Assembly (NCBI GenBank): GCA_041648895.1
Contig: JBAZOB010000001.1
Span: forward strand, 15,093-79,092
Reading direction: 5' to 3'
DNA: 64,000 nucleotides
DNA from: Patescibacteria group bacterium
Lineage (GTDB): Bacteria; Patescibacteriota; JAHJAL01
A model generated the notes under the pieces. The model saw nothing but the letters and a program-made list of their open reading frames with translations, was not told where the DNA came from and did not search any database. Positions within the stretch are counted from its first letter, which is position 1. The number at the start of each line of letters is the position of its first letter. Made by a program: the position numbers and the translations under genes. Shown one piece after another: positions 1 through 64,000 of this stretch.

Positions 1-382
1 CCAGGGCCGATTCGGCTTGGCCAATGGCGACAATAAAGCCCGGATTTACGTCTTGAACTTGGCCGGCGGTAGCAATGTCCACGCCATGCCCATAGAGACC
101 TGTTTCGCCCACTTGTGATTTGATGTATTCATCAATACAATTGCCAATCTCTTCGGTAGAAGGGGCATTTTCCGGATAGGTCAAATCGGCCTCGGCAGTG
201 GAACCGCCGGAACGTAGATTGTCTAGTTTATCCTGATTTTTGATGTTGAGAAAATAAAAAATCGCTCCCAAGGGTAGGAGCATCAGGGCCAAAGACAAGA
301 GCAGCATTAAACATGAACAAATACTACACCAGAGGCACCAGCGTTTTATTTCGTTACTGCTTTCTTGTTTCTCGTCAGCCAT
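1..382 (-). CDS. Partial CDS, 5' end only. N-terminally membrane-anchored hypothetical protein; the gene continues past the window start.
   Basis: Minus-strand ATG at about 380-382, read by hand as MADEKQESSNEIKRWCLWCSICSCLMLLLSLALMLLPLGAIFYF... with one hydrophobic helix. No stop before the window edge. It is not in the supplied ORF track because it is open-ended. Confidence 0.3.
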   Translation of the reverse strand, partial: MADEKQESSNEIKRWCLWCSICSCLMLLLSLALMLLPLGAIFYFLNIKNQDKLDNLRSGGSTAEADLTYPENAPSTEEIGNCIDEYIKSQVGETGLYGHGVDIATAGQVQDVNPGFIVAIGQAESAL

Positions 383-417
383 TTTTTTATTTGGAACTTT
401 TAATTAATTATTCTCTT

Positions 418-535
418 GTGTCATCCCCGCCTTGAGCGGGGACCTCATTATTAAGTTTTTGTAAACGCCTTGTTGATGAGATCCCCGATAGCCGGAGCTC
501 CGCCCTGGGCGGATTCCGGTCGGGGATGACATGAA
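418..535. repeat. GC-rich palindromic MITE/REP-like element, copy 1. Unit TGTCATCCCCGCCTTGAGCGGGGAYCTCAT plus inverted partner with an extra GC hairpin.
   Basis: Inverted repeats TGTCATCCCCGCC...GGCGGGGATGACA flank a spacer. The whole element is about 85% identical to the copy at 29294-29410. Confidence 0.8.
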
Positions 536-579
536 AGATAGTTAATTAGTAAAATTCATTATTTGTAATTCGTAATTTT

Positions 580-2421
580 TTACAAATTCCCGCGCATGGC
601 GATAATTTCCTCCGGGTTGGAGGTGATGAGACGGTGTTCGGTGTAGGAGGCAACGATTTTGATTAGAACGTGGTTGAGGCCGGCAAAGAAAATGCCTTCA
701 CCGACATTGGCTTCCAGCAGGGCCATTTTTTCACCGTCGGTCAGGTTAAATGTGCGGCCAATGAGGTCAATCGAGGCGGGGGATTGTTTGAGCAAAATCT
801 GCATGGCCGAGTTGGAGATCATGGCCTTGCCCCACTTGGAGCCCAAAAAGTCCTCCACGTCTTGGGAAATAGTGGTGACGCCCAGGTAGTATTTACGGGA
901 GCGTTTGGCCAGGTTGTGTAAGAAACGGGCGGAGTCTTCATATTGCATCAGGTTCCAGGCTTCGTCGATGACCATGATGCGGCGTTTTAACTGGGTGCGG
1001 ATTTTGGTCCAGATAAAGTTGGTGATAACGTACATGGCAATCGGGCGGAGTGATTCTTCCAGATCGCGCACGGAGAAGACAATGAAGTTGGCGGACAAGT
1101 CAATGTTGGTGGGGTTGTTTAAGAGGCCGGCGTAGGAACCTTCGGTGTATTTTTGCAAGCGCCGCGCCATGGATTCGGCGCCACTCATGTTCTCCAAGAC
1201 ATTGAATAAATCTTGCAATAGGGGCGGGGGATTTTTGTGAGAAGCCGCGTCTTCAGTAATGTCTTTGAGGGCGTAAGCTTCTTTGATGGCTTTGTCCATG
1301 ACGGCCGATTCTTCCGGAGTGAGTTGCCCGAGCATGATATTCATAATGCCGGAGATGGTGATAATGGCGGTGCGAAGAGCGTTTTCTTCTTCGCCGGCTT
1401 GGGTTTCGGGCAGTTCCAGGGGATTGATTTTACGGTCGGAATTGATGGAAATGGGGATATAGGTGCCGCCGACGGCTTCGCAGAGAGTTTGATATTCATT
1501 TTCCGGGTCGATGATAATGACGTTGGTACCCAGCATAAGATAGCGTAGGCATTCCAGTTTGACGGTGTAACTTTTACCGGCGCCGGAGGTGGCAAAAATG
1601 GTGCAGTTGGGATTGGGCAGGTCAAACCGATCAAAAATAATTAATGATTGATTGTGGCCGTTGAAGCCATAGAAAATACCGTTGTCGCTGGTTAGATCAA
1701 CCGAGGTGAAAGGAAAAGAAGTGGAAATGGCGTCGGTGTCCAGGTTACGGGTGATGTTTAATTCGTCGTTACCCAGGGGTAGGGTGCTGTTGAAACCGGG
1801 TTCTTGTTGGAGAATGGAATTTTTGGTGTAGATGAGAGAGCCGCCCAGGACAGTCTCCAGGTGGTCAATATTGGCTTTGAGTTCTTTTTCACTGTCGGCA
1901 TAGACGGTGAAATATAGTCCATAGAGAAATAGTTTTTCGCTGCCTTGTTGAATGCGATAACGCAATTCTTCGGCGTCCTGAATGGCGGTTTCCAGTTTGG
2001 GATCGGAAACTTCGCCTTTTTCGCGGCCAATGGCGTAGGTGGCCTGCATGCGCCCGACGCGATTGCGCAGGTCTTCCAGGACGGCTTTGGATTCCTGGGG
2101 GTAGATATACATGCTGATATCCATGGTGGCGTCGTAGGCAATGATCGGGGAAAGCCAGTTGGTGTTTAAAAAGCGGGGGTAGGTAAAAACAAACAGCGTC
2201 TGCACGTAGCTGTCGTTGATGATCAGATAGTTGGGGGTAATGCGAAAGGCGGAGGGAGCGACGATATCTTTGAGAGTGGTCATGCCTTCTTCAAAGACAC
2301 GTCGGGCTTCGGCCAGCCGTTTTTTTTCTTCTTCCAGCCGTTTCTTTTCTTCCATCGCGGCCACTTGAGCCGGATCAGTTGGCTTTTTTTTGAAAATGTT
2401 TATTTTGTCGAAAATGCTCAT
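580..2421 (-). CDS. virB4: VirB4/TrbE/CagE-family T4SS ATPase. This ORF carries the C-terminal ATPase portion, with the Walker A and B motifs.
   Basis: Walker A-like IFATSGAGKSYTVK and Walker B-like RRIMVIDEAWNLM. Overall TraC/VirB4 architecture; 613 aa. Confidence 0.8.
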   Translation of the reverse strand: MSIFDKINIFKKKPTDPAQVAAMEEKKRLEEEKKRLAEARRVFEEGMTTLKDIVAPSAFRITPNYLIINDSYVQTLFVFTYPRFLNTNWLSPIIAYDATMDISMYIYPQESKAVLEDLRNRVGRMQATYAIGREKGEVSDPKLETAIQDAEELRYRIQQGSEKLFLYGLYFTVYADSEKELKANIDHLETVLGGSLIYTKNSILQQEPGFNSTLPLGNDELNITRNLDTDAISTSFPFTSVDLTSDNGIFYGFNGHNQSLIIFDRFDLPNPNCTIFATSGAGKSYTVKLECLRYLMLGTNVIIIDPENEYQTLCEAVGGTYIPISINSDRKINPLELPETQAGEEENALRTAIITISGIMNIMLGQLTPEESAVMDKAIKEAYALKDITEDAASHKNPPPLLQDLFNVLENMSGAESMARRLQKYTEGSYAGLLNNPTNIDLSANFIVFSVRDLEESLRPIAMYVITNFIWTKIRTQLKRRIMVIDEAWNLMQYEDSARFLHNLAKRSRKYYLGVTTISQDVEDFLGSKWGKAMISNSAMQILLKQSPASIDLIGRTFNLTDGEKMALLEANVGEGIFFAGLNHVLIKIVASYTEHRLITSNPEEIIAMRGNL

Positions 2422-2440
2422 TGTTTATTTTTTATAATTA

Positions 2441-2508
2441 AAGGATCAAGTATCAAGGATCAAGTGCCAAGTGACTTGAAACTTGATCCTTGATACTTGA
2501 AACTTGAT
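2441..2508. repeat. ACTTGATCC/GGATCAAGT palindromic hairpin element with a 14-bp stem, lying between the two VirB4 halves.
   Basis: ATCAAGGATCAAGT ... ACTTGATCCTTGAT is a perfect inverted repeat. Related copies are at about 3226-3291 and 17803-17855. Confidence 0.75.
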
Positions 2509-2509
2509 G

Positions 2510-3241
2510 TTACTCTTCCTCCTGACTAAGGACACTGCCCACGATATCAGACGTGAGTGATTCAATTTTAAATAAACGTTGGTGGCGAGAGGTGAGGGGG
2601 TTGAAGTGAGCGTACATGAGTTCGGCAATTTCCTGGGTGGTGAGGGTGACGGCGCGTAGGCCCATGGAGCCAATACCATTGGAAATCAGGCCAATGCGTT
2701 CGTTGATTTTTTCTTTGGCTTGCTTGAATTCTTTGGCTTTAACTAATTGTTCATCTTGGCTGGGGAATAATTTTTGCCAAAAACCTTTGGCGGAAACATC
2801 GGGTGGATAGTAGGAAACGATGATAAAGAATTTTTTTTCCATGATGTTAGTAACTTGCAAGAGGCGCTGGATGAAGGAAATATATTCACTCATCTGCATG
2901 CGTAGCAGATCATTTTCTTGCTTGACTTCCAGGTCTTTGAGCTTGGCAATGTATTCGGATAGATCGAGTTTTTTGGATTGCACCACGATTTGGATGGGGA
3001 AGGGGAGGGAATTGAGAAAATTCTGATATTGATAGATAATGGCGTTTTGTTCCTGATCGGACTTCAGGTCAAAATTGATGGCGGAAGTCAGCAGCACACT
3101 GCGCAAGCTGCCATCTTTCATGATGACAAATCCATCGCGTATTTCCTGGAAAGGTAAATACTTTTGAGTGGAGCTTTTGGTGGTGTTTTTGGATTTTTTA
3201 AGTTTTGGTTTCACAATATTTATTAAAGGATCAAGTTCCAA
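2510..3241 (-). CDS. VirB4 N-terminal domain-like protein (CagE_TrbE_VirB region), apparently a separate ORF from the ATPase domain.
   Basis: QEIRDGFVIMKDGSLRSVLL...NFDL...SDQEQ resembles the start of the VirB4 N-terminal domain. 243 aa plus 613 aa is about full VirB4 length. The called start is TTG at 3241, inside the palindrome, so the start is uncertain. Confidence 0.45.
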   Translation of the reverse strand: MELDPLINIVKPKLKKSKNTTKSSTQKYLPFQEIRDGFVIMKDGSLRSVLLTSAINFDLKSDQEQNAIIYQYQNFLNSLPFPIQIVVQSKKLDLSEYIAKLKDLEVKQENDLLRMQMSEYISFIQRLLQVTNIMEKKFFIIVSYYPPDVSAKGFWQKLFPSQDEQLVKAKEFKQAKEKINERIGLISNGIGSMGLRAVTLTTQEIAELMYAHFNPLTSRHQRLFKIESLTSDIVGSVLSQEEE

Positions 3242-3291
3242 GGATCAAGTTTCAAGTCATTTGGCACTTGATTCTTGGTACTTGATACTTG
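3226..3291. repeat. ACTTGATCC-family palindromic element, copy 2.
   Basis: AAGGATCAAGTTCCAAGGATCAAGT...CACTTGATTCTTGGTACTTGATACTTG. It overlaps the putative TTG start of the upstream ORF. Confidence 0.65.
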
Positions 3292-4005
3292 TTATATTTG
3301 TTTCTGTTTATTTAAAATTTCCTCAATAGCGGCTTTTTTGGCATCTCCCATTTCTTTGAGCATGGTGGTGGTGTCGGTGGTGGCGGGTTTTTGGCGTTTG
3401 AACAAGCCGCCGATAATATTACCAATTCCATTACCGGTGGTGGTATCTTTGGGGGTGGGGATTTTGATTTCGGGAACGGCGGCGGTGGGAGTGGATAGAA
3501 CGGTAGCTTTTTTGACATTGGGTTGGGGACGGGTGGCGGGTTTATCTTGTTCGTGTTCGGTCATTTTTTGCCGGACGTCTTTTTCGGGTTCGATCTGGGT
3601 ATCGAGGATGAGGGAGAGTTGTTGTAATTGTGATTTGACTTCGCCGGGGTGACGGATAGCTTCTTTTTCCTTGGCTTTATCGGCTTTACTGGTTTGAGAA
3701 CTGAGTTCAAAAACGGGTGGTGGCTGCTGTTGCCAGAGCATGACTTTGGGGCTGGCCAAAAAGAGTAACAGGTTGGCGATAAATTTGGAAAAGGGCTGTT
3801 CGTTGACGGGTACAAAGGCAAAGGCGATGGCGACCAGGGCGACGGGGATGGACAAGGCGTAGAACAAATTGCCGTAACCGAAATATAGATACACCATATA
3901 TATTATAGCCGAGGCGAACAGTAGGTACAAAAATTGCTCCAAGGTCAGGGGACCAATAATTTGATCTGGCATCTTGATATTTTGGGGGACTTTGTATTGG
4001 AGCAT
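3292..4005 (-). CDS. VirB3/PrgI-like small membrane protein with a Pro/Thr-rich C-terminal tail.
   Basis: Two N-terminal hydrophobic helices (LYLLFASAIIYMVYLYF, ALSIPVALVAIAFAFV) sit immediately upstream of VirB4, as in Gram-positive-type T4SS. No sequence motif confirms the call. Confidence 0.35.
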   Translation of the reverse strand: MLQYKVPQNIKMPDQIIGPLTLEQFLYLLFASAIIYMVYLYFGYGNLFYALSIPVALVAIAFAFVPVNEQPFSKFIANLLLFLASPKVMLWQQQPPPVFELSSQTSKADKAKEKEAIRHPGEVKSQLQQLSLILDTQIEPEKDVRQKMTEHEQDKPATRPQPNVKKATVLSTPTAAVPEIKIPTPKDTTTGNGIGNIIGGLFKRQKPATTDTTTMLKEMGDAKKAAIEEILNKQKQI

Positions 4006-4053
4006 TTGTTTTTATTACGAATGACGAATTATGAGGAACTTGTAGGGGCGGGG

Positions 4054-6714
4054 TTACTTGATAAACATTGCTAGATATGGTTTGAGTTCGTCTAATACGC
4101 CTTGTTGAATTAATTTATTGCGAATTTCGATGCCAGATCTTTTATCGTCGATCATTTTTGCTACAACTGGGTTATTTTGTACAAACTCTTTTTTAAATTC
4201 TTTTGTAGTTTTTGTGTTATTGTCGAAGAAATATTCGACTCTTTTTTCGTGACTATCGGTTTGAAAATTGGTATTACCATCTACCACCTTAAAATTTTCA
4301 CCACCTTGATGATCTTTATAAATATTGTTTATGCCGTTGTAGATTATCTGTTCGGTTGAATTGGCTGATCCTCCATGTGGGGGGACAAAATTTCGTTCAT
4401 TGGTAGTGAAATAATTAGAATTTTGAACAGTATTTTGAACGGATTGTTTGGCTTCCCCCGTTCTTTTGATGGCTTCTTTTATTTGATAATTGACTATGTT
4501 GTTGTCTGGACTACTGATAGCGCCATTTTTGTCGGTGCTAATATCTTTCAACAATTCGTTGAGTTTTTCGGCCCCAGCGTTTCTGGCGATATCTTGTGCG
4601 TTTTTAATATCGCCACCAGGTCTGATTTCGTCCATGATGGCTCTTAACGCAGCGGCACTTAAGTTTCCATGAGCGACACCAAGACGTTCACTGTTAATTC
4701 TGATATTATTTTCAGCATTTGTCTTTATTGTGTTAAATAATTTATTTACGGTAGTAAAATGATTATTAGCGTTTGGTTCGGATTTGTTATAACTTTCGAA
4801 TGCTTTACTTACTAACTGGTCTCCATTGGGGGGTGGAGTTACTCCGAAATTGCCGGCAGCGGCGTTAGCATTTGAAGTTTTAGCAATATTGACTATATCT
4901 GTGTCACTGAGATTTAGGTCTTTGGGATTTTTGGCTACATCGAGTAATGTGCCCTGATTTTCGGGGTTACGTTTGGTTCCTTTGACATTCATATATTCAT
5001 CAAATTCAATACCATTGGCTGTCATGAGTTGACCAAGAAGTTTTTCACCCAAAGCTTTTCTTTCTGGTTTAGCATCGTTTAATGACATTTGTTTTAGGGC
5101 GCCGAACATATTACTCAGGTTTTCTTGAACAGCACCCTCAGTATTTTTGCCATTGATCAAATTGTTGAATCCGGCCGAGTGGTCTTTTTTTGTTTCGTCG
5201 AATGCTCGTTTAAACTGATCTTCGTCCCAACTGTTGTACATGACACTTTCCATGGATTTATCTCTTCGTCTGGCAACGTTTTTCATGTCGCCAAGTCTTT
5301 CTAACTCGGTCATGTTGTTGTATCGTGTGTCGGTGGCCAAGTTTTTTTCAGCTTGGAGTTTGGCGGCTTCTCTACCGGCTCGCAATTTACCAAGACCACC
5401 AAATATACCACGACCACCAAATAATGTTTTTCCTGCCCAGCTTTCAGGCATAGGGGTTCCTAATATTGGAACTTTCTTTGGGAATTTAATACCAGATTCG
5501 GCAAGATGTCCGGCTCCTTCCTTGATACCCATTTGTTCCCAACCATATCCGCCGGCTTTTTTTCCTAGGTTAGTAATACCTGTGATAAGTTGTTGGCCGA
5601 TACCGCCTAGTTGGAAGGGAAGCATGATGGCGGCGATCATGACGGCGACGCCGGCAACATATCTAATGGCGCCATAAATCCAGCTGGTTTCTTGATATCC
5701 GCTAACTGGTGCGGCATGAGCAATGTCAAATATATTAATGTGATGTAATAATGAAGAAGTAGTGGGGTAAGTGTATGTTTGGTCGCCGAATAAGGTGGCT
5801 AGATATAAGAGGAAGAATACGGCTGGAGCCAAAAATATCCAAGTGAATAATTGTTTTACATACGTTTCTCCAAAAGATCGGGTGGGAGGAAATGAGTAAA
5901 AAATAATGGCAATGGGGGCGATGGTGATCAAGATGAAGATAACCATATATCGAGCGAGAAAGACAAGTGAAAGGATAAATAGCAGTATTGTGGGGAGTAG
6001 ATATAAAATAAGGGCGCCAGTGACGACGGCTAGTATTATTATTCCTCCCCATGGGTTAGCGGCACCAGCGATACCGAGGCCCGCGATAGCCCCTATTGGC
6101 CAAAAAAATCCGAACCAATTTGCTAAAGCATCTCCAGTTTTAATAGCATTACCAGTGACAGGGTCAATGGCAAAATCCATACCAGTTGACAGTCTTATTA
6201 GTCGGCAAGCTAAACTGCAAGAGGGATCAGATATGTTGTGTAATAATTCGTTGACGAGTAGGTCGGAAAAATCAAGTAGAACGGATATAATTAGGAAACT
6301 TAAGTTAGCTAATACGAAGCCAGCGATTAGGGACGGCAGAGTTTTCTTAATTTCGTAGGTATTTATTTCCAGTCTGGTAGCGTTGGCAAAGGCGATGGCG
6401 ATTAAAAATAGAACGAAAAATATGTTGACGAAATATATAGAATATTGCCAGCCAGTTTGAAATGAGGTTATGCTGGTGTCGATGTGTGAGGTCCCATCTA
6501 ATAATCTGATGGCAACGTTTGTTAGCCAATAAAGAATATGAAAAACTAGAGCGGCTAGAGTGAAGATACCGTTGACAAGTGTATCTTGCCACCAACTACC
6601 ACCGGCTGCGGCTTGATCGGGAAAGTAGTCTTTCATGGTTGGAGTAGCTGAGATTATATGTATGGCTTGGGAAAAAGATGATTGAATTGTCGATAGGTCT
6701 AACAAATGTTCCAT
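4054..6714 (-). CDS. VirB6/TrbL-like polytopic membrane protein with a large hydrophilic C-terminal domain; paralog of 6755..9025.
   Basis: Multiple TM helices. The block GWQYSIYFVNIFFVLFLIAIAFANATRLEINTYEIKKTLPSLIAGF is shared with the next ORF. Position within the T4SS locus supports the call. Confidence 0.5.
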   Translation of the reverse strand: MEHLLDLSTIQSSFSQAIHIISATPTMKDYFPDQAAAGGSWWQDTLVNGIFTLAALVFHILYWLTNVAIRLLDGTSHIDTSITSFQTGWQYSIYFVNIFFVLFLIAIAFANATRLEINTYEIKKTLPSLIAGFVLANLSFLIISVLLDFSDLLVNELLHNISDPSCSLACRLIRLSTGMDFAIDPVTGNAIKTGDALANWFGFFWPIGAIAGLGIAGAANPWGGIIILAVVTGALILYLLPTILLFILSLVFLARYMVIFILITIAPIAIIFYSFPPTRSFGETYVKQLFTWIFLAPAVFFLLYLATLFGDQTYTYPTTSSLLHHINIFDIAHAAPVSGYQETSWIYGAIRYVAGVAVMIAAIMLPFQLGGIGQQLITGITNLGKKAGGYGWEQMGIKEGAGHLAESGIKFPKKVPILGTPMPESWAGKTLFGGRGIFGGLGKLRAGREAAKLQAEKNLATDTRYNNMTELERLGDMKNVARRRDKSMESVMYNSWDEDQFKRAFDETKKDHSAGFNNLINGKNTEGAVQENLSNMFGALKQMSLNDAKPERKALGEKLLGQLMTANGIEFDEYMNVKGTKRNPENQGTLLDVAKNPKDLNLSDTDIVNIAKTSNANAAAGNFGVTPPPNGDQLVSKAFESYNKSEPNANNHFTTVNKLFNTIKTNAENNIRINSERLGVAHGNLSAAALRAIMDEIRPGGDIKNAQDIARNAGAEKLNELLKDISTDKNGAISSPDNNIVNYQIKEAIKRTGEAKQSVQNTVQNSNYFTTNERNFVPPHGGSANSTEQIIYNGINNIYKDHQGGENFKVVDGNTNFQTDSHEKRVEYFFDNNTKTTKEFKKEFVQNNPVVAKMIDDKRSGIEIRNKLIQQGVLDELKPYLAMFIK

Positions 6715-6754
6715 ATTTTATATAAATATTATTTTTATGAAAAAAATTATTTAA

Positions 6755-9025
6755 TTACGCGGTATTGATTGGTGGAACGGTGTTGTATTTGGGGATGGTG
6801 GTGGAGACGGGGCGGGGAGTGGAGGTGGCGGTGGTGGCGGAAGATGGGGCGGAGGATGGGGTGGCGTCGAGGCCTTTTTGGACGGTGGTGGAAATGTTTT
6901 GGCTAGAAGTAAGTTGAGTGGTGATCTGGTTGAGAGTGGTTAGGGTTTGATAGTTATTGTTGGTTTGCTGGCCTTGTTGGATGAGTTGTTTGAGTTCGGG
7001 GCTAGAGGCGGCGTCAATGGCGGCCTTGATGTCGCCATTGCGGACGCTGGTCATGATGCCGCGGACGTTATCGGCGCTAATATTAGGGTTGTTTTTAATA
7101 ATTTGAGTAGCTTGTTGAGAACCTTTGGATTGAATATCACGGTTGTAGCTGACCAGGTCATTGAGGCTTTGGAGTTTGACACCCTCACCGGTGGTGATAT
7201 TGGCGGCGCTAATGTTGGAGTCATATTGGTTGCGAACTTCGACGGGGATAGATTGAATGATTTTATTGGTTTCGGCCGGAGTTTTGGCGTCAGCCAGAGC
7301 AGCAACGGTGGAGCGGTCGGAAACATAACTGGCGACATTGAATTGAGGGGGAGTGCCACTGGTGAGCTGGTCAACGGCCACGCCCATTTTTTGACTTAAT
7401 TCGTTGCCTTTCCATTCAATCTTTTGGCCGGTACCAGTGCCGGCGCCACCGCCGCTGCCAGTATTGCCAGCACCTCCGGCACTGCCCGCGGCAAGAGGAC
7501 TTATTTTATTTTTTGATGCTTGGGTTTTATCTTTTCTCTGGGCTTCCGCGCCAATTTGTTTAGCTTTTTCGCGCCAGGCGTTGAGCCGTTTTTGGTATTC
7601 CTGGAAAGATCTGGTGAGAGGGTTATTGCGGTCTTGGTTTTTATTTTGTGGTTCTTCGGTCATTACCTCAGCTTCTTTTTCAGTTTTATTAAATCCAGCG
7701 ATGAATTTATTTGACTGGGTTTCGGGAGTGTTTTGGTTGGCGAGCGAAGTGCCGCCGCCGGTGGGGCCAATATAGTTGCCTTGTTCATCAATATTTGTTA
7801 AAGCGGTGCGGGGGAAAGTTGGGGGAGGAGCGACAGTTCCGGTTGATTGTGGGGGCACGCCCCCGCCAATACCACGGGTCATGGGATTGTTGCCGCCGAG
7901 TAGATTGGTGACGGCGCGGAGGGGATTTTGTCCGTAGAGCGGAGCCATCATCAGGTAGCTGGTGATTTGCTGGCCGAAGCTGGAAAGGGATAGGGGGATA
8001 AAAATAGCGAATAAAAGGACAAAAATGCCGGACATGTAGCTGACAATTGTTTGGGTAAAATCATTGTCATTGACGTCGACAGTGGGAGAAAAAATGGTCG
8101 AGAGACCGAGGATAAAAAATATAATGGGCAGGATAAAATTCCAGGTGAGGAAGTAGTTGAGCCATTTTTCGCCAATGGCTTTGGAGGGGGGAAAGAAAAG
8201 TAAGATAATGCCCAGTGGGGCCAGGACGATCAGAATGTACAGGATGATATTGCGGATGATGCTGACAAACGCCAGGACGATAATGGCCAGACAGGGCAAA
8301 GAGTAAAAAAAGGCGGCGATAAGTAAATTGATGATCAGTTTCAGTTCAGCCAGTTCGGCTTCGTCGCCGATGTTGTTTACTGCCAATACGATGGTATTTA
8401 GATCGGTGGAGCTGAAACGGTCGATAAAAGCATTGAGCATGTTGGTATTGGTACCGCTTAAGTCAATACCGATGGTCGTATTTAGTACTTTGTTGATGAT
8501 ATCTCCGCCGAAGATGGTATTGAGTTCAACAATCATCAAGTCGCCAACATCGAGCAGAGCTTTGCAGAGCAATAGACTAAAGTTGGCAATAATGAAGCCG
8601 GCAATCAGGGCAGGCAGAGTTTTTTTGATGGCATAGGTTTCAATGTTCAGGCGCAGGGCGTTGGCCAGAGCAATGGCAATCAGGACAAATATGGCGATAA
8701 TGTTGACAAAGAAAATGGCGTAACCCCAACCGGTTTCCAGCTGGTTGTTTTCCAGGCTGACGTACTGTGAATTTTCCACCACATTGGCGGCCAGTTTGGA
8801 GAAGGTGCCAAGGATACTGAGCCAGCTGATAATTTGTTGGGCAATGGCTTGGGCCAGGGAGGAAATGTGTTCTAAATCTTCGATGTCAAACATCTCAGCA
8901 AATCGCAGCAGGATTTTGCTGAGATTGGAATCTTCCGCCAGGTAACCAATGGCATAAAAACTACTGAGTAGGATTGACGACATTATAGAGATGGCTACAA
9001 TGAATAAATCATAATATTGTACCAA
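6755..9025 (-). CDS. VirB6/TrbL-like polytopic membrane protein, paralog 2, with a Gly/Thr/Pro-rich C-terminal region.
   Basis: ETGWGYAIFFVNIIAIFVLIAIALANALRLNIETYAIKKTLPALIAGF is paralogous to 4054..6714. The called start is TTG at 9025; an in-frame ATG at about 8983 is an alternative. Confidence 0.5.
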   Translation of the reverse strand: MVQYYDLFIVAISIMSSILLSSFYAIGYLAEDSNLSKILLRFAEMFDIEDLEHISSLAQAIAQQIISWLSILGTFSKLAANVVENSQYVSLENNQLETGWGYAIFFVNIIAIFVLIAIALANALRLNIETYAIKKTLPALIAGFIIANFSLLLCKALLDVGDLMIVELNTIFGGDIINKVLNTTIGIDLSGTNTNMLNAFIDRFSSTDLNTIVLAVNNIGDEAELAELKLIINLLIAAFFYSLPCLAIIVLAFVSIIRNIILYILIVLAPLGIILLFFPPSKAIGEKWLNYFLTWNFILPIIFFILGLSTIFSPTVDVNDNDFTQTIVSYMSGIFVLLFAIFIPLSLSSFGQQITSYLMMAPLYGQNPLRAVTNLLGGNNPMTRGIGGGVPPQSTGTVAPPPTFPRTALTNIDEQGNYIGPTGGGTSLANQNTPETQSNKFIAGFNKTEKEAEVMTEEPQNKNQDRNNPLTRSFQEYQKRLNAWREKAKQIGAEAQRKDKTQASKNKISPLAAGSAGGAGNTGSGGGAGTGTGQKIEWKGNELSQKMGVAVDQLTSGTPPQFNVASYVSDRSTVAALADAKTPAETNKIIQSIPVEVRNQYDSNISAANITTGEGVKLQSLNDLVSYNRDIQSKGSQQATQIIKNNPNISADNVRGIMTSVRNGDIKAAIDAASSPELKQLIQQGQQTNNNYQTLTTLNQITTQLTSSQNISTTVQKGLDATPSSAPSSATTATSTPRPVSTTIPKYNTVPPINTA

Positions 9026-9111
9026 ATTTCTTCCCTATCTGTCAAGGTTTATGATTTTTAAATTACCTTATTTTCAATTAAATAGATTATATATTAACAA
9101 GCGGGGGGAAT

Positions 9112-9280
9112 AATTACAAATTAATGGGTTGTACTTATTAGTCATTTCCCCTGTCATCCCCGCCTTGAGCGGGGATCTCATATGTAACGCGTTTATTACA
9201 GTCTTGATGATGAGATCCCCGCTCAAGGCGGGGATGACATATAAAGAGATTAATTCAGACTACTCATTAATTTGTAATTT
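9112..9280. repeat. GC-rich palindromic MITE-like element, copy 2, with AATTACAAAT heptamer-repeat arms.
   Basis: AATTACAAATTAATGGGT ... TGTCATCCCCGCCTTGAGCGGGGATCTCAT - spacer - ATGAGATCCCCGCTCAAGGCGGGGATGACA ... ACTCATTAATTTGTAATT. The outer arms are also inverted repeats. Confidence 0.8.
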
Positions 9281-9322
9281 TATTTATCAATAAAAACAGT
9301 CTCCTGTTTTTAAGGAGACTGT
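9280..9322 (-). terminator. Rho-independent terminator downstream of pilin 9349..9693.
   Basis: ACAGTCTCCT-GTTTTTA-AGGAGACTGT forms a 10-bp stem. On the minus strand it is followed by a TTTTATT tract. Confidence 0.6.
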
Positions 9323-9348
9323 AATGAAAAATATGTGCTTATTTATTA

Positions 9349-9693
9349 CTACCCTCGTCGGATTTCATCAATAATGTAACTTACGATCAGGCTGGCAGAG
9401 ACGATCAGGATGAGGCCGATGACTGACCAGGTGATGGTACTGATGGCTTTTTTGGATTCTTCTGGATTGCCGGTGGCGGTGATGTATTTGTAGCCACCAA
9501 TGATGGCAAAAGCGACCGCAATTAGTCCGGACAGTACAGTGGCCACATTGATCAATGTGCCGAGAAAATCATAGATAGTCACATTTTCGTCCAGTGGATT
9601 GAGTTTTTTTAATTGATCAGCAAAATTGAGGGCAAGTATTGGCCACGGCGTTTGAGCAAGAAAATCGGCGAGCGAATTTATTGGTGGCAACAT
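9349..9693 (-). CDS. TrbC/VirB2-like T4SS pilin of the CPR-type T4SS_pilin family, paralog 1.
   Basis: Family motif IIGGYKYITATGNPEESKKAISTITWSVIGLILIVSA follows an N-terminal hydrophobic leader. Confidence 0.7.
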   Translation of the reverse strand: MLPPINSLADFLAQTPWPILALNFADQLKKLNPLDENVTIYDFLGTLINVATVLSGLIAVAFAIIGGYKYITATGNPEESKKAISTITWSVIGLILIVSASLIVSYIIDEIRRG

Positions 9694-9733
9694 GATATAA
9701 TATTACTTCTTAATTTGGCAGAGGGGCTTCGCG

Positions 9734-10114
9734 TTACTGATTCTCATCTACAACTGTATCTATTAGTTCTGTTCCGGGCAGAGCATTTTGAACTGTGACA
9801 ACAATGGCGTAGGCAGCAAAGATAACAACTAGACCAATAACGGCGTTGAGCAAGGTTTTGGTGGCTTTTTTATTTTGTTCTTCATTACCGCCGGCGGTAA
9901 TGTAGTTGAAACCGCCAATAATGAGGTAGATTACGGCTACCAAACCAGCGGCGCCCAGGATGTAGTTAATAACAGTGAAGGCAAATGTTTCTGCCGTGCC
10001 TTTGAAACCCATAAAAGTGCTGGTGGCGGTGGCGGCATTGGCAGCTAGTGTGCAGTAGACCATTGTATAGGCGGTCAAACCAGCGGCGCTGATTTTTTTG
10101 GCCAGTTTACTCAT
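9734..10114 (-). CDS. TrbC/VirB2-like T4SS pilin paralog 2.
   Basis: IIGGFNYITAGGNEEQNKKATKTLLNAVIGLVVIFAAYAIVVT, with a signal-peptide-like N-terminus. Confidence 0.7.
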   Translation of the reverse strand: MSKLAKKISAAGLTAYTMVYCTLAANAATATSTFMGFKGTAETFAFTVINYILGAAGLVAVIYLIIGGFNYITAGGNEEQNKKATKTLLNAVIGLVVIFAAYAIVVTVQNALPGTELIDTVVDENQ

Positions 10115-10150
10115 AGTTTTTACTCCAAAAAATTATTTAATAATTACAAA

Positions 10151-10528
10151 TTAAAAGGGCCAGGTGCTTGATTGATAGTTAATGGCGTTTTCGATGGAAA
10201 CTTTGATGGCATAGGCGGCGAAAACGACCAGGAGGCCAATGACGGCGAAGGTGAGGGTTTTGGTGGCTTTTTTGTGGGTTTCTTCGTTGCCGGCGGAGGT
10301 AATGTATTGAAACCCGCCGAGGATAATAAAGACAACGGAAACGAGGCCGGCGATACTCAGGGCGTAATTGATGATGGCCATTATCAGGTCGACAGCATTG
10401 TCAAAAGGTAGGGGATTGTCGGGGGTAACGACATTAATTTCCGGTGGGGCAGCCAATATTTTTGGTGGATGCCACATGACCAGGCTGGTAAAAATAAAAG
10501 ACAGGATTGTGTGGTTTATTTTTTTCAT
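10151..10528 (-). CDS. TrbC/VirB2-like T4SS pilin paralog 3.
   Basis: ILGGFQYITSAGNEETHKKATKTLTFAVIGLLVVFAAYAIKV, with a signal peptide. Confidence 0.7.
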   Translation of the reverse strand: MKKINHTILSFIFTSLVMWHPPKILAAPPEINVVTPDNPLPFDNAVDLIMAIINYALSIAGLVSVVFIILGGFQYITSAGNEETHKKATKTLTFAVIGLLVVFAAYAIKVSIENAINYQSSTWPF

Positions 10529-10614
10529 GAGGGAAATATTCGCTGGTCAATTATTAATATATTATGAATAATTACAAATTACAAATGGTATAGATGGTGT
10601 GTTAATTTCTGTTG

Positions 10615-10643
10615 TGTCATCCCCGCTCAAGGCGGGGATGACA
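10615..10643. repeat. Solo GC-rich palindrome TGTCATCCCCGCTCAAGGCGGGGATGACA, a half-unit of the MITE-like family.
   Basis: Perfect 12-bp inverted repeat between pilin genes. Confidence 0.8.
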
Positions 10644-10649
10644 AAGAAG

Positions 10650-10988
10650 TTATTGTTCAATTTCTAATACGAGTTTCAGCGTTTCCAAAATGGTAGCGGC
10701 GGCGAGGACGATGACAAAGCCAATGATGGCATTGGTGATAGATTTTTGTCCTTCTTTGATTTTTTCTTCGTTACCGCCGGAAGTGATATATTTGTAGCCG
10801 CCAAAAATCAGGTAGGCAATCATGATCAGGCCGGCAAAGTAGTAGGCCCAGGTGAAGAGAGCAAAAATTAACTCTTCGACCGAGGCAAAATTACTGAGGG
10901 GATTAAGGCGATCGGGGAGGAGACTTCTTAATTGTTGCATGATGTCATCAGCGGCGGTAAAGGTGATTGGTTTGAATATTTGGTTCAT
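10650..10988 (-). CDS. TrbC/VirB2-like T4SS pilin paralog 4.
   Basis: IFGGYKYITSGGNEEKIKEGQKSITNAIIGFVIVLAA. Confidence 0.7.
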   Translation of the reverse strand: MNQIFKPITFTAADDIMQQLRSLLPDRLNPLSNFASVEELIFALFTWAYYFAGLIMIAYLIFGGYKYITSGGNEEKIKEGQKSITNAIIGFVIVLAAATILETLKLVLEIEQ

Positions 10989-11055
10989 TATCGATAATTA
11001 ATTACAAATTACAAATTTAGTTTGCCATCCTGAATATTAATAATACTTATAGTCA

Positions 11056-11454
11056 TTAATAATTTACCCTATCTAAATCCACCGTGGTGATTTCTTGGAG
11101 GAAGGTTTGGACAATGAGGTAGGCGATGATGGCGACTACGAAGCCAATGATGGCCCAAGTCAGGGTGTTTTTGGCGGCGGTGGCTTGTTCTTGATTGCCT
11201 TTGCTGTAGATTAGTTTGATGCCTCCCCAAATAATAAATATGACGGCGACCAATCCGGCCAGACCGATCAAGTTACTACCGATATAGATAACAAAACGCA
11301 GAATGTCTTCAAATGTGATTTTTTGGGCTTCATGGCCGAAGTCGAAGCCGAATAATTTCAGATTGTCGGCGGCCAAAACTTTTTGGGGGAGGAATGTTAT
11401 TAACAACCCGATGGTGGAGGTAAATGGTAGGAGTTTTTTGGTGATATTTTTCAT
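11056..11454 (-). CDS. TrbC/VirB2-like T4SS pilin paralog 5. Start trimmed to the internal ATG (MKNITKK...) to remove the overlap with the upstream pilin.
   Basis: IWGGIKLIYSKGNQEQATAAKNTLTWAIIGFVVAIIAYLIV. The tracked ORF 11056..11532 overlaps the next gene by 74 nt. Confidence 0.6.
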   Translation of the reverse strand: MKNITKKLLPFTSTIGLLITFLPQKVLAADNLKLFGFDFGHEAQKITFEDILRFVIYIGSNLIGLAGLVAVIFIIWGGIKLIYSKGNQEQATAAKNTLTWAIIGFVVAIIAYLIVQTFLQEITTVDLDRVNY

Positions 11455-11458
11455 AAAA

Positions 11459-11839
11459 TTATTGTCCCACCCCGATCCAGGTTTGGATGGTGCTGATGAT
11501 AACGACGCCGGAAAGGGCAATGATAAAGCCAATGATGGCGTTGACGAGAGATTTTTTGCCTTGTTCGACTTGTTGTTCGTTGCCCTGGGCGGTGACTAAA
11601 AGGTAACCGCTGTAGATAATAAAGCCAATGGCGACAAAGCCGGCCAGGGAAAGCGCGAAGCCGATTATACGCAGAAGAATGGGAGCGAGCATTTCGAATA
11701 GATTACCGTCATAGTTAATATCAAGTCCACTGGTAAAATCTTTGATGTAGTCTCGGGCGAATACTTTTTGGGGGAGGGAGGAGATTAGAAGTCCGAGGGT
11801 TGATATTAGTTGTAGGGATTTTTTTTGGATAGACGGCAT
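11459..11839 (-). CDS. TrbC/VirB2-like T4SS pilin paralog 6.
   Basis: IYSGYLLVTAQGNEQQVEQGKKSLVNAIIGFIIALSGVVII, with a signal peptide ending SLPQKVFA. Confidence 0.65.
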   Translation of the reverse strand: MPSIQKKSLQLISTLGLLISSLPQKVFARDYIKDFTSGLDINYDGNLFEMLAPILLRIIGFALSLAGFVAIGFIIYSGYLLVTAQGNEQQVEQGKKSLVNAIIGFIIALSGVVIISTIQTWIGVGQ

Positions 11840-11890
11840 AAATTAAGAATGAAGAATTAGATACTACTGATGTTTGAGAAAAAAGATATT

Positions 11891-12292
11891 TTATAGTTCT
11901 AGACCATGTTCGATAATTTCGTGTCGATCGCGATTATCCGTTTCAACTGTGCTGCTGGTGGGGGCGGGGTTGTTGATGATTTGGGGGGAAATGATGCGGA
12001 GGACAGTGTAGGCAAGTACCAATAATGCCAGGGAGACGAGGGCGGAGATGATGGTGCCGCGGCCTTTGTTGATCATGTCGGGATTGCCCTGGGAAATAAT
12101 CATGGTGTAACCACCGATTACTATCATGATAATCGAAACAGCGGCGATAAGCCAGATGGCATAGATATAAAAATCACTGACATAATCGGCCAGAGAAGTG
12201 TAGTTGCTGGTGCTTTCATTGATGGGAGCGCGGACGTCAACGCTACCATCGACGGCCAGCCAAGTTAGACTTTGGTAGAGTAAATTGATCAT
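11891..12292 (-). CDS. TrbC/VirB2-like T4SS pilin paralog 7, divergent.
   Basis: IGGYTMIISQGNPDMINKGRGTIISALVSLALLVLAYTVL. The ATGA start/stop overlaps the upstream SBP gene. Confidence 0.55.
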   Translation of the reverse strand: MINLLYQSLTWLAVDGSVDVRAPINESTSNYTSLADYVSDFYIYAIWLIAAVSIIMIVIGGYTMIISQGNPDMINKGRGTIISALVSLALLVLAYTVLRIISPQIINNPAPTSSTVETDNRDRHEIIEHGLEL

Positions 12293-13626
12293 AATTGTTC
12301 TTCTTTGGCCTTGAGCATAATGTCGGAAATATCATTTTGAGCTTTATTGATGGCTTCTTCGGAGGGGATGTTGTTGATGGCCACGTCGTCAATCATTTGC
12401 GTAAAAATGGCGTCAACGCGGTTGGCGTCAATTTTATAGAAGGATTTGGCATAGTAGGCTTGTCTGTCGAAGATAATACTGGAGCTTTGGGCGGTGGATT
12501 TAAGTGAAGTTGGTTTTTTGGTGCGAGTGGTATATATGCCGTTTTCGGCGGTATATTTGAGGAAATCCCAGGCCCAAGCCGCGTTTTTACTTTGTAAACT
12601 AACCGTTTCTCCCCAATAGTTGGCGTAGCTTACCGGGTCGTCAGTGGTAAAAAGTTGGGGCAGGTTGGTGACTTCATAATGGACGTCGGGGTCTTTGAAT
12701 TTATCAATAATTGGTATTTGATAAGCATAGTTAATAGTCATGGCGCTAAGTCCTTTTTCGAAGGACTCAATTGAACCCAACATGGATGGATTCCAGGTGT
12801 AGTTGGTGTTGGCGGGATCGGCAAAACTGGTGTAGAAATCAAGTGAACTTTCACCCGGATAGAAATTTTCGCCGGTGGGAGTCTTGGTGGGTAGAGCAAA
12901 GGAAGAGGTGGTGTTGTCCGGTGAAGTCATGACAGTCCCATTTTGTAGCATCAGGGCGTATAAAATATCGGAGGCGCGGTTAATATTGTTGGCGGTGCCC
13001 ATGGTAATACCGGCCAGATCAACATTGTTGCCTTGTTTAACGGTTAAGGTTTGGGAGTATTCTTCGAGTTGTTCCCAGGTGGCGGGAGGGGAAAAATAAT
13101 TTTGATCTTTGAGTAACTCTTCATTGTAGAAAAGCGCCAAGGTATCTACATAGAGGGGAATAGCATAGGCTTTTTCCTGAAAAATGAAATCTTCGGCAGC
13201 GACCGGGACAAATGTTTCTTGGTATTTATCGACAGTCATGATTTCCTCGGGAATGGGGGAGATGATTTCCCAGTATTTGGGTAGCCAGTCATTATGAATT
13301 TGAAAAATGTCCGGTCCTTTGCCGGCGGCCAGGGCTTTAATCAGTTTTTCTTCGTAATTATTGAAATCAACTTTTTTGTACTCAATGTTGATGGTGGTGT
13401 TGGACTGTTTATCCCATAATTTACTATAAGCATCAATCGTAGTTTGCAAAGTTTCGCGATCATCAAAAAGCCGCCAGACGGTGAGGTTGACTTCGGTGGG
13501 GCAGGGTTTGGTGGGACAGAGTGGATCGGGGGGAGTGGTATTCTCTTGCTCACAACCGGAGAGAGTGGTGGCGGCGAGAAAAATGGTGAGAATTAATAGT
13601 TGGGGGAGTTTTTTTAGTTGGTTCAT
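12289..13626 (-). CDS. Extracellular solute-binding lipoprotein of the ABC sugar/oligosaccharide SBP family 1.
   Basis: Lipobox LSGC follows a hydrophobic leader. Length of about 445 aa, aromatic-rich, with the typical SBP_bac_1 profile. Confidence 0.6.
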   Translation of the reverse strand: MNQLKKLPQLLILTIFLAATTLSGCEQENTTPPDPLCPTKPCPTEVNLTVWRLFDDRETLQTTIDAYSKLWDKQSNTTINIEYKKVDFNNYEEKLIKALAAGKGPDIFQIHNDWLPKYWEIISPIPEEIMTVDKYQETFVPVAAEDFIFQEKAYAIPLYVDTLALFYNEELLKDQNYFSPPATWEQLEEYSQTLTVKQGNNVDLAGITMGTANNINRASDILYALMLQNGTVMTSPDNTTSSFALPTKTPTGENFYPGESSLDFYTSFADPANTNYTWNPSMLGSIESFEKGLSAMTINYAYQIPIIDKFKDPDVHYEVTNLPQLFTTDDPVSYANYWGETVSLQSKNAAWAWDFLKYTAENGIYTTRTKKPTSLKSTAQSSSIIFDRQAYYAKSFYKIDANRVDAIFTQMIDDVAINNIPSEEAINKAQNDISDIMLKAKEEQL

Positions 13627-14486
13627 TATATTTTTAACGATTTTAAATATTTAACAAAGTCTTTTCTCAGGTCAGGCCGGTCGAGGGCGAATTCGACGGT
13701 GGTTTGGAGGTAGTTGAGGGGGTCACCGGTGGTGTGCCATTTGCCTTTGATGGGAGTGGCGATGTAGGATTTGATTTGATTGTGAATACGCATGGCGTCA
13801 GGCAGATGAATTTCATTGTTGATACCCGGTTTGGTTTTAGCCAAGATGGAAAATATTTCCGGCTCCAGAACTAAACGGCCGATGCTGGCCAGGTTGGATG
13901 GAGCTTGGGCCGGGTCGGGTTTTTCAATGATGTCTTCGACAAAATAGATATCTTTTTCTTTTTTGCCTTTGATTATTCCATATTTATTAGTTTCATCATG
14001 AGGCACGGGGACGACGGCCAGGACGGAGGTTTGGTATTGCTCGTACAGTTCACAAATGTCACCGATGCAAGATTTTTTGGATTGGACGAGATCATCACCA
14101 TAGAGAACGGCGAACGGTTCGTTGCCCACAAAGGTGCGGGCTTGCAAGACGGCGTGACCGAGACCGAGGATTTCTTTTTGACGGATGTAGTGGATATTGG
14201 CTAGTTTTTCGATGCGCTGCAATTCTTTCAATAAACTTTCTTTACCTTTTTGTTTGAGGGTGTAGTTGAGTTCGAAAGACTGGTCAAAATGATCCTCAAT
14301 GGCTCTTTTACCGCGGCCGGTAATGATCAGAATTTCTTCAATACCGGCGTCAACGATTTCTTCGACAATATATTGAATAACCGGTTTATCGATCACCGGG
14401 ATCATTTCTTTGGGCATGGCTTTGGTGGCGGGCAGAAAACGAGTGCCAAAACCGGCGGCGGGGATGATGGCTTTTTTTATTTTCAT
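13626..14486 (-). CDS. galU: UTP--glucose-1-phosphate uridylyltransferase.
   Basis: N-terminal KAIIPAAGFGTRFLPATKAMPKEMIPVIDKPVIQYIVEE is the GalU signature. 286 aa. Confidence 0.85.
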   Translation of the reverse strand: MKIKKAIIPAAGFGTRFLPATKAMPKEMIPVIDKPVIQYIVEEIVDAGIEEILIITGRGKRAIEDHFDQSFELNYTLKQKGKESLLKELQRIEKLANIHYIRQKEILGLGHAVLQARTFVGNEPFAVLYGDDLVQSKKSCIGDICELYEQYQTSVLAVVPVPHDETNKYGIIKGKKEKDIYFVEDIIEKPDPAQAPSNLASIGRLVLEPEIFSILAKTKPGINNEIHLPDAMRIHNQIKSYIATPIKGKWHTTGDPLNYLQTTVEFALDRPDLRKDFVKYLKSLKI

Positions 14487-14489
14487 TGG

Positions 14490-14942
14490 TTAAAGGGTTT
14501 TGATTTTCAACGTTTTTGTTTGTACCGACTTGGCTTTGGGTACGCAAATGGTAAGCATGCCGTCTTTGAAAGTGGCGGCGGCATTTTCGGAATCGACGGA
14601 GGTGGGGAAGTTAATTTGGCGCGTGAAAGACCCCCAGTAACATTCTTGCAGGTGGTAGATTCGATCGTCCAGATCGGTGTCTTTTTGTCTTTTGCCGCGA
14701 ATGGCAATAAAATCGTCGTTGAGTTCAATTTCAATATCGTCGGCGACCACGCCGGCGGCGGGAGCGATAATGTAATAGCTATTATTTTTTTCGTACATGT
14801 CGACGATCAATTGTCCTTCTTCATCATCGTCTGATTGGTGATTGCTGGTCTGGTCGGATTTGAATTGGCTGGGATTCCAATTGGCGGAAAGTAGTTTTTG
14901 TAAGGTTTTTAGCGTACTTGATTTTTCTTCAGTCTGTTTCAT
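14490..14942 (-). CDS. Hsp20/alpha-crystallin family small heat-shock protein.
   Basis: Alpha-crystallin domain IAIRGKRQ...GSFTRQINFPTSVDSENAAATFKDGMLTICVPKAK. Confidence 0.75.
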   Translation of the reverse strand: MKQTEEKSSTLKTLQKLLSANWNPSQFKSDQTSNHQSDDDEEGQLIVDMYEKNNSYYIIAPAAGVVADDIEIELNDDFIAIRGKRQKDTDLDDRIYHLQECYWGSFTRQINFPTSVDSENAAATFKDGMLTICVPKAKSVQTKTLKIKTL

Positions 14943-15030
14943 ATTTGTGCCCTCTAATAAATATGATTGTTGAATTCATCTTTTATTATAATCGACAATG
15001 ATTAAATTGTTAAATGGATAAATAATATAT

Positions 15031-15212
15031 TACGAATTATGAATTAACGAGTGGTGTTAATTAATAACTTGATCCACCTACATATGTCATCCCCGCCTTG
15101 AGCGGGGATCTCATTATCAAGACTGCAATATATACGTTACATATGAGATCCCCGCTCAAGGCGGGGATGACAGATAAAGAGATTAATTCATATAACTCGT
15201 TAATTCGTAATT
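15031..15212. repeat. GC-rich palindromic MITE-like element, copy 3 in inverted orientation, with ACGAATTATGAATTAACGAGT arms.
   Basis: TGTCATCCCCGCCTTGAGCGGGGATCTCAT ... ATGAGATCCCCGCTCAAGGCGGGGATGACA. The spacer is the reverse complement of the copy-2 spacer. It lies in the divergent region between Hsp20 and the amidase gene. Confidence 0.8.
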
Positions 15213-15292
15213 TATTATTTATCCATTTACAAAATCATCAAATATTGATACAATATATAGATTTTACAATAAAACAAAAATATAAATTAGAT

Positions 15293-17800
15293 ATGAAAAA
15301 CAAAAGTATTATGGAAGCTTTTAGCGAAGAATATTCTTCAGGTAAGGGGTGGGCGGCCGAACAGGAGAAGAAATCGTGGTTTTTTGTTTGGTCAGCGCGA
15401 ATGGCCAGTTTATTGATGGTACTGCTGATACTTTTTTTGGGGATATTTGCTTTCGGTTATGCCGATAATATTGGTCAGGTTAAGGTGGACAGATTGCAGG
15501 ATACTGATTTTGTGTTGAAAGAAGCCAACGTGCTGTCGACCGACTGGTCGGGTGACGCGGGTGAACAAACTTCAACTTTGACTATTCCAACGGGTCAAAA
15601 TATTTTTTCCTATGTTTCGGACGCGCGGGAAGCCAAGCGTTCTTTCTGGATGATCGCGGCCAAGTTGTCAGCCAAGATTCCGGCGGGGACAAAGGTGGTG
15701 GGAAAAGTTAGAGTTAGTAATGATAGTAGTACTTGGTCGGAGTGGTATGATTTGGATTTGGAGAAGCTATCAAATGAGCAGAACAAAGATGTGACGGAAG
15801 TGCCGATTTTATTGGAAAAGAAATCAAAATATGCTCAATATTCACTGGTTTTGTCGAGCGACGATGTTAATTTAACTCCGGAAATATATGATGTTGATTT
15901 GGTACTGATTGATCCCGATGATAAATTGGCTTTAGTTAAAAAGGGCTGGAGTAGTCTGATGGCTCGAGTTTCGGGTAGTACGGGAGTTGATGTTATTAGT
16001 CGTAGTGAGTGGGGGGCCGATGAATCGATCATGACTTGGGATGATAAAGAATACGCGCCAGTGGAGCAGATTGTGGTTCATCATACCGCTGGTAGTAATA
16101 ATTCACCTTTGGATCCGGCGGCGGTAGTGCGGGGTATATATTATTTTCACGCGGTGGAGAAAGACTGGGGAGATATTGGTTATAACTATATTATTGATCA
16201 AGATGGCAATATTTATGAGGGCCGGGAAGGTGGCTTCGGAGTGGTAGCGGCTCATTCTTCGGGTAACAATTATGGTAGTGTGGGAATTGCGATTATTGGG
16301 AACTATAGTGAAGATGCTCCGGCCAGTCAAAGTATGGACGGCTTAATAAATTTAGTCGAATATATTGGGTATCAAGGTGATTTGGATTTAACCACCAAGC
16401 ATAATTTTGAAGGTAATAATGTACCGGTGGTGGCGGGGCACCGTGATGTTAACCCGACTGAATGTCCAGGCGATGTTTTGTATGCCATGTTGCCGGATGT
16501 AGCAATTGCGGCTAGCCAGGGTGAGAATACTTTACCAGCCAAGACTTACCAGGCACAATTGGTACATCAGTCACAAAAAAGTTTAGATTTAAAATCAGGC
16601 CAAATACAAAAAGTGGTGGTGACTTACAAAAATTCTGGTTCAGCGGTGTGGTTAAAACAAAGAGGGGAAGTAGAGTTGGTGCCGGTTGATCCATATCCGC
16701 GGAGCAGTGGTTTTGCCACTCCGGACTGGGATAGTGTTGAAGTGGTGGGGACAATGAATCAGGTGACGGTGATGTCGGGTAATGAGGCGACATTTGATTT
16801 GCCACTCTTCGGGATCGATCAGGCTGGTCAATATGGGGAAAAATTTGCCTTGCTGGGTCCGGATGGTTTGATTAGTGGGACTGAATTTTCAGTGAATATC
16901 GATAATCAAAAGAGTAGTGTGGACTCGGGTGAAGATAGCAATATTGATAATCAAAATGACCAAATAATTGATGACGATAACGATAGTGACAATAATACCA
17001 ATGATATCAATGATTCCGATACTAGCGTCGTCGAAGCTGATTGGTATCATTCGGCTTGGGTGGCGCAAACTGATCATTTGACTTTGTACCCGGGTGAGGA
17101 AAAATCTGTTTGGATTGATTTTAAAAATACTGGTAAAACTCCTTGGTATAAAGATAGCGATTATCCAGTTCGTTTAGGGACGGCCAATCCTCAAGACAGA
17201 AATAGCGCTTTGGCCGTGGTAGATAGTGGATGGCTCTCGGCTAATCGGATTGAAATGAGTCAATGGAGCGTGGAACCTGGAGAAGTGGCTCGTTTTCGTT
17301 TTACCTTGAAGGCGGGCAATAATAGTTCGGGGGTGTATCAGGAATATTTCCGGCCGGTGGTGGAAAATGTAACCTGGATGGAAGACCAGGGGGTGTATAT
17401 CCAAATTGAAGTGGTGGAGTCGCAATATATGGCTCTGTTTGTGGAACAAAGTGAAAATCCAATCACTTTATCCAGTGGTCGTAAAGCTAGATTGTGGGTG
17501 GAATTAAAAAATACCGGTAACGTGGTTTGGACCAAAGATAGTGATACGCCGGTTCGTTTGGCGACTGATCGTGATCCCGATCGAGCCAGCATTTTTTATT
17601 CACCCGGGTATTGGATCAGTGATAATCGGGCGGCCAGTATGAAAAAAAATGCGGTGTCGCCGGGTGACAGCGTCCGTTTTGAAGTGGTGGTCACGGCTCC
17701 CGATGAGCCGGGTTCGTATCGGGAATATTTTCGACCGGTGGCGGATAATATGCAGTGGATGGATGATTTAGGAATTTATTGGGATATCAATGTGGAGTAA
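15293..17800 (+). CDS. Secreted/membrane-anchored N-acetylmuramoyl-L-alanine amidase (PGRP/Amidase_2 domain) with an acidic linker and 2-3 C-terminal ~110-aa FW-type repeats.
   Basis: VVHHTAG...GDIGYNYIID.DGNIYEGR...AHSSGNNYGSVGIAIIGNY...HRDVNPTECPG (Amidase_2). Repeats of the form WV.FKNTG..W....D.PVRLGT..P.DR.S...W.S.NR......V.PGE.ARF.F...GVYQEYFRPV.EN..WM.D.GVY. The start is taken at the first ATG after the upstream repeat; the tracked ORF begins at 15098 inside the MITE. Confidence 0.75.
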   Translation: MKNKSIMEAFSEEYSSGKGWAAEQEKKSWFFVWSARMASLLMVLLILFLGIFAFGYADNIGQVKVDRLQDTDFVLKEANVLSTDWSGDAGEQTSTLTIPTGQNIFSYVSDAREAKRSFWMIAAKLSAKIPAGTKVVGKVRVSNDSSTWSEWYDLDLEKLSNEQNKDVTEVPILLEKKSKYAQYSLVLSSDDVNLTPEIYDVDLVLIDPDDKLALVKKGWSSLMARVSGSTGVDVISRSEWGADESIMTWDDKEYAPVEQIVVHHTAGSNNSPLDPAAVVRGIYYFHAVEKDWGDIGYNYIIDQDGNIYEGREGGFGVVAAHSSGNNYGSVGIAIIGNYSEDAPASQSMDGLINLVEYIGYQGDLDLTTKHNFEGNNVPVVAGHRDVNPTECPGDVLYAMLPDVAIAASQGENTLPAKTYQAQLVHQSQKSLDLKSGQIQKVVVTYKNSGSAVWLKQRGEVELVPVDPYPRSSGFATPDWDSVEVVGTMNQVTVMSGNEATFDLPLFGIDQAGQYGEKFALLGPDGLISGTEFSVNIDNQKSSVDSGEDSNIDNQNDQIIDDDNDSDNNTNDINDSDTSVVEADWYHSAWVAQTDHLTLYPGEEKSVWIDFKNTGKTPWYKDSDYPVRLGTANPQDRNSALAVVDSGWLSANRIEMSQWSVEPGEVARFRFTLKAGNNSSGVYQEYFRPVVENVTWMEDQGVYIQIEVVESQYMALFVEQSENPITLSSGRKARLWVELKNTGNVVWTKDSDTPVRLATDRDPDRASIFYSPGYWISDNRAASMKKNAVSPGDSVRFEVVVTAPDEPGSYREYFRPVADNMQWMDDLGIYWDINVE

Positions 17801-17802
17801 AG

Positions 17803-17855
17803 AAGTATCAAGTATTAAATACTTAATCCTTGATACTTGAAACTTGATCCTTGGA
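17803..17855. repeat. ACTTGATCC-family palindromic element, copy 3, downstream of the amidase gene.
   Basis: AGTATCAAGTATTAAATACTTAATCCTTGATACTTGAAACTTGATCCTTGG, a nested palindrome. Confidence 0.65.
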
Positions 17856-17883
17856 TAATAATTTGTAATTAAATTAATAACAA

Positions 17884-18321
17884 ATGAAAAAGAATATTAA
17901 AACAAAAAATAAAGTTATGCGAAAAGATGTCAAAGAAAGTGTGGTGGAGATTATGCGGCAGGAATTGAAAGATATTGATTGTTTGCTGGATGATTATTTT
18001 GAAGAGCAGCCCAATGAGATGGGGCAAAAGTGGTTCAGTTTCAATGAATCGAGGGTAATGGGAGCAGATGAAGTGTTGCGGATTAGTGTGTGGGGACTCA
18101 ATGATGATATTGTCAGGCATAATGATTTTTTTGATTCATATTATACCTGGGTGGGTGATATGGTGGCTGGTTTGGACAAGGCGGGAAAATTACAGTTCAA
18201 GCGCGAGAATACTCGTAAGGGTGAGGTAGCCGATGAGATTTTTGAGTTATTCAAAGGCTTTTGTGGGGGCAAGGTGGCGTGCAGTTTTCCGGAAGTAATA
18301 GAACTGAAATTGATAATTTAA
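17884..18321 (+). CDS. Hypothetical protein.
   Basis: 145-aa ORF with a plausible ATG; no motif recognised. Confidence 0.4.
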   Translation: MKKNIKTKNKVMRKDVKESVVEIMRQELKDIDCLLDDYFEEQPNEMGQKWFSFNESRVMGADEVLRISVWGLNDDIVRHNDFFDSYYTWVGDMVAGLDKAGKLQFKRENTRKGEVADEIFELFKGFCGGKVACSFPEVIELKLII

Positions 18322-18369
18322 TTTGATTTTTCAGTAATGCTAATTTAAATGAATATGATAATTTAATAA

Positions 18370-20397
18370 ATGGCGCAAGTCGATAAAAACCAGAATAATC
18401 AGATTGGTTCGTCAGCGGATAAGATATCCAATGTTGGGCGAAATATGATTAATTTTGCCAAGGGAAAAAAGGAAGTATCGGAAGTAAGTAATTTAGATAC
18501 CCCGGTGAAAGATGATGGTGACTATGATATTGCGTCGGCGGGGAATAAGGTGGTGCAGAGTGGCCAAATGATGATTGAAAGCGCAGATGTTGGTAAGAAA
18601 AAAATCGAATCGGCGTGGGATGAGAATCAATATGTCAATAAATTAGACAATGTTGATTATGATTATCGAAAGCATATATTGACAGATATGCAAGAAAAAG
18701 GATCAGTGACGCCTGAGCAATTACAATATTTAAGAGAAAATGATCCGCAGGGGTATAAAGCAGTGACAGGTCTTATCAAATCTCAATCACAAGTTGGAAT
18801 TACTTCACAAGAGAAAGGGGCGCAGGAGACATATAATGAGGCTTTGACTCAAGCAGAAATAGAAGGTGTGCAAGTGGCAGCGATGGGGGGAGTTGGATAT
18901 TTGGTGATGAAGGGGATTGAACTTGGGGGTAAGAAAGTAGTAGTGCCAAAGATACTAGAAACAGCCAAAGTGGAAGAGGAAGATTTAGTAAATCCTGCCG
19001 GGGGCGAAAGTGTGGAAAATTACTTGCTGGTCAAAGTAGGCAAAGGAGAGAAATTATCAACGGAAGAGATAGAATATATCAAGTCACTGCCTCAGGAACG
19101 ACAAGAAAGATTGATGGAGGCGATAGGCGGTATACAAAAATCTAATGTTGAAATCAAAGATACGAGACAGACACAAGAGAGTTATTTAGTCGGAACAAAA
19201 TCAGGTGCTGAATCGGCGGTAGAGACGGCTAGCATGTTGTATAATCCATCAAACAAGCTAGCAGATAAAGTGAGCAAAACTGTCGCGAAAGCGGAAGAAA
19301 AGTTGGTAACTAAAGGTGGAAAAATCGGACTAATGTATGAGGCACTGAACAAAGGATTCGTTGGAACGCAGAAAAAAGTTGTAGGATTTTTGACTAAACC
19401 GATTAGTAATTTGCTTAAGTCAAATAAAGGAAAAATAAATGATGAGATGGGGGAAGCGGCTATAAAAGTTGATGATGCGTTGACTGATAGCAAGGAGATG
19501 GTTAAGGATTTGGAACCTCAGGAGATTAATTATAAATCCGATGATGTAAAGAATAGTGATCCAGTATTGGATGAATTATTGGGAACGGTTGATGAGGAGG
19601 TAACAGAAAAGGGTGGAAAAGTGATGGAAGATGTTATGCAATATGATAATTGGTACTATAATCCTAGCACAGGCGCTAAGGAATATTATGATGAATTTGG
19701 TAAAATAGTGAAAATCGAGCCGCGTACTTATGGGGAAAAATTCCCGGTGGTGTATAATTCGACAGTTATGATTGATGGAATTGAATATAATGTTCTTAAG
19801 GAAAAAGGAAAAGTTATTTTGGACCCAGGCCGCCCCAAGTTAGAGTCTGGGTCAGCGAATTTGCTAAGCATTGATGACTTACAAAGTGGAGAAGTTAAGG
19901 GTTATCTAGCAGATATTGATATGATGCCCAAAAAACTGATAGACAATTTAAAAGAAGGTGGGGTTAATGTGGTCATTGGTAATACAGATGTTCCCGGATT
20001 GTCTAATAATAGGCTTCTCGAGGGTAAACCCAGGGGGTGGGATCAAGATAATATGTCAGGTGTCAAAGCATGTTATGATCCTGTTAATAAGATAGTATAT
20101 GCTGGCGAAGGGATGGGTGCTAGTACGAGCCCGGTTTTACATGAATACGGTCATGCAGTAATTGATTTGTTTGATTCGACTGGCAACCCAAAAATTATTG
20201 AAGCTCATGAACGTTTATATGATAATCTTGGTGATTATTTAAAACAGGGAGGTCCGGGAGGTGAAGCGGGAGTTGATGAGTTTTTTGCTGAGTCTTTTGC
20301 TGATTATATTAAGTTGCCAAAAAAACTTTTTGTAGCAAGATATGATGAACAGTGGCATGGCCAAATGAAAGAAATAATAAAAAATAATTCGCAATAG
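18370..20397 (+). CDS. Large hypothetical protein with a C-terminal HExxH zinc-metallopeptidase-like domain, possibly ATLF/PPEP-like.
   Basis: C-terminal SPVLHEYGHAVIDLF (HExxH), then about 35 aa later DEFFAESFADY, which could supply the third zinc ligand. No signal peptide. Confidence 0.45.
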   Translation: MAQVDKNQNNQIGSSADKISNVGRNMINFAKGKKEVSEVSNLDTPVKDDGDYDIASAGNKVVQSGQMMIESADVGKKKIESAWDENQYVNKLDNVDYDYRKHILTDMQEKGSVTPEQLQYLRENDPQGYKAVTGLIKSQSQVGITSQEKGAQETYNEALTQAEIEGVQVAAMGGVGYLVMKGIELGGKKVVVPKILETAKVEEEDLVNPAGGESVENYLLVKVGKGEKLSTEEIEYIKSLPQERQERLMEAIGGIQKSNVEIKDTRQTQESYLVGTKSGAESAVETASMLYNPSNKLADKVSKTVAKAEEKLVTKGGKIGLMYEALNKGFVGTQKKVVGFLTKPISNLLKSNKGKINDEMGEAAIKVDDALTDSKEMVKDLEPQEINYKSDDVKNSDPVLDELLGTVDEEVTEKGGKVMEDVMQYDNWYYNPSTGAKEYYDEFGKIVKIEPRTYGEKFPVVYNSTVMIDGIEYNVLKEKGKVILDPGRPKLESGSANLLSIDDLQSGEVKGYLADIDMMPKKLIDNLKEGGVNVVIGNTDVPGLSNNRLLEGKPRGWDQDNMSGVKACYDPVNKIVYAGEGMGASTSPVLHEYGHAVIDLFDSTGNPKIIEAHERLYDNLGDYLKQGGPGGEAGVDEFFAESFADYIKLPKKLFVARYDEQWHGQMKEIIKNNSQ

Positions 20398-20408
20398 AGG
20401 ATAATAAA

Positions 20409-20615
20409 ATGATAATGATTTCAAAAGGTAAAGATAATGAGTTATATGTGCCGATAAGGGTCGAGGGAGGAGGAATGATTGGAGATGGCATGAAGGTGGT
20501 ACGTCCTGCTGATGAGGATTATGAGATGTATTTTGAGAAATATCAACGTGATCAGAAGCTGGAAGAACAGTTTCAAAAAGAGATTTCAAAATACATGAAG
20601 AAAAATATTGGCTAG
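20409..20615 (+). CDS. Small hypothetical protein of 68 aa, immediately downstream of the HExxH protein.
   Basis: Tightly spaced same-strand ORF, followed by the terminator-like hairpin AAACTGTATTTTTACAGTTTT. Confidence 0.35.
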   Translation: MIMISKGKDNELYVPIRVEGGGMIGDGMKVVRPADEDYEMYFEKYQRDQKLEEQFQKEISKYMKKNIG

Positions 20616-20763
20616 GTAAAGTTTAGTAATCAGCTAAGTGATTTAGGGGTATTGTGGATTAGTTTTTATATAAAACTGTATTTTTACAGTTTTTATTTTG
20701 TTTTAAGCTTACTTTGATAGAATTAATATAGAATAATTTATCAGATTAAAATTTGTAATTCGT

Positions 20764-20793
20764 CCGCCCGAGGCGGATGCGCCTTGGGCGCAT
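20764..20793. repeat. GC-rich double hairpin (CCGCCCGAGGCGG, ATGCGCCTTGGGCGCAT) flanked by AATTTGTAATT heptamer motifs, upstream of the SpoIID-domain gene.
   Basis: Same composite of AATTWGTAATT arms plus GC hairpins as the MITE-like family. Confidence 0.6.
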
Positions 20794-20814
20794 AATTTGT
20801 AATTAAAAAGTTGT

Positions 20815-23013
20815 ATGAAAAAGAATATTTTGTTTTTAGCGCTGATATTAACCATGCTAATGTCAAATTTGAATATGGTGCGGGCGGCTGATTATCAGGC
20901 GCAGTGGACAGGGCAAAGTGAGTATTTGACCATGACAGAAGGTGAGGAACAGACGGTGTGGGTGGAGTTTAAAAATACCGGTAGTGCCGATTGGCGGCAA
21001 ACTGGTCAGAACGCGGTGCATTTGGGAACGGCGAAAAATCTAGACCGGGCCAGTTCTTTTTATGATAATACTTCGTGGTTAACCAGTAATCGGATTGAGA
21101 TGAAGCAATCGGTGATTCATCCCGGTGAAACGGCTCGTTTTGAGTTTAAGATTAAGGCTCCATATAACTCGGGTGTTTATCAAGAATATTTTCGATTGGT
21201 AGCGGAGAATGTATCTTGGTTAAATGATGTCGGTTTATATTGGGAATGGCGGGTGATCGGGGCGGCCGGTTATGAGGACATGTGTATGAGTCGGGATAGC
21301 GTGGTTCAGTCAAGCGGGTGTGTGGTGCCCGAGCCGTGGATGTATGATTCGACTTGGAATGGTCAAAGTAAATATTTAACTTTGGCTCCGGGCGAGAGTC
21401 GAGAAGTGTGGGTGGAATTTGTTAATGATGGGGTAGCGACTTGGTATCAGAACGGTGATTTTGCGGTTCATTTAGGTACCGCCAATCCAATTGATAGAAA
21501 TAGTAATTTTGTCGATACTGATTGGCTTTCTACCAATCGGTTGGTTTTGGAACAAACCAGCGTTAAGCCGGGCGAGACGGGTCGTTTTTCTTTTACGGTT
21601 AAGGCTCCAACTAAAACGGGTGTTTATTATGAATATTTCCGGCCGGTGGTAGAAAATGTATCTTGGTTGCGCGATCAGGGGGTGTATTGGATGTTTGAAG
21701 TAGCGAACGCGGCCAATGATGATTCTTCGGATGATGATGCGGTTAGCGATAGTTGGGCGGCTAAGTTGATTGAACAAACTGGAAATCCGACTTTTGTGGT
21801 CGGTGAGGAAGCGGAAGAATATTTAACAGTGAAATACAAAAATATTGGCCAAACGACATGGGAAAAAAGTGGCAGTAACGTGGTCCAGTTGGCGACTAGC
21901 CAACCCAATGACCGCAATAGCGGTTTTATGACGAGTGATTGGCTCAATAGTCATCGGATTGCAATGCAGGAGAGTAGTGTGGCGCCGGGTGAGTACGCGA
22001 CTTTTAAATTTCGGGTATCTCCGGGGGAGACAGTAGCTCTGGGGACGCATAATGAACATTTTAATTTGGTGGCCAATGACAATTTCTGGTTTAGCGGGGT
22101 GGGGGTGGCCTGGAACATGGTTTTGGCGGGGGTGTCGGATGCGGTGGTAGTGACGGCCGATGGTAATTTTGATGTGAAAGATGGGGTAACGGGCAGTGTT
22201 TTGGCCACTTTGAGTTCAGGGCAAAAAGTTAATGTCAAATATGCTGGTGGCAATTATCAAATAACTTGGCCGGGTGGGTCTAAAAGTACTAGTAACTATG
22301 TGCGGCTAACGGGTAAAAATGGGGCGATTATGGAGGTAGTTTCATATAACGATATTAAATCATGGAATAGCAGTCTCAATGATAATAAATTTCGGGATAC
22401 GATTGAGGTGCGTTATTCGACCAATACCAATCAATTGTGGGTGATCAATGAATTACCCTTGGAAGATTATGTGGCGGGAGTGGCGGAGACGGGTAACTCT
22501 TCACCGACAGAATTTTTAAAAGCCATGACGATTGCTGAGCGAACTTACGTGATTTATCATCATAACCGTGGGGGACGTCATCCGGAAAATTATGTTGATC
22601 TGTACAATAGCGTCAACGGAAATGGTGATGACCAGGTTTATCGCGGCTATGGCTTTGAACAGCGCAATGATGAGGTGACCGAGGCAGCTGCCGATACAGT
22701 TGGTAAAGTGGTGACATATAACAATAATGTAGTCGTGACACCCTATTTTTCACATGCCGATGGCCGCACTCGCAGCTACAAAGAGGTGTGGGGTAGTGAC
22801 GTGGCCTGGTGTGTGTCAGTTGACGATCCTTATACAGCGGGGATGAGTTTGCTTGGTCATGGCGTAGGTATGAGTGCTTTAGGGGCGCAGATGTTTGCGG
22901 AAAAAGAGGGCAAAACTTATGACTGGATTTTAAAATATTATTATACTGGTATCGATATCTCCAATTATGATACAGCGAGTGAGAGAATCAGGGTCGGGAT
23001 TTATCATTTGTAA
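20815..23013 (+). CDS. Secreted SpoIID/LytB-domain protein (amidase enhancer / lytic transglycosylase-like) with three N-terminal FW-type repeats.
   Basis: Signal peptide MKKNILFLALILTMLMSNLNMVRA. Three roughly 115-aa repeats are homologous to those in the amidase. The C-terminal SpoIID domain reads ELPLEDYVAGV...ERTYVIYH...YGFEQRN...TPYFSHADGRTRSYKEVWG. Confidence 0.75.
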   Translation: MKKNILFLALILTMLMSNLNMVRAADYQAQWTGQSEYLTMTEGEEQTVWVEFKNTGSADWRQTGQNAVHLGTAKNLDRASSFYDNTSWLTSNRIEMKQSVIHPGETARFEFKIKAPYNSGVYQEYFRLVAENVSWLNDVGLYWEWRVIGAAGYEDMCMSRDSVVQSSGCVVPEPWMYDSTWNGQSKYLTLAPGESREVWVEFVNDGVATWYQNGDFAVHLGTANPIDRNSNFVDTDWLSTNRLVLEQTSVKPGETGRFSFTVKAPTKTGVYYEYFRPVVENVSWLRDQGVYWMFEVANAANDDSSDDDAVSDSWAAKLIEQTGNPTFVVGEEAEEYLTVKYKNIGQTTWEKSGSNVVQLATSQPNDRNSGFMTSDWLNSHRIAMQESSVAPGEYATFKFRVSPGETVALGTHNEHFNLVANDNFWFSGVGVAWNMVLAGVSDAVVVTADGNFDVKDGVTGSVLATLSSGQKVNVKYAGGNYQITWPGGSKSTSNYVRLTGKNGAIMEVVSYNDIKSWNSSLNDNKFRDTIEVRYSTNTNQLWVINELPLEDYVAGVAETGNSSPTEFLKAMTIAERTYVIYHHNRGGRHPENYVDLYNSVNGNGDDQVYRGYGFEQRNDEVTEAAADTVGKVVTYNNNVVVTPYFSHADGRTRSYKEVWGSDVAWCVSVDDPYTAGMSLLGHGVGMSALGAQMFAEKEGKTYDWILKYYYTGIDISNYDTASERIRVGIYHL

Positions 23014-23028
23014 TTCCTAATTTCTAAC

Positions 23029-23589
23029 ATGAGATTATTTTCTAAAATTGGCAAAAGGAAACGACGGACGGGGCGGATGAAGCAGAAGTCCAGTTGGTTG
23101 GATGGTATTCTTAAGAAAGCCAAACGGACAAATAAACGGGTAATCAAGCGAACGGTGCGAGGGGGGAATGGGCCGGCGGTTAAATCTTTTTTTGACTACC
23201 GTACTTTTTTGCGGTCGCGGCTTTTTAATGTTTCATTGATGATAGTGGCTGGCTATATGATATTTTTGACGGGACGGGAGGCTTTGGCCAATTACTATCA
23301 GTCAAAACAAATTGCCAAGATTGAAACGGAAAATAAAACTATTGAACAGAAAAATGAGGAATTAAAGTATCTTTTGGAGTATTATAAGACTGAGACCTTT
23401 GCGGAATTGGAGGCCAGACGGTATTTGAATTTAAAAAAACCGGGAGAAAGTGTGGCGATTGTTCCAGTTGATATGAATGAGATGCCGGTTGATGAGGGAC
23501 AACAACCGCCAGAATTAAAAGCGCGACCCAATTATAAGAAGTGGATCGATTTTATTTTTGCCGATATTAGTTCACTGCCGGATAATTAA
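23029..23589 (+). CDS. FtsB/DivIC-like septum formation initiator.
   Basis: Single TM helix (VSLMIVAGYMIFLTG), then coiled-coil IETENKTIEQKNEELKYLLEYYKTETFAELEARRYLNLKKPGE, typical of the Septum_form family. Confidence 0.6.
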   Translation: MRLFSKIGKRKRRTGRMKQKSSWLDGILKKAKRTNKRVIKRTVRGGNGPAVKSFFDYRTFLRSRLFNVSLMIVAGYMIFLTGREALANYYQSKQIAKIETENKTIEQKNEELKYLLEYYKTETFAELEARRYLNLKKPGESVAIVPVDMNEMPVDEGQQPPELKARPNYKKWIDFIFADISSLPDN

Positions 23590-23816
23590 TTACAAATGAC
23601 AAATGGCAGATTACAAATCACGAATGACGAATTGAATTAGTCATATATCATTTATTTTAATTAATGGCAGCAAAAGTTTGGTCGGTGGTGTTAATATGGA
23701 TCTATTTAATAATAGTAAGTTTTATGGCTAGCCATATAATTAAAATAAATGATATATGACTAATTCAATTCGTCATTCGTGATTTGTAATCTGCCATTTG
23801 TCATTTGTAATTAATT
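23585..23816. repeat. Large palindromic element A, about 230 bp. Arms of about 50 bp carry AATTACAAATG heptamer periodicity and flank a conserved ~100-nt core that contains TATAAT.
   Basis: AATTACAAATGACAAATGGCAGATTACAAATCACGAATGACGAATTGAATTAGTCATATATCATTTATTTTAATTAA ... core ... exact reverse complement. The core is about 85% identical to element B at 32671-32867. Confidence 0.8.
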
Positions 23817-23819
23817 TAA

Positions 23820-23906
23820 GGAAGGGTGGGAGAGCGGTTTAATCCGCACGCTTGGAAAGCGTGTATGGCCGCAAGGTCATCGAGGGTTCAAATCCCTCCC
23901 CTTCCG
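23820..23906 (+). tRNA. tRNA-Ser (anticodon GGA), type II with a long variable arm; no encoded CCA.
   Basis: Hand fold: acceptor GGAAGGG/CCCTTCC, anticodon stem CACGC/GCGTG with loop TTGGAAA, T-arm GAGGG-TTCAAAT-CCCTC, long variable arm. Confidence 0.8.
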
Positions 23907-23960
23907 TTTATATAAAAGGGATGCGAAATTTACACCCCTCTTTCTTAAATCAATATCAAA

Positions 23961-23981
23961 GGGTGAATCCCTCCCCTTCCG
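23961..23981 (+). repeat. Duplicate of the tRNA-Ser 3' end (GGGTGAATCCCTCCCCTTCCG), about 55 bp downstream of the tRNA.
   Basis: 19 of 21 nt match the T-arm/acceptor 3' half of the adjacent tRNA. Confidence 0.6.
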
Positions 23982-24083
23982 TCTTCGACCGCCATAGCTT
24001 GAGCGACGGCGGGTTTTGTTATCATAATAATTGTTTTTTCAGGGGTGAGATTTTTTAGCGTATTCGTAATTCCTATTTTTTTT

Positions 24084-25370
24084 ATGAAAAAGCGTCATTT
24101 TCAAAACAAATTAATTGCTGAGTTATTGAGTAATTGTCAAAAGGTTCCGGCTCGCTGTCCGCATTTTTTGGATTGTGGTGGGTGTAGCTATCAGGATTTT
24201 ACCTATGGTGATCAAATTAAGGTTAAGGAAAAAAAATTAAAGGAACTGTTTGGTGATTTGACGGCTGATACAAATGTATCATTTCAGGGCGGGCAGGAGT
24301 ATGGTTACCGGACGCGGATGGATTATATTGTTTCCAGTCAGGGATTGGGCCTGCGGCGCAAGCGGCGTTTTGATCAAGTGGTGGATTTACATGAATGTCA
24401 TCTGATTGATCCGGCGATATTTGGTTTTTTAAGATCAATCTATGAAGAGGGGATAAAGATCGGATTAATACCGTATGATTTGCAGTCAAAAACGGGATTT
24501 TGGCGATATCTTTCGGTGCGGGTCAATGAGAAAAATGATTTTATGGTTATAGTCAATACGACCAGTGATGAGAAATTGTATCCCTTGGTGGATGAATTAA
24601 TTGAAAAAATTACAAATAATATTGTCGGGGCGGGTTTTTCCCGCCTGCAATTGTGTGAGAAAGGGCGGGAGAACCCCGCCCGTACGAAAGTGGGTAATTT
24701 AGTTTCAATATATCATCTGATCAATGATGGATTAAATGATGACAATTTTGGTGAGGTGAGGCGGTGGTGGGGGGAAGAATTTTTAAAATTTAAAATTTTA
24801 AATCCTGGATCCGTGTCCAGGACAAGCTTTAAATTTAAAATAGGGCCGAATACTTTTTTTCAAAATAGTATAGAATTGTTGAATGGTCTAATAACTAAAT
24901 TGGTCGGATATATTGATGCCGATGATCAAGTGTTGGATTTGTATTGCGGGGTGGGAACGTTGTCATTGCCGGTGGCCAAAAAAGCGAAGCAAGTTTTGGG
25001 GGTGGAATTGATGGCGGAGAGTATTGAGTTGGCGAAGTTAAATGCGATAGATAATGGTATAACCAATGTTGATTTTGTGGTGGGAGAGGTGGAAAAAATA
25101 ATTACGAATGACGAATTACGAATTAGGAATTATGATGCATTAGTTTTGGATCCGCCACGTAAAGGACTGGAAAAGGCAGCCAGTGAGATAATGGAAATGG
25201 ATTTACAGAAAATTGTGTATATGTCATGCAATCCACTGACTTTAAAGAAAGATCTGGAGGTTTTAACAAAAAAATATCGATTGGTGGAAGCAAGCTGGTG
25301 GGATCTTTACCCGCAGACACCACATGTGGAAGGTTTGTGTTTATTGGTGGGCGATGGTGTCGAACTCTAG
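24084..25370 (+). CDS. RNA (uracil-5)-methyltransferase of the RlmC/RlmD/TrmA family with an N-terminal Fe-S cysteine cluster.
   Basis: CPHFLDCGGCSYQD cluster. SAM motifs LDLYCGVGTLSLP, VLDPPRKGL and YMSCNP. Start set at the internal ATG (MKKRHF). The CDS carries in-frame repeat insertions. Confidence 0.7.
   Translation: MKKRHFQNKLIAELLSNCQKVPARCPHFLDCGGCSYQDFTYGDQIKVKEKKLKELFGDLTADTNVSFQGGQEYGYRTRMDYIVSSQGLGLRRKRRFDQVVDLHECHLIDPAIFGFLRSIYEEGIKIGLIPYDLQSKTGFWRYLSVRVNEKNDFMVIVNTTSDEKLYPLVDELIEKITNNIVGAGFSRLQLCEKGRENPARTKVGNLVSIYHLINDGLNDDNFGEVRRWWGEEFLKFKILNPGSVSRTSFKFKIGPNTFFQNSIELLNGLITKLVGYIDADDQVLDLYCGVGTLSLPVAKKAKQVLGVELMAESIELAKLNAIDNGITNVDFVVGEVEKIITNDELRIRNYDALVLDPPRKGLEKAASEIMEMDLQKIVYMSCNPLTLKKDLEVLTKKYRLVEASWWDLYPQTPHVEGLCLLVGDGVEL
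24637..24683. repeat. GC-rich twin hairpin (GGGGCGGGTTTTTCCCGCC / GGGCGGGAGAACCCCGCCC) inserted in frame inside the rlmC-like CDS.
   Basis: About 70% GC in a roughly 38% GC gene. It encodes GAGFSRLQLCEKGRENPAR. The motif AATTACAAATAAT lies immediately upstream, the same architecture as the MITE-like family. Confidence 0.7.
25095..25135. repeat. Heptanucleotide periodic repeat (ATTACGA ATGACGA ATTACGA ATTAGGA ATTATGA) in frame inside the rlmC-like CDS.
   Basis: Five or six imperfect 7-bp units identical in type to the MITE and palindrome arm motifs, translated as ITNDELRIRNYDA. Confidence 0.7.
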
Positions 25371-25964
25371 TGGTATTATTTGGTAATTGGCTTGTGCAAG
25401 TAGTTGGTGACTGTCTTTTTTTTCTGATGTGGTTAAGTGGCGGTGTTCATAGTGAATGATATCAGGTTTAATCAGGGAAAAATCAATTGATTTTATAATT
25501 TGATAATCATAGCCCTCTGTGTCGATTTGGAGTAGATTTAGTTGGTCAATATGATGATCTTGGATAAGATTATTGAATGTTTGGCTGGGAACCGTGATCG
25601 ATTCAATTTCATTGGTATTCATCCGGCCAATATCGCCCCGATCGCGAGCCATAGTGGCAAAGCAGTTTTTCCAGTTTTCGGTGAGAGTATCCTGTTTGGG
25701 GCGATATAGTTTGACTGGTTGGTTATGATTGGAAATAGCCAGGTTCAATATTTTTATTTGTGGTGGTTGGTATTTTTTGGTTAATTGAGAGTAGTATTCC
25801 GGCTGGGGTTCGATGATTATCCCTGACCAGTGGTATGGTTGAATAAATTGATGGATAGGGTCATCAAAGACACCATCAAAACCACCAATTTGGATAAAAA
25901 ACATATTTTGGCGGCGGGATGGAGGAAGTTGATTAATAAATTGGGCAAAAGTTTTTACAGGCAT
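25341..25964 (-). CDS. FkbM-family methyltransferase.
   Basis: FIQIGGFDGVFDDP and LQIDTEGYDYQIIK match the Methyltransf_21 motifs. Convergent 30-nt overlap with the rlmC-like gene. Confidence 0.6.
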   Translation of the reverse strand: MPVKTFAQFINQLPPSRRQNMFFIQIGGFDGVFDDPIHQFIQPYHWSGIIIEPQPEYYSQLTKKYQPPQIKILNLAISNHNQPVKLYRPKQDTLTENWKNCFATMARDRGDIGRMNTNEIESITVPSQTFNNLIQDHHIDQLNLLQIDTEGYDYQIIKSIDFSLIKPDIIHYEHRHLTTSEKKDSHQLLAQANYQIIPLEFDTIAHQ

Positions 25965-25986
25965 ATGTAATTATTATAAACCAAAT

Positions 25987-26775
25987 ATGAGAGGAAACAG
26001 CGATCGATTTTATATCAAAAAAGGATTGGGGGAAGATTTATTATTGATTAATGATTTTGGCTTGATTAAGCAATGGCGGCGGGTATTGCGGTTGAATGAG
26101 GGTGACGTGTTGCGGTTGTTTGATGGCAGTGGTTGGGAATATATTTACGAAATAATATTAGCCCATGGTAATGGTAGGGGCACGGTGCCCGTGCCCAAAA
26201 CCGCGGGGATAAATTTGCAATTAGTCAATAAAAGATATGTCAAAGAGACAAAGAATAAAATAATTTTGGGATTTGGTTTATTGAAAAATCATGAACGAAC
26301 CGAGTGGATAATCGAGAAATGTACGGAGTTGGGGGTAGATGAATTTCAACCATTAATTACCGAGTATTCGCAAATTAACATCTTTAAAAATCGGACCAGG
26401 TTGGAGAAAAAAATTGTTGAAGCCAGTGAGCAGTCCGGCCGGGTACGTTTACCAAAAATGAATGACGAATTACAAATGACGAATTATAAACCAAATGATC
26501 AAAATATTAATGTGTGCATGGATGTAGGGGCGACCCTCGCGGTCGCCCAGGGCGGGCGCCAGGCCCGCCCCTACAATAATGGTGGCGCCGGGGTTATCCC
26601 GCCCGATTTTACCGGTAATATTTTGTTATTGGTTGGTCCGGAAGGAGGCTGGAGCGAGACAGAAAGAAAATGGTTAAGCGATCAGAAATTTAAATTCTGG
26701 TCAATTAATAATAATATTCTCCGGGCCGAGACGGCGGCGGTGGTGGGCGTGGGGATTTTAAAATGTCACCTTTGA
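25987..26775 (+). CDS. rsmE: 16S rRNA (uracil1498-N3)-methyltransferase RsmE with an in-frame palindromic insertion.
   Basis: C-terminal LLLVGPEGGWSETE...ILRAETAAV is the RsmE signature. The roughly 50-aa insert KMNDELQMTNYKPND...GATLAVAQGGRQARPYNNGGAG is not typical of the family. Confidence 0.7.
   Translation: MRGNSDRFYIKKGLGEDLLLINDFGLIKQWRRVLRLNEGDVLRLFDGSGWEYIYEIILAHGNGRGTVPVPKTAGINLQLVNKRYVKETKNKIILGFGLLKNHERTEWIIEKCTELGVDEFQPLITEYSQINIFKNRTRLEKKIVEASEQSGRVRLPKMNDELQMTNYKPNDQNINVCMDVGATLAVAQGGRQARPYNNGGAGVIPPDFTGNILLLVGPEGGWSETERKWLSDQKFKFWSINNNILRAETAAVVGVGILKCHL
26455..26490. repeat. Heptanucleotide periodic repeat (AATGACG AATTACA AATGACG AATTATA) in frame inside rsmE.
   Basis: Same 7-bp motif class as the arms of the palindromic elements. 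Confidence 0.7.
26524..26574. repeat. Perfect nested GC-rich palindrome of 51 nt (17 codons) in frame inside rsmE.
   Basis: GTAGGGGCG[ACCCTCGCGGTCGCCC AGGGCGGGCGCCAGGCCCGCCC]CTAC has outer 9-bp inverted repeats and two inner 8-bp hairpins. About 80% GC. Confidence 0.8.
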
Positions 26776-26809
26776 GCAAAGGTGACATTTTTCATTTATT
26801 TATAATTTA

Positions 26810-27451
26810 TTATGGGGCGTACCAGTCGATGGGATCGACGTTTTGGTAGTGGTCGCTGTCTTCGACAACGATATCGATATAATCGTGGGAGGGGCAACCA
26901 ATGTCCAAGCCACAAGTGACAAATTCGCTGTAGTAGGCTTTGTAGCTTGAGTCACCCAAGTAGGCATAGATGTTATAGGTGCCGGGTGGGACGACTAACT
27001 TGTAGCCGCGGCCGGCGGTGTATTTGGGGTCATCGATTAGATTAATAGTGCAAATATCATTGAAATTACCGGAGGTCTCTTGAGCGCAAACGGTCATGTC
27101 GGGAATAACTTCAGAGGGGTAAGAAAGGCTGCCTTCAATGGTGCCCGATGGGTTTGATTCTTCAATTGAATTTTTATCAACACTGGGATCGGTTTGATCG
27201 GAATCATCGTTTAATTTTTCCAGTTCTTTTTCGAGTTTCTCCAGTTCATCGGTAAAGGAATTGTCGAGTTGGTTGTTGGTTGTTTCCTGGACTATCTTTT
27301 GGCTGACAAAATAACCGCCGGCGATAGCCAGTATCGCGGATAGTATTGCCAAGATAACGGGTATAAGAATACAGGCGCCAATTATCCACCAGATGGTGTT
27401 ATTTTTGGAAGGAGAAGCTTGATTGGAATTAGGGGTTTGGTTGGCTGACAT
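26810..27451 (-). CDS. Membrane-anchored hypothetical protein: N-terminal TM helix, coiled-coil/acidic linker, C-terminal domain.
   Basis: WWIIGACILIPVILAILSAILAIAGGYF is the TM helix. ELEKLEKELEKL is the linker repeat. Confidence 0.5.
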   Translation of the reverse strand: MSANQTPNSNQASPSKNNTIWWIIGACILIPVILAILSAILAIAGGYFVSQKIVQETTNNQLDNSFTDELEKLEKELEKLNDDSDQTDPSVDKNSIEESNPSGTIEGSLSYPSEVIPDMTVCAQETSGNFNDICTINLIDDPKYTAGRGYKLVVPPGTYNIYAYLGDSSYKAYYSEFVTCGLDIGCPSHDYIDIVVEDSDHYQNVDPIDWYAP

Positions 27452-27466
27452 ATTTCTAATTTGTAA

Positions 27467-29119
27467 TTATTTAAGGCTGTGTTTAATAAAATTAACAAAA
27501 AGTGGATGGGGGGCAAGGGGGCGGGATTTGTATTCGGGGTGAAATTGAACGCCGACAAAGAAGGGATGAATTTTATTGGATAGTTCGATGGCTTCGACTA
27601 GCTCGCCGTCGGGGGAGGTGCCGGCAATAATGAGACCGGCTTTTTCGAGTTGTTTGCGGTATTTATTATTGAATTCGTAGCGGTGGCGGTGTCTTTCACT
27701 GACAATGTATTGGTTGGTGGCTGATTTATCAGTTGAATATTTAAGATATGATTCGGCTAGTTTAGTTTTGGGTTGAAGCACGCAGGGATAGGCGCCGAGG
27801 CGAATAGTGCCGCCGTACTGATGTTTGGCGAGATATTCTTTTTGACGGGGCATAATGTGAATGACGGGATATTTGGTTTGAGAATTAACTTCTTCGCTGT
27901 TGGCTTGGTCGAGCCGGCAAACATGACGGGCAAATTCAATCACGGCCATTTGCATACCGAAACAAAGTCCTAAAAATGGTATTTTTTTCTCCCGCAGGTA
28001 TCTGATAGCGGCAATTTTGCCTTCCACGCCGCGTGATCCCCAGCCTTGCGGGATGATGACGCCATCAAAATCGGCTAATTTTTTGACGTTGGCGGGATTT
28101 TTTTCAAAATCGGCCGAATTAATCCAGGTAAATTCCGGTTGTACCTGGTTGGCCCAGGCGCCGTGTTTGACAGCTTCGATAACTGATATATACGAATCAG
28201 ATAAGGTAAAGTTGCCAATGTCGAAATATTTCCCTACCATGGCGATTTTGACTGTTTTTTTGATGCCGTCAATTTTCTTGATCAGATTGTGCCAGGTGGA
28301 AAATTCATTTTTTTTCGGTTGAAGATTTAGTTTTTTGATAATTTTGTCATCCAGTTGTTGATCTTTGAATATACCGGGAATGCGGTAGATAGTATCGACG
28401 TTGGGGTTGGAGATGATGTTTTCGACGTCGATACTGCAGTTGCGAGCCAAGGTGGCGCGGCGCGGTTCGTCCATATAGGTGTCGGCGCGGCCGATGATGA
28501 AATCAGGCATGACGCCGGAGCTCATCAGGGTGCGGACGGAGGTTTGAACGGGTTTAGATTTCATTTCGCCCAGGAAAGAAGGGATAGGAAGATAGCCAAC
28601 ATGGACATGAATGACGTCGTTTTTGTGGCGGTATTTCATGATACGGTTGGCTTCAATAAATAATATATTTTGATATTCACCGACGGTGCCACCAATTTCA
28701 ATGAGTACTACCTCAGCTTTACTAACCCGGCCGGCTTCTTCAAAGCGGCGGATCATTTCCTCGGGGACATGGGGCACAATTTCCACGTCTTCGCCTTCAT
28801 ATTCAAAAGCTCTTTCTTTGCGAATAATTTCTTGATAGACCATGCCATTGGTGAGGTAGTTGGCACGTTTTAGATCGCTGTTTATAAATCTCTCATAGTT
28901 GCCAATGTCCTGGTCGCATTCTAGGCCGTCGTCGGTAACAAAAACTTCGCCGTGTTCCTGTGGGCGGATGGTGCCGGCGTCGACGTTCATGTAGGCGTCG
29001 CATTTGACGCAAGTAACGCGGATGCCTTTGGATTTTAGTAGTAGAGCAATGGAAGCGGTGGTAATTCCTTTTCCTAAACCCGAAATTACCCCACCGGAGA
29101 CAAATATGTATTTGGTCAT
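27467..29119 (-). CDS. pyrG: CTP synthase.
   Basis: MTKYIFVSGGVISGLGKGITTASIALLL at the N-terminus. The C-terminal glutamine amidotransferase domain has GLCFGMQ and the HRHRYE motif region. The start is moved to the ATG matching the canonical MTKYIF N-terminus; the tracked ORF uses an upstream TTG. Confidence 0.85.
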   Translation of the reverse strand: MTKYIFVSGGVISGLGKGITTASIALLLKSKGIRVTCVKCDAYMNVDAGTIRPQEHGEVFVTDDGLECDQDIGNYERFINSDLKRANYLTNGMVYQEIIRKERAFEYEGEDVEIVPHVPEEMIRRFEEAGRVSKAEVVLIEIGGTVGEYQNILFIEANRIMKYRHKNDVIHVHVGYLPIPSFLGEMKSKPVQTSVRTLMSSGVMPDFIIGRADTYMDEPRRATLARNCSIDVENIISNPNVDTIYRIPGIFKDQQLDDKIIKKLNLQPKKNEFSTWHNLIKKIDGIKKTVKIAMVGKYFDIGNFTLSDSYISVIEAVKHGAWANQVQPEFTWINSADFEKNPANVKKLADFDGVIIPQGWGSRGVEGKIAAIRYLREKKIPFLGLCFGMQMAVIEFARHVCRLDQANSEEVNSQTKYPVIHIMPRQKEYLAKHQYGGTIRLGAYPCVLQPKTKLAESYLKYSTDKSATNQYIVSERHRHRYEFNNKYRKQLEKAGLIIAGTSPDGELVEAIELSNKIHPFFVGVQFHPEYKSRPLAPHPLFVNFIKHSLK

Positions 29120-29293
29120 GAAGTGTTTTAATTTGTACAAGATAATATTGTAACGTTAATGAACAAAAGTCGGAAGTGAAATCAATATAATATTAATTTA
29201 ATCTCGAGGTTATTTTTTATTAATCAGGTATTTGATAATATTGATATGGACTTAATTAATGAGTAGTGTGAATTAATAATATGATCTACTTGG

Positions 29294-29410
29294 ATGAGAT
29301 CCCCGCCTTGAGCGGGGATGACATCATCAAGTTTATTATAAACGCCTTATTGATGAGATCCCCGATAACCGGAGCGCTCCGCTATGCTCCGCTTCCGGTC
29401 GGGGATGACA
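29294..29410. repeat. GC-rich palindromic MITE-like element, copy 4, closely related to copy 1.
   Basis: ATGAGATCCCCGCCTTGAGCGGGGATGACA ... GATCCCCGATAACCGGAGCGCTCCGCTATGCTCCGCTTCCGGTCGGGGATGACA, in the divergent pyrG/dnaG region. Confidence 0.8.
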
Positions 29411-29468
29411 TGAGGGATAGTTAATTAGCACAATTCATTAATTAATGAATAATTAATAATTATTTTTT

Positions 29469-31196
29469 GTGAACGAAATTGAAGATATAAAAAGTCGGAT
29501 CGATATTGTCGAATTGGCCAAAGAGTACATGACACTCCGGCCGGCGGGGCGCAATATGAAGGCGATTTGTCCGTTGCATAGCGAGAAGACGCCTTCGCTG
29601 ATGATTGCCAAAGATAAACAGATCTGGCGGTGTTTTGGTTGTGGCGAAGGCGGCGATATTTTCACCATGGTGCAAAAAATGGAAGGGGTGGATTTTTATG
29701 AAGCGCTAAAAATACTGGCTGAAAAGGTGGGAGTGGAGTTAAAAAAAGATCCGGGATTTATTAAATACAAGCAGCAAGAGCAGGTCATGGCCGATATCAA
29801 CGCGGTGGCGATGGAATTTTATCATCAGGCTTTTTTGCGGAGCAAATCGGGTCAAGTGGCTCGAGATTATATTGCTGGGAGAGGTTTAGACCAGCCGACG
29901 GTGGCTAAATTTAAAATTGGTTTCGCGCCTAATCTTTGGGAGGCTTTGACATCATTTTTGGCAAAGAGAAAGTATTCATTGGACCAGATTGTTAAAGTTG
30001 GGCTGGGTTCGTATACCAAAAAAAGAACCGTGGTGGACCGGTTTCGGGGGCGGGTGATGTTTCCGATCTGGAATGAGCGAGGGCGGGTGGTGGGGTTTAC
30101 GGGTCGGGTGTTGGACGAAAAAGATAATCCTAAATATTTGAATACGGCGGCGACCAGTTTGTTTGACAAGAGTCGATTGTGGTATGCCATGAATCTGGCC
30201 AAGAATAAAATCCGGGAAAAAAGGGAAGCGATAATTTGTGAGGGGCAAATGGATGTGATCACTTGTCATCAATTTGGCTTTGACTGGGCGGTATGCAGTT
30301 CGGGTACGGCCGTCTCCAATTATCAAATGCGGCAAATCAAGCGCTTGGCGGATACAATTTTATTGGCTTTTGATAACGATGAAGCCGGGCGTAAATCAGG
30401 TTATCGTTTGACGGAGATGGCTTTGGAAGAGGGATTGATGGTCAAAGTGATTGATATGGGCAAATATAAAGATCCGGACGAGTTTATTCGGGCTGATTTA
30501 TCTGGTTGGCAGCAGTCAATGACCGGGGCGTTGGGTTTTGTGGAGTATTTTTTGCAGGCTTTTGGCCATAATTTACAGAACGCTAAAGATAAAAGCCAGC
30601 TAGCCGATAATATTATTCCTTTGATTTATCGAGTCAAAGATGAAATTGGACGGGGACATTATATTTCGGAGTTGGCGGAACGTTTGAGTGTGGATGAACA
30701 GTTTGTGTTGCAGAAATATAATTCTTATCAACCGCGAGCGGCGGCCGGCCAGCAAAAAGAAGCTGGTCCGGTTAAAAAGATAACTTATGAGGAACGGTTG
30801 GTGGCGTTGCTGATATTGTTGGCTGATATGTTTGGCGAGGTGAAGTTTGATTTGCAGGACGAAATATTGTCTGATAAAATGATAAAGATAATGCAAGTAT
30901 TGAAAAAGAATGCTAATCAGAAATTTACCTGGGATTGGTTTCGAGATTTGTCGGGAGAAGATTTGAGTCGATGGCAGCAGCTGGTGATGACGGTGGAAAA
31001 GGATTATGACCAGGTTGACAAGGAGATGCTTTTGACAGAGATAGGGATGTTGGCGGATCGGATAAAAGAGGCCAATAAAGATGAACAGAAAGGTAATCTG
31101 GAGCAGGCAATTGTTGAGGCCGAATCAAGTGGTGACCGGGAGAAGGTAAAAGACTATATTAGGAGGTTGCAGGACTTGATTATTAACGATAAGTAG
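29469..31196 (+). CDS. dnaG: DNA primase.
   Basis: CHC2 zinc finger CPLHSEKTPSLMI...WRCFGCGEGGDIF. TOPRIM region EGQMDVITCHQFG...LAFDNDEAG. GTG start. Confidence 0.85.
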   Translation: MNEIEDIKSRIDIVELAKEYMTLRPAGRNMKAICPLHSEKTPSLMIAKDKQIWRCFGCGEGGDIFTMVQKMEGVDFYEALKILAEKVGVELKKDPGFIKYKQQEQVMADINAVAMEFYHQAFLRSKSGQVARDYIAGRGLDQPTVAKFKIGFAPNLWEALTSFLAKRKYSLDQIVKVGLGSYTKKRTVVDRFRGRVMFPIWNERGRVVGFTGRVLDEKDNPKYLNTAATSLFDKSRLWYAMNLAKNKIREKREAIICEGQMDVITCHQFGFDWAVCSSGTAVSNYQMRQIKRLADTILLAFDNDEAGRKSGYRLTEMALEEGLMVKVIDMGKYKDPDEFIRADLSGWQQSMTGALGFVEYFLQAFGHNLQNAKDKSQLADNIIPLIYRVKDEIGRGHYISELAERLSVDEQFVLQKYNSYQPRAAAGQQKEAGPVKKITYEERLVALLILLADMFGEVKFDLQDEILSDKMIKIMQVLKKNANQKFTWDWFRDLSGEDLSRWQQLVMTVEKDYDQVDKEMLLTEIGMLADRIKEANKDEQKGNLEQAIVEAESSGDREKVKDYIRRLQDLIINDK

Positions 31197-31257
31197 GAAT
31201 ATTTTTTAAAAACCTTTGGTATGACAAGGGTTTGTTGTTGTTTGTATAATAATTTTT

Positions 31258-32673
31258 ATGAAAAAAGCGTCTAAAAAAAGTTTGACCAAAAAGTTGAAAA
31301 AGAAAAAAAACCAGCCGAAATTGAAAAAAAAGCCGGTAGGCAAGAAAGCTAGATTGAAAGTTAAAACCAAGAAGAAAATAGTTAAAAAAATAGTTAAGAA
31401 GAAAATTGTTAAAAAGCCGCCAAAGCCGGTGATAGTTAAGAAAAAGCCTTTGGTGAAGCCAGCCAGTAAAGCAATTACCAAAGTGGAAGAGACGCCGGTC
31501 AAAAAAAGATCAAGAGCCAAAAAGAAAGTGGGGTTGTCTAAAGACGAGATTTTGGCCAAGATAACCACGGAAATTTATGGTGACAATGTCGATAAAGTTA
31601 GTGAACTGGTGAGCAAAGGGCGGGAGCAGGGATTTATCACGCAGCGGGAAATCATGCAAACCCTGCCGACGATTGAAGATGATATTGAGCTGCTGGATGA
31701 ATTTTATTCTTTGCTCTCGGAAGCGGGTATTGAAATGATGGAGAGTGAGGAAAAGTTGAAAGATGTGGTGGCGCCCTCGGAAATGGAATTATTACAGTCG
31801 GCGGCGGAATATGAGGCGGAAGTGAAGGAAGAAGCTTTGCAGGATGTTTCTCGTGATTCGGTCCGATTATATTTGCGCGAGATTGGTCGGGTAGCTCTGC
31901 TGAAACCTCACGAAGAGGTGGAATTGGCTAAACGGATGGAAAAGGGTGACCAATTGGCTAAACAGAAATTGATTGAAGCCAATTTACGTCTGGTGGTCAG
32001 TATTGCCAAACGTTATGTGGGGCGGGGGTTGAGTTTACTCGATCTGATCCAAGAAGGTAATACTGGTTTATTACGAGCCGTAGAGAAGTTTGATTACCGT
32101 AAAGGGTACAAATTTTCGACCTATGGTACGTGGTGGATCAGACAAGCGATTACGCGGGCGATTGCTGACCAAGCGCGGACCATTCGGATTCCGGTACATA
32201 TGGTGGAGACGATCAATAAACTAACTCGGGTGCAACGGCATTTGGTACAGGCCTTGGGACGCGAGCCGTTGCCGGAAGAAATCGCGGCCGAGATGGGGAT
32301 TGAGCTGGACAAGGTCCGCTATGTCCTGAAAATTTCGCAAGAAACTGTTTCATTGGAAGCGCCGGTGGGCGAAGAAGAAGACAGTTATTTGGGTGATTTT
32401 TTGGAGGACAAGGTAACTCTATCACCCAAGGATTCGGCGACGGTTCAGTTGTTGAAAGATCATCTGGCTAAGGTTTTGGAATTATTGTCCCCGCGGGAAA
32501 AACGTATTTTGGAGATGCGGTTTGGTTTGGTGGACGGGACGACTCGCACTTTGGAAGAGGTGGGGAAGGAGTTTGGGGTGACGCGTGAACGTATCCGTCA
32601 AATTGAAGCCAAGGCCTTGATGCGACTGCGCCGCAATCGGGAAAGTCGGCAGTTGCTTGATTATTTGAGATAA
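31258..32673 (+). CDS. rpoD: RNA polymerase sigma-70 factor with a roughly 100-aa lysine-rich N-terminal extension.
   Basis: Region 2 [29 protein letters not shown], region 3 and region 4 ([23 protein letters not shown]). The N-terminus is [43 protein letters not shown]. Confidence 0.85.
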
Positions 32674-32867
32674 TTACGAATTAGGAATTAGGAAGGACGA
32701 ATTGGATTGGTCATACATCATTTTTTTAATTAATGGCAGCGAAGGTTTGGTCGGTGTTGTGTTATGGTGGAACTGTATAATAATAGTTAGTTTTATGGCT
32801 AGCCATATAATAAAAAAAATGATGTATGACCAATCCAATTCGTCCTTCCTAATTCGTAATTCGTAAT
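32671..32867. repeat. Large palindromic element B, about 197 bp, homologous to element A in its core. Its arms differ from A but remain self-complementary.
   Basis: AATTACGAATTAGGAATTAGGAAGGACGAATTGGATTGGTCATACATCATTTTTTTAATTAA ... core TTAATTAATGGCAGCGAAGGTTTGGTCGGTG...AGTTTTATGGCTAGCCATATAAT ... reverse-complement arm. Confidence 0.8.
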
Positions 32868-32870
32868 TTT

Positions 32871-34097
32871 ATGTTTGGTTTTTCCAATATTTTTCGTCGG
32901 ATTAAAAGTAGTAATAAATCAGCCAGATTATTGTATCTGGCTGTTTTAATGTTGTTTTTCTTTTGTTTATTCGATGGTTTGCTAACCAATTTGATGCCAC
33001 TTTTAATGACTCAAAATGGCATATCGGAAACATTGATGGGGACGATTATTGGTTTTTCAGCGATGTTTGGTCTGTTTTTTGATTTTTGGTTGTGTCGGCT
33101 TTTGAAAAATGTGCATTATCGACGAATATATTTGTTGATGTTTTTGATCGCGGCCGTGTTTTTATTGTTGTTGTGGCAAGCAGAAACGGTTACGGTTTTT
33201 TTGCTGGGGATGGCTTTGTGGGGTTTATATTATGATTTGTTTAGCATTGCCAATATTGATCTGGTGACCGACACTACTACTAAAAGTGATTATTCATCTG
33301 GGTTCGGCTGGCTGCGGGTTTTTGTGGGGTTGGGATATTTGGTGGCGACGGTGGTGGCGGGTTTTTTTATGTCTCAGCGGGTGGGAGCGAGTTTTTTTGT
33401 GACAACGGGTATGGTTTGGATTTTGGCCATGATTGTTTGGGTGGTTTTAAATTTGGCTGGCAATGAGCACAAGCCGATTTCCATGGTTGAGAAAAAAATT
33501 GGTTTGGGGCGAGAGCTTGGGCTTTGGTCCAGGATCGGCCGGCGAATTTTCCCCGTCTTATTGATTACTTTTTTAATCAATGTGATTGATGCTTTTTTCT
33601 GGGTGGTGGGGCCGTTGTTGGTGCATGATTTGCTGCGTGAACACAGTTGGGGGGCGTGGTTTATTACTTTATATTTATTGCCACTTTTGATTACTGGTTG
33701 GTTGGTGGGTCGGGTGAGTGCCAGGTTGGGCAAAAAAAAGACGGCGCTGGTGGCTTTGGGGTTGGGTTTTGTGGTGCTCGGTTTATTTGTTTATTTTGAT
33801 CAGTCAGGGTGGCTGCTGGTGTTAAGTTTCTTATCTTCCTTTTTTATTTCTTTTGCCTGGCCGGCGGTGACGGGGGCCTATGCGGACTATGTTCAGGAAA
33901 ATCCGGCATTGGCCAGGGAGATTGAGACCTTGCAAGATTCTTTTACCAATCTTGGTTTTGTGGTGGGACCGGTGCTGGCTGGCTGGTTGGCTGAATCCTA
34001 TGGTCATGTCTGGAGTTTTTCGGTATTGGGTTGGATGGGATTGGTGATGGTGACGGTTTTGTGGCTGGCGATGCCGCGGCGAATTAGTTTGTCATGA
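32871..34097 (+). CDS. MFS-family transporter.
   Basis: About 12 predicted TM helices in 408 aa with a central cytoplasmic loop; typical MFS topology. Confidence 0.6.
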   Translation: MFGFSNIFRRIKSSNKSARLLYLAVLMLFFFCLFDGLLTNLMPLLMTQNGISETLMGTIIGFSAMFGLFFDFWLCRLLKNVHYRRIYLLMFLIAAVFLLLLWQAETVTVFLLGMALWGLYYDLFSIANIDLVTDTTTKSDYSSGFGWLRVFVGLGYLVATVVAGFFMSQRVGASFFVTTGMVWILAMIVWVVLNLAGNEHKPISMVEKKIGLGRELGLWSRIGRRIFPVLLITFLINVIDAFFWVVGPLLVHDLLREHSWGAWFITLYLLPLLITGWLVGRVSARLGKKKTALVALGLGFVVLGLFVYFDQSGWLLVLSFLSSFFISFAWPAVTGAYADYVQENPALAREIETLQDSFTNLGFVVGPVLAGWLAESYGHVWSFSVLGWMGLVMVTVLWLAMPRRISLS

Positions 34098-34209
34098 TGG
34101 GGGATAATTTTCGTGACTGATGGTTTGAATTGTCATTTGGTTTGATGTAATATTTGATTTGTAGGAAAATTTAATGACCCGTTATTGCCAAGGCTAAAAA
34201 CGGGCGCGG

Positions 34210-34283
34210 TCCGGAGTAGCTCAGCTGGTTAGAGCGACTGACTGTTAATCAGTAGGTCGTGGGTTCGAGTCCCACCTCCGGAG
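34210..34283 (+). tRNA. tRNA-Asn (anticodon GTT); no encoded CCA.
   Basis: Hand fold: acceptor TCCGGAG/CTCCGGA, D-arm GCTC-AGCTGGTTA-GAGC, anticodon stem ACTGA/TCAGT with loop CTGTTAA, T-arm GTGGG-TTCGAGT-CCCAC. Confidence 0.8.
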
Positions 34284-35768
34284 TTTGTAAGAACACTCTT
34301 TAGCCTGCAGAAGAAGGTCGAAGGGTGTTTTTAGTTTGTAGATTATGTTTTCGTCTTTCAGTTGTAAGTTCGAAAATACGAATTTGAGTAATTGCCGTTT
34401 TTTGTCTATTTCCGAACTTTTGGCAAAAATTTGAGGAGCTTTGGAACAGACATTTAGTAGAAAGGTAACTGATTTTACGAATTTTTCATCAGCCTCAGTA
34501 TGATCTTTCATAGACTGAGTAATTTCATATTGTCTATTTTTTAAATCTTTGGCTTTTTTGTCATATTCATCTTGAGTAATACTCCTATTAATACAGAGGT
34601 CCAAGAGTGTATCAAGAGAGGTTTGAATTTTGGTGTATTCGGTTTGAAGTTCGGTAATACTATTTTTATGGTATTCAATTTTGGCTTGGTGAGTTTGGTT
34701 AACTTGATTAATTAGATCGGCGAGGATATCGTCCGGAATAACTAATAAATCGAGTATTTTATTGATTTGTTTTAATAATTGCTTTTCTTCCATTCTTTTG
34801 GCTCCGTGTTTGCCTTTTGATTCGGTACATTTGAGATAGATATATTTATTTTTCTTTTTGTCTGATGAGATAGCACATCCACAATCAGCACATTCAATCA
34901 TTCCTCGACCTAAAACTGAAGCATGGATAGTGGACCATTTGAAGGGTTTTTTGTGATAACCTTGGATAACATCCTGACAGCGATCAAATAATTCTTTAGT
35001 AATTAGATTACCGTGATTGTGCGGTGCTATATTTTCTTTAACTTTCATCATTCCGTAATAAAACGGATTGGTAATGACATGGTTTAACCGACTGTGGGAT
35101 AAATAATTATAGGGAGGTTTGTTGTTGGTAAGACCTTTCTTTTTCATTAAATTTGCTAATCCGCGGATGGAATAACTGCCGGTAGCATATAGGTTGAATA
35201 TTTCTTGGACCAAATACGCTCTTTGTTTGTCTATAATAATAATTTTTCTTTTTGTGATTGGGTCTTCTTCATTTAGATAACCAATTGGTGCTTTAGTTAG
35301 CCATTCGCCACGTTTGATTTTTCCTTCGAATGCGCGTTTGACGTTGTCGCTTATTGCATCGGAATAGTATTTGGCTAGTCCAAGATTCATGGCGAAATGA
35401 AATTTTTCAACGGCGGATATATTGGAATTAATAACAAGGTTATCTGAAACAAAGTGCATTTCAATTTTATCCAACATTGTCATCTCGTACAGGTTGGATA
35501 TTCTTTTATCAAAAACATTTCGGGAAAATCTATCAACTTTATCAAAACAAATTACTAATTTTTCTTTTGATTTTTTGATGTAATCAATCATTTTGTCAAA
35601 ATCATCTCTTTTGTTTCGATATGCTCCTTCGTCAAAACTGTATTGTTTAACGATGGGGAGGTCTTTTTTTTGACAATATTTAATCATCCGATCAGTTTGA
35701 GCTGGTAGGGAATTACCAGCGTCTTTTTGCTCTTCGGTTGATACTCTGGCTAATATTATGGCTTTCAT
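34245..35768 (-). CDS. Large serine recombinase (resolvase catalytic domain, recombinase domain, zinc ribbon); integrase of the downstream island. The 3' end overlaps tRNA-Asn.
   Basis: N-terminal MKAIILARVSTEEQ...SLPAQ (catalytic Ser). FDKVDRFSRNV. Zn ribbon CADCGCAIS...C. The last roughly 13 codons run through the tRNA-Asn 3' half on the opposite strand. Confidence 0.75.
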   Translation of the reverse strand: MKAIILARVSTEEQKDAGNSLPAQTDRMIKYCQKKDLPIVKQYSFDEGAYRNKRDDFDKMIDYIKKSKEKLVICFDKVDRFSRNVFDKRISNLYEMTMLDKIEMHFVSDNLVINSNISAVEKFHFAMNLGLAKYYSDAISDNVKRAFEGKIKRGEWLTKAPIGYLNEEDPITKRKIIIIDKQRAYLVQEIFNLYATGSYSIRGLANLMKKKGLTNNKPPYNYLSHSRLNHVITNPFYYGMMKVKENIAPHNHGNLITKELFDRCQDVIQGYHKKPFKWSTIHASVLGRGMIECADCGCAISSDKKKNKYIYLKCTESKGKHGAKRMEEKQLLKQINKILDLLVIPDDILADLINQVNQTHQAKIEYHKNSITELQTEYTKIQTSLDTLLDLCINRSITQDEYDKKAKDLKNRQYEITQSMKDHTEADEKFVKSVTFLLNVCSKAPQIFAKSSEIDKKRQLLKFVFSNLQLKDENIIYKLKTPFDLLLQAKECSYKLRRWDSNPRPTD

Positions 35769-35866
35769 TTGGTAAAAAAGTGATTATTGTTATAAAATTG
35801 AAGTAGTGTTTATAATCTAATGTTATCAAATGTTATCATATTTATCAAAAATGAGATAAAAATATT

Positions 35867-36076
35867 ATGGATAAAAAAATAGACAATGATGTGAATCCGG
35901 AAATGTCAAAATTACTTACTTTGAAGCAGGCTTGTGAGATATTGCAATGTCATCCCAATACTTTGAGGCAGTGGGATAAAAAGGGCATATTGAAAGCGAT
36001 AAGAATTGGTATTAAAAAAGCGAGAAGGTATAGGAGAGAGGATATAGAGGAGTTTATTAATAAGAAGTATGATTAA
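35867..36076 (+). CDS. Excisionase/AlpA-like helix-turn-helix DNA-binding protein.
   Basis: LLTLKQACEILQCHPNTLRQWDKKGILKAIRIG is a MerR/excisionase-type HTH in a 69-aa protein next to the integrase. Confidence 0.55.
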   Translation: MDKKIDNDVNPEMSKLLTLKQACEILQCHPNTLRQWDKKGILKAIRIGIKKARRYRREDIEEFINKKYD

Positions 36077-36130
36077 TTGTTCGATTTTTTAATACTGGTT
36101 TGATATAAATATGTATTAGCTAAAGATGTA

Positions 36131-39100
36131 ATGAATAAAGTATTAGATAACAAAAAATCCAAGGTATCGGATGTATTGCTGGCGGAAATAAAAGATAAAG
36201 CCAAATTATCTGTCATTTCAGCATATTTTACTATCTATGCATTTGAAAAACTGAAGAAATCTTTGTCGAAGATTGATTCTTTGCGATTCCTTTTTGTTGA
36301 GCCAACTTTCACTAAAGAGCAGGAAGAAACACGGGAATTTTATATCGATAAACTTGATCGTGAGAAACAATTGTCCGGAACTCAGTACGAGATCAAATTG
36401 AGAAATGAATTGACTCAGTCAAAAGTGGCCAAAGAGTGTGCTGATTGGATTAGAAGCAAAGTGGATTTTCGATCGTTGAAGAAGTCTGATTTGTCTCGGG
36501 CGAGAGCGATTCATGTACAAAATCCGGATTCGGAATTTATAGTACAAGGAACACTTGATTTTACTTCTTCCGGATTGGGTTTTTCCAATTCAAACAAATT
36601 GGAGATGAATGTTTATTCTGATGATCAGGATGCGACGCGTGAGATGCTCACTTGGTTTGACGAAATTTGGAATGATGAAATGCTAGTGGAAGATGTAAAA
36701 GAGGAGGTACTCAAAAGTATCCAGACGATATATAAAGAAAATACGCCGGAATTCATATATTATGTAACTTTGTATAACTTGTTTAAGGAGTATCTGGATG
36801 AATTGACGGAAGAAAATATCATCAAGGTGAAAACCGGAGTTAAGGATTCAATCATCTGGAAGAAGTTATTCAAATTTCAGAAAGATGGTGTAATGGGAGT
36901 TATTGATAAGTTGGAGAAGCATAACGGTTGTATTCTGGCAGATAGTGTTGGATTGGGTAAGACCTTTGAAGGATTGGCGGTAATAAAATACTATGAATTG
37001 AGAAATTATCGAGTATTGGTCCTTTGTCCGAAGAAGTTACGAGATAACTGGATGATGTATCGGTCAAATGATGTGCGGAATATTTTTGCAGAAGATCGGT
37101 TTGGGTATGATATTTTGAATCATACTGATTTGAGTAGGGAAAAAGGAATGTCCGGGGATATTAATCTGGAGACAATTAATTGGGGTAATTATGATTTGGT
37201 TTTGATTGATGAGTCACATAATTTCAGAAATAATGATTCCTTAAAAAACAAGAAAACAAGATATAGGAAGTTGATGGATGATATTATCCGGACCGGGGTA
37301 AAGACTAAGGTATTGATGTTGTCAGCTACGCCGGTAAATAACAGGATGAATGATTTGAAGAATCAAATTGCTTTTATTACTGAAGGTAATGATGAAGCGT
37401 TGTTGGATGAAGGGGTGAAGAATATAGGTAATACTTTTAGGTTGGCGCAATATCAATTCAATAAGTGGTTAGATCGGCCTCTGAATGACAGGGGGCTGGA
37501 CTCTTTGTTGGCTAGTTTGAATGTTGACTACTTTAAGTTATTAGATGCGTTGACTATAGCTCGATCCCGGAAGCATATCGAAAAATATTATGATTTGTCG
37601 GAAGTGGGCCGTTTTCCTGATCGACTTAAGCCGTTGAATATTAAATCAAAGGTGGATTTGAAAGGTGATTTTCCCAGTTTTGAAGATATAAACGATTCGA
37701 TTAAAAGGTTGTCGATGGCGATATATTCACCTTTGCAGTATGTCAGGTCGGACCGGGTGAAGAAATATCAGAAGAAATATGATCGAGAGGTTAAGGGTGG
37801 ATCTTATTTTCGGCAGACAGATCGAGAGAAAAATATTGTTAATCTAATGCGGGTAAATATTTTGAAGAGATTAGAAAGCTCGATTTTTTCATATAATCTG
37901 ACATTGACTAGACTAGCGGGTAAGATAGAAGAAATATTGCAAATGATTGATGATTTTCATGATTCTGGTAGATATAGTTTGGATTTAGATGATGCACCGG
38001 AGAGTATTGATGGAGATGATGAACAGTTGGAATCAATGACGGTTGGTAACAAGATTAGTGTAGAGTTGGCCGATATGGATCTGATCCGATGGAAAGATGA
38101 TTTGCAGTCTGATTTAACCAGATTGAAAGATTTGATAAGTTTTGCGGAGCCAATTAATACAGATTCTGATGCTAAACTGGCAGATTTGAAGAAAATAATT
38201 GCTGATAAAATTAGCAATCCGATTAATGATAATAATAAGAAGGTGGTGGTTTTCAGTGCTTTTTCTGATACGGCGGAGTATTTGTATAAATACATTTCCG
38301 AATGGTTGGAAAATAAATTTAACCTACATTCAGCTTTGGTAACTGGTGGCACTACTAATAAAACAACTTCTGACGAGATTAAAACTGATTTGAATAGTAT
38401 TTTGACTAATTTTTCGCCGGTATCAAAAGAAAAGGCAAAAGTTTTTCCGGGAGTGAAAGATGAAATTGATGTTTTGATTGCAACGGATTGCGTATCAGAA
38501 GGCCAGAATTTGCAAGATTGTGATTATTTAATAAACTATGACATCCATTGGAATCCGGTGCGGATTATCCAGCGTTTTGGGCGTATTGATCGAATTGGGT
38601 CCGTTAATGAAAAAATTCAACTGGTTAATTTTTGGCCGGATATGGAGCTGGATGAATATATTAATTTGGAACAACGGGTCCGAGGGCGGATGATATTACT
38701 TAATGCCAGCGCGACGGGTGAAGAGGACATTATCAATGAAACTGATAAAGATGTGATGAATGATATCGAGTATCGTAAGAATCAATTGACCAGATTGCAG
38801 GAGGAGGTTTTGGACCTGGAGGATATTTCGGGGAATATTTCGATTACAGATATGACTATGAGTGATTTTAAGATGGATTTGATGGAGTATCTCAAAGATA
38901 ATCGTGAATTATTGGAAAGATCGGCGCTTGGTATGTATGCGATTGTGTCAAAGGATGAGTCTTTGGAAGATTTGTCGTCGGGGGTGATATTTACCTTGCG
39001 ACAGGTGGATTTTTCAGAAGCGAAATCTGGAGAGACAAATGCGATTCATCCATATTATATGGTCTATATTGGTGATAATGGAGAGGTAAAATTGACTTAT

Positions 39101-39385
39101 TTGCAGGCCAAGTATGTGCTGGATATATTCAAAAAACTTTGCAATGGTAATAATCTGGTTCATCGAGATTTGGTAGAATTGTTTGATAAAGAGACTCAAG
39201 AAGCCAAAGACATGTCAAAATATTCAGATTTATTGAGGCAGTCAATTGAGCATATTATCGGAGAGAAGCAAGAAAAAGGGATTGAAGATATTTTCAGCAG
39301 TCTGGGAAAGACAAATATTGCCAAAGATGCCTCGTTGTCGTGGATTGATGATTTTGAGTTGATTTCATTTTTGATTATCAAATAG
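36131..39385 (+). CDS. SNF2-family helicase with a roughly 230-aa N-terminal non-catalytic domain.
   Basis: Motif I ILADSVGLGKT. Motif II LVLIDESHNFRN. Motif III LMLSATPVNN. Helicase-C motif VI QRFGRIDRIGS. Confidence 0.8.
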   Translation: MNKVLDNKKSKVSDVLLAEIKDKAKLSVISAYFTIYAFEKLKKSLSKIDSLRFLFVEPTFTKEQEETREFYIDKLDREKQLSGTQYEIKLRNELTQSKVAKECADWIRSKVDFRSLKKSDLSRARAIHVQNPDSEFIVQGTLDFTSSGLGFSNSNKLEMNVYSDDQDATREMLTWFDEIWNDEMLVEDVKEEVLKSIQTIYKENTPEFIYYVTLYNLFKEYLDELTEENIIKVKTGVKDSIIWKKLFKFQKDGVMGVIDKLEKHNGCILADSVGLGKTFEGLAVIKYYELRNYRVLVLCPKKLRDNWMMYRSNDVRNIFAEDRFGYDILNHTDLSREKGMSGDINLETINWGNYDLVLIDESHNFRNNDSLKNKKTRYRKLMDDIIRTGVKTKVLMLSATPVNNRMNDLKNQIAFITEGNDEALLDEGVKNIGNTFRLAQYQFNKWLDRPLNDRGLDSLLASLNVDYFKLLDALTIARSRKHIEKYYDLSEVGRFPDRLKPLNIKSKVDLKGDFPSFEDINDSIKRLSMAIYSPLQYVRSDRVKKYQKKYDREVKGGSYFRQTDREKNIVNLMRVNILKRLESSIFSYNLTLTRLAGKIEEILQMIDDFHDSGRYSLDLDDAPESIDGDDEQLESMTVGNKISVELADMDLIRWKDDLQSDLTRLKDLISFAEPINTDSDAKLADLKKIIADKISNPINDNNKKVVVFSAFSDTAEYLYKYISEWLENKFNLHSALVTGGTTNKTTSDEIKTDLNSILTNFSPVSKEKAKVFPGVKDEIDVLIATDCVSEGQNLQDCDYLINYDIHWNPVRIIQRFGRIDRIGSVNEKIQLVNFWPDMELDEYINLEQRVRGRMILLNASATGEEDIINETDKDVMNDIEYRKNQLTRLQEEVLDLEDISGNISITDMTMSDFKMDLMEYLKDNRELLERSALGMYAIVSKDESLEDLSSGVIFTLRQVDFSEAKSGETNAIHPYYMVYIGDNGEVKLTYLQAKYVLDIFKKLCNGNNLVHRDLVELFDKETQEAKDMSKYSDLLRQSIEHIIGEKQEKGIEDIFSSLGKTNIAKDASLSWIDDFELISFLIIK

Positions 39386-39386
39386 G

Positions 39387-40163
39387 ATGAAGGAACAAGT
39401 AATACAATTGATGGGATTGAGGCGGGACAAGATTTTGCAGGACAAAAAAATTGCCAAGACCAAGTTTTATGAGCTGGATGATTTTGATAACGGAAAGAAA
39501 AAGATATTTACAGATGAGATTGTAGATATTACTTTGTTGGCGATTCTCAATGAAGAAACGATCAATATTGCATCTTATAAAGATAATGAAGTGAATTATA
39601 GTGAAGTGTATGTTGTCTATGTAGAATTGAAGAAGAATCAAAATATAGGCAAGATTGTTGAGAGTATTCAGAAGAATATTATCAATCCGGTGATTGTGGT
39701 GTTTGGTTGGCAGGATCGCATTTGTTTGGCGACAGCGCGTAAAAGATTGAGTTTGAATGAAAAAGGTAAACAGGTAGTGGAAAGTGAGCAGATGACAGAT
39801 TGGTTGTCTTTGTCGGATCAAACACAGCCGGTGCGGGATTACTTGATGGGACTGGATATTGCCAATTTTTCTTTTCTGAATTTGTATGAGTTTTATCGGG
39901 AATATTCTTTGTATGTTTATCAATCGGTTTTGATGCAATTTGAATCCGGTTTTCATTTCCGCAAGCAGTTGGTGATTGATCAGATCAAGCCGGAGATTGA
40001 GCTATGTGTGGCAAAAAGTGTTGAGGTCAAACGATTGCAGGATGAAGAGAAAATGGCGATCAATTTTGGGGACCGGATTGCGGTTCATCAGAAGTTGATT
40101 GAGGCGCAAAAGGAAGAGGTGGAAGTTAGGGAAAATATTAAGAAAAAATTAATAAATACTTAA
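39387..40163 (+). CDS. Hypothetical protein, possibly DUF4391-like, translationally coupled between the SNF2 helicase and the methyltransferase.
   Basis: Start is 1 nt after the helicase stop. 258 aa with no catalytic motifs. The family assignment is from memory of gene-neighbourhood associations only. Confidence 0.4.
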   Translation: MKEQVIQLMGLRRDKILQDKKIAKTKFYELDDFDNGKKKIFTDEIVDITLLAILNEETINIASYKDNEVNYSEVYVVYVELKKNQNIGKIVESIQKNIINPVIVVFGWQDRICLATARKRLSLNEKGKQVVESEQMTDWLSLSDQTQPVRDYLMGLDIANFSFLNLYEFYREYSLYVYQSVLMQFESGFHFRKQLVIDQIKPEIELCVAKSVEVKRLQDEEKMAINFGDRIAVHQKLIEAQKEEVEVRENIKKKLINT

Positions 40164-40187
40164 GTTGGATTTGATAAAATTATAACT

Positions 40188-42089
40188 ATGAAAAAAATTG
40201 ACGGTAAAACAAGTGATTTGATTGCAGAAAATATCGAGAAGTTGAAACAACTTTTTCCGGAGATTTGGGAAGAGGGGAAAGTTGATTTGGAAATGTTGAA
40301 GAAGTTATTGGGTGAGAAAGTGGAGACGGATCGAGAGCGATATTGTTTTTCTTGGCATGGCAAGTCGGATGCAATCAAGATGGCTTTGAAGCAATCGACG
40401 GGGACTTTGAGGCCAAAGAAGGCGGATAGTAAAGATTGGGACAAGACGAATAATCTGTATATTGAGGGTGATAATCTGGAGGTGTTGCGGGTGTTGCAGG
40501 ATAGTTATCGGGGTAAAGTAAAAATGATATATATCGACCCCCCTTACAACACAGGGAAGGATTTTGTGTATGAGGATAATTTTGCGGATAATATCCAGAA
40601 TTACAAGGAAAAGGTGGGAGATACGATGAAAGCCAATGCGGATTCGAGTGGGCGAAAGCATACCAATTGGCTCAATATGATGTATCCGAGGTTAAGGTTG
40701 GCGAGGAATTTGCTTAAGGATGATGGAGTGATATTTATATCGATTGATGATAATGAGCAGGCGAATTTGAAGAAGGTTTGTGATGAGATTTTTGGGGAGG
40801 AGAATTTTATAGAAAATTATATTTGGGAAAGTACTTTTCGTCCGGATAATAGTTCTTCAATTGAACGAAAAAATGCTCAGTATGTTACTAGTTTTGCAAA
40901 GGATAAAAATTTAATTAATCAATTAATTGGTGGTCCAAAAAAAACTGAAGGACTTCCTTCATTAACTAAGAATTCAATGAAGGAGGGAATTCTAAATTTT
41001 CCGTCTAATACAGTTAAAATATTGTTTAATGATGGTATATATTTAGCGGGTAAGAAGGATTCGGGATACGAGCTTCTTGATAATGTTGAGGTAGTTTCGG
41101 GAGTAAATTTGAATTCATTTAGATTAAAAGGTCGTATGATATGGAGTCAAGATTATCTCGAGAATGAATTGAACAATGGTACTGAGATTATTTTTAAAGG
41201 AGAAAATTTTGTCCCATATTCAAAAAAATTAGAAGTGGGAATTTTGGCTCCAACAAAGATTATACCTAAAGATTATGTACAGGATGTGCTTGCTGGACGT
41301 GCAGAATTAAAATCAATTTTGGGACAATCAATATTTGATTATCCCAAGCCTTTGTCTTTGATTAATTATTTGCTTAGCTTTCTTGAGTGTGAAGAAGAAT
41401 GTATTGTTTTAGATTTCTTTTCAGGTTCGGCAACGACTGCCCATTCGGTGATGCAGTTGAATGCGGAGGATGGGGGGAATAGGAAGTTTGTTATGGTCCA
41501 GTTGCCGGAGGTTACGCAGGAAGATAGTGAGGCGAGGAAGGCGGGGTATAAAAATATTTGTGAGATTGGGAAGGAGAGGATTAGACGGGCGGGGGAGAAG
41601 ATTGTGAAGGAGTTGAAGGAGAAGCAAGATAAAAAACAGGAAAAATTGATTGAAGGTGGGGAGAAGGTGGTGAATCCGGATGATTTGGATGTTGGGTTCA
41701 AGGTGTTTGAGTTGGATGAGACCAATTTTACGAAGTGGGATCCAAATACGCAGGATGTCGAGAAGTCGATGATGGACCAATTGACACCGATCAAAGCAGA
41801 TCGAGCGGATGAGGATGCGGTTTATGAGATTATGTTGAAATATGGAGTTGATTTGACGATGCCGATTGAGGAGTTGAAATTGGCGGGGAAGAAAGTATTT
41901 TCTTTGGCTGGAAATTATTTGTTGCTATGTTTGGAAAAGCAGATTGGTTTGGAGACGGTTGGCGAGATGGCAAAACTGAGTCCGCATCGAGTAGTTTTCT
42001 TTGATGATGGATTTGCGGATGATACAGTCAAAGCCAATGCGGAGCAGACTTTGAAGAAGGCGGGGGTTGAGGAGATATTGGTAATCTAA
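40188..42089 (+). CDS. N6-adenine/N4-cytosine DNA methyltransferase, type III Mod-like, of the beta-class N6_N4_Mtase family.
   Basis: Motif IV IYIDPPYNTGKDF precedes motif I LDFFSGSATTAHS (beta-class order). 633 aa. Confidence 0.8.
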   Translation: MKKIDGKTSDLIAENIEKLKQLFPEIWEEGKVDLEMLKKLLGEKVETDRERYCFSWHGKSDAIKMALKQSTGTLRPKKADSKDWDKTNNLYIEGDNLEVLRVLQDSYRGKVKMIYIDPPYNTGKDFVYEDNFADNIQNYKEKVGDTMKANADSSGRKHTNWLNMMYPRLRLARNLLKDDGVIFISIDDNEQANLKKVCDEIFGEENFIENYIWESTFRPDNSSSIERKNAQYVTSFAKDKNLINQLIGGPKKTEGLPSLTKNSMKEGILNFPSNTVKILFNDGIYLAGKKDSGYELLDNVEVVSGVNLNSFRLKGRMIWSQDYLENELNNGTEIIFKGENFVPYSKKLEVGILAPTKIIPKDYVQDVLAGRAELKSILGQSIFDYPKPLSLINYLLSFLECEEECIVLDFFSGSATTAHSVMQLNAEDGGNRKFVMVQLPEVTQEDSEARKAGYKNICEIGKERIRRAGEKIVKELKEKQDKKQEKLIEGGEKVVNPDDLDVGFKVFELDETNFTKWDPNTQDVEKSMMDQLTPIKADRADEDAVYEIMLKYGVDLTMPIEELKLAGKKVFSLAGNYLLLCLEKQIGLETVGEMAKLSPHRVVFFDDGFADDTVKANAEQTLKKAGVEEILVI

Positions 42090-42201
42090 GTTAGTTATAG
42101 ACTGCACAAACTAAAACTAAAAATAACAAAGAAATTAGGTATTTTTTGATTTCATATCTGTTACAAGACTACACAGACTAAAGTCGACTAAACAATTTAT
42201 A

Positions 42202-45200
42202 ATGACAAAATTAAAATTACAATTTGATGCCAATCAGGAATTTCAAAAACAAGCTGTGGATGCGATAGTTGATGTTTTTGACGGGCAACCTTTGAAGCAA
42301 TCAAAGTTTACGGTATCAGTGGCGGATGGTTCGTTGTTTGGTAAAAATACGGAGTTGGGGTATGCCAACAAATTGGATTTGATGCCGGAAGATTTGTTGA
42401 AAAATGTGATCAAGATTCAGGACCGGAATCATTTGAAAAGAAGTGAGGGTTTGTTGGATGCGGATTATGGAGTGCCAAACTTTGCGATTGAGATGGAGAC
42501 GGGGACTGGCAAGACTTATGTATATACGCGGACTATATTGGAATTGAATAATAAATACGGTTTTACCAAGTTTATCGTCGTGGTCCCAAGTGTGGCTATC
42601 CGTGAAGGCGTGAATAAATCTTTGGATATTACCAAGGATCATTTTGAAGAGTTGTATCAAGGGCAGAAGTTTAATTATTTTGTATATAATTCAGATCGTT
42701 TGACGGAAGTGCGCAATTTTGCGACCAGTGATTCAATCGAAATCATGGTTATCAATATTGATGCATTTCGCAAAGGATTTGAAGAGGACAACAAGAGTAA
42801 CAAGAATGCGACAAGGATACACAAAGAACAGGATAAGTTGGAAGGACGACGGCCGATTGAATTTATCCGTGATACCAATCCAATTGTGATTATTGATGAG
42901 CCACAGTCGGTTGATAATACCGAGAAATCCAAAGAGGCAATCAAGGCGCTCAATCCAATGTGTATCGTGCGGTATTCGGCTACTCATAGAAATACCTATA
43001 ATTTGATGTATCGACTTGGTCCGATCGAGGCTTATGAAAATAAATTGGTAAAAAAGATTGAGGTGGTAGCGGTGGAAGGAATGGGCAGTGGTCCATATAT
43101 GAAGCTGGAAAAAGTACAAAAAGCGCCTAATGGATCTTATTCGGCGGATGTGGTTTTGAGCGTGTTGGATAAAAAAGGCGAAGCGAAAATAAAGAGAGTA
43201 AAAATCAATACCGGTAAGCGTAAGAGTTTTTTTGATGTGTCCGGACAAAATGAGATATACAAAAATTATGTGGTGACAAATATCAGTATTGAATCCGGAA
43301 TGGAATATATTGAGTTTGAGACGGGTGATATCTTGAAGCTGAATCAAAATACAGATGATTTGGAAATTAAGCGTACTCAAATCAGGTCCACAATCGAATC
43401 ACATTTGGAAAAGGAATTGAGATTGTTGGATAAAAATATCAAAGTTTTGTCACTTTTCTTTTTGGATCGAGTAAATAATTATCGGGAATATCTTAATGAA
43501 GGTGGATTCAAGAAGGGAAAATACGCGCAGATTTTTGAGGAAGAATATGTGAAGATAATTAAATTGCCAAAATATAATCAACTTTTTGTAACTGAAAAAT
43601 CCAAACAATATGCTTTGTGTGAGGATGTTGACAAAATTCATGATGGATATTTTGCGCAGGATAAGAAGGGTGTATTCAAAGAATCGCGAGGCGAGGGTTC
43701 GAGTCAAGCTGATGAGAGTGCGTATGATTTGATCATGAAAGAAAAAGAGACACTATTGAGTTTTGATACTCCATTGAGATTTATTTTTTCGCATTCAGCT
43801 TTGAAAGAAGGTTGGGACAATCCAAATGTGTTTCAGATTTGTACCTTGGTGGAGAGTGCAGACACCATGACCAAAAGGCAGAAGGTGGGGCGGGGTTTGC
43901 GGTTGCCGGTCAATCAATCCGGAGAAAGAATATTTGATGACAATATCAATATTTTGACGGTGGTGGCCAATGAGAGTTTTCAGAGTTTTGCTGAGAATTT
44001 GCAAAGAGAGATTGAAAAGGATACCAATACCAAATTTGGAGTAGTGGAAGAGCGATTGTTTGAGAATATTTTGTTTGAAAAAGAAGGTAAGGTCGGAGAG
44101 TTGGGTTATAAAGAGTCAAAAGAAATTTGTGAGTATTTGAGAGAGCAAGGTCTGGTGGACAAAAATGGTAAAGTGAAGGACGAATTGAGACAAATAGTGG
44201 CTCGGGAAGAAAGTGGCGAAGATGCCTTGGTTTTGCCAATGAAGTTTGTACCAATCAAAAAGAAAATAGTGGAACAGATAAAGACAACATTGAAACGATT
44301 GCCAATAGTAGATAGCAAAAAGAAAGAAAAGGTATCGATCAATAAGCAGGTGTTTTTGAGTGATGATTTCGTTGAATTGTGGAATAGGATCAAATACAAG
44401 ACTGTCTATAAGTTGGACTTTAATAGTGCAACATTGATTGAGAATTGTATTCATGAGGTCCGAAAGATGCCGGAAATTAGGTCCAATGCGATCGTGGCGC
44501 GCTGGATTGATTTGCAGATTGACAAGAGGGGCGTGACATTCGATGAACCAAAAAAGATTCGTGATTATGTGCGTGAAAAATATGACCAAAAGCAGTTGCC
44601 GGATATTTTGCGTTTTATTGCCACTTATACAGGACTTAAAAAAAGATCGATCGCGGATATCTTGCTAAGGTCCCAGACCATAGATGCTTTTTATATCAAT
44701 CCGCAGGAATATATGGAGCAAGTGATTCAGATAATCAATATTGAGAAAAGAAAGCTGATTGTGGACGGTATTAAATATGACAAGATTGGTGACGATGTTT
44801 TTTATCAACAAGAATTGTTTGAAAATGAAGAGTTGATTGGTTATCTCAAGGACAATGCTATTCAGGTAGAAAAGAGTGTTTATTCTCATGTGATTTATGA
44901 TTCGGATATTGAGATGACTTTTGCCGAAAGACTGGAAAATGATGTTGATGTAAAACTTTACGCCAAATTACCTGATTGGTTTAAAATTGAAACTCCATTG
45001 GGTGATTACAATCCGGATTGGGCGATATTGTTGGAAAAGAATGGAGTTGAGAAGTTGTATTTTGTGATCGAGACAAAGGGGTCTATTTTGTCGGAAGATT
45101 TGCGACCGATAGAGCAGGGAAAGATAGAGTGCGGGCAGAAGCATTTTAAAGCGCTAGGGACCGGAGTGAAGTTTGAGAAGGTGAGAAGTTATGAGGAGTG

Positions 45201-45219
45201 GCGAGGCATAATTAGATAA
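42202..45219 (+). CDS. Type III restriction enzyme Res subunit: SF2 helicase domain plus C-terminal PD-(D/E)xK nuclease.
   Basis: Motif I METGTGKTYV. Motif II VIIDEPQS. C-terminal YNPDWAILLE...YFVIETKG nuclease motif. 1005 aa. Confidence 0.8.
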   Translation: MTKLKLQFDANQEFQKQAVDAIVDVFDGQPLKQSKFTVSVADGSLFGKNTELGYANKLDLMPEDLLKNVIKIQDRNHLKRSEGLLDADYGVPNFAIEMETGTGKTYVYTRTILELNNKYGFTKFIVVVPSVAIREGVNKSLDITKDHFEELYQGQKFNYFVYNSDRLTEVRNFATSDSIEIMVINIDAFRKGFEEDNKSNKNATRIHKEQDKLEGRRPIEFIRDTNPIVIIDEPQSVDNTEKSKEAIKALNPMCIVRYSATHRNTYNLMYRLGPIEAYENKLVKKIEVVAVEGMGSGPYMKLEKVQKAPNGSYSADVVLSVLDKKGEAKIKRVKINTGKRKSFFDVSGQNEIYKNYVVTNISIESGMEYIEFETGDILKLNQNTDDLEIKRTQIRSTIESHLEKELRLLDKNIKVLSLFFLDRVNNYREYLNEGGFKKGKYAQIFEEEYVKIIKLPKYNQLFVTEKSKQYALCEDVDKIHDGYFAQDKKGVFKESRGEGSSQADESAYDLIMKEKETLLSFDTPLRFIFSHSALKEGWDNPNVFQICTLVESADTMTKRQKVGRGLRLPVNQSGERIFDDNINILTVVANESFQSFAENLQREIEKDTNTKFGVVEERLFENILFEKEGKVGELGYKESKEICEYLREQGLVDKNGKVKDELRQIVAREESGEDALVLPMKFVPIKKKIVEQIKTTLKRLPIVDSKKKEKVSINKQVFLSDDFVELWNRIKYKTVYKLDFNSATLIENCIHEVRKMPEIRSNAIVARWIDLQIDKRGVTFDEPKKIRDYVREKYDQKQLPDILRFIATYTGLKKRSIADILLRSQTIDAFYINPQEYMEQVIQIINIEKRKLIVDGIKYDKIGDDVFYQQELFENEELIGYLKDNAIQVEKSVYSHVIYDSDIEMTFAERLENDVDVKLYAKLPDWFKIETPLGDYNPDWAILLEKNGVEKLYFVIETKGSILSEDLRPIEQGKIECGQKHFKALGTGVKFEKVRSYEEWRGIIR

Positions 45220-45363
45220 TAAAATACCATATTAGTCAACTAAATATTAAAACATAATGTTTAGGTATTGCATAGGTTTATATGGTTTGTTAAAATAATA
45301 ATAGAGTATCAAAAATTATAGTAGATTTTTGGATGATGCTCTTATTATTATTTTTTTTGTGAG

Positions 45364-46479
45364 GTGATTATGGTAAAAAGAGGTTATCGTATTTATAAGT
45401 TAAAAAAGTGGCCGGAAGACAGAGAATGGAAACATATTTTTGTTGCTGAGGTAGCATTAAAGAAAGGTCGAAAAAAGAAAGTTGAAGTGAAAATGTTTCG
45501 TAAAGATGATAACTCTAATGTTTTTAATTTTGAGTTAGAACAAGGATCTGGTAATAGTTGGAATTTAGTGGAAAAAGAAAAACAAAAGAAAAATACAAAA
45601 TGGTTTGATGCGTTTTTCGGTCCAAATTTTGTGCATGTTTATAAACATATTTCTAAGCAGGTGTATGTAATAAGTGTTGAGGATTCATGTCCTGATGCTA
45701 ATGATGATTTTTTATTGTTAGGAAATTATATTGTATTTAGTGATGAGATGAGTAGGAAAGACATTGATAATGAGATCAAGAAGTTAAATTGTGTGGTTAG
45801 GGGTCAAGTTAATTTTTATGATGTTGTTATGATTAAGAATTATAGTTTTTACGGGAAAAAAATAAGAGCGAATGATTGTTTTAAGATAACTGGTTCGAAG
45901 GGTCAATCAACAAGAAGGTTTGTGGATTCTGTCACTAATTACCTTTATCCAGCCGAAGTTGATTATTTAACATATAAATATCTTATGCAAAAAAATGAAT
46001 TGGTTTTACCGGCTTTAGTACATTATCAGCAAGCTATTGAGAAGTATTTCAAGTTTTTTAGTTGGTATTTTTATAATATAGAACCTACAACCGGTGCGGA
46101 TACTCATAAATTTGAGAAAGTTATCGAGGGAACTGATTTGGGAGATGTAATTCCTATAAAGACAAAGGAAATTTTTAAGGAAATTTGTGATGAGTTTTAT
46201 GGTTATCGTTATTATAATGGGAAATTAAAGCCTAAAAAGATAGAAGAAATAGAAAATGCTTTGGATGATTTTGTTTGTGAGTTTTGGGTATTACTTATGA
46301 GTTCAATATTTCCGTATCATTATAAAATATTTAGGTCGGCTGGGTATTCTCATGCAATATTGTTGCCGAGAATTTACCAGTCTAATGGCAAATTGAGAGA
46401 GAAATATTTACATATAGTAAAGAGGAATAATGCGCATTTTGAGAAAATGGGGAAATTATTTAAGAAAAGTAAATTTTGA
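45364..46479 (+). CDS. Hypothetical protein.
   Basis: 371-aa ORF in the AT-rich island; no motif recognised. Confidence 0.4.
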   Translation: MIMVKRGYRIYKLKKWPEDREWKHIFVAEVALKKGRKKKVEVKMFRKDDNSNVFNFELEQGSGNSWNLVEKEKQKKNTKWFDAFFGPNFVHVYKHISKQVYVISVEDSCPDANDDFLLLGNYIVFSDEMSRKDIDNEIKKLNCVVRGQVNFYDVVMIKNYSFYGKKIRANDCFKITGSKGQSTRRFVDSVTNYLYPAEVDYLTYKYLMQKNELVLPALVHYQQAIEKYFKFFSWYFYNIEPTTGADTHKFEKVIEGTDLGDVIPIKTKEIFKEICDEFYGYRYYNGKLKPKKIEEIENALDDFVCEFWVLLMSSIFPYHYKIFRSAGYSHAILLPRIYQSNGKLREKYLHIVKRNNAHFEKMGKLFKKSKF

Positions 46480-46488
46480 GGAGTTAGT

Positions 46489-46806
46489 ATGAATGATGAA
46501 GAGCTGATTTTGAAGGTTTTATACGAAAAACCCAATAAACCAGAAAATGTTGTTAAAAGTAAGCATGTTAAATTTGAAGAGTTGAAGATTGCATATTTTG
46601 ATGATGATAATGTGCCGGATTCCAAATTGCCGGATTATGAGAACAGAATAAATTCATTATTGGATGATTTGAGAGAACTCAAAGAGAGAAGCTTAATTGA
46701 ATTTGTAGGTGGCACAAATGCAGTTGAGCCACTTAATATCTTTATTACTGAAAAAGGGAAAGAATACTATGTTGAAATGTATAGGAATGAAAATCATGAC
46801 GAATAG
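46489..46806 (+). CDS. Hypothetical protein.
   Basis: 105-aa ORF tightly following the previous gene. Confidence 0.35.
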   Translation: MNDEELILKVLYEKPNKPENVVKSKHVKFEELKIAYFDDDNVPDSKLPDYENRINSLLDDLRELKERSLIEFVGGTNAVEPLNIFITEKGKEYYVEMYRNENHDE

Positions 46807-46818
46807 ATAGTATTAAGA

Positions 46819-47964
46819 CTATTCTATTTTAAGATCTGTAATTTTTGTTGGTATAAATTCATTTAATCGCTTTCTTATATCAATTAACAGATTATATTTA
46901 CTGTTTTCGGGGATGTGGAGTTTGAAAATTTTTCTTTTCAGTCTGTACCAATAGCTATGATCGGGGCCGGAATCAATAATATTTCTCAGCCGATCATAAC
47001 TGCCGGAATTTATGGCCAAAATTACCGCGGATAATTCAAGTAAATCGCGGTTTTTTAATTTGGGGTTGTTTTGCCTGATGGTTTCAATGGTCTCGATGGC
47101 GGATTTGTCTTGGAGTAATAGGATTGCTTTGTTTTCGGTGAGTATGGACCAGTAGTAAAGCAGGATTTTTTGAGAGATTGACTGACTGAATAGTTGTTTG
47201 AAGCTTAATTCGGTTCTGATATTGATTTTTTTGAATATTGATTTGATTTTGGAGGTCTTATTTAACCTGATTTCCAGCCGGAGGATGTTGCGGTGTTTGG
47301 GTTGGTTTAATTCATCTAACAGATTAAGCTGGATGGAATTGTCATTTTCAATTGATCGCTTGTCGGATATTTTAGCCAGTCCCAATTCTTTGATTTTGTC
47401 GTATATGGCTATTTCGTAGCTGTTGGCGTGATAATGAAGTGATTGTCCGCCGTTTTTGAAGCGCTCACGATTGGCTTCGAGTCGTGGTAGGGGATTCAAT
47501 TTGGCAAGGTCGGATATGATCATCGAGGGGGTGGTGTGGTATGGGAGAGGGACGTTTTTTGAATAGTGGATGGAGGTAATCGGGGCGTTGTCGAGTTGGA
47601 TATCGAATAATTCAACTCCCATTTCTTTTAGTGTTTTTTGAAGATGGTCATGGATTTTCTGATAGTCATTGTCTGTTAATTCATCGAAGTTGTTATTGAA
47701 TAGTAATTTTGGCAATGATAATTCAATCCGGAGTTTGGGAATTATACCAAATTGACCCATGACAACGATCAAGGTTAGGCGTGGTTTGTAAATTCCGGCT
47801 GATAATTCTCTTTTGCTTGGATTTTGGGTAGCTTTGATATATTCGCGCGGTTTCATATTGTTGGCTTGGTCCCAGAATCTTTTTTCTGATTTGATTGAGA
47901 ACTTACTCCAATCCCAAATTGAGAATTTACCGTGTGGCAATGTTATGACTGTTGTATCGATCAT
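46819..47964 (-). CDS. Hypothetical protein; the context near SpoVG-like suggests a plasmid/phage replication or partition function, but this is unsupported by motifs.
   Basis: 381-aa ORF. The start region overlaps the downstream SpoVG-like ORF by 38 nt, so the real start may be internal. Confidence 0.35.
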   Translation of the reverse strand: MIDTTVITLPHGKFSIWDWSKFSIKSEKRFWDQANNMKPREYIKATQNPSKRELSAGIYKPRLTLIVVMGQFGIIPKLRIELSLPKLLFNNNFDELTDNDYQKIHDHLQKTLKEMGVELFDIQLDNAPITSIHYSKNVPLPYHTTPSMIISDLAKLNPLPRLEANRERFKNGGQSLHYHANSYEIAIYDKIKELGLAKISDKRSIENDNSIQLNLLDELNQPKHRNILRLEIRLNKTSKIKSIFKKINIRTELSFKQLFSQSISQKILLYYWSILTENKAILLLQDKSAIETIETIRQNNPKLKNRDLLELSAVILAINSGSYDRLRNIIDSGPDHSYWYRLKRKIFKLHIPENSKYNLLIDIRKRLNEFIPTKITDLKIE

Positions 47965-48241
47965 CAGAATGCATTACTTTTTTATACTGCTTAATAATTG
48001 CTCGCTCGATCAGTGTGGATGTTTCTTTATTAATGGGGTGAAATAGTTGAATATGGTTATTGCTTACCTTTTTGGTGGGGTAGGTGAGACGATATCCGTC
48101 TTGGGTTAGTTTGCTGTGAATTCCGACCGAGCTGAGGTATATTTTGTTGTCCAATACAAAGCTGGCGAAGGCAAGCAGGCCATTATGGGGTTTGATCGGG
48201 ATTATTTGGATTTCCGTTACTTTGGTTGTTGCTTTTTTCAT
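47927..48241 (-). CDS. SpoVG-family nucleic-acid-binding protein.
   Basis: IQIIPIKPHNGLLAFASFVLDNKIYLSSVGIHSKLTQDGYRLTYPTKK...HIQLFHPINKETSTLIERAII matches the SpoVG pattern (I.V......GL.A.AS...D..F.V.D..V.....G.........DG.FR.....HPI...TR..I). Confidence 0.55.
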   Translation of the reverse strand: MKKATTKVTEIQIIPIKPHNGLLAFASFVLDNKIYLSSVGIHSKLTQDGYRLTYPTKKVSNNHIQLFHPINKETSTLIERAIIKQYKKVMHSDDRYNSHNIATR

Positions 48242-48464
48242 TATCTTGGTCCATCTCGATTAATAAATTGACATAGTTAAATAGATTTTCAAATGCATCT
48301 TCCGCCTCAGTTTCGTTGAGGTTGGGGAAATACTTATCGGCAAGTTGTCGGCGGTTTTCGGAGAGCATAAAAAAATCGACTTACTTAATTGCAAGTCGAT
48401 GATAATAAAGAAAAATTCTGAAACAGGCTATTTCTACTACTTCATAACAAATCTACTAAATCTA

Positions 48465-49196
48465 CTATTTTAAATCTTTAGTTGAGATAATGTTAATTTT
48501 GCTTTTATTGAGCTGTTCTTGGGTTATTGGATTAATAAATTGGATGCCTTCCGATGAGATATTGAAAAAGAGGTCTAGCAGTTTGCCTTTAAAGCCTAAG
48601 TCGTTAATTATTCCGTTAATAGTTCTGTTTTTATCCAGTTTAGTTTCTTTGATAACCTCTGAAGTTATTAATTCTTCGTTTTGATGCTGGAAGAGGTATT
48701 CAATGAGTCGATGCCCGTTTTTGTTGAAATCGGGTGTGCTTAATAAAATATTGTTTAAAGTTAGTTGGCGCGTATTATCGTTAAAGTCTATTTTATAAAT
48801 GACATTATCTAAATTTATGGGGTTTTGAGTAGGTTTTTGTTTAGTAAATTTCTTTTTTAGTTTGTTATGAAGGATATCAAAATTTGATAATAACATCAGT
48901 TCATAACCATCTGAATCTCTAAAGATAAAATTACGATCATGAGGTCTGCCATTTCCATCAAATGAAGTTATCGTGTTTTCGTGAGAATTGGCTAATGTTA
49001 ATGCGTTAGTAGTGTATCTTGAAACCAGTTTAGCAACTTTGAAATCAATAATAAGTTTGGAAATAATTGGTTGAAACAGTCTTGGCTCTATGGTGGTATT
49101 GTCAGGTTCAATTCTTACAATTTCATTTTTTGGAGTTATTTTTGATAGCTCATGTAATTCTGATACAATTAACCACATTTTTTCTTCGTAGTTCAT
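48465..49196 (-). CDS. Hypothetical protein.
   Basis: 243-aa ORF divergent from the ATPase gene across an extremely AT-rich spacer. Confidence 0.4.
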   Translation of the reverse strand: MNYEEKMWLIVSELHELSKITPKNEIVRIEPDNTTIEPRLFQPIISKLIIDFKVAKLVSRYTTNALTLANSHENTITSFDGNGRPHDRNFIFRDSDGYELMLLSNFDILHNKLKKKFTKQKPTQNPINLDNVIYKIDFNDNTRQLTLNNILLSTPDFNKNGHRLIEYLFQHQNEELITSEVIKETKLDKNRTINGIINDLGFKGKLLDLFFNISSEGIQFINPITQEQLNKSKINIISTKDLK

Positions 49197-49343
49197 AATA
49201 CATTACTTTTTTATATATATAAAATTCACATCGATTATATTTTTTGATATCCATAACAATTATATCTTATAAATCATTCATTATGATATATAAATAATAA
49301 ATATGATATTATATATATAGATTAAATCTATTTATATATTAGT

Positions 49344-50702
49344 ATGTCTAAGGTGAATTGGCAAAATTTTGGTTTGAAGAGTAATCCTTATCTAACCGAT
49401 CCTTTAGTGGAGGGTGGGCAATTAAACATAGATAAGGCATTTGTTGGTAGGCAAGTTGAAATACGTACTATCAATGATCAGATTGAGAGTTTAAATAATT
49501 TGTGCATGATTATAAGTGGTGATGTAGGTGTAGGAAAAACTAGTTTAGTTAATTATGTAAAATATTTTTGGAAGCATAAAGGTAGAGATAAATATTTGTT
49601 TTCATCACGGAGAGAAATTGAGGCAAACGAGAATATTTTAGATAAAAGCTCTTTTTTACTCGAAGTTATAGGTTCGATTATTGGAGAAATTGAATTGTTG
49701 GATCCTGATTTAATGAAGGATCCATTACTTGATAAAGTTAAACAATTAATAGATGTTACGCAGTCTATTTCATATAGTGGTGAGTTTTCTTTAGCTGGTT
49801 TTGGAGGTGGGGGTGGAAAAGAAACTCAGATTTCTCAACCAATTAAATTACCTTATTCGATATTGGAGAGTTATTATAAAAAATTACTAGATTTTGTTTG
49901 TCAACATAAGATTAATTCAGTTGTTAATAGTGGATTGATTATTCATGTAAACAATTTTGATGTTGTGATGATGGAGAAGACTTCAAAGAAGAAAGTAATA
50001 AGGTTTTTTAATGAAATAAGGGATATTTTACAACAAGATAAAGTGTATTATTTCTTTTTAGGACCAAGAAATTTTTATAAGGATATTATATCTACTCAGA
50101 AAAGGGTAAAAGGAGTATTTTTTCAATCCCCATTACAAATTAAACCATTGAGCAAGAACGATGTTGTGTCGGCATTAAATGAGAGAATGTTTTTGTTAAA
50201 ATCTGAGGGAGTAGAAAAATTTATTAAACCGATTGATGATAAGGTAGTTTATCAGCTTTATGATTTGTATGACGGTGATATTAGGATGGTTCTTTGTTCT
50301 TTGTATAATATTCTTACTCAAGTTAATGTTGCTTCTTCGAAAACTATTGGCGCAGATCGTTCGAAGGCATATCTTTGTGAGTGGTGTTGGGAGAATGTTG
50401 AGAAGTGTCTTAAAATTACTGACAAACAGAAAGATATTTTGAAATATATTTCGAGTGTAGACAAAGACATAACTCAAAACGATATAGCTAAGGAATTTAA
50501 AATTGTTCAAACGAATGTGTCTGGTTATTATATGAAACCGTTGAGGGAAAATAATATTATTGAAGAAAAGAAGAAGGAAGGTAAATTAACTTATTGGGGT
50601 TTGACTCGGGAATATTTGCCTCTAAAATGGATGAATGAAGTTAAAGAAAACATGGTAGATGAAAAAAAGATTGTCGAGACGCAACTAAAATTATTTGGCT
50701 AA
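49344..50702 (+). CDS. AAA+/P-loop ATPase with a C-terminal winged-helix DNA-binding domain (Orc1/Cdc6- or archaeal-ATPase-like).
   Basis: Walker A ISGDVGVGKTSLVNYV. Walker B-like IIHVNNFDVV. C-terminal DILKYISSVDKDITQNDIAKEFKIVQTNVSGYYMKPLRENNII is wHTH-like. Confidence 0.55.
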   Translation: MSKVNWQNFGLKSNPYLTDPLVEGGQLNIDKAFVGRQVEIRTINDQIESLNNLCMIISGDVGVGKTSLVNYVKYFWKHKGRDKYLFSSRREIEANENILDKSSFLLEVIGSIIGEIELLDPDLMKDPLLDKVKQLIDVTQSISYSGEFSLAGFGGGGGKETQISQPIKLPYSILESYYKKLLDFVCQHKINSVVNSGLIIHVNNFDVVMMEKTSKKKVIRFFNEIRDILQQDKVYYFFLGPRNFYKDIISTQKRVKGVFFQSPLQIKPLSKNDVVSALNERMFLLKSEGVEKFIKPIDDKVVYQLYDLYDGDIRMVLCSLYNILTQVNVASSKTIGADRSKAYLCEWCWENVEKCLKITDKQKDILKYISSVDKDITQNDIAKEFKIVQTNVSGYYMKPLRENNIIEEKKKEGKLTYWGLTREYLPLKWMNEVKENMVDEKKIVETQLKLFG

Positions 50703-50868
50703 GTGAATATCATTTGACGTAAAGGTGTTTGTGATAGTCGATATATTAATATAATATCTGAATAGTATTTAGTTCGAAACATGTCAATAAGGGGGAGTTT
50801 CGTTTTGAAAGCACGCTGATGAGGCGTGTTTTTGGTATAATTAAACAAATAAAATTAATATTCTGGTA
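50703..50868. repeat. Conserved intergenic module, copy 0, upstream of the radical SAM gene: hairpin TTTGAAAGCACGCTGATGAGGCGTGTTTTTGGTATAATTAAAC.
   Basis: The CACGC-N7-GCGTG hairpin, T-run and TATAAT recur before most genes between 50.7 and 57.9 kb. Confidence 0.6.
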
Positions 50869-51885
50869 ATGGGTATAGAAAATTCGAAAGAAAAATATTT
50901 TGGTTTGGAGAATGTGCCTGTTGGCAAGGGTGCTGTGTTAAGAGGTTGGAATTTGCCCGAAGACTATTTTCGTAATCCGGATAATTTGCCGGTTGTAGAT
51001 TTCAGGGCGATGACGCATGAGTGTCGTCATAATTGTTTTCATTGTTTTACTGACAAGAATAAAAAAACTCTGCCTTTATCAAAGATTAAAAGTGTAATTG
51101 ATGAGTTGGCTAACTATAACACGTTTGCCATAAATTATCTTGGGGAGGGTGAGCCGACTTTAGATAAGGATTTTTTTGAAATTGTGGAATATACCAAGGG
51201 AAAAAACATTCAGCCGATTGTATTTACGGATGGAGCGACCAAATTAACTAACAGGAAATTTGTCCGAAGATTGAAAGAGTCGGGGGCTTCAGTGTGTCCA
51301 AAATGTGACAGTCTTTGGAATGCTGAGTATCAAAATATGGTGGTGAGTGATAAGAATGGAAAATATTTTAAGGCGAGGAATAAAGCGGTACAGATATTAA
51401 TTGAGGAGGGATTCAATCAGCCTAGTGATGATGGTACTACTAGACTAGGTTTTGATATGGTAGTTACTAAAGCTAATATGCATGAGGTGTCTAAAACGTT
51501 AAGGTATTGTAGAGAAAATAACATTTGGATAGTTTTTGCTTTTTATTTGCCTTCTGGCAGAAGTGGTACGGAGTATTTTGATAAAGAGTTGGTTTTGACG
51601 TTTGATGAGAAGAAGTATTTGTGTAGTCAGATTAAGCGAATAGATGAGAAAGAATATGGTTTTTATCATCAAGTGATTAATAATTTTGCCACAATACCTT
51701 GTGTTGAATTGATGCAGATATATGGTGATGGGCGGGTGAGTCCTTGTCCTGGCAATGAGAATGTAGTCGGAAATGTGGAAAAGGATTCTATCAAGGATTT
51801 GAAAAAGAAGATAATTGATAAATATCCGGTTCATGAGCAAAAGAGTTTTGATGGATATTGCCCTTATCGAGAAAGATTGGAATAA
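50869..51885 (+). CDS. Radical SAM enzyme with a C-terminal Cys-rich (twitch/SPASM-like) region.
   Basis: CX3CX2C motif ECRHNCFHC near the N-terminus. GEPTL glycine-rich SAM motif. C-terminal PCVELMQIYGDGRVSPCPG...CPYRE cysteines. Confidence 0.7.
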   Translation: MGIENSKEKYFGLENVPVGKGAVLRGWNLPEDYFRNPDNLPVVDFRAMTHECRHNCFHCFTDKNKKTLPLSKIKSVIDELANYNTFAINYLGEGEPTLDKDFFEIVEYTKGKNIQPIVFTDGATKLTNRKFVRRLKESGASVCPKCDSLWNAEYQNMVVSDKNGKYFKARNKAVQILIEEGFNQPSDDGTTRLGFDMVVTKANMHEVSKTLRYCRENNIWIVFAFYLPSGRSGTEYFDKELVLTFDEKKYLCSQIKRIDEKEYGFYHQVINNFATIPCVELMQIYGDGRVSPCPGNENVVGNVEKDSIKDLKKKIIDKYPVHEQKSFDGYCPYRERLE

Positions 51886-52115
51886 CTAGTGAGCAAGGGT
51901 GTGGGGTCCTTCGGCAGGCTCAGGATAAATAACTAAGCTGTAACCATAAAACAGGTTCGAACATCGTGTATTGCACGGAGTTTTGGTAAAATTACGAACT
52001 AGTGATAATTTTTGAAAGCACGCTTATTGGGCGTGTTTTGGTTTGTTTGCTATATGTTTTTGGAAAATAATGAAATATAATATTAGTAGGCTGGTGTATT
52101 CTTATTCATTTAATA
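51886..52115. repeat. Conserved intergenic module, copy 1: AGTGAG..GGTGTGGGGT box, GGTTCGAACATCGTGTATTGCACGGAGTTTT box, then the GAAAGCACGCT..GGCGTGTTTT hairpin.
   Basis: Aligns block-by-block with 52914-53074, 53702-53934 and 55715-55896. Confidence 0.7.
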
Positions 52116-52913
52116 ATGTCACTTATGATTATTGATGCTCATACTCATATTTACGATGACAAAAAATATCGGGACTATCAGGCTAAAGCAAAAGACAGAA
52201 TTTTAAAAATGATAGTGTTAGGTTGGTACAAAGATAAGTTGGTTGATTATCTAAAATTTGCTGATACAGAGGTTAATCTGTTTTTTACTGGAAGTGTGGA
52301 TATGGATAGAAATGTTGCAAAGCAATTGAAGTTAATTGAGAAAACACTTAAGGAAAATAAGATTTATGGCGTAAAGCTGTATCCTGGCTATCAGTATTTT
52401 TTTCCGTCTGATGAAAAAGTTTATCCGATAGCTGAGCTTTGTCAAAAGTATGACAAACCGTTGATATTTCACAGTGGTGATGTTTGGAATCCCGAAGGTG
52501 ATGCTATTTTGAAATATTCTCATCCGATATATATCGACGAGTTGGCGGTTAAGTTTCCAAAATGCAAGATGATTATTTCTCACTTTGGTTTTCCTTATAT
52601 CTTGGAGACGGTTAATGTGGTGAGTAAAAATAAAAATGTTTTTACCGAGATATCTGGCACTATTGAAAAGGATAAAAACAGTTCTGATAAAGAGACAGAG
52701 GAATTGGCTGAGCAATATATCAAAGATTTGAAGCGGGTGTTTGCTTATTTTCCTGGAGTAAAGAAAAAGACAATGTTTGGTACGGACTATGGTGGCGAGA
52801 ATACTCCGCTTAATCAAATTGAGCCTTATATGAAGGTTGTGGAGTCAGTGTTTACGGATGAGGAGCAGAAGAGTGTTTTTGGGGGTCTGGCTGAAAGATT
52901 GTTTTTTGAATGA
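52116..52913 (+). CDS. Amidohydrolase-family (TIM-barrel metal-dependent hydrolase, Amidohydro_2-like) protein.
   Basis: N-terminal IIDAHTHIYDD metal-binding His pair. Later HSGD and ISHFGFPY motifs. Confidence 0.6.
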   Translation: MSLMIIDAHTHIYDDKKYRDYQAKAKDRILKMIVLGWYKDKLVDYLKFADTEVNLFFTGSVDMDRNVAKQLKLIEKTLKENKIYGVKLYPGYQYFFPSDEKVYPIAELCQKYDKPLIFHSGDVWNPEGDAILKYSHPIYIDELAVKFPKCKMIISHFGFPYILETVNVVSKNKNVFTEISGTIEKDKNSSDKETEELAEQYIKDLKRVFAYFPGVKKKTMFGTDYGGENTPLNQIEPYMKVVESVFTDEEQKSVFGGLAERLFFE

Positions 52914-53074
52914 TATAGTGAGTGAAGGTGTGGGGTAACTAAGCCGTAACTAACAAAGTGGTTCTAACTTCGTGTATTCACGCGGAGTTTTTGACACGAA
53001 GCTCGAACCTTATTTGGTCCGGGTTTTTTAGTATAATAAATTGGTAAGAGTTGTTTATTGTTAATGCAAAATAG
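52914..53074. repeat. Conserved intergenic module, copy 2: AGTGAGTGAAGGTGTGGGGT ... GGTTCTAACTTCGTGTATTCACGCGGAGTTTTTGACACGAAGCTCGAACC ... TTTTTTAGTATAATAAATTGG.
   Basis: Contains the inverted repeat ACTTCGTGT/GACACGAAG flanking ATTCACGCGGAGTTTTT. Confidence 0.7.
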
Positions 53075-53701
53075 ATGTTAGTTTTTATAGATGAATCAGG
53101 TGATTCTGGCTTCAAGTTGCAAAAAGGTTCAACTACCAGTTTTGTGGTGGCTTTGGTGATATTTAATGAAAATTTAGATGCAGAAGAGACGGCAGTTGAA
53201 ATTAAAAAGTTTAGAAAAAAGATTGGCAAAACTGACCGGTTTGAATTTAAGTTTAATAAATGTAATAAAGAATTGAGAGTCGGTTTTCTAAAAGCAGTTA
53301 AGAAGTGTAATCTTCGGATAAGGGTAATTGTGTTTGATAAGGAAAAAATATATAGCATTCATTTAAAAAGGAAAACGGAGACTTTTTATAAGTTTGCCAT
53401 ACGTCAGGTTTTGCAGCACAATGGCAAGACTATCAAGAATGCCAAGATAAAATTGGATGGTTTGGGTGAGCGTAAGTTTAGGAAAGCTTTGACAACTTAT
53501 TTACGGAAATATTTGAATACTGATTATGAGAGGATTATGGATAATTTGCGTTTTGTTGATTCCAAGAGCAATGTATTGATTCAATTGGTGGATATGGTGG
53601 CTGGAGCTATAAGGATTAGTTATGATGCCAATCGTAAAGATGCTGGTGAATATAAAAAAATCATCAAGAATAGAATTGATGATTTGTGGGAGTTTGAATA
53701 A
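53075..53701 (+). CDS. DUF3800-family protein.
   Basis: N-terminal MLVFIDESGDSGFK is the diagnostic DUF3800 FIDESG motif. 208 aa. Confidence 0.6.
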   Translation: MLVFIDESGDSGFKLQKGSTTSFVVALVIFNENLDAEETAVEIKKFRKKIGKTDRFEFKFNKCNKELRVGFLKAVKKCNLRIRVIVFDKEKIYSIHLKRKTETFYKFAIRQVLQHNGKTIKNAKIKLDGLGERKFRKALTTYLRKYLNTDYERIMDNLRFVDSKSNVLIQLVDMVAGAIRISYDANRKDAGEYKKIIKNRIDDLWEFE

Positions 53702-53934
53702 AGTTTGATCTCGTTTCTATCCTAAGGATTCTTAGGAACGCTGCCATACGGCAACAGTTCGAAAACGAGATCTTTGTATTTAAAATTTATCATATTTGGG
53801 ATGATTTTTCAATAAAGCGGTTCGAACATCGTGTATTCACGCGGAGTTTTTGACACGAAGCTTGAATCTGTTTTGGTTTAGGTTTTTTTATATTTGATAT
53901 AGTTAGATTTGTAATAGGAGATAAGGAAATTGGA
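53702..53934. repeat. Conserved intergenic module, copy 3. It begins with a 66-nt multi-hairpin element, then GGTTCGAACATCGTGTATTCACGCGGAGTTTTTGACACGAAGCTTGAATC.
   Basis: GATCTCGTTT...AAACGAGATC is a 10-bp closing stem around the CCTAAG/CTTAGG and TGCC/GGCA hairpins. The downstream box is near-identical to copies 1 and 2. Confidence 0.7.
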
Positions 53935-54156
53935 ATGAAGTTTATTAAGGAAAATTTGCTGGTTTTGTCAATTTTGCTGATTGTAATTGGTTTTTTGGTA
54001 GGTAGCATGGTTCTTGTTTGTCCAATAATCGGACCATGTTTCTATGTTCATGACTATTATAAAATTTTGGTATATGTTTTATTTGCTGTAGGGTTTTTGT
54101 CGCTAATCTTTTCTTTTATTTTGCGGTTGATATATATATTTCAAAGAAAAAAATAA
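53935..54156 (+). CDS. Small membrane protein of 73 aa with two TM helices.
   Basis: LLVLSILLIVIGFLVGSMVLV and ILVYVLFAVGFLSLIFSFIL. It sits between two copies of the conserved intergenic module. Confidence 0.4.
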   Translation: MKFIKENLLVLSILLIVIGFLVGSMVLVCPIIGPCFYVHDYYKILVYVLFAVGFLSLIFSFILRLIYIFQRKK

Positions 54157-54290
54157 AAAGGTTTGAGCTTTGTGTCTGGCGCGGAGTTTAGTTTTTGAAG
54201 ATAACACGCTTGATGAGCGTTTTTTTATGGATTGGGATGGTTTTAGTATAATTAATTGGTCGATAATAATAATTTTGTATGGAAGAAATT
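54157..54290. repeat. Conserved intergenic module, copy 4, degenerate: CGCGGAGTTT ... TTGAAGATAACACGCTTGATGAGCGTTTTTTT ... GGTTTTAGTATAATTAATTGG.
   Basis: Shares the CGCGGAG box, the hairpin-plus-T-run and the TAGTATAATTAATTGG -10-like box with the other copies. Confidence 0.6.
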
Positions 54291-54437
54291 GAAAACAAAA
54301 ATAGTTTAGAGATAGTTAAGCCACTATTGAGTAAATTGTCTGAGGATTATCAGAAAGTTTTGGATGACAATTTTGTGGGTTTCTATGTCTTTGGATTTGG
54401 TTGGAAGATGTTTGTGCCATGAATGAATCTGTAGTGG

Positions 54438-54707
54438 TTAATCTAAATTTTCATATTTATTGATATATGTGATGGTAGTGTGGTAATACTCCTCAAAATG
54501 TTCTTGTTTAACTTGGTCCAATGACTTCAGGTCAATATTTTTAATCTCTTCATCTAGTTTTCTTTCTTCTTTGTTTAGAGACTCTCTTTGCTCATTATTA
54601 TACTTTCGCTCTTGTTGGTACATGATGAGTCTGTGATAAAATTCGCGGGCTTTTTGGATTTTATCTTCTATATCTGAATTATTTTCTGATGGGTTTTTTG
54701 AAAGCAT
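54438..54707 (-). CDS. Small charged/coiled-coil hypothetical protein.
   Basis: 89 aa; the only minus-strand gene inside the cassette-like array. Confidence 0.35.
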   Translation of the reverse strand: MLSKNPSENNSDIEDKIQKAREFYHRLIMYQQERKYNNEQRESLNKEERKLDEEIKNIDLKSLDQVKQEHFEEYYHTTITYINKYENLD

Positions 54708-54877
54708 ATAATGGTGATAATTATTATTAATATTATGTTATCGTATCTTTTAATGATTTACTAGTTTGTGGGTGGAATAACTATTATCTAATTAGTAAAC
54801 AGGCTTAAACTAAATTGGATTGCAATACCCCAAGGGGCCGCTTATTGCTATAATATAAAAAAACATTTATTGAATTT

Positions 54878-55714
54878 ATGAAAATTATTGAGAAATTACC
54901 AGGTTTTTCGTCAAAAGTTTTTCTGGTTGATTTGGATGGTGAGAAATGTGTTTTAAAACAAATGAACGGTCCAGATGAAGTGCAAACTGAGAAAAAATTT
55001 ATGGAGATGATGGCAAATAATGGTTTGCCATATTTGAAGGTGTTTAGTGAGGCTGGTTTAAAACCAAATGAAATATTACTGGAATATGTTGGGGGTTCAG
55101 TTATTCTTGGTAATAGATTTGATGAACGGAATGCATACAAATGGGGAGAATTAGCTAAAAAAATTCACAGTATAAAATATGATCAGTGTTTTAAGTATGA
55201 TCAGTATCGAAATAAGAATAATTTGAGTTGGGGCCAGTTTTTACATGATAAGCATGAGCGTTCGTTGGCTAAAGCTGAAGAATATGACAACTATGGATTT
55301 GGCCAAGGGCGAGTGAATGAGATTAGTGATTTTGTGAACTCTTTGTTTAATCTGATTTTAAAAGAGTATTCGTTAATCCATGGCGATTTCCACACTTCTA
55401 ATGTACTAATTAGGGGTAGCGATTTGGTGTTATTTGATGGCGATCCCACTATTTTTTCCGGTGATCCGCTATATGATTTGGCAATTGCTTGGATGGAAAT
55501 GCCGAACGGGTCTTTGATATCTATTGATGATCCGGAATATGCTAATGATAAAAATTGTTTAGATGCTTTTATTGATGGTTATGGTAAAGACTTTACAAAT
55601 AATGTGAATTTGAAAAAATATATTGTTTTAATCGCATTTAGCCGTTTGTACACACCGTTTGCCAGAAATTATAAGAATATTATTGAGAATATATTGAATC
55701 GAACTGGGAACTAG
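54878..55714 (+). CDS. Aminoglycoside phosphotransferase / choline-kinase-like small-molecule kinase (APH fold).
   Basis: Catalytic-loop motif LIHGDFHTSNVLI plus a downstream D-rich segment LFDGDPTIFSGDPLYD. Confidence 0.6.
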   Translation: MKIIEKLPGFSSKVFLVDLDGEKCVLKQMNGPDEVQTEKKFMEMMANNGLPYLKVFSEAGLKPNEILLEYVGGSVILGNRFDERNAYKWGELAKKIHSIKYDQCFKYDQYRNKNNLSWGQFLHDKHERSLAKAEEYDNYGFGQGRVNEISDFVNSLFNLILKEYSLIHGDFHTSNVLIRGSDLVLFDGDPTIFSGDPLYDLAIAWMEMPNGSLISIDDPEYANDKNCLDAFIDGYGKDFTNNVNLKKYIVLIAFSRLYTPFARNYKNIIENILNRTGN

Positions 55715-55896
55715 AGAGTGAGGGTGTGGGGTTAGATGATCAAACGGCTTTTACTAATCAATAGTTCATAAGTTGTCTTTGCTGGAGTATTTTTTGAAAG
55801 CACGCTCTCTGTGGCGTGTTTTGATTTATGGGCGTATTTATGTTATGGTGACTGGCATGTCAATGTTATTGCATTAGAGAAAGTTAAGGATAAACT
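55715..55896. repeat. Conserved intergenic module, copy 5: AGAGTGAGGGTGTGGGGT ... TTTTTTGAAAGCACGCTCTCTGTGGCGTGTTTTG.
   Basis: Same stop-proximal GTGAG-GGTGTGGGGT box and CACGC/GCGTG hairpin. Confidence 0.65.
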
Positions 55897-57759
55897 ATGA
55901 AAAAATTGGGAATGCCGGATAAATTAGAATTTTGTGATCAAAATAATAATTCTCCCGCTGACAATTATTATGAAGAAAAGGTTGCTTCGGAGGCAGCTTT
56001 GAAAAATGAGTTTGTGGGGAGTGAAAACTATTGTGCCGAAAAAATTGAGGGGAAAAGTGACCTTGGGCTGGAAGAAGCAGATAATATCCGGCAGATTGAG
56101 CGGATTGGAGAAGAGATAAAAGAGTACAGAGAGAAAAAAGATTCCGAAATTCAAAATGAGTCAAGTATTGGTATTGATTATGAAAAGTTTGATAGATTTT
56201 ATGATAATTATGTTTCGGGTCTTCCGCGGCCGAAAGGTGTGTGGCAGAGAATGAAACAATGGTGGAATAGTCCGGATAAAGGCTGGCGCCGGAGTATTAT
56301 TGATTTGAATGATGCGATATTTCGTTTTCCTTTGGCGCGGTATAGCCGTTTTGCTGGTGTGATTGAGGAAAGTACGGATGAAGATTCGAGTTCCGAAGAA
56401 TTGGCCGCGTCACTGGCGGCTATTGACCGGTTTTGGAAAGAATATGGCTATGGTGGCGCTGACGATTATGGAACAATACGTTTATTAAGAGAACACCGGA
56501 GGTTGACGGAAACTTTAATAAAAAGAAGCAGCCTGGAGGATAAAGAAGGTGGACGGGATAAACAATTGGCGAAAGTGAGCGCTGGATTTGTCCGGGAAGA
56601 TGGCAGAGAAATATTAAAAATTGGATTTGTCGAAACCGATTCCAAACAGTGCCAGAATAAGTCTGCACAAGATATGGAGGCGCTGGTTGAGCAGATAATG
56701 GATAAATATCGATACTGGCGCGGGATTAAAAAGCGAAAGGTGAATCACGACAGATTTGATACCGCCGGGTCCAAAATGTCAGAATTTGAAAAAACTCTAC
56801 TGGCCATTAACTGTGTTTTGGGGCTGGGGGCGTTGTTGGTGACTTCTTGGTCGAATGATAAAAAAATGGAAACGAATGTCTCGTCCTGGCCTAAATCAAA
56901 GAGCGCGATCAATGTCAGGGTGGATAAAGCCGGAAGTGAGTCAGTCGGTGTTGAAAGTAGGCAGGATTTTTATTGGAAGAGGATAGTAAAGTTGGCCAGG
57001 GAAAAGGGAATTGATGTTAATCAATATGTTAAAGCAGCAATGACGGATAAATTCTCCTGGGAAATGATGGATTCGGAAAACGAAAATCTGCTGTTAAATA
57101 ATACCGATTTGATCCCGGGAAATTATGAGACGTTTGACCAATTCAAGCTGGTTTGTGTTTTTCGTTCTTTACACCGGCAGTATTTCGATACACACAAAAA
57201 GTATTTAAAGTTGATGACAAAACATCCCAATTCGATTTGGGGTGTGGAGACGATTGGTGAGTTTTTGTGGCGTTTGCGTATTTTGAGGACTGATCGTCAG
57301 ATGATGGAAAATGAAGTTGCTGTTCGTGGCCAAGATCTATCAAAACCATCTTTGGTAAACAATGACCGAGTTAATTATATTAATAATAATTCGGCCGGGG
57401 TAAATATTACCAAAATTGATCATTCCGGCACTCCTTTACCCGGCCGAGAGTTGACGACGGAAATGATATGTAAATTGGCGTTTGAAAATTTGGGATTGGT
57501 GGACGAGTTGGGCTATGACAATACCAAACCTCCCGAAGTTCCTCCACCCATACCCGGGGTACCGTTACCATTGACCGGTTCTTGGTCCGGGGCCAAAGAG
57601 GAAAATAAGAATTTTAAGCCGGAAATCCCGCAATTGCCCGGATTGGCATCGGAAAAATCCATACCAAAACCTCCTTCTTCAATTGATCCTTCGCAGCTGG
57701 GAAGTAATTTGCCCGGAGTGAATGAAACTTCATCCGGTAATAAAGAGGGTGAAAAATAA
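55897..57759 (+). CDS. Large hypothetical protein with a Pro-rich C-terminal tail.
   Basis: 620 aa. C-terminal PPEVPPPIPGVPLPLTG...PKPPSSIDPS. No catalytic motif recognised. Confidence 0.4.
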   Translation: MKKLGMPDKLEFCDQNNNSPADNYYEEKVASEAALKNEFVGSENYCAEKIEGKSDLGLEEADNIRQIERIGEEIKEYREKKDSEIQNESSIGIDYEKFDRFYDNYVSGLPRPKGVWQRMKQWWNSPDKGWRRSIIDLNDAIFRFPLARYSRFAGVIEESTDEDSSSEELAASLAAIDRFWKEYGYGGADDYGTIRLLREHRRLTETLIKRSSLEDKEGGRDKQLAKVSAGFVREDGREILKIGFVETDSKQCQNKSAQDMEALVEQIMDKYRYWRGIKKRKVNHDRFDTAGSKMSEFEKTLLAINCVLGLGALLVTSWSNDKKMETNVSSWPKSKSAINVRVDKAGSESVGVESRQDFYWKRIVKLAREKGIDVNQYVKAAMTDKFSWEMMDSENENLLLNNTDLIPGNYETFDQFKLVCVFRSLHRQYFDTHKKYLKLMTKHPNSIWGVETIGEFLWRLRILRTDRQMMENEVAVRGQDLSKPSLVNNDRVNYINNNSAGVNITKIDHSGTPLPGRELTTEMICKLAFENLGLVDELGYDNTKPPEVPPPIPGVPLPLTGSWSGAKEENKNFKPEIPQLPGLASEKSIPKPPSSIDPSQLGSNLPGVNETSSGNKEGEK

Positions 57760-57862
57760 AACTGATTCGTTGATTATGAAACAGGAGGACTACTAAGTAG
57801 TGGTTCTTTAGTGGCGTGTTTTTTATGTGTGTTACAATGAAGAAAATTGTAATAAAGTTTTT
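57760..57862. repeat. Conserved intergenic module, copy 6, partial: GGTTCTTTAGTGGCGTGTTTTTTATG.
   Basis: Retains the GGCGTGTTTT half of the hairpin and a GGTTC box. It marks the right edge of the array. Confidence 0.45.
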
Positions 57863-58375
57863 ATGAAAATATATCTAGCCGGTAGTGTGCCCAAGGGTGA
57901 TAAAGATGCTAAATCTTTTGATGATTGGCGGGTTAGATATCGACAGGCGGTGAGTGAATATATTGATGCGGAATATATTGACCCATATGAAAGGGATCTG
58001 CCGGAAGATGATTTTTTGTGTATTTTTGGTAAAGACTGTTTACAGGTGGAAAGTGCTGATTTACTACTGGTTTGTGCCGAAAATAAACCGGGAGTGGGAA
58101 CTTCTCAAGAGTTAGTGATTGCCAAAATGTTTAAGAAACCGGTGATTACTGTATTGCCGAAAGATTCACCCAGTCGGAGATCAAATGTTGTTTTTCGGGG
58201 GAAGATGATCAAAGATTGGATTCATCCGTTTATTTTTGCCTTTTCGGATGTGATTATTGAAGATATTGCCGAGATTGGAAGAGTCCTGCCGGAGTTGAAA
58301 GAGATGGTTCCAAAAGATATTTCGATAGTGGAGGAGGCAATGGAACATTGCCGATCGATTGAGGGAAATGGGTGA
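57863..58375 (+). CDS. Nucleoside 2-deoxyribosyltransferase-like protein.
   Basis: N-terminal MKIYLAGS, then later acidic residues. The start is trimmed to the internal ATG. Assignment is tentative. Confidence 0.4.
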   Translation: MKIYLAGSVPKGDKDAKSFDDWRVRYRQAVSEYIDAEYIDPYERDLPEDDFLCIFGKDCLQVESADLLLVCAENKPGVGTSQELVIAKMFKKPVITVLPKDSPSRRSNVVFRGKMIKDWIHPFIFAFSDVIIEDIAEIGRVLPELKEMVPKDISIVEEAMEHCRSIEGNG

Positions 58376-58430
58376 GTTTGTTGTTATAATTAATCTAGTG
58401 AGTATTATTTTTTTAATTGATGGAGGTTTT

Positions 58431-58829
58431 ATGAAAAATCCGATTATCCATTTTGAAATTCCCGTCGATGATGTGGAGCGGGCGAGGAAATTTTATGGTG
58501 AATCGTTCGGCTGGGGGTTTAGTCGGTTTGAGATGCCGGAAGACGAGTATTGGCTGGTGCAAACGACGGAAATGGATGAGAAAATGAAGCCAACATCGCC
58601 GGGGATCAATGGTGGAATGATGAAACGTAAAGACCCCTCTCAGCCGTTTATGAATTATATCACAGTTGAGTCGATCGATGAGATGATAAAAGTGATCGAA
58701 AAGAATGGTGGCTTGATGGTGATGCCCAAGATGGAAATTGGTCAAGGCATGGGTTATATGGCCGCTTTTAAGGATACGGAAGGTAATCTAATGGGATTGC
58801 ATCAGGAAGAGAAGAAGATGACGGAATAG
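58431..58829 (+). CDS. VOC/glyoxalase-bleomycin-resistance family protein.
   Basis: MKNPIIHFEIPVDDVERARKFYGESFGW; C-terminal GYMAAFKDTEGNLMGL. GGAGG RBS 8 nt upstream. Paralog at 61240. Confidence 0.65.
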   Translation: MKNPIIHFEIPVDDVERARKFYGESFGWGFSRFEMPEDEYWLVQTTEMDEKMKPTSPGINGGMMKRKDPSQPFMNYITVESIDEMIKVIEKNGGLMVMPKMEIGQGMGYMAAFKDTEGNLMGLHQEEKKMTE

Positions 58830-59027
58830 GCTACTTAAAAAGACTTAGCGTTTAATGGCTGAGGTTTTTTGATTTTTGCGTCGAAATCTTTCTGGACATT
58901 GATTTTAGTAGTTTATTTTTCCAGCCAGGTTTGGCTTGGGTAGCTATAATAATAGGTATTTTTTTTGTTTAGATTATAGTTTGTTATAGTGAAAACGGGG
59001 ATAATTTTTTTGAGGAATGTTCATATC

Positions 59028-60725
59028 ATGAAAAATATATGGGTGTGGGTGGTAGTATTGGGATTAAATTTTTTTAATCTGCCGGCAGTGTTGGCGGATA
59101 GTGAGGGATATACTATAGAAAATATAACTTCTAGAGCGATTTCACCTTCAACGGCTATGGGAAATGCGGAAATGCAGGTTTCCGGTCATAAAGTCTATTA
59201 TCTTTGGCATCAGTTTGATGGAACATATTGGCAAATGTGGATGGCTGTTTCAGATCTTGATGGAAGTAATTTTGCCGCTGCTTTGTTGACAACGGGCAAT
59301 GTTAATACTTTATATGGACAATTCGAAGTAGAAGGAGAAAAAATATATTATGTTTATGGTCGATTAATTGGGCGGTGGGAAATTCATACAGCAACTTCTG
59401 ATTTGGATGGTAGTAATTTTGTGCCGGTTCAGCAAACTTTCAATGATGGCTTTCGAAATTATTATGGCTATCAATTAGATGTGCATGAAAATAATATATA
59501 TTATACTTTTGTTTGTGATTATCCCAGCTATCCCATTTATACTGCGGTGGCTGATAGGAATGGGGGAAACTGGTCAGCAACTATCAAGGTAGCGTCTAGT
59601 GGTCAATGGGATCGTGGACCGCAATTGATTGTGTCTGAATCAAAAATATATTATGTCTGGCAGGTGAGTGATGGATCTTCTGATCAAATATGGACATCTG
59701 TTTCCGACTTGAATGGTTCTAATTTTGTGACGACTAAGAGAACAACTACAGCCGGACATAAATATGGTAATCAATTCGTGATTGATGGGACGAAATTATA
59801 TTATGCATGGGTGGAGAGTGATGGGGCGAATTATCAGATTTGGACTGCATCAATGAATACTGATGATAGTGGTTGGATGCCGACAAAATTGACTAATATA
59901 CCATATGACAGTGTCGGTCCGAGAATAATGGTTAACAGATCAAAATTATATTACCTTTATACCACCAGTGATGGTACAAATTTTCAGGTTTGGTTGGGCA
60001 ATGCCAATTTTGATGGGACGGGGTTTTTAACTGAACAAAAGACTTTTTCGGCATTTTCGAAAAGATATGTGTCTTTATGGGTTGATGAGACCAACATACA
60101 TTATTTGTGGGATGAGTTGCACACTCCGAATCGTCAAATTATGTGGGCTAATGGACATTATCAAATTATCCAAGATGAATCTACCACTGTTACTGCCAGT
60201 GTTCCCTCGACTTTAACTTTTACAGTCGCTGGTGTATCCAGTGGCAATGCCTGTGCCAACTCGGGTGGTAGCGCCAGTGTGACAACCACTGCTTCAACCA
60301 TTCCCTTTGGAACATACACTGGCGCCCAAACCAAGATTGCTTGCCAGACTCTGACAATTTCGACTAACGCGACAAGTGGTTATGCCGTGACGGTGCAGCA
60401 AAATCAGGATTTGACTTCGGCTAATGCTGATGTCATGGATAAATTTTCTGGGACTTATGGGTCACCAACGATCTGGTCAATGCCGCCGGGAAGTGGCACG
60501 GAATCGTATTTTGGTTTTACGACCGATGATAATGATTATGTAGATTTTCAAGTTAATAAATATGGTTCTTTTGGGACTAATGATACGCCATACAATATGG
60601 TAGTAGAAACTGATCCGGCGGTGGATGAAGTGAATGTGGTGAGTTATCAACTGGAGGTGACGGATCTGCAGGAGAGTGGTGTTTATACTAATAATATTAT
60701 GTATATTGCCACGGCTATATATTAA
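59028..60725 (+). CDS. Secreted repeat protein, likely a beta-propeller with degenerate Asp-box (BNR-like) repeats, plus a C-terminal Thr/Ser-rich domain.
   Basis: Signal peptide MKNIWVWVVVLGLNFFNLPAVLA. Six repeats contain KIYYVW/KLYYAW followed by S-D-L-D-G-S-N-F type motifs. Start trimmed to the internal ATG. Confidence 0.5.
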   Translation: MKNIWVWVVVLGLNFFNLPAVLADSEGYTIENITSRAISPSTAMGNAEMQVSGHKVYYLWHQFDGTYWQMWMAVSDLDGSNFAAALLTTGNVNTLYGQFEVEGEKIYYVYGRLIGRWEIHTATSDLDGSNFVPVQQTFNDGFRNYYGYQLDVHENNIYYTFVCDYPSYPIYTAVADRNGGNWSATIKVASSGQWDRGPQLIVSESKIYYVWQVSDGSSDQIWTSVSDLNGSNFVTTKRTTTAGHKYGNQFVIDGTKLYYAWVESDGANYQIWTASMNTDDSGWMPTKLTNIPYDSVGPRIMVNRSKLYYLYTTSDGTNFQVWLGNANFDGTGFLTEQKTFSAFSKRYVSLWVDETNIHYLWDELHTPNRQIMWANGHYQIIQDESTTVTASVPSTLTFTVAGVSSGNACANSGGSASVTTTASTIPFGTYTGAQTKIACQTLTISTNATSGYAVTVQQNQDLTSANADVMDKFSGTYGSPTIWSMPPGSGTESYFGFTTDDNDYVDFQVNKYGSFGTNDTPYNMVVETDPAVDEVNVVSYQLEVTDLQESGVYTNNIMYIATAIY

Positions 60726-60922
60726 AAGTTGGTGTGCCGATATATCGTATGTTTCAATAAATATGGGATAAATATGGTAGTTTTACGGAAATATTCCGGG
60801 CGGTTAATTCGTCCGGAATTTTAATTGATTTGTAATATTATTTTAATTCAATTGAAATTTCAGCTGATCGGGAATCCGGTACAATAAAGGTAAGAAGAAG
60901 ATTTATTTATTAATTTATCAAT

Positions 60923-61222
60923 ATGTATATCATCCGGGAAGTGTTTACGGCCAAGCCAGGACAGGCTTCGAAATTGGCGGTGATGTTTAAAAAATGGGGG
61001 AAAGGGGCGAAGTTTCGGGTAATGACCGATATGGTGGGCAACTACAATACGGTGGTGATGGAGATGGAGGTGGGTAGTCTGGCCGAGTTTGAAAAGGAAA
61101 TGCAGCAGTACCGGTCAGGGGAGGCGGAAAAGAAGATGTCAAAAAAAGATCATCAGGAGATGAAAAAGTATCAGGAAATGTATCTCACCGGCCGGCGGGA
61201 AATTTATCAAATAGTCGAGTAA
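60923..61222 (+). CDS. Hypothetical small protein.
   Basis: 99-aa ORF; no motif recognised. Confidence 0.4.
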   Translation: MYIIREVFTAKPGQASKLAVMFKKWGKGAKFRVMTDMVGNYNTVVMEMEVGSLAEFEKEMQQYRSGEAEKKMSKKDHQEMKKYQEMYLTGRREIYQIVE

Positions 61223-61239
61223 ATCAAAAAAGGAGATAT

Positions 61240-61638
61240 ATGAATAAAATGAGTCCAGTAGTTCATTTTGAAATGCCTTATGAAGATCATGAGCGATTAA
61301 AGAAGTTTTATGAAGGCGTGTTTGGTTGGCAGATGAATAAATTGGGGGAGGAAATGGGGCAATATGTGCTGGCGACCACCGCCGAGACAGATGAAAAGCA
61401 GATGATTAAACAACCGGGGGCGATCAATGGTGGTTTTTTCCCACAGGATCCGGCCAAGCCGTTGGTGCCGTCGGTGGTTATTGCAGTTGAGGATATCAAG
61501 GGGGCAATGGCTAATATCAAGATGGCGGGGGGAGAGGTACTGGGGGAGCCGATGGAGATTCCGGGGATTGGGCACTATGTTTCTTTTCGGGATACAGAGG
61601 GGAATCGGGTGGGCATACTCCAGCCGGTGAGTAAATAG
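61240..61638 (+). CDS. VOC/glyoxalase family protein, paralog of 58431..58829.
   Basis: MSPVVHFEMPYEDHERLKKFYEGVFGW...GHYVSFRDTEGNRVGIL. Confidence 0.65.
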   Translation: MNKMSPVVHFEMPYEDHERLKKFYEGVFGWQMNKLGEEMGQYVLATTAETDEKQMIKQPGAINGGFFPQDPAKPLVPSVVIAVEDIKGAMANIKMAGGEVLGEPMEIPGIGHYVSFRDTEGNRVGILQPVSK

Positions 61639-61657
61639 TCACGTTAATCTCAAAAAT

Positions 61658-62041
61658 ATGACAAAAGCGAATTATGTAGATGGTTTTGTACTGGTAGTGC
61701 CGAAAGAGAAAGTGTCGGCGTATCGCCGGATGGCTTTGGAAGCGGGAAAAATTTGGAAAAAATTTGGTGCTTTGGATTATAAGGAATGTATGCTTGATGA
61801 TGTCAAGCCTGAATGGGTGACTTTAACTTTTCCGAAATTGGCTAAAGCTAAAAAAGACGAAACTGTCTGGTTTTCCTATATTACTTTTAAATCCCGCGCT
61901 CACCGTGATCAGGTTAACGCGCGGGTGATGCAGGCAATGGAAAAGAAGTATGACCATCAGGACAAAAAGCAAATGGAAAAGATGCCTTTTGACATGAAAC
62001 GGATGGCCTATGGTGGATTCAGAGTAATGGTAGATGCCTAA
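61658..62041 (+). CDS. DUF1428/YbaA-like protein.
   Basis: MTKANYVDGFVLVVPKEK...VWFSYITFKSRAHRD resembles the DUF1428 family. Tentative. Confidence 0.4.
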   Translation: MTKANYVDGFVLVVPKEKVSAYRRMALEAGKIWKKFGALDYKECMLDDVKPEWVTLTFPKLAKAKKDETVWFSYITFKSRAHRDQVNARVMQAMEKKYDHQDKKQMEKMPFDMKRMAYGGFRVMVDA

Positions 62042-62225
62042 GTTTTTTGAAAATTAAAACAATTATTGATAAATAAAAGAGAAAACAGCGTGGTTTCCTC
62101 TTTTATTTATTTTCAACTTGCTTAAATAGTAATGCCATCGATGATAAAATGAAATCATGGATCAGTGGTGTTGGCCTGGGTGACGGAGATTAGTGTTAAT
62201 GAATATATATTATATTGTTTAAATT

Positions 62226-62639
62226 ATGTCGGCCTTACTCTATTTGTTAATTTTCTTAGTATTGTTGATATATTGTTGTTATCAGGTGATAACCATCAAT
62301 AAAGATAGTGTGAATATATATTTGTGGCTGCTTAATTTGTTGTTTTGGATATTTTTGATCGTGGTTAGTGGTGGTGAAGCCATGTTATCAGCAGAGGAGA
62401 TGGTAACATTTTGGATAAAGATTTTTTTGGCTGTTTTGGCAGTGTTGATAACCACTTTCGTCGTCAAAGATATAATTTATTATTTGCTGGCTGGTCAGAA
62501 AAAACAAGTTAGAAAAATGGGGGTAGTTTTGGTTTGGGCCTTGGTGGGCTGGGGAATAATTTTTGCTTTCTATGCTATTTTAGTAACAGTCACTACGCAT
62601 TCGCCATACTCGGACATGACTAATTTAATTGTTAATTGA
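62226..62639 (+). CDS. Hypothetical membrane protein with about four TM helices.
   Basis: Hydrophobic throughout. Its C-terminal GWGIIFAFYAILVTV is reminiscent of the pilin C-termini, but it lacks the GG.YITAGGNEE motif. Confidence 0.4.
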   Translation: MSALLYLLIFLVLLIYCCYQVITINKDSVNIYLWLLNLLFWIFLIVVSGGEAMLSAEEMVTFWIKIFLAVLAVLITTFVVKDIIYYLLAGQKKQVRKMGVVLVWALVGWGIIFAFYAILVTVTTHSPYSDMTNLIVN

Positions 62640-62646
62640 AAAGTTG

Positions 62647-62985
62647 ATGAAAAAAATTAATATTGCTGATGTAATTGAAATGGGGGTCAGACAAAACCCC
62701 AAGATCAAAAAGAAAGTGTTGATTGATCGGGGTGAGGTGCCGCGATTGATGGTATTTGGCCAGGCGACTTTTCAGCCCGGACAGACGGTGGCGGAACATC
62801 AGCACGAGACCATGTTTGAAATATTCTTTATTCAATCCGGGCGAGCAGATTTTATCATTGATGGTCAGAAAGTGGAATTAAAAACTGGTGATTGTTTAAC
62901 CATTGTGCCGGGTGAGATGCACGCTCAAACAAATCCATATGATGAAAAAGTGACTTGGTTGTATTTTGGTGTCGCCACGGAATAA
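62647..62985 (+). CDS. Cupin-domain protein.
   Basis: QPGQTVAEHQHETMFEIFFIQSGRADFIIDGQKVELKTGDCLTIVPGEMHA has the cupin_2 pattern with two His/Glu motifs. Confidence 0.55.
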   Translation: MKKINIADVIEMGVRQNPKIKKKVLIDRGEVPRLMVFGQATFQPGQTVAEHQHETMFEIFFIQSGRADFIIDGQKVELKTGDCLTIVPGEMHAQTNPYDEKVTWLYFGVATE

Positions 62986-62996
62986 AATTACTAATA

Positions 62997-63335
62997 ATGT
63001 TAATCAAGAAATTACAAACCAGGCAGAAGGTTAATTCAAAGACTTGTCGGGTCTTCGAATATGATTTTCACCGGCCAAATTTGGGGGTGGCCCAAGTGGA
63101 AATTAATGGTAATTATCCGGAATATGGTTGGGCGATGAATAAAGAGTCTGATCAGATTATTTATTGTTTGACGGGAAAATTGGTGGTCGAGTGTAATCAA
63201 GATAAATATGAATTGGGACCGGATGACGCGGTGTTTATTGATAAAGGTGATAAGTATTGGTTAAATGGTCAGTGTGTTTTGGTGGTGATCAATAGTCCGG
63301 AGTGGACACTGGAACAATATTGCATTATTCGCTAG
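62997..63335 (+). CDS. Cupin-domain protein, second copy.
   Basis: GKLVVECNQDKYELGPDDAVFIDKGDKYWL is cupin-like. Start trimmed to MLIKKLQ. Confidence 0.45.
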   Translation: MLIKKLQTRQKVNSKTCRVFEYDFHRPNLGVAQVEINGNYPEYGWAMNKESDQIIYCLTGKLVVECNQDKYELGPDDAVFIDKGDKYWLNGQCVLVVINSPEWTLEQYCIIR

Positions 63336-63406
63336 GGGGGGGTAGCAGTTGTTGATGGAAGAAATATTATTAATAAAAGACCAGTCTAGCTGGTCTTTTC
63401 TGTTAT

Positions 63407-64000
63407 TTATCGACTATGTTTTCGGTGGTGACGGGGACGGAATTTTTTCTTTTCATACTGATAGTCGGAGTGGGGTGAGTCGGGTGGAGCCGGAGGTAGG
63501 GGGGGCAGGGTAAGTATGGGCAGAGATTGTCGGATGAGGCGTTCAATTTTTTTAATACTAAATTTCTGAGCGGGGGTGACAAAGGAAATGGCTTTACCGG
63601 AACGACCGGCGCGGCCGGTGCGGCCGATGCGGTGGACATAGTCTTCCAGATTATCGGGTAGGTCAAAATTGATCACCATATCAATATCTTTGACGTCAAT
63701 CCCGCGGGCGGCAATGTCGGTGGCGACCATAATGCGAAATTCACCAGTGGAGAATCCCTTCATGGCTAGTTTTCTTTGGGCTTGCGAGCGGTTGGAATGG
63801 ATTTCGGTGGCGGTGTGACCCAAGCGGCGGATATCGCTGGCGATACGTTTGGCGCCATGTTTGGTACGAGCGAAAATCAGGGCTTTATGTTGGGGGTATT
63901 GCTGCAACAGAGAATCAATCAGTCGCATTTTATTATTTTTGGGAATGATAAATATTTCTTGGGTGATATTGTCGGCGGAAGTACCCTGGGGAGCAATTTC
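63407..64000 (-). CDS. DEAD-box RNA helicase, C-terminal portion; the gene continues beyond the window end.
   Basis: ALIFARTKHGAKRIASDI...ATDIAARGIDVKDIDMVINFDLP...HRIGRTGRAGRSG covers motifs V-VI. The reading frame stays open to position 64000. Confidence 0.75.
   Translation of the reverse strand, partial: EIAPQGTSADNITQEIFIIPKNNKMRLIDSLLQQYPQHKALIFARTKHGAKRIASDIRRLGHTATEIHSNRSQAQRKLAMKGFSTGEFRIMVATDIAARGIDVKDIDMVINFDLPDNLEDYVHRIGRTGRAGRSGKAISFVTPAQKFSIKKIERLIRQSLPILTLPPLPPAPPDSPHSDYQYEKKKFRPRHHRKHSR

Follow-up and report, generated by a model that had tools for sequence, protein, structure and literature searches.

A large serine recombinase gene overlapping tRNA-Asn and its probable integrative element in a Patescibacteria group bacterium

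Targets of tyrosine and serine integrases

Tyrosine integrases classically target tRNA genes, and an integrase gene adjoining the 3' end of a tRNA gene is the canonical layout for these enzymes and not for serine integrases, of which the core requirement comprises 2 nt only. In a computational survey, serine integrases were assigned to t(m)RNA genes in 14 of 297 cases, a use that "has not been reported previously" and that, according to the same study, needs proof (Mageeney et al. 2020; PMC7192596). Large serine recombinases (LSRs) are hardly known to target tRNA genes; here, we describe one that does so, with phage-defence cargo, in a CPR bacterium. The window, i.e. the whole stretch of DNA that was analysed, comprises 64,000 nt (contig JBAZOB010000001.1 of assembly GCA_041648895.1), and the DnaG protein encoded in it corresponds to the NCBI entry MFA4930271.1, which is labelled "Patescibacteria group bacterium".

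The recombinase consists of Resolvase, Recombinase and zinc-ribbon domains like the large serine integrases of phages and ICEs (phiC31, Bxb1, A118/LI, TP901-1 and SprA). Moreover, as deduced from sequence, the locus shares with these integrases an attP site of about 48 bp, an attB site with an outer motif shifted inwards by 5 bp, a central dinucleotide that is not palindromic, junctions with hardly any duplicated sequence and the likely need of a small accessory protein for excision. In contrast to these systems, insertion is directed not to a protein-coding gene but to a tRNA 3' end, with the T-loop as outer half-site motif; the 3' coding end of the recombinase gene harbours both the P' half-site and a replacement terminator for the tRNA, and a putative rolling-circle Rep is encoded but no phage or conjugation genes. 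The tRNA islands of tyrosine integrases (P4-like, Islander-type) are similar in that the integrase gene adjoins the tRNA gene, insertion occurs in the 3' part of the tRNA, the tRNA is restored and defence genes are carried as cargo. However, the recombinase described here belongs to a different superfamily with a different chemistry. Furthermore, the junction repeat has a length of 5-10 nt as compared with the tRNA fragment of 15 to >60 nt in Islander-type islands and therefore, Islander-style repeat searches miss elements of this kind.

SCCmec, which is inserted at the 3' end of rlmH by CcrAB or CcrC, also relies on LSRs with a conserved housekeeping gene as target, again at its 3' end. It is likewise a composite island formed by tandem accretion, also of recombinase-less, att-bounded segments, as we infer for the present locus. 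The differences are the tRNA target, the single recombinase gene, the Patescibacteria host and a score of 77 versus 900 bits in the comparison with the Ccr families. As in Mx8 (intP/attP) and in SSV1-type integrases, the attachment site is located within the recombinase gene and thus, integration changes the C-terminus of the protein. The latter enzymes are tyrosine recombinases, whereas in our case only a non-conserved tail changes (13 versus 33 aa). Finally, the integrative mobilizable elements of Firmicutes with a Rep_trans-type relaxase/initiator are also compact and combine a serine recombinase, a protein with Rep_trans fold (putative in our case) and cargo without a transfer apparatus of their own. 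In contrast to these, the putative Rep protein is here recognisable by fold and not by sequence, host phylum and target differ, and no oriT or helper is known.

The element at tRNA-Asn and its ends

The features are compiled in Table 1. An earlier note, made from the sequence without database searches, had described a 507-aa LSR ending in the 3' half of tRNA-Asn. Indeed, ARAGORN, Pfam and the ORF positions agree on this overlap of 39 nt (34245-34283). The final 13 codons of the LSR gene (KLRRWDSNPRPTD) are antisense to nt 36-73 of the tRNA, the stop codon lies in the anticodon loop, and the tRNA gene is still intact after the insertion.

Table 1. Coordinates of the features in the window (L008, L010 and L173 are related loci, see text)
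Feature	Coordinates	Strand	Basis or remark
Host tRNA-Asn(GTT)	34210-34283	+	ARAGORN
B arm of attB (T-loop/T-stem/acceptor 3' strand of tRNA-Asn)	34263-34283		
LSR, 507 aa in the integrated state	34245-35768	-	Pfam Resolvase, Recombinase, Zn_ribbon_recom
attL core GGAGT	34280-34284	+	Identity break among window, L010 and L008 copies
P' arm (TTGTAAGAACACTC-TTTAGCC), hairpin and U5, replacing the tRNA terminator	34285-34333	+	Fold, alignment
HTH_17 small DNA-binding protein, 69 aa	35867-36076	+	PF12728, E 3.9e-14; MerR-type
HKD-SNF2 helicase (cargo)	36131-39385	+	Pfam; PADLOC C3a139 HKD+Snf2, E 7e-142
DUF4391 (cargo)	39387-40163	+	Pfam
Type III methyltransferase (cargo)	40188-42089	+	Pfam; PADLOC MTase_III, E 1e-200
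Type III restriction enzyme (cargo)	42202-45219	+	Pfam; PADLOC REase_III, E 0
Two backbone ORFs, 371 aa and 105 aa	45364-46806	+	Partly conserved in L173
Putative Rep_trans-like initiator of rolling-circle replication, 381 aa (hallmark gene of the backbone)	46819-47964	-	Fold search
SpoVG-like protein	47927-48241	-	Pfam SpoVG, E 4e-9
243-aa backbone ORF	48465-49196	-	Conserved in L173, as is the SpoVG-like gene
P-loop ATPase, 452 aa, C-terminal winged helix (variable right-end cargo)	49344-50702	+	Pfam AAA_16/ATPase_2/HTH_24, all under cut-off
attR (module M1), right end of element: P arm ...TAGTTCGAAACATGTCAATAAGGG and core GGAGT (50794-50798)	50755-50798	+	L173 match
B' side of target at the element's arrival: tRNA trailer and hairpin terminator (GAAAGCACGC..GGCGTGTTTTT)	50799-50836	+	Fold
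Older low-GC array outside the element (GC 0.339), att-like modules M2-M6	50799-55788	+	Module alignment
Radical SAM (array)	50869-51885		
Amidohydrolase (array)	52116-52913		
DUF3800 (array)	53075-53701		
73-aa ORF (array)	53935-54156		
89-aa ORF (array)	54438-54707	-	
APH-like kinase (array)	54878-55714		

In the LSR, Pfam detects the catalytic domain (PF00239, E 1.6e-18, residues 3-156), the Recombinase domain (PF07508, E 7.5e-13) and a zinc ribbon (PF13408) that at 24.9 bits is marginally under the cut-off of 25.3 and is carried by most homologues. The zinc ribbon is followed by a stretch of about 100 residues (335-440). In an alignment of 23 family members, R8, S10, D79, R80 and R83 as well as Cys293, Cys296 and Cys314 are invariant, and Cys298 is nearly so (at least 90%). 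The protein matches the PHROG 95 integrase family (E 2e-63). The best NCBIfam matches include CcrB, CcrC and CcrA (E 8e-22 to 4e-15), all of them far under the Ccr equivalog cut-offs (77.5, 73.2 and 56 bits versus 900, 900 and 700). No tyrosine recombinase of the Phage_integrase family was found between 34.2 and 55.9 kb, and the LSR is the only recombinase in this region.

The backbone of the element is formed by the LSR, the HTH_17 protein, the Rep_trans-like initiator and the SpoVG-like gene that adjoins it. The small DNA-binding protein had been called AlpA-type, which is approximately right; its domain is of the HTH_17/MerR type, and it matches the PHROG family "excisionase and transcriptional regulator". 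It may be considered a candidate directionality factor (RDF) or regulator. The Rep_trans-like protein escaped identification in sequence-level searches and was recognisable by fold search only; it matches MFA4930281.1 ("Patescibacteria group bacterium") with 100% identity along the 345 aa that this entry comprises. Pfam, PADLOC, PHROG and NCBIfam gave no family match for the 371-aa and 105-aa ORFs. The defence, SpoVG-like and ATPase genes listed in the earlier note are all present, the SpoVG-like gene being part of the backbone. Neither capsid nor terminase nor conjugation genes were found with Pfam, PHROGs and NCBIfam. A prophage was also considered and received no support, the closest LSR relatives in IMG/VR sharing at most 29% identity and the attP junction being absent from this collection.

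Both ends of the element were mapped by comparison with copies at other sites, which bears out the idea that the element is integrated, with the tRNA-Asn 3' end serving as attB and the overlapping LSR as driver. L010 is a 94% identical element adjoining a different tRNA-Asn gene, and L008, on the same contig as L173, is an 81% identical element of another genome that is located beside a NUDIX gene without a tRNA. At the left junction, the identity of the three copies stops on the LSR-sense strand after ...TACAAACTCC; the common sequence runs to ...ACAAACTCC and then diverges. At the right junction, homology with L173 extends through the backbone to 49214 and resumes for 48 nt at 50751-50798 (89.6% identity to L173 17428-17475), and the loci diverge after GGAGT. 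The element thus mapped spans about 34282-50796 (16.5 kb). In a P-arm profile built from other loci only, positions 50771-50797 are the first-ranking match in the window, but the match is weak (E 0.088).

The element is flanked by GGAGT alone (GGAGTTT in the window copy). Junction identity amounts to GGAGT in two independent insertions and to 6-10 nt in three further loci (L036, L039 and L017). No second copy of the 23-nt tRNA end GGGTTCGAGTCCCACCTCCGGAG was detected in the window with up to three mismatches, as had been noticed before, and the longest k-mers common to the tRNA end and the window (11-12 nt) are at chance level. The earlier note had left the right boundary open, possibly past 64 kb, and proposed a search for a direct repeat of at least 15 nt. 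The boundary lies within the window, and the repeat search, which found nothing there, was bound to fail because only GGAGT flanks the element; it is uninformative for a serine integrase. Likewise, the lack of an att repeat, which was to count as a refutation, is unsuitable as such because it presupposes a duplication of the tyrosine type. The layout that had been called canonical is so for tyrosine integrases and not for serine integrases, with 14 of 297 cases in the survey (PMC7192596).

The reconstructed attB consists of tRNA-Asn followed by a hairpin terminator (-13.9 kcal/mol, z -3.2), and the attP obtained in the same way forms a dyad of 48 bp around a central GGAG (TCGAAA-N14-GGAG-N14-CTTTAG). 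In the tRNA arm of attB, TCGAGT (34265-34270) is followed by 9 nt and by GGAG (34280-34283, tRNA nt 70-73), so that the distance of the T-loop motif from the centre is 5 bp shorter than that of the corresponding motif in attP. As judged from sequence, the deduced sites appear to fit the architecture of serine-integrase sites, in which attP comprises about 50 bp and attB is shorter. The P and P' arms are weakly alike, and an ungapped scan gave no convincing inverted copy of the P' arm, the arms being too dissimilar. Both the P' arm and the replacement hairpin are contained in the final ~30 codons of the LSR gene. Over 37 loci, the P' region can be aligned gap-free, and the RNA from 34284 to 34340 folds with -21.7 kcal/mol (z -4.3), followed by UUUUU. 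The ORF reconstructed for the excised state comprises 527 aa and has a different tail (33 aa instead of 13 aa), which reads ..KLPLIDMFRTKYY and fits the motif L(P/R)x(L/W)Dx(I/F/V)RT at the tail of those family members that have no adjoining tRNA.

Taken together, it is very likely that the 16.5-kb element was inserted by its own LSR in the extreme end of the tRNA-Asn gene of the host. For this purpose, LSR dimers would bind attP, of which the P' half coincides with the 3' end of the LSR gene, and attB, of which the left arm is the T-loop/T-stem/acceptor strand of the tRNA. The putative attP x attB reaction would take place at the central dinucleotide GA (34281-34282, tRNA nt 71-72), as the dyad symmetry of attP implies. 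It would restore tRNA-Asn base for base, leave two junctions sharing GGAGT only and provide the tRNA with a new trailer and terminator hairpin. The LSR reading frame would then enter the antisense strand of the tRNA and stop in the anticodon loop (507 aa), whereas in the excised circle it would run into the P arm (527 aa). The element may still be active: excision would require a directionality factor, a role in which the HTH_17 protein probably assists, and the circle could replicate via the Rep_trans-like initiator. The cargo of the element is an HKD-SNF2/DUF4391/type III R-M defence block. A circular attP junction was neither found nor present in IMG/VR. A scan of genome contigs did not reveal an empty tRNA-Asn site, the relatives of the flanking MFS gene being only 34-40% identical, and look-ups of exact proteins for flanking and array genes yielded nothing but the same arrangement or contigs that break off at repeats.

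The family of related loci

The element is a member of a large, mostly tRNA-targeting LSR family. Among related loci from metagenomes (39-61% identity), 65 could be evaluated, and at least 44 of these show the same LSR/tRNA overlap. In 39 of 80 metagenomic loci, the LSR stop codon is overlapped by an opposite-strand tRNA, and five more carry a tRNA with a group I intron; therefore, the overlap is not due to chance. The 39 overlapped tRNAs are specific for Asn (24), Glu (5), Arg (3), His (2), Asp (2), Trp (1), Pro (1) and Ile (1). Matches of the P-arm profile in related loci are found on the expected strand only: about 13 loci have an attR (P arm, GGAGC(CA) and terminator) 7.4-11 kb from the junction, and in seven loci the match lies directly beside the LSR end, which corresponds to the attP state. 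Moreover, about 42 of 80 loci encode a homologue of the HTH_17 protein (iterative search), in several cases directly upstream of the LSR gene, and at least 14 carry the SpoVG-like gene. In L173, the cargo block (36131-45219) is 80-92% identical and the slot of the ATPase gene is occupied by a SocA/Panacea gene pair. The L008/L173 copy is inserted at a non-tRNA site, which is either an off-target event or a sign of looser specificity.

LSR elements of this kind seem to be common in Patescibacteria and to carry defence systems, and programs that look for repeated tRNA fragments or tyrosine integrases will miss them. The locus and its more than 40 relatives represent a whole clade in which the sites of tRNA-targeting serine integrases can be read off: the T-loop serves as half-site motif, the crossover lies at the acceptor end, and the 3' end of the recombinase gene doubles as half-site and replacement terminator. 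Serine integrases are leading tools for genome engineering; thus, enzymes that recognise near-universal features of tRNAs could offer ready-made landing sites.

The low-GC array to the right of the element

The GC content drops from 0.431 (1-34209) to 0.350 in the element (34285-50798) and 0.339 in the adjoining segment (50799-55788) before it rises to 0.409. Because it stays low in both segments, the low-GC tract extends to about 55788. The earlier note had rightly recognised DNA of lower GC content; however, the tract comprises 21.5 kb and not 15 kb, and position 49343, with which that description ended, is no boundary, since 50798 is the last position of the element and the foreign tract continues to about 55788. 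To the right of attR (M1), there are five modules (M2-M6; GGAG at 51977, 52984, 53843, 54183 and 55784), each of which closes a segment of one or two ORFs. The pattern GTTCGAA-N8-22-GGAGTWT has three exact matches as compared with 0.02 expected, and such modules are confined to the low-GC tract and absent from the rest of the window. A hairpin with a U-run is located to the right of each of M2-M6, M3 and M4 are dyads of roughly 48 bp centred on GGAG, and TATAAT-like sequences were seen by eye after the modules.

The five further att-like sites suggest an SCC-like accretion at tRNA-Asn. Five recombinase-less segments with one or two ORFs would have been inserted successively between the tRNA and the previous arrival, each bringing its own replacement terminator, with the LSR element as the latest arrival. 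A decay of full-length elements is not favoured because no LSR remnants beyond ~20 nt occur to the right of M1-M6. We tentatively propose that the LSR family reads generic tRNA features, i.e. the T-loop as outer half-site and the acceptor/CCA end as core, and that it may have built an SCC- or integron-like array. The reading of generic features would explain the moves of the family among at least eight tRNA species. The resemblance to integrons is restricted to the layout of the array, as there is no IntI and the modules are LSR-type dyads. If true, CPR bacteria would have a serine-recombinase system for cassette accretion with a tRNA gene as its anchor, and the SCCmec-type logic would extend to a new target and phylum.

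A possibility to be taken seriously is that M2-M6 are ordinary intergenic terminator or regulatory repeats without a recombination history and that their likeness to att sites is coincidental. Indeed, hairpins with U-runs occur in every module, each of which comes after a gene, part of the "P arm" of M2 and M4 scanned as terminator-like, and the corresponding stem appears in the fold of M3. Moreover, the window-independent P-arm profile scores M2 and M3 only weakly (E 1-3) and does not detect M4 or M5, and no such array was seen in other loci, with the exception of a degenerate second site in L036. However, the six modules, including the verified right end M1, align nearly gap-free with each other and with the P arms of other elements, and they have GTTC(G/T)AA, a spacer of 14-16 nt and GGAGT in common. 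The dyads of M3 and M4 and the restriction to the low-GC tract also speak for att sites, as does a 1.4-kb LSR-less segment with P'-like and P-like arms between tRNA-Asn and the LSR element in L037.

It is very unlikely that the whole low-GC tract (34282-55786) is a single element of 21.5 kb with M6 (GGAGT 55784-55788) as the true attR and M1-M5 as internal repeats. The GC content is low (0.339) up to ~55.8 kb and rises only thereafter, and M6 combines a P-type left arm and GGAGT with a terminator that hardly differs from that following M1. However, the independent copy in L173 stops at the equivalent of M1 and continues into unrelated DNA, the genes between M1 and M6 occur in none of the 80 related loci, unlike Rep, SpoVG and HTH_17, and the best match in the window to the P-arm profile of other elements is M1 and not M6. 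Least probable of all is that the LSR gene is fixed, domesticated or decaying and merely abuts the tRNA in an island that is immobile or arrived otherwise: no excision product or polymorphism was found, and the NCBI MAG and a Logan sample have the same arrangement, but the ORF is of full length with all catalytic and zinc-binding residues that are invariant in the family of more than 3000 members, the site architecture is intact at both ends, and copies with 94% and 81% identity are located in different genomic contexts.

A minor observation concerns the segment coding for KTPFDTVL. A universal terminator hairpin in this segment was rejected, as the hairpin, with compensatory changes, is present in part of the family only; it is a tendency, with 72% of the cells pairing as compared with 33-50% in slid controls.

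Both ends of an element at tRNA-Asn

The gene for the large serine recombinase (LSR) terminates inside tRNA-Asn(GTT). Its final 13 codons, KLRRWDSNPRPTD, are read from the antisense strand of the acceptor, the T-arm and the 3' strand of the anticodon stem, and the stop codon corresponds to the reverse complement of TTA in the anticodon loop. The best PHROG match of the LSR is "integrase". The HTH_17 gene is followed by genes for an HKD-SNF2 helicase, a DUF4391 protein, a type III methyltransferase and a type III restriction enzyme. ARAGORN, domain searches and GC content confirmed the overlap, the HTH gene, the low-GC tract and the defence genes described in the earlier note, as well as the lack of a second copy of the tRNA 3' end within the window. 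The proposed integration at the tRNA 3' end was also correct in substance, and both ends could be mapped.

Relatives for the comparison of the left junction were located via LSR homologues. In locus L010, an LSR with 94% identity abuts a tRNA-Asn that differs from that of the window at about 7 of 55 positions. In L007, L008 and L009, the LSR (P0002) is 81% identical and neighbours a NUDIX gene; there is no tRNA close by. On the LSR-sense strand, ...GAGTGTTC(T/G)TACAAACTCC is common to all copies, which then diverge into GGAGGTGGGACTCGAACC (the tRNA) in the window, GGGGGTGGGTTTCGAACC in L010 and AAGATTTATCCACAAAG in L008. Therefore, the element ends at the + strand GGAG at 34280-34283, tRNA nucleotides 70-73.

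For the right end, the L008 contig was extended through its type III enzyme (P0121), which yielded locus L173. The window and L173 share the order LSR, HTH_17, HKD-SNF2, DUF4391, methyltransferase, restriction enzyme and two ORFs at the start, and a 381/395-aa ORF, a SpoVG-like gene and a 243/238-aa ORF, all on the - strand, at the end. DNA homology extends to window position 49214 and is followed by a variable slot, which contains a 452-aa ATPase in the window versus SocA/Panacea and one ORF in L173. Homology then returns for 48 nt with 89.6% identity (window 50751-50798, L173 17428-17475). This shared right end is TAGTATTTAGTTCGAAACATGTCAAT(A/G)AGGGGGAGT, beyond which both sequences diverge. 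Thus, the island is a delimited, real integrative element of about 16.5 kb. The predicted junctions after excision are attB, CCCACCTCCGGAGTTTCGTTTTGAAAGCACGC, and attP, ATGTCAATAAGGGGGAGTTTGTAAGAACACTC (both reconstructed).

The sole repeat between the element ends is GGAGT (GGAGTTT in the window). The earlier note had proposed to search for a direct repeat of at least 15 nt; none was found, but because of the short GGAGT repeat this was the wrong test and its failure is uninformative. Moreover, the layout had wrongly been called canonical: t(m)RNA genes harbour 14 of 297 islands with serine integrases versus 1333 of 2998 with tyrosine integrases (Mageeney et al., PMC7192596). In a study of tycheposons, large serine recombinases were reported for a minority of the elements, and no tRNA-site analysis was given for these. 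Our literature search on serine recombinases, tRNAs and Patescibacteria/CPR, which covered mostly non-subscription papers, found nothing relevant, and an earlier description is possible.

Features of the island and the adjacent array (window coordinates)
Feature	Position	Strand	Remarks
tRNA-Asn(GTT)	34210-34283	+	ARAGORN
LSR, 507 aa	35768->34245	-	Resolvase and Recombinase domains; Zn_ribbon_recom marginal
HTH_17 gene, 69 aa	35867-36076		divergent from LSR
Window attL	34280-34284		...CCCACCTCC-GGAGT-TTGTAAGAACAC
Window attR	50794-50798		...CAATAAGGG-GGAGT-TTCGTTTTGAAAGCACGC
L008 attL			...GGATAAATCTT-GGAGT-TTGTACGAACAC
L173 attR			...CAATGAGGG-GGAGT-GCTTTTTTTAAG
Radical SAM gene	50869-51885	+	weakly viperin-like
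Amidohydrolase	52116-52913	+	
DUF3800 protein	53075-53701	+	PADLOC PDC-M04A
73-aa ORF	53935-54156	+	
89-aa ORF	54438-54707	-	
APH-like kinase	54878-55714	+	
Modules M2-M6, GGAG	51977, 52984, 53843, 54183, 55784		
Segment	1-34209		GC 0.431
Segment	34285-50798		GC 0.350
Segment	50799-55788		GC 0.339
Segment	55789-64000		GC 0.409

The 81%-identical element (L008 11485-11530, L173 17470-17530) occupies a non-tRNA site downstream of the NUDIX gene. This target keeps only TTTGTG-N9-GGAGT versus TTCGAG-N10-GGAGT of the tRNA, and the 10-mer GTGGATAAAT flanks both sides of the reconstructed site.

The window sequence is contained in the 135-kb ENA metagenome contig k141_1703301. Two proteins of the window match NCBI entries labelled "MAG: Patescibacteria group bacterium": DnaG is identical to MFA4930271.1, and Rep is 100% identical to MFA4930281.1 over the 345 aa annotated for that entry. 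The accession gap of ten fits the presence of the island in that MAG as well. GC skew is positive in all 1-kb windows of 1-64000 (0.08-0.50) and nearly all long ORFs are on the + strand, so the strand bias is very strong and the window belongs to one replichore throughout. Few long ORFs run against this bias; they include the minus-strand LSR, Rep, SpoVG-like and 243-aa genes. A second tRNA, Ser-GGA (23820-23906), lies 10 kb upstream of tRNA-Asn, and neither a recombinase nor a composition shift was seen beside it.

Attachment sites and the LSR tail

Joining the element ends gives attP as TAGTTCGAAACATGTCAATAAGGG-GGAG-TTTGTAAGAACACTCTTTAGCC, an imperfect dyad of 48 bp centred between the G and the A of GGAG. 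At a distance of 14 nt, GGAG is flanked by TCGAAA on the left and by CTTTAG (complement of CTAAAG) on the right. In the tRNA arm, only 9 nt separate the T-loop TCGAGT from GGAG, 5 bp less than for the attP motif. Structures of the A118/LI integrase bound to DNA revealed that the zinc-ribbon motif of serine integrases is about 5 bp nearer the centre in attB than in attP half-sites. The deduced sites fit this offset, and from their architecture we infer that the crossover would be the GA at 34281-34282 (tRNA nucleotides 71-72). Judged from sequence, the LSR is a serine integrase with standard site logic. The unusual traits would be that a tRNA 3' end serves as attB with the T-loop as the recognised motif, and that the 3' end of the LSR gene doubles as half-site and terminator.

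The reconstructed attB continues from tRNA-Asn into TTCGTTTT and then a terminator hairpin (-13.9 kcal/mol, z -3.2). Integration instead puts an element-encoded hairpin with U5 (-21.7 kcal/mol, z -4.3) behind the tRNA, within the final ~30 LSR codons. Columns 35-55 of alignment A4 (equivalent to window 34308-34328) correspond to the coding sequence of KTPFDTVL, a conserved LSR motif. In some family members, the tRNA-sense strand of this DNA folds into a CACCGT..ACGGTG hairpin with TTTT behind it. The A4 pair 41-49 shows compensatory changes (GC 13, AU 7, CG 3), and 72% of cells pair versus 33-50% in slid controls. This suggests that the DNA may be dual coding, for the protein and for a tRNA terminator.

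Integration also changes the LSR tail. The reconstructed excised-state ORF would read across attP and end ...CSYKLPLIDMFRTKYYSDIILIYRLSQTPLRQMIFT (527 aa), whereas the integrated form ends ...CSYKLRRWDSNPRPTD (507 aa). Among the best 120 homologues, at least 51 have "DSN"-type tails, the translated antisense T-loop (GAY TCN AAY), and 7 have "(I/F/V)RT"-type tails (TTY CGN ACN, the T-loop motif shifted out of phase by 5 nt), which resemble the reconstructed excised form. Most remaining homologues end directly after L-R-G or L-R-W, the pattern produced when the T-stem supplies TAG, as in locus L016. The tails lack a conserved protein sequence of their own and reflect the DNA beyond the core. Group I introns (Rfam RF00028, 62-89 bits) split the targeted tRNAs of several loci (L017 10050-10313, L023 4636-4879, L034 9156-9363, L061 11549-11809), which is why ARAGORN misses them. 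The ...PIGYTYP tails of several database LSRs result from reading into such introns.

The LSR family, its tRNA targets and cargo

The island represents a large LSR family centred on Patescibacteria. More than 3000 homologues were found at E <= 1e-10; those with names are mostly from Patescibacteria (Paceibacterota, Zambryskibacteria), and a few are labelled Omnitrophica or Methanoculleus. No relatives above 29% identity were found in IMG/VR. A metagenome scan yielded 80 loci (LSR identity 39-61%). In 39 of them the LSR stop overlaps an opposite-strand tRNA, which is Asn in 24, Glu in 5, Arg in 3, His in 2, Asp in 2, and Trp, Pro or Ile in one each. In five further loci the LSR abuts a tRNA with a group I intron, detected by Rfam and missed by ARAGORN. 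As about 15 contigs end too early for judging the overlap, the association holds for at least 44 of 65 evaluable loci. The overlap measures 40-43 nt in most Asn cases, which places the stop codon at the same position.

Matches to a profile of the right arm occur only on the expected strand. In about 13 loci, the profile places attR (TCCAATCNAAAGTTCTAAA..N..GGAGC(CA) and a hairpin terminator) at a distance of 7.4-11 kb from the LSR/tRNA junction, with junction identities of 6-10 nt (CGGAGC, GGGAGCCA, GGGAGCAAGT). In 7 loci, the P arm, the right-end half-site, immediately adjoins the LSR end, giving an attP configuration. With a profile lacking window sequences, 50771-50797 ranks first in the window, followed by M3 and M2, two att-like modules beyond attR. 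A subclade (L047, L059, L060, L042, L084, L035, L041, L056, L067, L072) is recognisable by its P' arm, the left-end half-site (A/T)NNTTGACG(A/T)TC, immediately 3' of the encoded CCA. This arm was seen at tRNA-Arg, Asp, Pro and Asn, suggesting that the tRNA target may have been switched while the element-side arm was retained.

Of the 80 loci, 38 contain the Rep_trans-like (381-aa) gene, at least 14 the SpoVG-like gene and about 42 an HTH_17 protein. Capsid, terminase and conjugation genes were not found in the element. Given this gene content, it is best described as an integrative plasmid-like island, which probably replicates by rolling circle. A variable cargo slot lies near either end; the cargo here is a defence block consisting of the HKD+Snf2 candidate C3a139, DUF4391 and the type III R-M system. 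The four-gene block (window 36131-45219, L173 2214-13012) is 80-92% identical in elements that are otherwise diverged, and L173 has an extra Schlafen/AlbA_2 ATPase gene between methyltransferase and restriction enzyme. PADLOC has no model for DUF4391, and the literature searched revealed no link between DUF4391, SNF2 and defence. A related element carries a LOOT RNA (Rfam RF03000, 69 bits; L061 1212-1330).

An array of modules beyond attR

Beyond attR, every segment of a gene array terminates in a module that can be aligned to M1, the attR module of the element. A module consists of GTTC(G/T)AA, a spacer of 14-16 nt (13 in M6), GGAGT and a hairpin with a U-run; none was found elsewhere in the window. 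M3 and M4, both ~48-bp dyads centred on GGAG, share 84% identity over 83 nt, and M1, M2 and M6 have near-identical terminators (TTTGAAAGCACGC...GGCGTGTTTT). In each module, GGAG appears to join a P-type arm to a tRNA trailer and terminator, as expected of a junction if each segment had once been the tRNA-proximal insert. A separate example is locus L037 (10090-11620), where a 1.4-kb LSR-less segment separates tRNA-Asn from an LSR element. Its tRNA-side arm is P'-like and the arm touching the LSR end is P-like, as though a mini-element had inserted in an existing attL.

The array might therefore have grown by stepwise accretion at the tRNA end, similar to SCCmec composite islands, a tentative idea that we consider rather doubtful. 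The evidence is circumstantial because parts of the modules could plausibly be plain terminators, the window-independent profile scores are weak and a search for array polymorphism found none. A further reason is that canonical serine integrases are not known to accept attL as a target. Host DNA most likely restarts after M6, at about 55788, where the GC content rises. M3 and M4 form an 83-nt direct repeat (52952-53034 and 53811-53893) that brackets the DUF3800 gene, and a separate Logan assembly of the same organism has a contig break precisely at this repeat, with L011 beginning at window 53833.

Follow-up and report, generated by a model that had tools for sequence, protein, structure and literature searches.

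A type III restriction-modification variant that carries an upstream SNF2-family ATPase and a DUF4391 protein

Four genes in a 64,000-nucleotide stretch of DNA from a Patescibacteria group bacterium (hereafter, the window) constitute an unnamed, widespread variant of type III restriction-modification (R-M). In order on the + strand, they encode an SNF2-family ATPase (1084 aa, 36131-39385), a DUF4391 protein (258 aa, 39387-40163), a type III Mod (633 aa, 40188-42089), and a type III Res (1005 aa, 42202-45219), with intergenic gaps of 1, 24, and 112 nt, respectively. A previous sequence-only reading of the window had described four co-directional and tightly linked genes, including a type III-like methyltransferase/Res pair and a small protein guessed to be DUF4391. 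The ORF positions and the 1- and 24-nt gaps are as that reading claimed, and the domain matches, which lie far above chance level in both Pfam and PADLOC profiles, bear out the pair as well as the guess. The possibility that the four genes correspond to an already named system was checked against profiles: no PADLOC model spans the unit, only Mod and Res are recognized (as type III R-M), and DUF4391 has no model in PADLOC. No study of the SNF2-DUF4391-Mod-Res combination was found in the literature searched.

Profile matches and motifs identify Mod as an intact N6-adenine DNA methyltransferase of the beta class, which is also the specificity subunit. Residues 2-632 match the PADLOC MTase_III profile PDLC03634 (1.1e-200), the Pfam domain N6_N4_Mtase (PF01555) is found at 2e-26, and the motif order, with DPPY at 117 followed by the target-recognition domain (TRD) and then VLDFFSGSATT at about 407, is that of the beta class. 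Alignment with the sister island L001 fails in just one part of the cassette, the hypervariable target-recognition region (40808..41404, +). The mean TRD identity is 20%, and TRD distances do not follow those of the remaining genes (rho about 0.3). Res lies directly downstream of Mod on the same strand, matching the type III order, and is, from its sequence, an intact SF2 ATPase with a C-terminal PD-(D/E)xK endonuclease. It matches the PADLOC REase_III profile PDLC03647 over its full length (E=0, 1017.7 bits) as well as Pfam ResIII (1.9e-14) and RE_endonuc (1.9e-39, aa 890-995), and it features GTGKT at 101, IIDEPQ, GRGLR at 563, and PD937...E957-x-K959. The last of these is a nuclease motif, and no other intact one was found in the unit. 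The match to the NCBIfam type III equivalog PRK15483 (1e-109) reaches 367.9 bits and falls under the cutoff of 564, thus pointing to a distinct Res subfamily.

By profile matching, the SNF2 protein is homologous over its full length to the HKD(PLD)-SNF2 effector of Gao_RL/MANTIS. Its residues 1-1082 align with positions 1-946 of the 948 in PADLOC profile PDLC01075 'C3a139 HKD+Snf2' (7.2e-142), which we take to be that effector (MtsD). The motor core, comprising both RecA-like lobes (36878..38599, +), is defined by Pfam matches to SNF2-rel_dom (2.4e-13, aa 250-419) and Helicase_C (6.3e-16, aa 685-823), and the ATPase motifs can be read as GLGKT at 274, DESH at 360, SATP at 398, and QRFGRIDRIG at 814. 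This core is the best-conserved stretch of the cassette, with a mean identity of 58% among 12 diverse loci. Plasmid matches to the SNF2 protein form a tight clade of about 110 records at 43-52% identity, and the next level lies at 27%.

The N-terminal domain of the helicase (aa 1-235; 36131..36835, +), which had been read as non-catalytic, is real and can now be named as a PLD (HKD) fold with a decayed active site. The Pfam PLDc_2 match is only 0.019 and is weak or faint in relatives too, and the motif reads H128-V-Q...GTLDF where HxK...GSxN is expected. Among 120 further SNF2 homologues, the His position holds His in 21, the Lys position holds Lys in 5 and Glu/Asp in 81, and the Asn position holds Phe in all 120; the His is missing as well from the B. 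cereus, E. coli, and Lactococcus versions. The nearest outgroup examined, a Nostoc relative at 27% identity and outside the DUF4391 loci, keeps H-A-K...GSSN. Read at these positions, the PLD catalytic residues are lost across the clade while the ATPase motifs are intact. This decay, together with the intact outgroup and the strong conservation of the motor, suggests a dependence on another nuclease. Since His128 is present in the window protein and its counterpart in those 21 homologues, some residual PLD chemistry is possible. The dead domain is probably retained for dimerization or scaffolding.

The second protein belongs to DUF4391 (Pfam PF14335), a family of about 1029 clusters at 50% identity. 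Residues 19-243 cover profile positions 10-231 of 232 with an E-value of 6.6e-35, and the score of 121.5 bits lies well above the gathering cutoff of 29.9. The predicted structure is confident (pLDDT 94) and consists of an N-terminal alpha/beta domain and a long C-terminal helical hairpin; no solved structural relative of this model was found, and no catalytic site or effector motif is recognizable in the protein. It is the fastest-evolving protein of the set, with 31% identity in the N-domain and 22% in the C-terminal hairpin vs 50-58% for the enzymes. The protein is not basic (pI 5.7), and its distances do not follow those of the Mod TRD, so that nothing suggests that it reads DNA sites. DUF4391 probably partners the SNF2 ATPase as an adaptor or regulator.

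The earlier proposal depended on the SNF2 and small genes being co-conserved with Mod-Res, and they are indeed kept together in unchanged order in bacteria and archaea. The arrangement SNF2-DUF4391-(passengers)-Mod-(passengers)-Res was found in 17/17 DUF4391-anchored loci (L001-L004, three plasmids, one of them archaeal, and ten metagenome or MAG loci), a modest and partly redundant sample, and in 4/4 SNF2-anchored plasmids from B. cereus, Desulforapulum (with a decayed Res), Lactococcus, and E. coli. Annotated plasmids with this order include those of E. coli, B. cereus, Lactococcus, Aeromonas, Shewanella, and an archaeon. Among the best 40 plasmid matches to Res, 36 lie in records that are also among the SNF2 matches, and the remainder are two Vibrio records that probably carry SNF2 and two records without it. 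No gene is ever inserted between SNF2 and DUF4391, the stop and start codons of which overlap or nearly abut. Pairwise distances of SNF2, Mod core, and Res correlate closely with one another (rho 0.85-0.89), and those of the DUF4391 N-domain correlate at rho 0.77-0.82. As judged by comparison of these loci, DUF4391 co-inherits with SNF2.

Nested in the same clade is a Thiodictyon Mod-Res pair that occurs on its own, its ORFs intact and its domains unchanged (71% Res identity with L022). Mod-Res can therefore do without the SNF2-DUF4391 module, and SNF2 and DUF4391 are best regarded as accessory. L009 and L011 are 76% identical in SNF2, 58% in DUF4391, 56% in the Mod core, and 50% in Res, thus sharing the upstream pair and not Mod core and Res, which indicates that the two halves can recombine. 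Defense-type passenger genes are embedded within related loci, and the neighborhoods of the cassette include CBASS-like genes (adjoining it in L012), SIR2, Fic, HEPN/MNT, RhuM, and Schlafen.

In the window, the cassette is cargo of a low-GC, tRNA-Asn-adjacent island with a serine recombinase. At roughly 34 to 55.5 kb, GC is down to about 0.34 from about 0.43, and the left island end features a tRNA-Asn detected by ARAGORN (34210-34283, +) and a large serine recombinase (34245-35768, -) with Resolvase, Recombinase, and Zn_ribbon_recom domains; this recombinase, at 83% aa identity, also flanks the L001 cassette. Upstream of the SNF2 gene lies a gene for a small HTH protein (69 aa; 35867..36076, +), which was missed in the earlier reading and which often precedes the SNF2-DUF4391 module. 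The protein matches HTH_17 (3.9e-14) and MerR_1 (1.5e-08) in Pfam and mad1 in PADLOC (7.7e-13), the latter being the small gene that comes first in the methylation-associated MADS system, and TTGTTA-18-TATAAT (35787-35816), which is the region's best promoter-like site, lies just 5' of the gene. Small HTH genes directly upstream of SNF2 are also found in L001, L011, and L025 (HTH_17), L005/L006 (HTH_73), L016, and L017, and a 237-bp hypothetical ORF occupies this position in L018. The gene probably belongs to the unit as a facultative fifth member, its product being a probable transcriptional controller of the operon; alternatively, it could be the excisionase of the island.

Like classical type III R-M (EcoP15I, EcoP1I, StyLTI), the unit combines a beta-class Mod (DPPY, central TRD) with a downstream SF2/PD-(D/E)xK Res; unlike it, the unit adds an upstream dead-PLD SNF2 ATPase, DUF4391, and often an HTH gene. 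Type III enzymes hemimethylate short asymmetric sites, and their ATP-dependent cleavage needs two inversely oriented unmethylated sites. The two-gene composition does not describe the present unit, as each of the DUF4391- and SNF2-anchored loci examined carries SNF2 and DUF4391 upstream. In a recent lactococcal R-M survey, type III systems are given as R and M only, and upstream genes are unmentioned (PMC12418389).

The MANTIS system (Gao_RL, 'Type-2 BREX-related') comprises the DUF499 ATPase MtsA, the DUF3780 protein MtsB, the methyltransferase MtsC, and the PLD-SNF2 effector MtsD, which is a dimer with paired PLD domains and is directed by the methyltransferase (bioRxiv 10.64898/2026.09.23.753747). 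It shares with the unit a full-length homologous SNF2 effector, in which an N-terminal PLD is fused to the SNF2 ATPase, and a four-gene composition of ATPase, small unknown-fold protein, adenine methyltransferase, and helicase-nuclease. The TRD of the MANTIS methyltransferase sets effector specificity, and inverted sites are favored, as in type III. The unit differs in that the catalytic HKD (H122 in MtsD) is lost from its SNF2 protein, its methyltransferase is a type III Mod, and its nuclease is supplied by a separate type III Res. In addition, MtsB is described as strongly positive whereas DUF4391 is acidic to neutral, and neither DUF499 (MtsA) nor DUF3780 (MtsB) was found in the cassette or the 20 flanking ORFs scanned.

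The gene content had also been said to match neither DISARM nor BREX, and the cores of both are in fact missing. Class 1 DISARM (DrmD SNF2, DrmMI, DrmA, DrmB, DrmC PLD) resembles the unit in combining an SNF2 helicase, an adenine methyltransferase, and a PLD fold, but in the unit the PLD is fused and dead and a type III Res serves as the restriction component. A profile scan of the island found no DrmA/DrmB (DUF1998). The SNF2 protein gives partial PADLOC profile matches to DrmD and BrxHI/II; it scores 144.7 and 109.7 bits with the NCBIfam DrmD equivalogs vs cutoffs of 610 and 950, and the NCBIfam DpdE and ZorD scores on the cassette are likewise far under their cutoffs. BREX type 3 and BREX-related systems with BrxHII pair methylation self-marking with an SNF2-family helicase, as does the unit (PMC12839542). 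The BREX core components PglZ, BrxC/PglY, and DUF499 were not found in the cassette or the scanned neighbors.

We favor, with modest confidence, the interpretation that the locus is one co-inherited defense operon in which a type III R-M system has been expanded by an accessory ATP-driven module. Mod would mark host DNA via hemimethylation and recognize unmethylated foreign sites, and the cutting would be done by Res. For the motor module, we infer a role in which the SNF2 protein would be coupled to the Mod-Res complex through DUF4391 and would supply dsDNA translocation or remodeling, thereby strengthening or broadening restriction. By analogy with its homologue MtsD, which dimerizes via a live PLD domain, it would probably dimerize via its dead one. 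The motor may provide communication between distant sites or relax the need for two inversely oriented sites, and the upstream HTH protein would probably control expression. A more specific version, in which DUF4391 tethers a dimeric, dead-nuclease SNF2 translocase to Mod-Res and creates an actively translocating or loop-extruding restriction machine, is put forward tentatively and is doubtful at present.

It is unlikely that the locus represents two independent systems travelling together, with SNF2 and DUF4391 acting as an autonomous defense or anti-plasmid pair beside a classical type III R-M, as defense genes cluster. Mod-Res of the same clade does exist alone, the halves recombine (L009 vs L011), and the DUF4391/Mod junction is an insertion hotspot for unrelated defense-like genes, which is expected between separate units. 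However, in the loci examined, SNF2 and DUF4391 are always directly 5' of a type III Mod and never beside another kind of system, with order and strand fixed from archaea to E. coli; moreover, the loss of the SNF2 nuclease site and the lack of an effector motif in DUF4391 leave the pair with no obvious killing activity. Instead of boosting restriction, the module could act as a safety or licensing device that controls the timing of Mod methylation or Res cutting. It might load or displace Mod-Res, comparable to the loading of the MANTIS methyltransferase by MtsA/MtsB, or alleviate restriction of host sites that have just been replicated. This would suit a small, non-enzymatic DUF4391 encoded between the ATPase and the methyltransferase as well as the transiently unmodified sites that type III hemimethylation leaves after replication, and in MANTIS, methylation requires an ATPase and a small co-regulator. 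Such a device nevertheless seems rather unlikely given that the ATPase of the unit is homologous to the effector MtsD and not to the loader MtsA, that the sister Mod-Res pair persists alone, and that a classical type III Mod binds and methylates DNA unaided.

The rapid evolution of DUF4391, a pattern seen at arms-race interfaces, would also be expected of an anti-restriction guard, in which DUF4391 senses phage type III inhibitors or DNA mimics and then activates the SNF2 motor, so that the motor removes the inhibitor or sets off a second line of response. Layered back-up effectors recur in BREX-related systems (PMC12839542). This possibility is considered improbable, as a toxic or abortive effector domain is absent from both SNF2 and DUF4391, and weak constraint may alone explain the low conservation of the helical hairpin. 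R-M systems can act as addiction modules, and the unit is carried by an integrative island and many plasmids, in keeping with a role that is not primarily defensive, whether in stabilizing a mobile element or in epigenetic regulation. Such a role is very hard to credit, however, because it leaves the need for a conserved, active ATPase and DUF4391 unexplained and because the neighborhoods are rich in defense genes.

Under REBASE-style rules, in PADLOC, and in surveys (e.g., PMC12418389), type III R-M consists of two genes. The unit described here adds a large clade with two further conserved genes, represented by about 1000 DUF4391 clusters (50% identity) and about 110 plasmid records that span E. 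coli, Enterococcus, Listeria, B. cereus, and Lactococcus, along with archaeal replicons. DUF4391 would gain its first context and partner, and its role is directly testable since a native E. coli version exists. Because the motor is separated from nuclease activity in the unit, it offers a cleaner genetic system for asking what the motor does. If the tethering by DUF4391 proves true, an enzyme that normally reaches its partner site through passive sliding could cleave DNA with single or same-orientation sites, and the strand-bias escape from type III enzymes exploited by phages such as T7 would be closed off. A first defined job would then also be assigned to the SNF2 helicases found repeatedly in DISARM, BREX-3, and MANTIS-like systems.

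Four open reading frames had been proposed as a composite defence cassette in the sequence-only reading, and all four were recovered with the same coordinates, sizes and strand. On the forward strand, an SNF2 ATPase of 1084 aa (36131-39385; Pfam SNF2-rel_dom and Helicase_C) is followed by a 258-aa DUF4391 protein (39387-40163; Pfam PF14335, 6.6e-35), a 633-aa type III Mod (40188-42089; Pfam N6_N4_Mtase) and a 1005-aa type III Res (42202-45219; Pfam ResIII and RE_endonuc), with intergenic gaps of 1, 24 and 112 nt in gene order. Mod and Res give full-length matches to the PADLOC profiles for type III methyltransferases (1.1e-200) and type III restriction enzymes (E=0), respectively. The motifs of Mod are intact and stand in the beta-class order (DPPY117, then the target-recognition domain, TRD, then DFFSGSATT), as are those of Res (GTGKT101, DEPQ, GRGLR563 and PD937...E957xK959) and of the SNF2 motor (GLGKT274, DESH360, SATP398 and QRFGRIDRIG814).

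The four-gene unit is real. When loci were anchored on DUF4391, the SNF2 gene lay immediately upstream and a type III Mod and then Res lay downstream in every locus examined, the contig of one (L008) ending before Res. These loci include four MAG contigs, comprising Melainabacteria/Vampirovibrionia, which are the closest relatives of the cassette, and the sister island L001; they were obtained by scanning genome contigs with an alignment of close DUF4391 sequences, a pattern-based and limited retrieval. They also include plasmids of Shewanella, Providencia and the archaeon Methanomethylovorans, and ten further metagenome or MAG loci, among them Caldilineaceae, Desulfuromonadales, Pseudomonadota and a marine (Tara) contig. 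Anchoring on SNF2 revealed an identical gene order on plasmids of B. cereus, Lactococcus and E. coli, and in Desulforapulum the order is kept with a truncated Res. With Res as the anchor, 36 of the 40 best plasmid matches fall in records also found among the SNF2 listings, as probably do two Vibrio records; Aeromonas, when checked, carries the full unit, and Thiodictyon and Monoglobus are without SNF2 and DUF4391. Across 12 diverse loci, the pairwise distances of SNF2, Mod core and Res correlate with one another (rho 0.85-0.89), as do those of the DUF4391 N-domain (rho 0.77-0.82), while those of the Mod TRD are uncorrelated (rho about 0.3). Ten of 5426 complete genomes carry the E. coli version, in most cases on a plasmid; one example is NZ_CP046008.1, 53151-62182.

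Of all parts of the cassette, the SNF2 motor shows the highest conservation, with a mean identity of 58%. The plasmid homologues of the SNF2 protein, about 110 records, fall into one tight clade (43-52% identity), below which identity falls abruptly to 27% or less. The best profile match, over residues 1-1082 and profile positions 1-946 of 948, is to PADLOC 'C3a139 HKD+Snf2' (7.2e-142). The PADLOC output gives no system name for this profile; it is assigned here to the Gao_RL effector because its architecture fits the described HKD-endoDNase and Swi2/Snf2 effector. Gao_RL, described in the literature as the Type-2 BREX-related system (PMC12839542), was recently renamed MANTIS, with the effector MtsD, a dimer whose paired PLD domains make one active site with the catalytic residue H122 (bioRxiv 10.64898/2026.09.23.753747). 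A PDB sequence search with the SNF2 protein retrieved only RapA and eukaryotic remodellers, and neither MtsD nor SauUSI.

The PLD active-site motif, HxK...GSxN, reads H128-V-Q...GTLDF in the window. When 16 relatives from DUF4391 loci were aligned, Q, D, E, T or A stood at the Lys position, and the proteins of B. cereus, E. coli and Lactococcus lacked the His itself. Of 120 further database homologues of the N-domain, 21 have His at the His position; the Lys position holds Lys in five and Glu or Asp in 81, and all 120 have Phe at the Asn position. A Nostoc relative that is 27% identical and lacks an adjacent DUF4391 has kept H-A-K...GSSN. The PLD fold has therefore been kept, but with a decayed active site. 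The distant relatives examined, from Nostoc (L021), Halorubrum (L026) and Euzebya (L027), lie in other gene sets at 25.6-27.0% identity, the intactness of the HKD motif among them having been checked for Nostoc only. In Nostoc the partner is a TaqI-like methyltransferase-specificity protein, and in the other two it is a hypothetical protein of ~1370 aa, with a phosphorothioated-DNA-binding endonuclease additionally present in Euzebya. These units appear to be further uncharacterised HKD-SNF2 systems.

The DUF4391 family comprises ~1029 clusters at 50% identity, nearly all of them stand-alone proteins of ~250 aa. In a confident AlphaFold2 model of the window protein (pLDDT 94.1, pTM 0.89), an alpha/beta N-domain (residues 1-140) is followed by a long antiparallel helical hairpin (residues 147-257). 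The model has no counterpart among solved structures: a profile search of PDB sequences was empty, and Foldseek with the model gave no match below E=0.014. The invariant residues (K24, F27, L54, T58, I61, E73, I98, P101, K119, R120 and W139) form no recognisable catalytic constellation. At a pI of 5.7 (family median 6.8), the protein is not basic. A nuclease role was rejected, the conserved acidic cluster being absent and the topology mismatched, as was co-variation with the Mod specificity domain (rho about 0.3). The mentions of DUF4391 found in the open-access literature are uninformative; one is an enrichment table and the other looks like a slip for DUF7941.

Additional genes have entered the unit at the DUF4391|Mod and Mod|Res junctions, and no inserted gene was seen at the SNF2|DUF4391 junction in any locus examined. 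The inserts encode RhuM, a MNT/HEPN-like pair, DUF3800, a stand-alone PLD protein, Schlafen/AlbA_2, an AAA-ATPase with PDDEXK_9, YhcG/DUF1016, DUF2513 and extra methyltransferases, and also include IS elements. Such passengers lie at 12763-14445 in the sister island L001 and, among the other related loci, at 10804-12396 in L002, 13208-14260 in L003, 8781-9851 in L022, 8800-9453 in L023, 9695-10087 and 12141-12888 in L009, and 8762-10308 and 12256-12627 in L025. The two junctions are hotspots for defence-type passenger genes and resemble type I hsd operons, which are known for comparable embedded passengers. Between the loci L009 and L011, SNF2 (76%) and DUF4391 (58%) are shared, but the Mod core (56%) and Res (50%) are not, and a stand-alone Thiodictyon Res, 71% identical to that of L022, is nested in the four-gene clade, with no domain gained or lost. 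Taken together, the junction inserts, the L009/L011 mismatch and the Thiodictyon Res show the unit to be made of two modules, [SNF2+DUF4391] and [Mod+Res]. The Mod+Res module can survive alone; the SNF2+DUF4391 module was never found alone among the loci examined.

Two variants of the Mod region were also observed. In three Melainabacteria/Vampirovibrionia MAGs (L002, 12715-14563; L003, 11339-13211; L004, 11402-13253), Mod is split into a 205-aa and a ~420-aa ORF that overlap by ~25 nt. The split could be genuine, or it could reflect a frameshift common to the three or a phase-variable switch. On the Monoglobus plasmid NZ_OY725736.1 (L019, 1-11141), RhuM and a different DEAD/DEAH helicase take the place of SNF2 and DUF4391 ahead of a related Mod-Res pair that has two Mod genes; this helicase may be an accessory alternative in the equivalent position.

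In the window, the cassette is cargo of a low-GC island, with GC dropping from ~0.43 to ~0.34 between roughly 34 and 55.5 kb. The island starts at a tRNA-Asn gene (34210-34283) whose 3' end is overlapped by the ORF of a large serine recombinase (34245-35768, reverse strand), and dnaG, rpoD and an MFS transporter lie to its left. The same recombinase, at 83% amino acid identity, accompanies the cassette in L001. A search for a second copy of the tRNA-Asn 3' end, which would mark the right boundary, found none. Upstream of the SNF2 gene by 54 nt, and not part of the sequence-only reading, is a small HTH gene of 69 aa (35867-36076; HTH_17, 3.9e-14) that matches PADLOC mad1 (7.7e-13), the small first gene of the methylation-associated system MADS. 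HTH genes occupy the equivalent position in roughly half of the related loci and belong to three different families, so a universal fifth gene was rejected. Of the promoter-like sites in this region, the best is found just ahead of the HTH gene, and within the cassette the counts of promoter-like and terminator-like sites show no excess over shuffled expectation.

Further possible defence cargo lies in the same island at 49344-53701: an AAA_16-type ATPase with a weak CARF-like match (49344-50702), a radical SAM protein at 50869-51885 with weak similarity to the viperins of prokaryotes (3e-12), then an amidohydrolase at 52116-52913 and, at 53075-53701, a DUF3800/PDC-M04A protein. The ORFs at 45364-49196 have no family match except a SpoVG-like one at 47927-48241. 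GC skew is strongly positive (+0.1 to +0.46) over the entire window (1-64000) and most genes are on the forward strand, which suggests a genome with very strong strand asymmetry.

Judged from sequence, Mod and Res are an intact type III pair, the SNF2 protein is an active-looking motor with a dead nuclease site of its own, and DUF4391 is a probable non-enzymatic small partner. On the likeliest reading, Mod would mark host DNA and also recognise unmethylated foreign sites, and Res would do the cutting. By analogy with MtsD, the SNF2 protein may dimerise via its dead PLD domain; DUF4391 would couple it to Mod-Res, and its ATP-driven translocation or remodelling would make restriction stronger or broader. 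That the PLD site was lost specifically in the Res-adjacent clade argues most strongly for a dependence of the motor on the nuclease of Res. That the genes constitute two independent systems which are merely neighbours is unlikely, and a licensing or safety role for SNF2/DUF4391 is no more probable than that. It is more doubtful still that these two proteins guard against anti-restriction, and a role of the unit outside defence is very improbable.

The unit was also compared with known systems. Its Mod and Res qualify it as a member of type III restriction-modification, but the description of two genes as the whole system does not fit. Unlike MANTIS, it lacks DUF499 and DUF3780, and its HKD site is apparently dead; DrmA and DrmB of DISARM are absent, with DrmD scoring far below cutoffs, as are PglZ and BrxC of BREX, in agreement with the earlier view that the gene content fits neither of the latter two systems. 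DUF4391 is without a model in PADLOC v2. In a 2025 survey of restriction-modification in lactococci, type III is treated as R plus M and the upstream genes go unmentioned (PMC12418389); they are present on a plasmid of Lactococcus strain UCCL633, a name absent from the main text of that survey. Within the coverage of open-access papers and preprints, which falls short of proof, no description of an SNF2 plus type III unit was found; the systems retrieved (HmaA, MANTIS, BREX-related, PbeA and AbiR) are related to it but distinct. The sequence-only interpretation holds, and the four-gene unit behind it is real. It is a widespread and apparently unnamed variant of type III restriction-modification to which a conserved accessory motor module has been added, and the native E. 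coli version makes the mechanism of this module testable.

Follow-up and report, generated by a model that had tools for sequence, protein, structure and literature searches.

The 64-kb stretch of DNA analysed here (the window) belongs to an uncultured bacterium of small size (Patescibacteria/CPR) and contains an array of unrelated accessory genes parted by one composite type of spacer (Table 1). The spacer modules lie in a low-GC region downstream of the tRNA-Asn and the serine recombinase gene, the 3' end of which overlaps the tRNA. According to the composition profile, G+C drops from ~0.44 to ~0.35 immediately 3' of the tRNA-Asn, suggesting that this position is likely the left boundary of an integrated island, and climbs back to ~0.42 at the gene for the 620-aa protein, which is therefore probably the right limit of the array. 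The array likely sits at the far end of a genomic island starting at the tRNA-Asn and the recombinase gene. No tRNA-Asn att repeat was found between the array genes. Other families of long intergenic hairpin repeats are present in the same genome.

The radical SAM gene matches the pVip model only weakly. Several CPR groups, and one record that bears the label Woesearchaeota, have homologues of the Amidohydro_2 gene with 50-68% identity; in the one context looked at (relative L059) the gene sits in a different operon. The DUF3800 gene matches the PADLOC candidate defence family PDC-M04A. The Rfam motif DUF3800-IX (62 bits) takes up the first 70 nt of junction J3, which the preliminary description had counted as part of the module; its position and strand are identical in six other loci, and it accompanies the DUF3800 gene as a fixed element, outside the repeated module. 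The layout of the two ORFs before the kinase gene points to a possible rearrangement scar (54279..54707).

Table 1. Features of the array and its surroundings (positions in the window)
Feature	Position	Strand	Basis, components and remarks
tRNA-Asn(GTT)	34210..34283	+	ARAGORN, Rfam
Large serine recombinase (Resolvase + Recombinase + Zn ribbon)	34245..35768	-	Pfam
STAND-type ATPase, C-terminal winged HTH; gene before J0	49344..50702	+	Weak Pfam (AAA_16, ATPase_2, nSTAND1, nSTAND3, HTH_24, all under curated cut-offs)
J0 module	50771..50841	+	Junction 50703-50868; decayed P2 50771-50803; T2a = box 3 50808-50833 (-13.9 kcal/mol); extended -10 TGGTATAAT 50833-50841, 27 nt onward to ATG
Radical SAM (SPASM-like), unit 1	50869..51885	+	Pfam, NCBIfam
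J1 module, most complete copy	51888..52081	+	Junction 51886-52115; box 1 51888-51907; 23-nt insertion; linker AACTAAGCTGTAAC 51931-51944; P2 + U-run 51954-51986; degenerate region 3; T2a 52015-52039; TATAAT 52076-52081
Amidohydro_2, unit 2	52116..52913	+	
J2 module	52917..53037	+	Junction 52914-53074; box 1 52917-52936; linker 52937-52950; P2 52960-52991; region 3 52993-53009; terminator T2b 52998-53027; TATAAT 53032-53037
DUF3800, unit 3	53075..53701	+	
DUF3800-IX RNA motif (RF02968)	53703..53772	-	Rfam, 62.2 bits vs gathering score 36.8
J3 module	53811..53903	+	Junction 53702-53934; no box 1; P2 53819-53850; region 3 53852-53868; T2b 53857-53886; extended -10 TGATATAGT 53895-53903
73-aa predicted membrane protein, unit 4	53935..54156	+	ORF list; no Pfam match
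J4 module	54160..54252	+	Junction 54157-54279; 13-bp G.U-rich P2 54160-54192; variant second hairpin 54199-54226; promoter block TATAAT TAATTGG 54247-54259, homologous to J2 counterpart
47-aa ORF	54279-54422	+	ORF list; no Pfam match
89-aa ORF, opposite strand to the 47-aa ORF	54438-54707	-	No Pfam match
J4c, extra degenerate module copy	54757..54854	+	Sequence reading: box-1-like TAGTTTGTGGGTGG; linker-like AATAACTATTATCTAA; decayed 5' arm CAGGCTTAAACTAAATTG; small CCCCAAGGGG hairpin; extended -10 TGCTATAAT 54846-54854
APH-family kinase, unit 5	54878..55714	+	Pfam
J5 module	55717..55849	+	Junction 55715-55896; box 1 without spacer 55717-55732; decayed linker + P2 55763-55791; terminator T2a 55797-55822; possible extended -10 TGTTATGGT 55841-55849
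620-aa protein, function not assigned	55897..57759	+	
J6, outside the family	57760..57862	+	Hairpin of a different kind 57785-57808 (-10.1 kcal/mol)

The similarity between junctions, proposed for all seven, persisted in multiple alignment and in nhmmer searches of each junction against the whole window for six of them (J0-J5, 50.7-55.9 kb); J6 gave no nhmmer match to the others and has in common with them only the motif GGCGTGTTTT / GGCGTGTTTTTT. The stringent homology support is for the J1/J2/J3 core (E 5e-13 for J2 with J3, 1.5e-5 for J1 with J2, 0.011 for J1 with J3). J1 also matched J0 (E 0.026), J4 (E 0.07-0.12) and J5 (E 0.15-0.2), and the membership of J0, J4 and J5 is based on these weaker matches, exact short blocks and the multiple alignment. 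One copy had been overlooked: J4c, upstream of the kinase gene, was found with the module copy of a close relative (L033) as the nhmmer query (E 0.66), and its profile match is by construction, J4c having belonged to the training set. Every copy is carried by the plus strand. Neither nhmmer nor the profile search detected a copy in the remaining 59 kb of the window, and the family was not found elsewhere in public data. Assembly breaks occur at module copies; a second, independently made assembly of this sample agrees with positions 49990-52999 at 100% identity, which rules out misassembly as the source of the repeats.

The copies are mosaics. Over 83 nt, J2 is 84% identical to J3 despite their unrelated flanking genes, with a common exact repeat of 34 nt (52970-53003 in J2), and J3 combines this core with a 5' arm as in J1 (19/19 nt). 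J2 and J4 have the promoter block in common and different second hairpins, while the box-3 stems are identical across J0, J1 and J5 with wholly different loops. Homology may also reach coding sequence at the 3' ends of the radical SAM and amidohydrolase genes (p ~0.003 uncorrected), an extension outside the account of our best explanation.

The module is a composite non-coding unit of ~90-200 nt, complete or truncated depending on the junction. Its 5' block, with stop codons in several frames, comprises box 1, AGTGAG-N0-4-GGTGTGGGGT, and the linker AACTAAGCYGTAAC; an RNA hairpin, P2 (AAC-NNN-GUGU / loop / RCRC-GGA-GUU), with a U-run follows, and then a second hairpin with a U-run, of the 'box 3' or the 'region 3/4' type. 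The boxes, thought to recur at each junction, are patchy: box 1 occurs in J1, J2 and J5 only, the full form of box 2 with its 3' arm is confined to J2 and J3, and box 3 is present in J0, J1 and J5, with a variant form in J4. Nor is box 1 tied to a stop codon, as had been supposed, since it lies ~180 nt past the DUF3800 stop in L033 and comes after a minus-strand ORF in J4c.

P2 has energies of -8.6 to -11.9 kcal/mol in J1-J4, with U4-5 after it, and the second hairpins, each followed by a U-run, have -10.9 to -13.9 kcal/mol in J0-J3 and J5 and -5.6 kcal/mol in the J4 variant; in J0 and J5 P2 is decayed and the box-3 hairpin intact. The terminator consensus scan flags positions 51964, 53829, 54163, 52015 and 54206, and terminator-like sites number 9 vs 4.2 +/- 2.0 in shuffles. 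A TATAAT-like box is found in each junction 23-47 nt before the ATG, with an upstream TGn in five of eight; the promoter scan in this AT-rich DNA was not above shuffles (30 vs 26.6 +/- 4.5). These consensus features suggest putative terminators and promoters.

In a close relative (L033/L034) the DUF3800 protein is 91% identical, and window positions 53003-53813 align at 84% nt identity; the homology stops a few nt from the left edge of the J3 module. What follows downstream in L033 is a different version of the module, one that contains box 1 and carries an insertion of 45 nt at the apex of P2, and then an unrelated gene of the APH family. Gene content differs between these relatives, and the breakpoint is at a module edge. 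Ahead of box 1, L033 may retain the remnant of an upstream gene end, which would imply imprecise joints, but this similarity failed the shuffle test. The strain comparison covers one related strain on short contigs, so the case for recombination at modules consists of a single breakpoint and the mosaicism, which are suggestive of it. More distant DUF3800 and amidohydrolase loci carry no module, which makes the module a feature of the array, not of these genes.

What we observe is homology, mosaicism, hairpins with U-runs, -10 boxes and a single breakpoint between strains that falls on a module edge. On balance, this is probably best explained by portable terminator-promoter linkers resembling the promoter-early stem-loops (PeSLs) of phages, which would insulate the single-gene units from one another and provide joints for recombination; terminator activity, promoter activity and recombination as the cause are what we infer. 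The possibility of a portable terminator-plus-promoter unit had already been raised in the preliminary description, and it fits both the anatomy and the breakpoint in the relative. The module would end transcription of the upstream gene via tandem intrinsic terminators and restart it for the downstream gene, so that each accessory gene would form a self-sufficient transcription unit, insulated from its neighbours. The spacers share both homology and orientation, and general homologous recombination could therefore use them to delete, insert or swap whole single-gene units with neighbours unbroken, by unequal crossover, gene conversion, or circle excision and re-entry, and such exchange would make the array a modular, fast-evolving accessory region. 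The conservation of box 1 and the linker is unexplained by the terminator/promoter model, and the exact conservation of stem sequences, beyond pairing, could point to a sequence-specific partner.

We consider it unlikely that the module acts as a regulatory RNA, either in cis (an attenuator or riboswitch-like leader) or as a small RNA co-regulating an accessory regulon. P2 would then sequester region 1, which without P2 would pair with region 3 as the long box-2 hairpin and block the region 3/4 terminator. J2, J3 and L034 contain mutually exclusive helices: as long as region 4 is left off, the MFE structure is the long hairpin (-16.3 and -13.3 kcal/mol), and P2 with the terminator wins once it is included (-28.0 and -21.2). 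As in functional RNAs, the P2 base is kept and the apex varies, ranging between a loop of 3-4 nt and inserted hairpins of 15 nt and 45 nt; pairing relies on G.U pairs, in which the plus-strand hairpins are rich, and one element ahead of unrelated genes resembles a riboswitch regulon. However, 0/10 pairs have a compensatory double change (wobble changes only), RNAalifold gives box 1 and the linker no consensus structure (-0.78 kcal/mol), the module had no Rfam match with E values as high as 10 admitted, the -10 boxes are downstream of the terminators, and region 3 occurs in 3/9 copies, many copies being truncated or decayed. That decay is graded (J0, J5 and J4c are degenerate) and, with the restriction of the family to one short region and its absence from other public data, would also fit passive relics: long ago a gene and its flanks would have been duplicated locally in tandem, with gene replacement and decay afterwards, and the modules would now do no more than ordinary terminators and promoters. 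This history we regard as quite unlikely, since the exact stems beside fully diverged loops in J0, J1 and J5 speak for selection or for conversion that is still going on, J2 and J3 remain so similar between unrelated genes, and the module flanks different genes in the relative.

Repeated insertion of a small non-autonomous mobile element (MITE, REP or PATE-like) into intergenic DNA, incidentally with hairpins and a promoter, appears improbable: there are several partly identical copies in one orientation at which the assembly breaks, and the genome holds its other hairpin repeat families, but terminal inverted repeats and target-site duplications are absent, no transposase is encoded in the window, the copies occupy consecutive junctions within 5 kb, and they are different mosaics, not one inserted unit. 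Lowest in our estimate, and very improbable, are recombination sites, folded or double-stranded, served by a recombinase of their own, which could be the large serine recombinase or be encoded elsewhere. As in integron attC/VCR arrays, the single-gene units are co-oriented and each adjoins an imperfect palindrome whose variable apex recalls the attC variable terminal structure; gene content varies between relatives, the serine recombinase lies within the same low-GC region, and termination alone does not explain why the stems are conserved exactly. The integron-like array or serial site-specific insertion favoured in the preliminary description nevertheless found no support. The sole recombinase detected in the window is the large serine recombinase, 15 kb upstream of the modules, and no tyrosine recombinase (IntI) is among the ~50 scanned ORFs, including all long ORFs of the window. 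Direct sequence reading gave no RYYYAAC...GTTRRRY cores, and the long hairpin has neither R''/R' core sequences nor bulged bases. Bottom-strand folding, put forward as a test for attC-like structure, is weak or nil as ssDNA (0 to -3.9 kcal/mol in J4 and J3, no better than shuffles), and a fold of that strand with extrahelical bases is absent. Instead of relying on a single Pc, every unit comes with a -10-like box and terminator-like hairpins of its own, and the mosaic copies are cut at differing points with no fixed crossover site; the possibly imprecise joints of L033 are a further point against site-specific recombination, with the failed shuffle test for that similarity kept in mind.

Among known systems, REP/BIME, Correia and MITE-like repeats are hairpin-bearing intergenic DNA that may affect transcription, some with terminators or promoters; they are dispersed genome-wide and have terminal inverted repeats or a dedicated transposase (RAYT), whereas the present family is local, mosaic and without inverted ends. 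Promoters are reused upstream of unrelated genes in prokaryotes (Matus-Garcia et al. 2012, PMC3488235; PMC3575422), and these putative mobile promoters likewise place strongly similar upstream regions before unrelated genes of a single genome; here the shared unit includes the terminator-like hairpins of the preceding gene, and the copies are clustered, not dispersed. Several DUF3800-associated RNA motifs, of unknown function, are followed by terminators (Weinberg et al. 2017, PMC5737381). J3 contains one genuine member, but the repeated module matches none of them and flanks non-DUF3800 genes too.

The closest logic is that of the PeSLs, 'mobile regulatory cassettes' of T4-type phages (Arbiol et al. 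2010, PMC2839356; Comeau et al. 2014, PMC4122927), a precedent that we counted in favour of portable terminator-promoter linkers. The likeness is one of anatomy, and similarity in sequence would not be expected. The present array is part of a CPR bacterial chromosome or island instead of a phage, and the module is longer (90-200 nt), with two tandem hairpins and the extra conserved 5' block. Both are short composite intergenic elements that join a terminator stem-loop to a sigma-70-type promoter, each putative in the present module; they lie repeatedly between the unrelated genes, small and non-essential, of a hyperplastic region, and have copies homologous enough for recombination, with differences between close relatives mapping there and, as we infer for the present array, transcriptional insulation of each gene.

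The unrelated single genes between 50.7 and 55.9 kb are separated by a repeated intergenic module, best supported on present evidence as a portable terminator-plus-promoter unit; the observation in the preliminary description is real in part, with corrections. The gene order is STAND ATPase with HTH, radical SAM protein, amidohydrolase, DUF3800, 73-aa membrane protein, two small ORFs, APH-family kinase and 620-aa protein, and the junctions are named J0 to J6. We compared each junction with the whole window by nhmmer and detected J2-J3 (E 5e-13), J1-J2 (1.5e-5) and J1-J3 (0.011) similarity, and because of these values the stringent support is confined to J1, J2 and J3. J1 was linked more weakly to J0 (E 0.026), J4 (~0.1) and J5 (~0.2), and J0, J4 and J5 are tied in by these weak hits together with exact short blocks and alignments. 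All the matches are on the plus strand within 50.7-55.9 kb, and two profile HMMs (box 1 with linker; hairpin P2 with terminator) run against the window at E up to 10 found no further copies. The homology claimed for all seven junctions therefore stands for J0-J5, weakly for J0, J4 and J5, but not for J6, which has no similarity to the module except GGCGTGTTTT and carries a hairpin of another kind. An eighth, degenerate copy, overlooked before, is located upstream of the kinase gene (~54757-54854). J2 and J3 share a direct repeat of 34 exact nt, and 83 nt at 84% identity, at a spacing of 859 bp. Independent Logan contigs from the source sample match the window at 100% identity and break within this 34-nt repeat, so the repeats are genuine.

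The module is built from blocks in varying combinations, a mosaic rather than one constant unit (see the table). In J1-J4 the P2 hairpin folds at -8.6 to -11.9 kcal/mol; for the second hairpins the range is -10.9 to -13.9 kcal/mol, apart from the J4 variant (-5.6). In a consensus scan, P2 was called terminator-like in three junctions (J1, J3, J4) and the second hairpin in two (J1, J4), and a promoter scan gave no enrichment over shuffles in this AT-rich DNA. J3 combines the 5' arm of J1 with the core of J2; J2 and J4 have the promoter block in common, but not the terminator; the box-3 stems are identical in J0, J1 and J5, and their loops are unrelated. The long inverted repeat formerly described as box 2 is the P2 5' strand paired with region 3 (5' arm, by direct reading, GGTTCGAAC or GGTTCTAAC; 3' arm GCTCGAACC or GCTTGAATC) and is present in J2 and J3 only. 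The closeness of box 1 to stop codons in the window is not obligatory, as box 1 of a related contig, L033, lies ~180 nt past a stop.

Features of the window and of related contigs (window positions unless a contig is named)
Feature	Position	Strand	Sequence or form	Occurrence and remarks
tRNA-Asn	34210-34283
Large serine recombinase	34245-35768	minus		directly adjoins tRNA-Asn; 3' end overlaps the tRNA
Junctions J0-J6	50703-50868; 51886-52115; 52914-53074; 53702-53934; 54157-54279; 55715-55896; 57760-57862
Box 1			AGTGAG-N0-4-GGTGTGGGGT	J1, J2, J5; degenerate in the extra copy (~54757-54854)
Linker			AACTAAGCYGTAAC	J1, J2
Hairpin P2 and U-run			AAC-NNN-GUGU / loop / RCRC-GGA-GUU	well formed in J1-J4; decayed in J0, J5
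Second hairpin and U-run, box 3 kind			AAAGCACGC-N7-8-GCGUGUUUU	J0, J1, J5; variant in J4
Second hairpin and U-run, region 3/region 4 kind				J2, J3
-10-like box	23-47 nt before next ATG			upstream TGn in five of eight
DUF3800-IX (Rfam RF02968)	53703-53772	minus		62.2 bits; gathering threshold 36.8
DUF3800-IX	L033 706-775
DUF3800-IX	L035 10634-10704
DUF3800-IX	L060 1008-1079
DUF3800-IX	L061 2365-2435
DUF3800-IX	L064 1483-1553
DUF3800-IX	L065 8632-8701
Long palindromes	419-564; 9151-9244; 10619-10648; 15084-15177; 29294-29443		TGTCATCCCCGCCTTGAGCGGGGATCTCAT ... ATGAGATCCCCGCTCAAGGCGGGGATGACA	-58 to -70 kcal/mol (long copies); -29 (short 10619 copy)
Second hairpin family	2437-2508; 3222-3293; 17821-17862		GATCAAG/CTTGATC-type units	-39 and -32 kcal/mol (two long copies)
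Short runs near gene ends	554-584; 22999-23029; 23586-23619; 25098-25131; 26452-26485; 32670-32703		ATTCGTAAT / ATTTGTAAT-like	chromosomal part
Radical SAM gene, last ~20 codons	51826-51885		CGGTTCATGAGCAAAAGAGTTTT / CGGATGAGGAGCAGAAGAGTGTT	tail peptide ..HEQKSF..RERLE*
Amidohydrolase gene, last ~20 codons	52854-52913		CGGTTCATGAGCAAAAGAGTTTT / CGGATGAGGAGCAGAAGAGTGTT	tail peptide ..EEQKSVF..AERLFFE*

The first 70 nt of J3 belong to DUF3800-IX, a known element separate from the repeated module and one of the DUF3800-associated RNA motifs (Weinberg et al. 2017, PMC5737381). In all seven loci compared (the window and six others) it lies 0-7 nt past the stop of the DUF3800 gene and, by the Rfam model, on the opposite strand. 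DUF3800-IX travels with the DUF3800 gene, since its position and relative strand are the same in the six other loci. It may be truly antisense and convergent, or a 3' UTR element with the strand assigned in reverse.

The array was previously read as integron-like. This interpretation is not supported: each defining feature of an integron cassette array that we tested came out absent. Pfam scans of ~50 ORFs, including all the long ones in the 64-kb window, returned no Phage_integrase match, and the only recombinase detected in the window is the large serine recombinase. By direct reading, the attC cores RYYYAAC (R'') and GTTRRRY (R') are absent; the 3' end of box 2, taken in gene orientation, lacks GTTRRRY. 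The proposed attC-like fold of the bottom strand is not conserved: the single-stranded DNA folds have -11.2 (J2), -6.4 (J1), -3.9 (J3) and 0.0 kcal/mol (J4), those of J3 and J4 being no better than shuffles, and the long hairpin has mismatches but neither bulges nor extrahelical bases. The module copies are truncated at varying points, hence there is no fixed crossover site. Integrons have an adjacent IntI gene with attI, attC cores and mostly promoterless cassettes behind a common Pc. None of these was found in the window, and the units of the array appear to carry signals of their own, as every junction contains hairpins resembling terminators and a -10-like box.

In a six-copy alignment, 91% of the P2 cells are paired, compared with 24-57% when the register is slid; several of its pairs are G.U, so that the hairpin exists on the plus-strand RNA and much less on the complementary strand. 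In J2, J3 and L034 (a second related contig) the P2 5' strand has two alternative partners, its own 3' strand and region 3; region 3 also serves as the first (5') half of terminator two, and such switching could make the module a regulatory RNA. The long hairpin is the MFE structure until region 4 is transcribed. We weigh against this reading that covariation is lacking among the few and similar copies (zero compensatory double-sided changes in P2, wobble-only variation in four pairs), that the -10 boxes are downstream of the hairpins, and that region 3 is missing from most copies. RNAalifold produced no consensus structure for box 1 with the linker, and an Rfam search of the module at E up to 10 gave no match. 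A MITE- or REP-like mobile repeat is unlikely because the two module ends, as read in the sequence, do not form an inverted-repeat pair, target-site duplications are absent, and the copies are not dispersed (zero outside 50.7-55.9 kb, zero on the minus strand). Passive relics of duplication keep some plausibility as an explanation of the repeated junctions, but they leave the exact stem conservation unexplained. It is improbable, in our estimate, that the module is the cis-site of a dedicated non-integron system for gene-cassette exchange or regulation in CPR, with a partner recognising the exactly conserved stems and box 1; such a putative protein or RNA could capture, excise or co-regulate single accessory or defence genes, and the adjacent STAND-HTH protein, the island serine recombinase or an enzyme encoded elsewhere could be candidates.

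The window is part of a Patescibacteria (CPR) metagenome-assembled genome (NCBI locus tags WC570_00245-00280), with chromosomal genes at 1-34 kb (type IV secretion, pilin, DnaG, sigma-70, CTP synthase, two tRNAs). Beyond the serine recombinase are the genes for SNF2 helicase (1084 aa), DUF4391, N6/N4 DNA methylase and a ResIII and RE_endonuc protein (1005 aa), which resemble a restriction/defence-like cluster, followed by three ORFs without family match and the STAND ATPase with HTH, up to 50702. The G+C content drops from ~0.44 to 0.31-0.39 from the tRNA-Asn region and recovers near 56 kb; this low-GC segment next to tRNA-Asn is probably an integrated genomic island, with the genes just listed at 34210-50702 and the array at its distal end. 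Box 2 and the tRNA-Asn 3' end have GGTTCGA and CGGAGTTT in common. The idea of tRNA-derived att repeats at box 2 was rejected because the tRNA-Asn end has no direct repeat in the window.

Beyond the array (57863-63335) there are small accessory-type genes (a weak nucleoside deoxyribosyltransferase-like, two glyoxalase/bleomycin-resistance, DUF1428, two cupins) with ordinary, non-homologous junctions. The GC skew, (G-C)/(G+C), is strongly positive (+0.10 to +0.46) in all 2-kb bins of 1-64000 independently of gene orientation; the genes of the first 15 kb are mostly on the minus strand. This suggests a strand-compositional (replication) bias and not a coding-strand effect. Very stable long palindromes of an unrelated family, intergenic in the chromosomal part, look REP- or MITE-like, which means that several families of intergenic repeats are present in the genome. 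A second hairpin family is located between the type IV secretion genes, and short runs recur near gene ends.

Two further observations concern the array genes. Within their last ~20 codons, the radical SAM gene and the amidohydrolase gene have CGGTTCATGAGCAAAAGAGTTTT / CGGATGAGGAGCAGAAGAGTGTT in common at equal distances from the stop, and GAAAGATTG at similar, not identical distances; this pair alone stood out, weakly (shuffle p ~0.003, uncorrected for 36 comparisons). The amidohydrolase family has this tail natively, so the similarity may come from junction homology that reaches into the 3' end of the radical SAM gene, or it may be due to chance. The L033 region before box 1 showed no significant similarity to the radical SAM 3' end in the shuffle comparison. 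The 54279-54707 segment, with a 47-aa ORF directly past J4 and then an opposite-strand 89-aa ORF (neither with a family match), looks like a deletion or rearrangement scar in the array.

We detected one close DUF3800 homologue (91% protein identity) on two short Logan contigs of another sample, L033 and L034. L033 3-816 is 84% identical in nucleotides to window 53003-53813, covering the promoter, the DUF3800 gene, DUF3800-IX and ~40 nt more, and in this one relative with short contigs the homology ends at 53813, within a few nt of the left edge of the J3 module. Past the breakpoint the window has the P2 module and the 73-aa gene; L033 has box 1 (AGTGAGTAAAGGTGTAGGGT), the linker, P2 with a 45-nt hairpin inserted at its apex and, further on, a terminator of another kind, a TATAAT box and a gene of the APH family that is not related to the window's kinase. 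Upstream of DUF3800, L034 carries a module of the J2 type whose P2 apex bears an inserted hairpin of 15 nt. The modules are thus common to both strains, and the intervening genes differ. The distant DUF3800 loci (L035-38, L060-65) and an amidohydrolase locus (L059) have no module. In 90%-identity clusters of 15 billion sequences the array proteins are singletons except DUF3800 (alternative start calls aside), and the amidohydrolase alone has 227 homologues. A genome-contig scan for TCGTGTATT-N4-6-CGGAGTTTT gave 32 single matches in unrelated taxa, consistent with chance; two metagenome scans gave zero and 18 matches (chance, by inspection and nhmmer), and three viral scans gave zero or one chance match within a high-GC coding region. 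The module family is rare, since these public scans, in DNA collections without the source genome, gave only chance matches.

The hairpins with U-runs, the -10-like boxes and the L033 breakpoint at the module edge argue for the portable terminator-plus-promoter unit, which the preliminary description had offered as an alternative. Judging by the sequence features, two tandem terminators in the module probably end transcription of the preceding gene, and transcription then probably starts anew for the following gene, which would make every accessory gene an insulated unit. All the spacers point the same way and are homologous, with identity in parts, so whole units could be lost, duplicated or swapped by ordinary homologous recombination from one spacer to another; the exact J2/J3 repeat would allow the formation of circular excision products. 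The mosaic copies, the identical box-3 stems with unrelated loops and the inter-strain breakpoint fit repeated exchange.

CPR/Patescibacteria have tiny genomes; little seems to be known about their accessory gene gain and loss, and experimental studies of this lineage seem to be few. The proposed exchange, if true, would be a simple route to fast turnover of accessory genes, including candidate defence genes, and the region presents several candidate terminators and promoters within a short natural stretch.

The logic of insulated units that recombine at their spacers was demonstrated for the promoter-early stem-loop cassettes (PeSLs) of T4-type phages (PMC2839356, PMC4122927), and promoter reuse in prokaryotes is a related phenomenon (PMC3488235). 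In a PeSL-like arrangement, homologous spacers join promoter-gene-terminator units and double as recombination joints; if the array, described from one genome and one partial relative, is of this kind, gene shuffling by such 'regulatory cassettes' would extend beyond the T4-type phages. As in PeSLs, a terminator-like stem-loop and a sigma-70-type promoter-like box are found just upstream of the next ORF, and the genes between the homologous copies are unrelated, non-essential and grouped in a variable, low-GC region. Indel or replacement breakpoints within the elements, another PeSL trait, are represented here by one case (L033 at 53813; a single relative with short contigs). PeSLs reside in T4-type phage genomes, whereas this array is in a Patescibacteria genome with DnaG, sigma-70, CTP synthase and tRNA genes, and its module is longer, with two hairpins and an extra 5' block. 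Because of this bacterial host and this architecture, the module is an analogue of the PeSLs and not a member of them.
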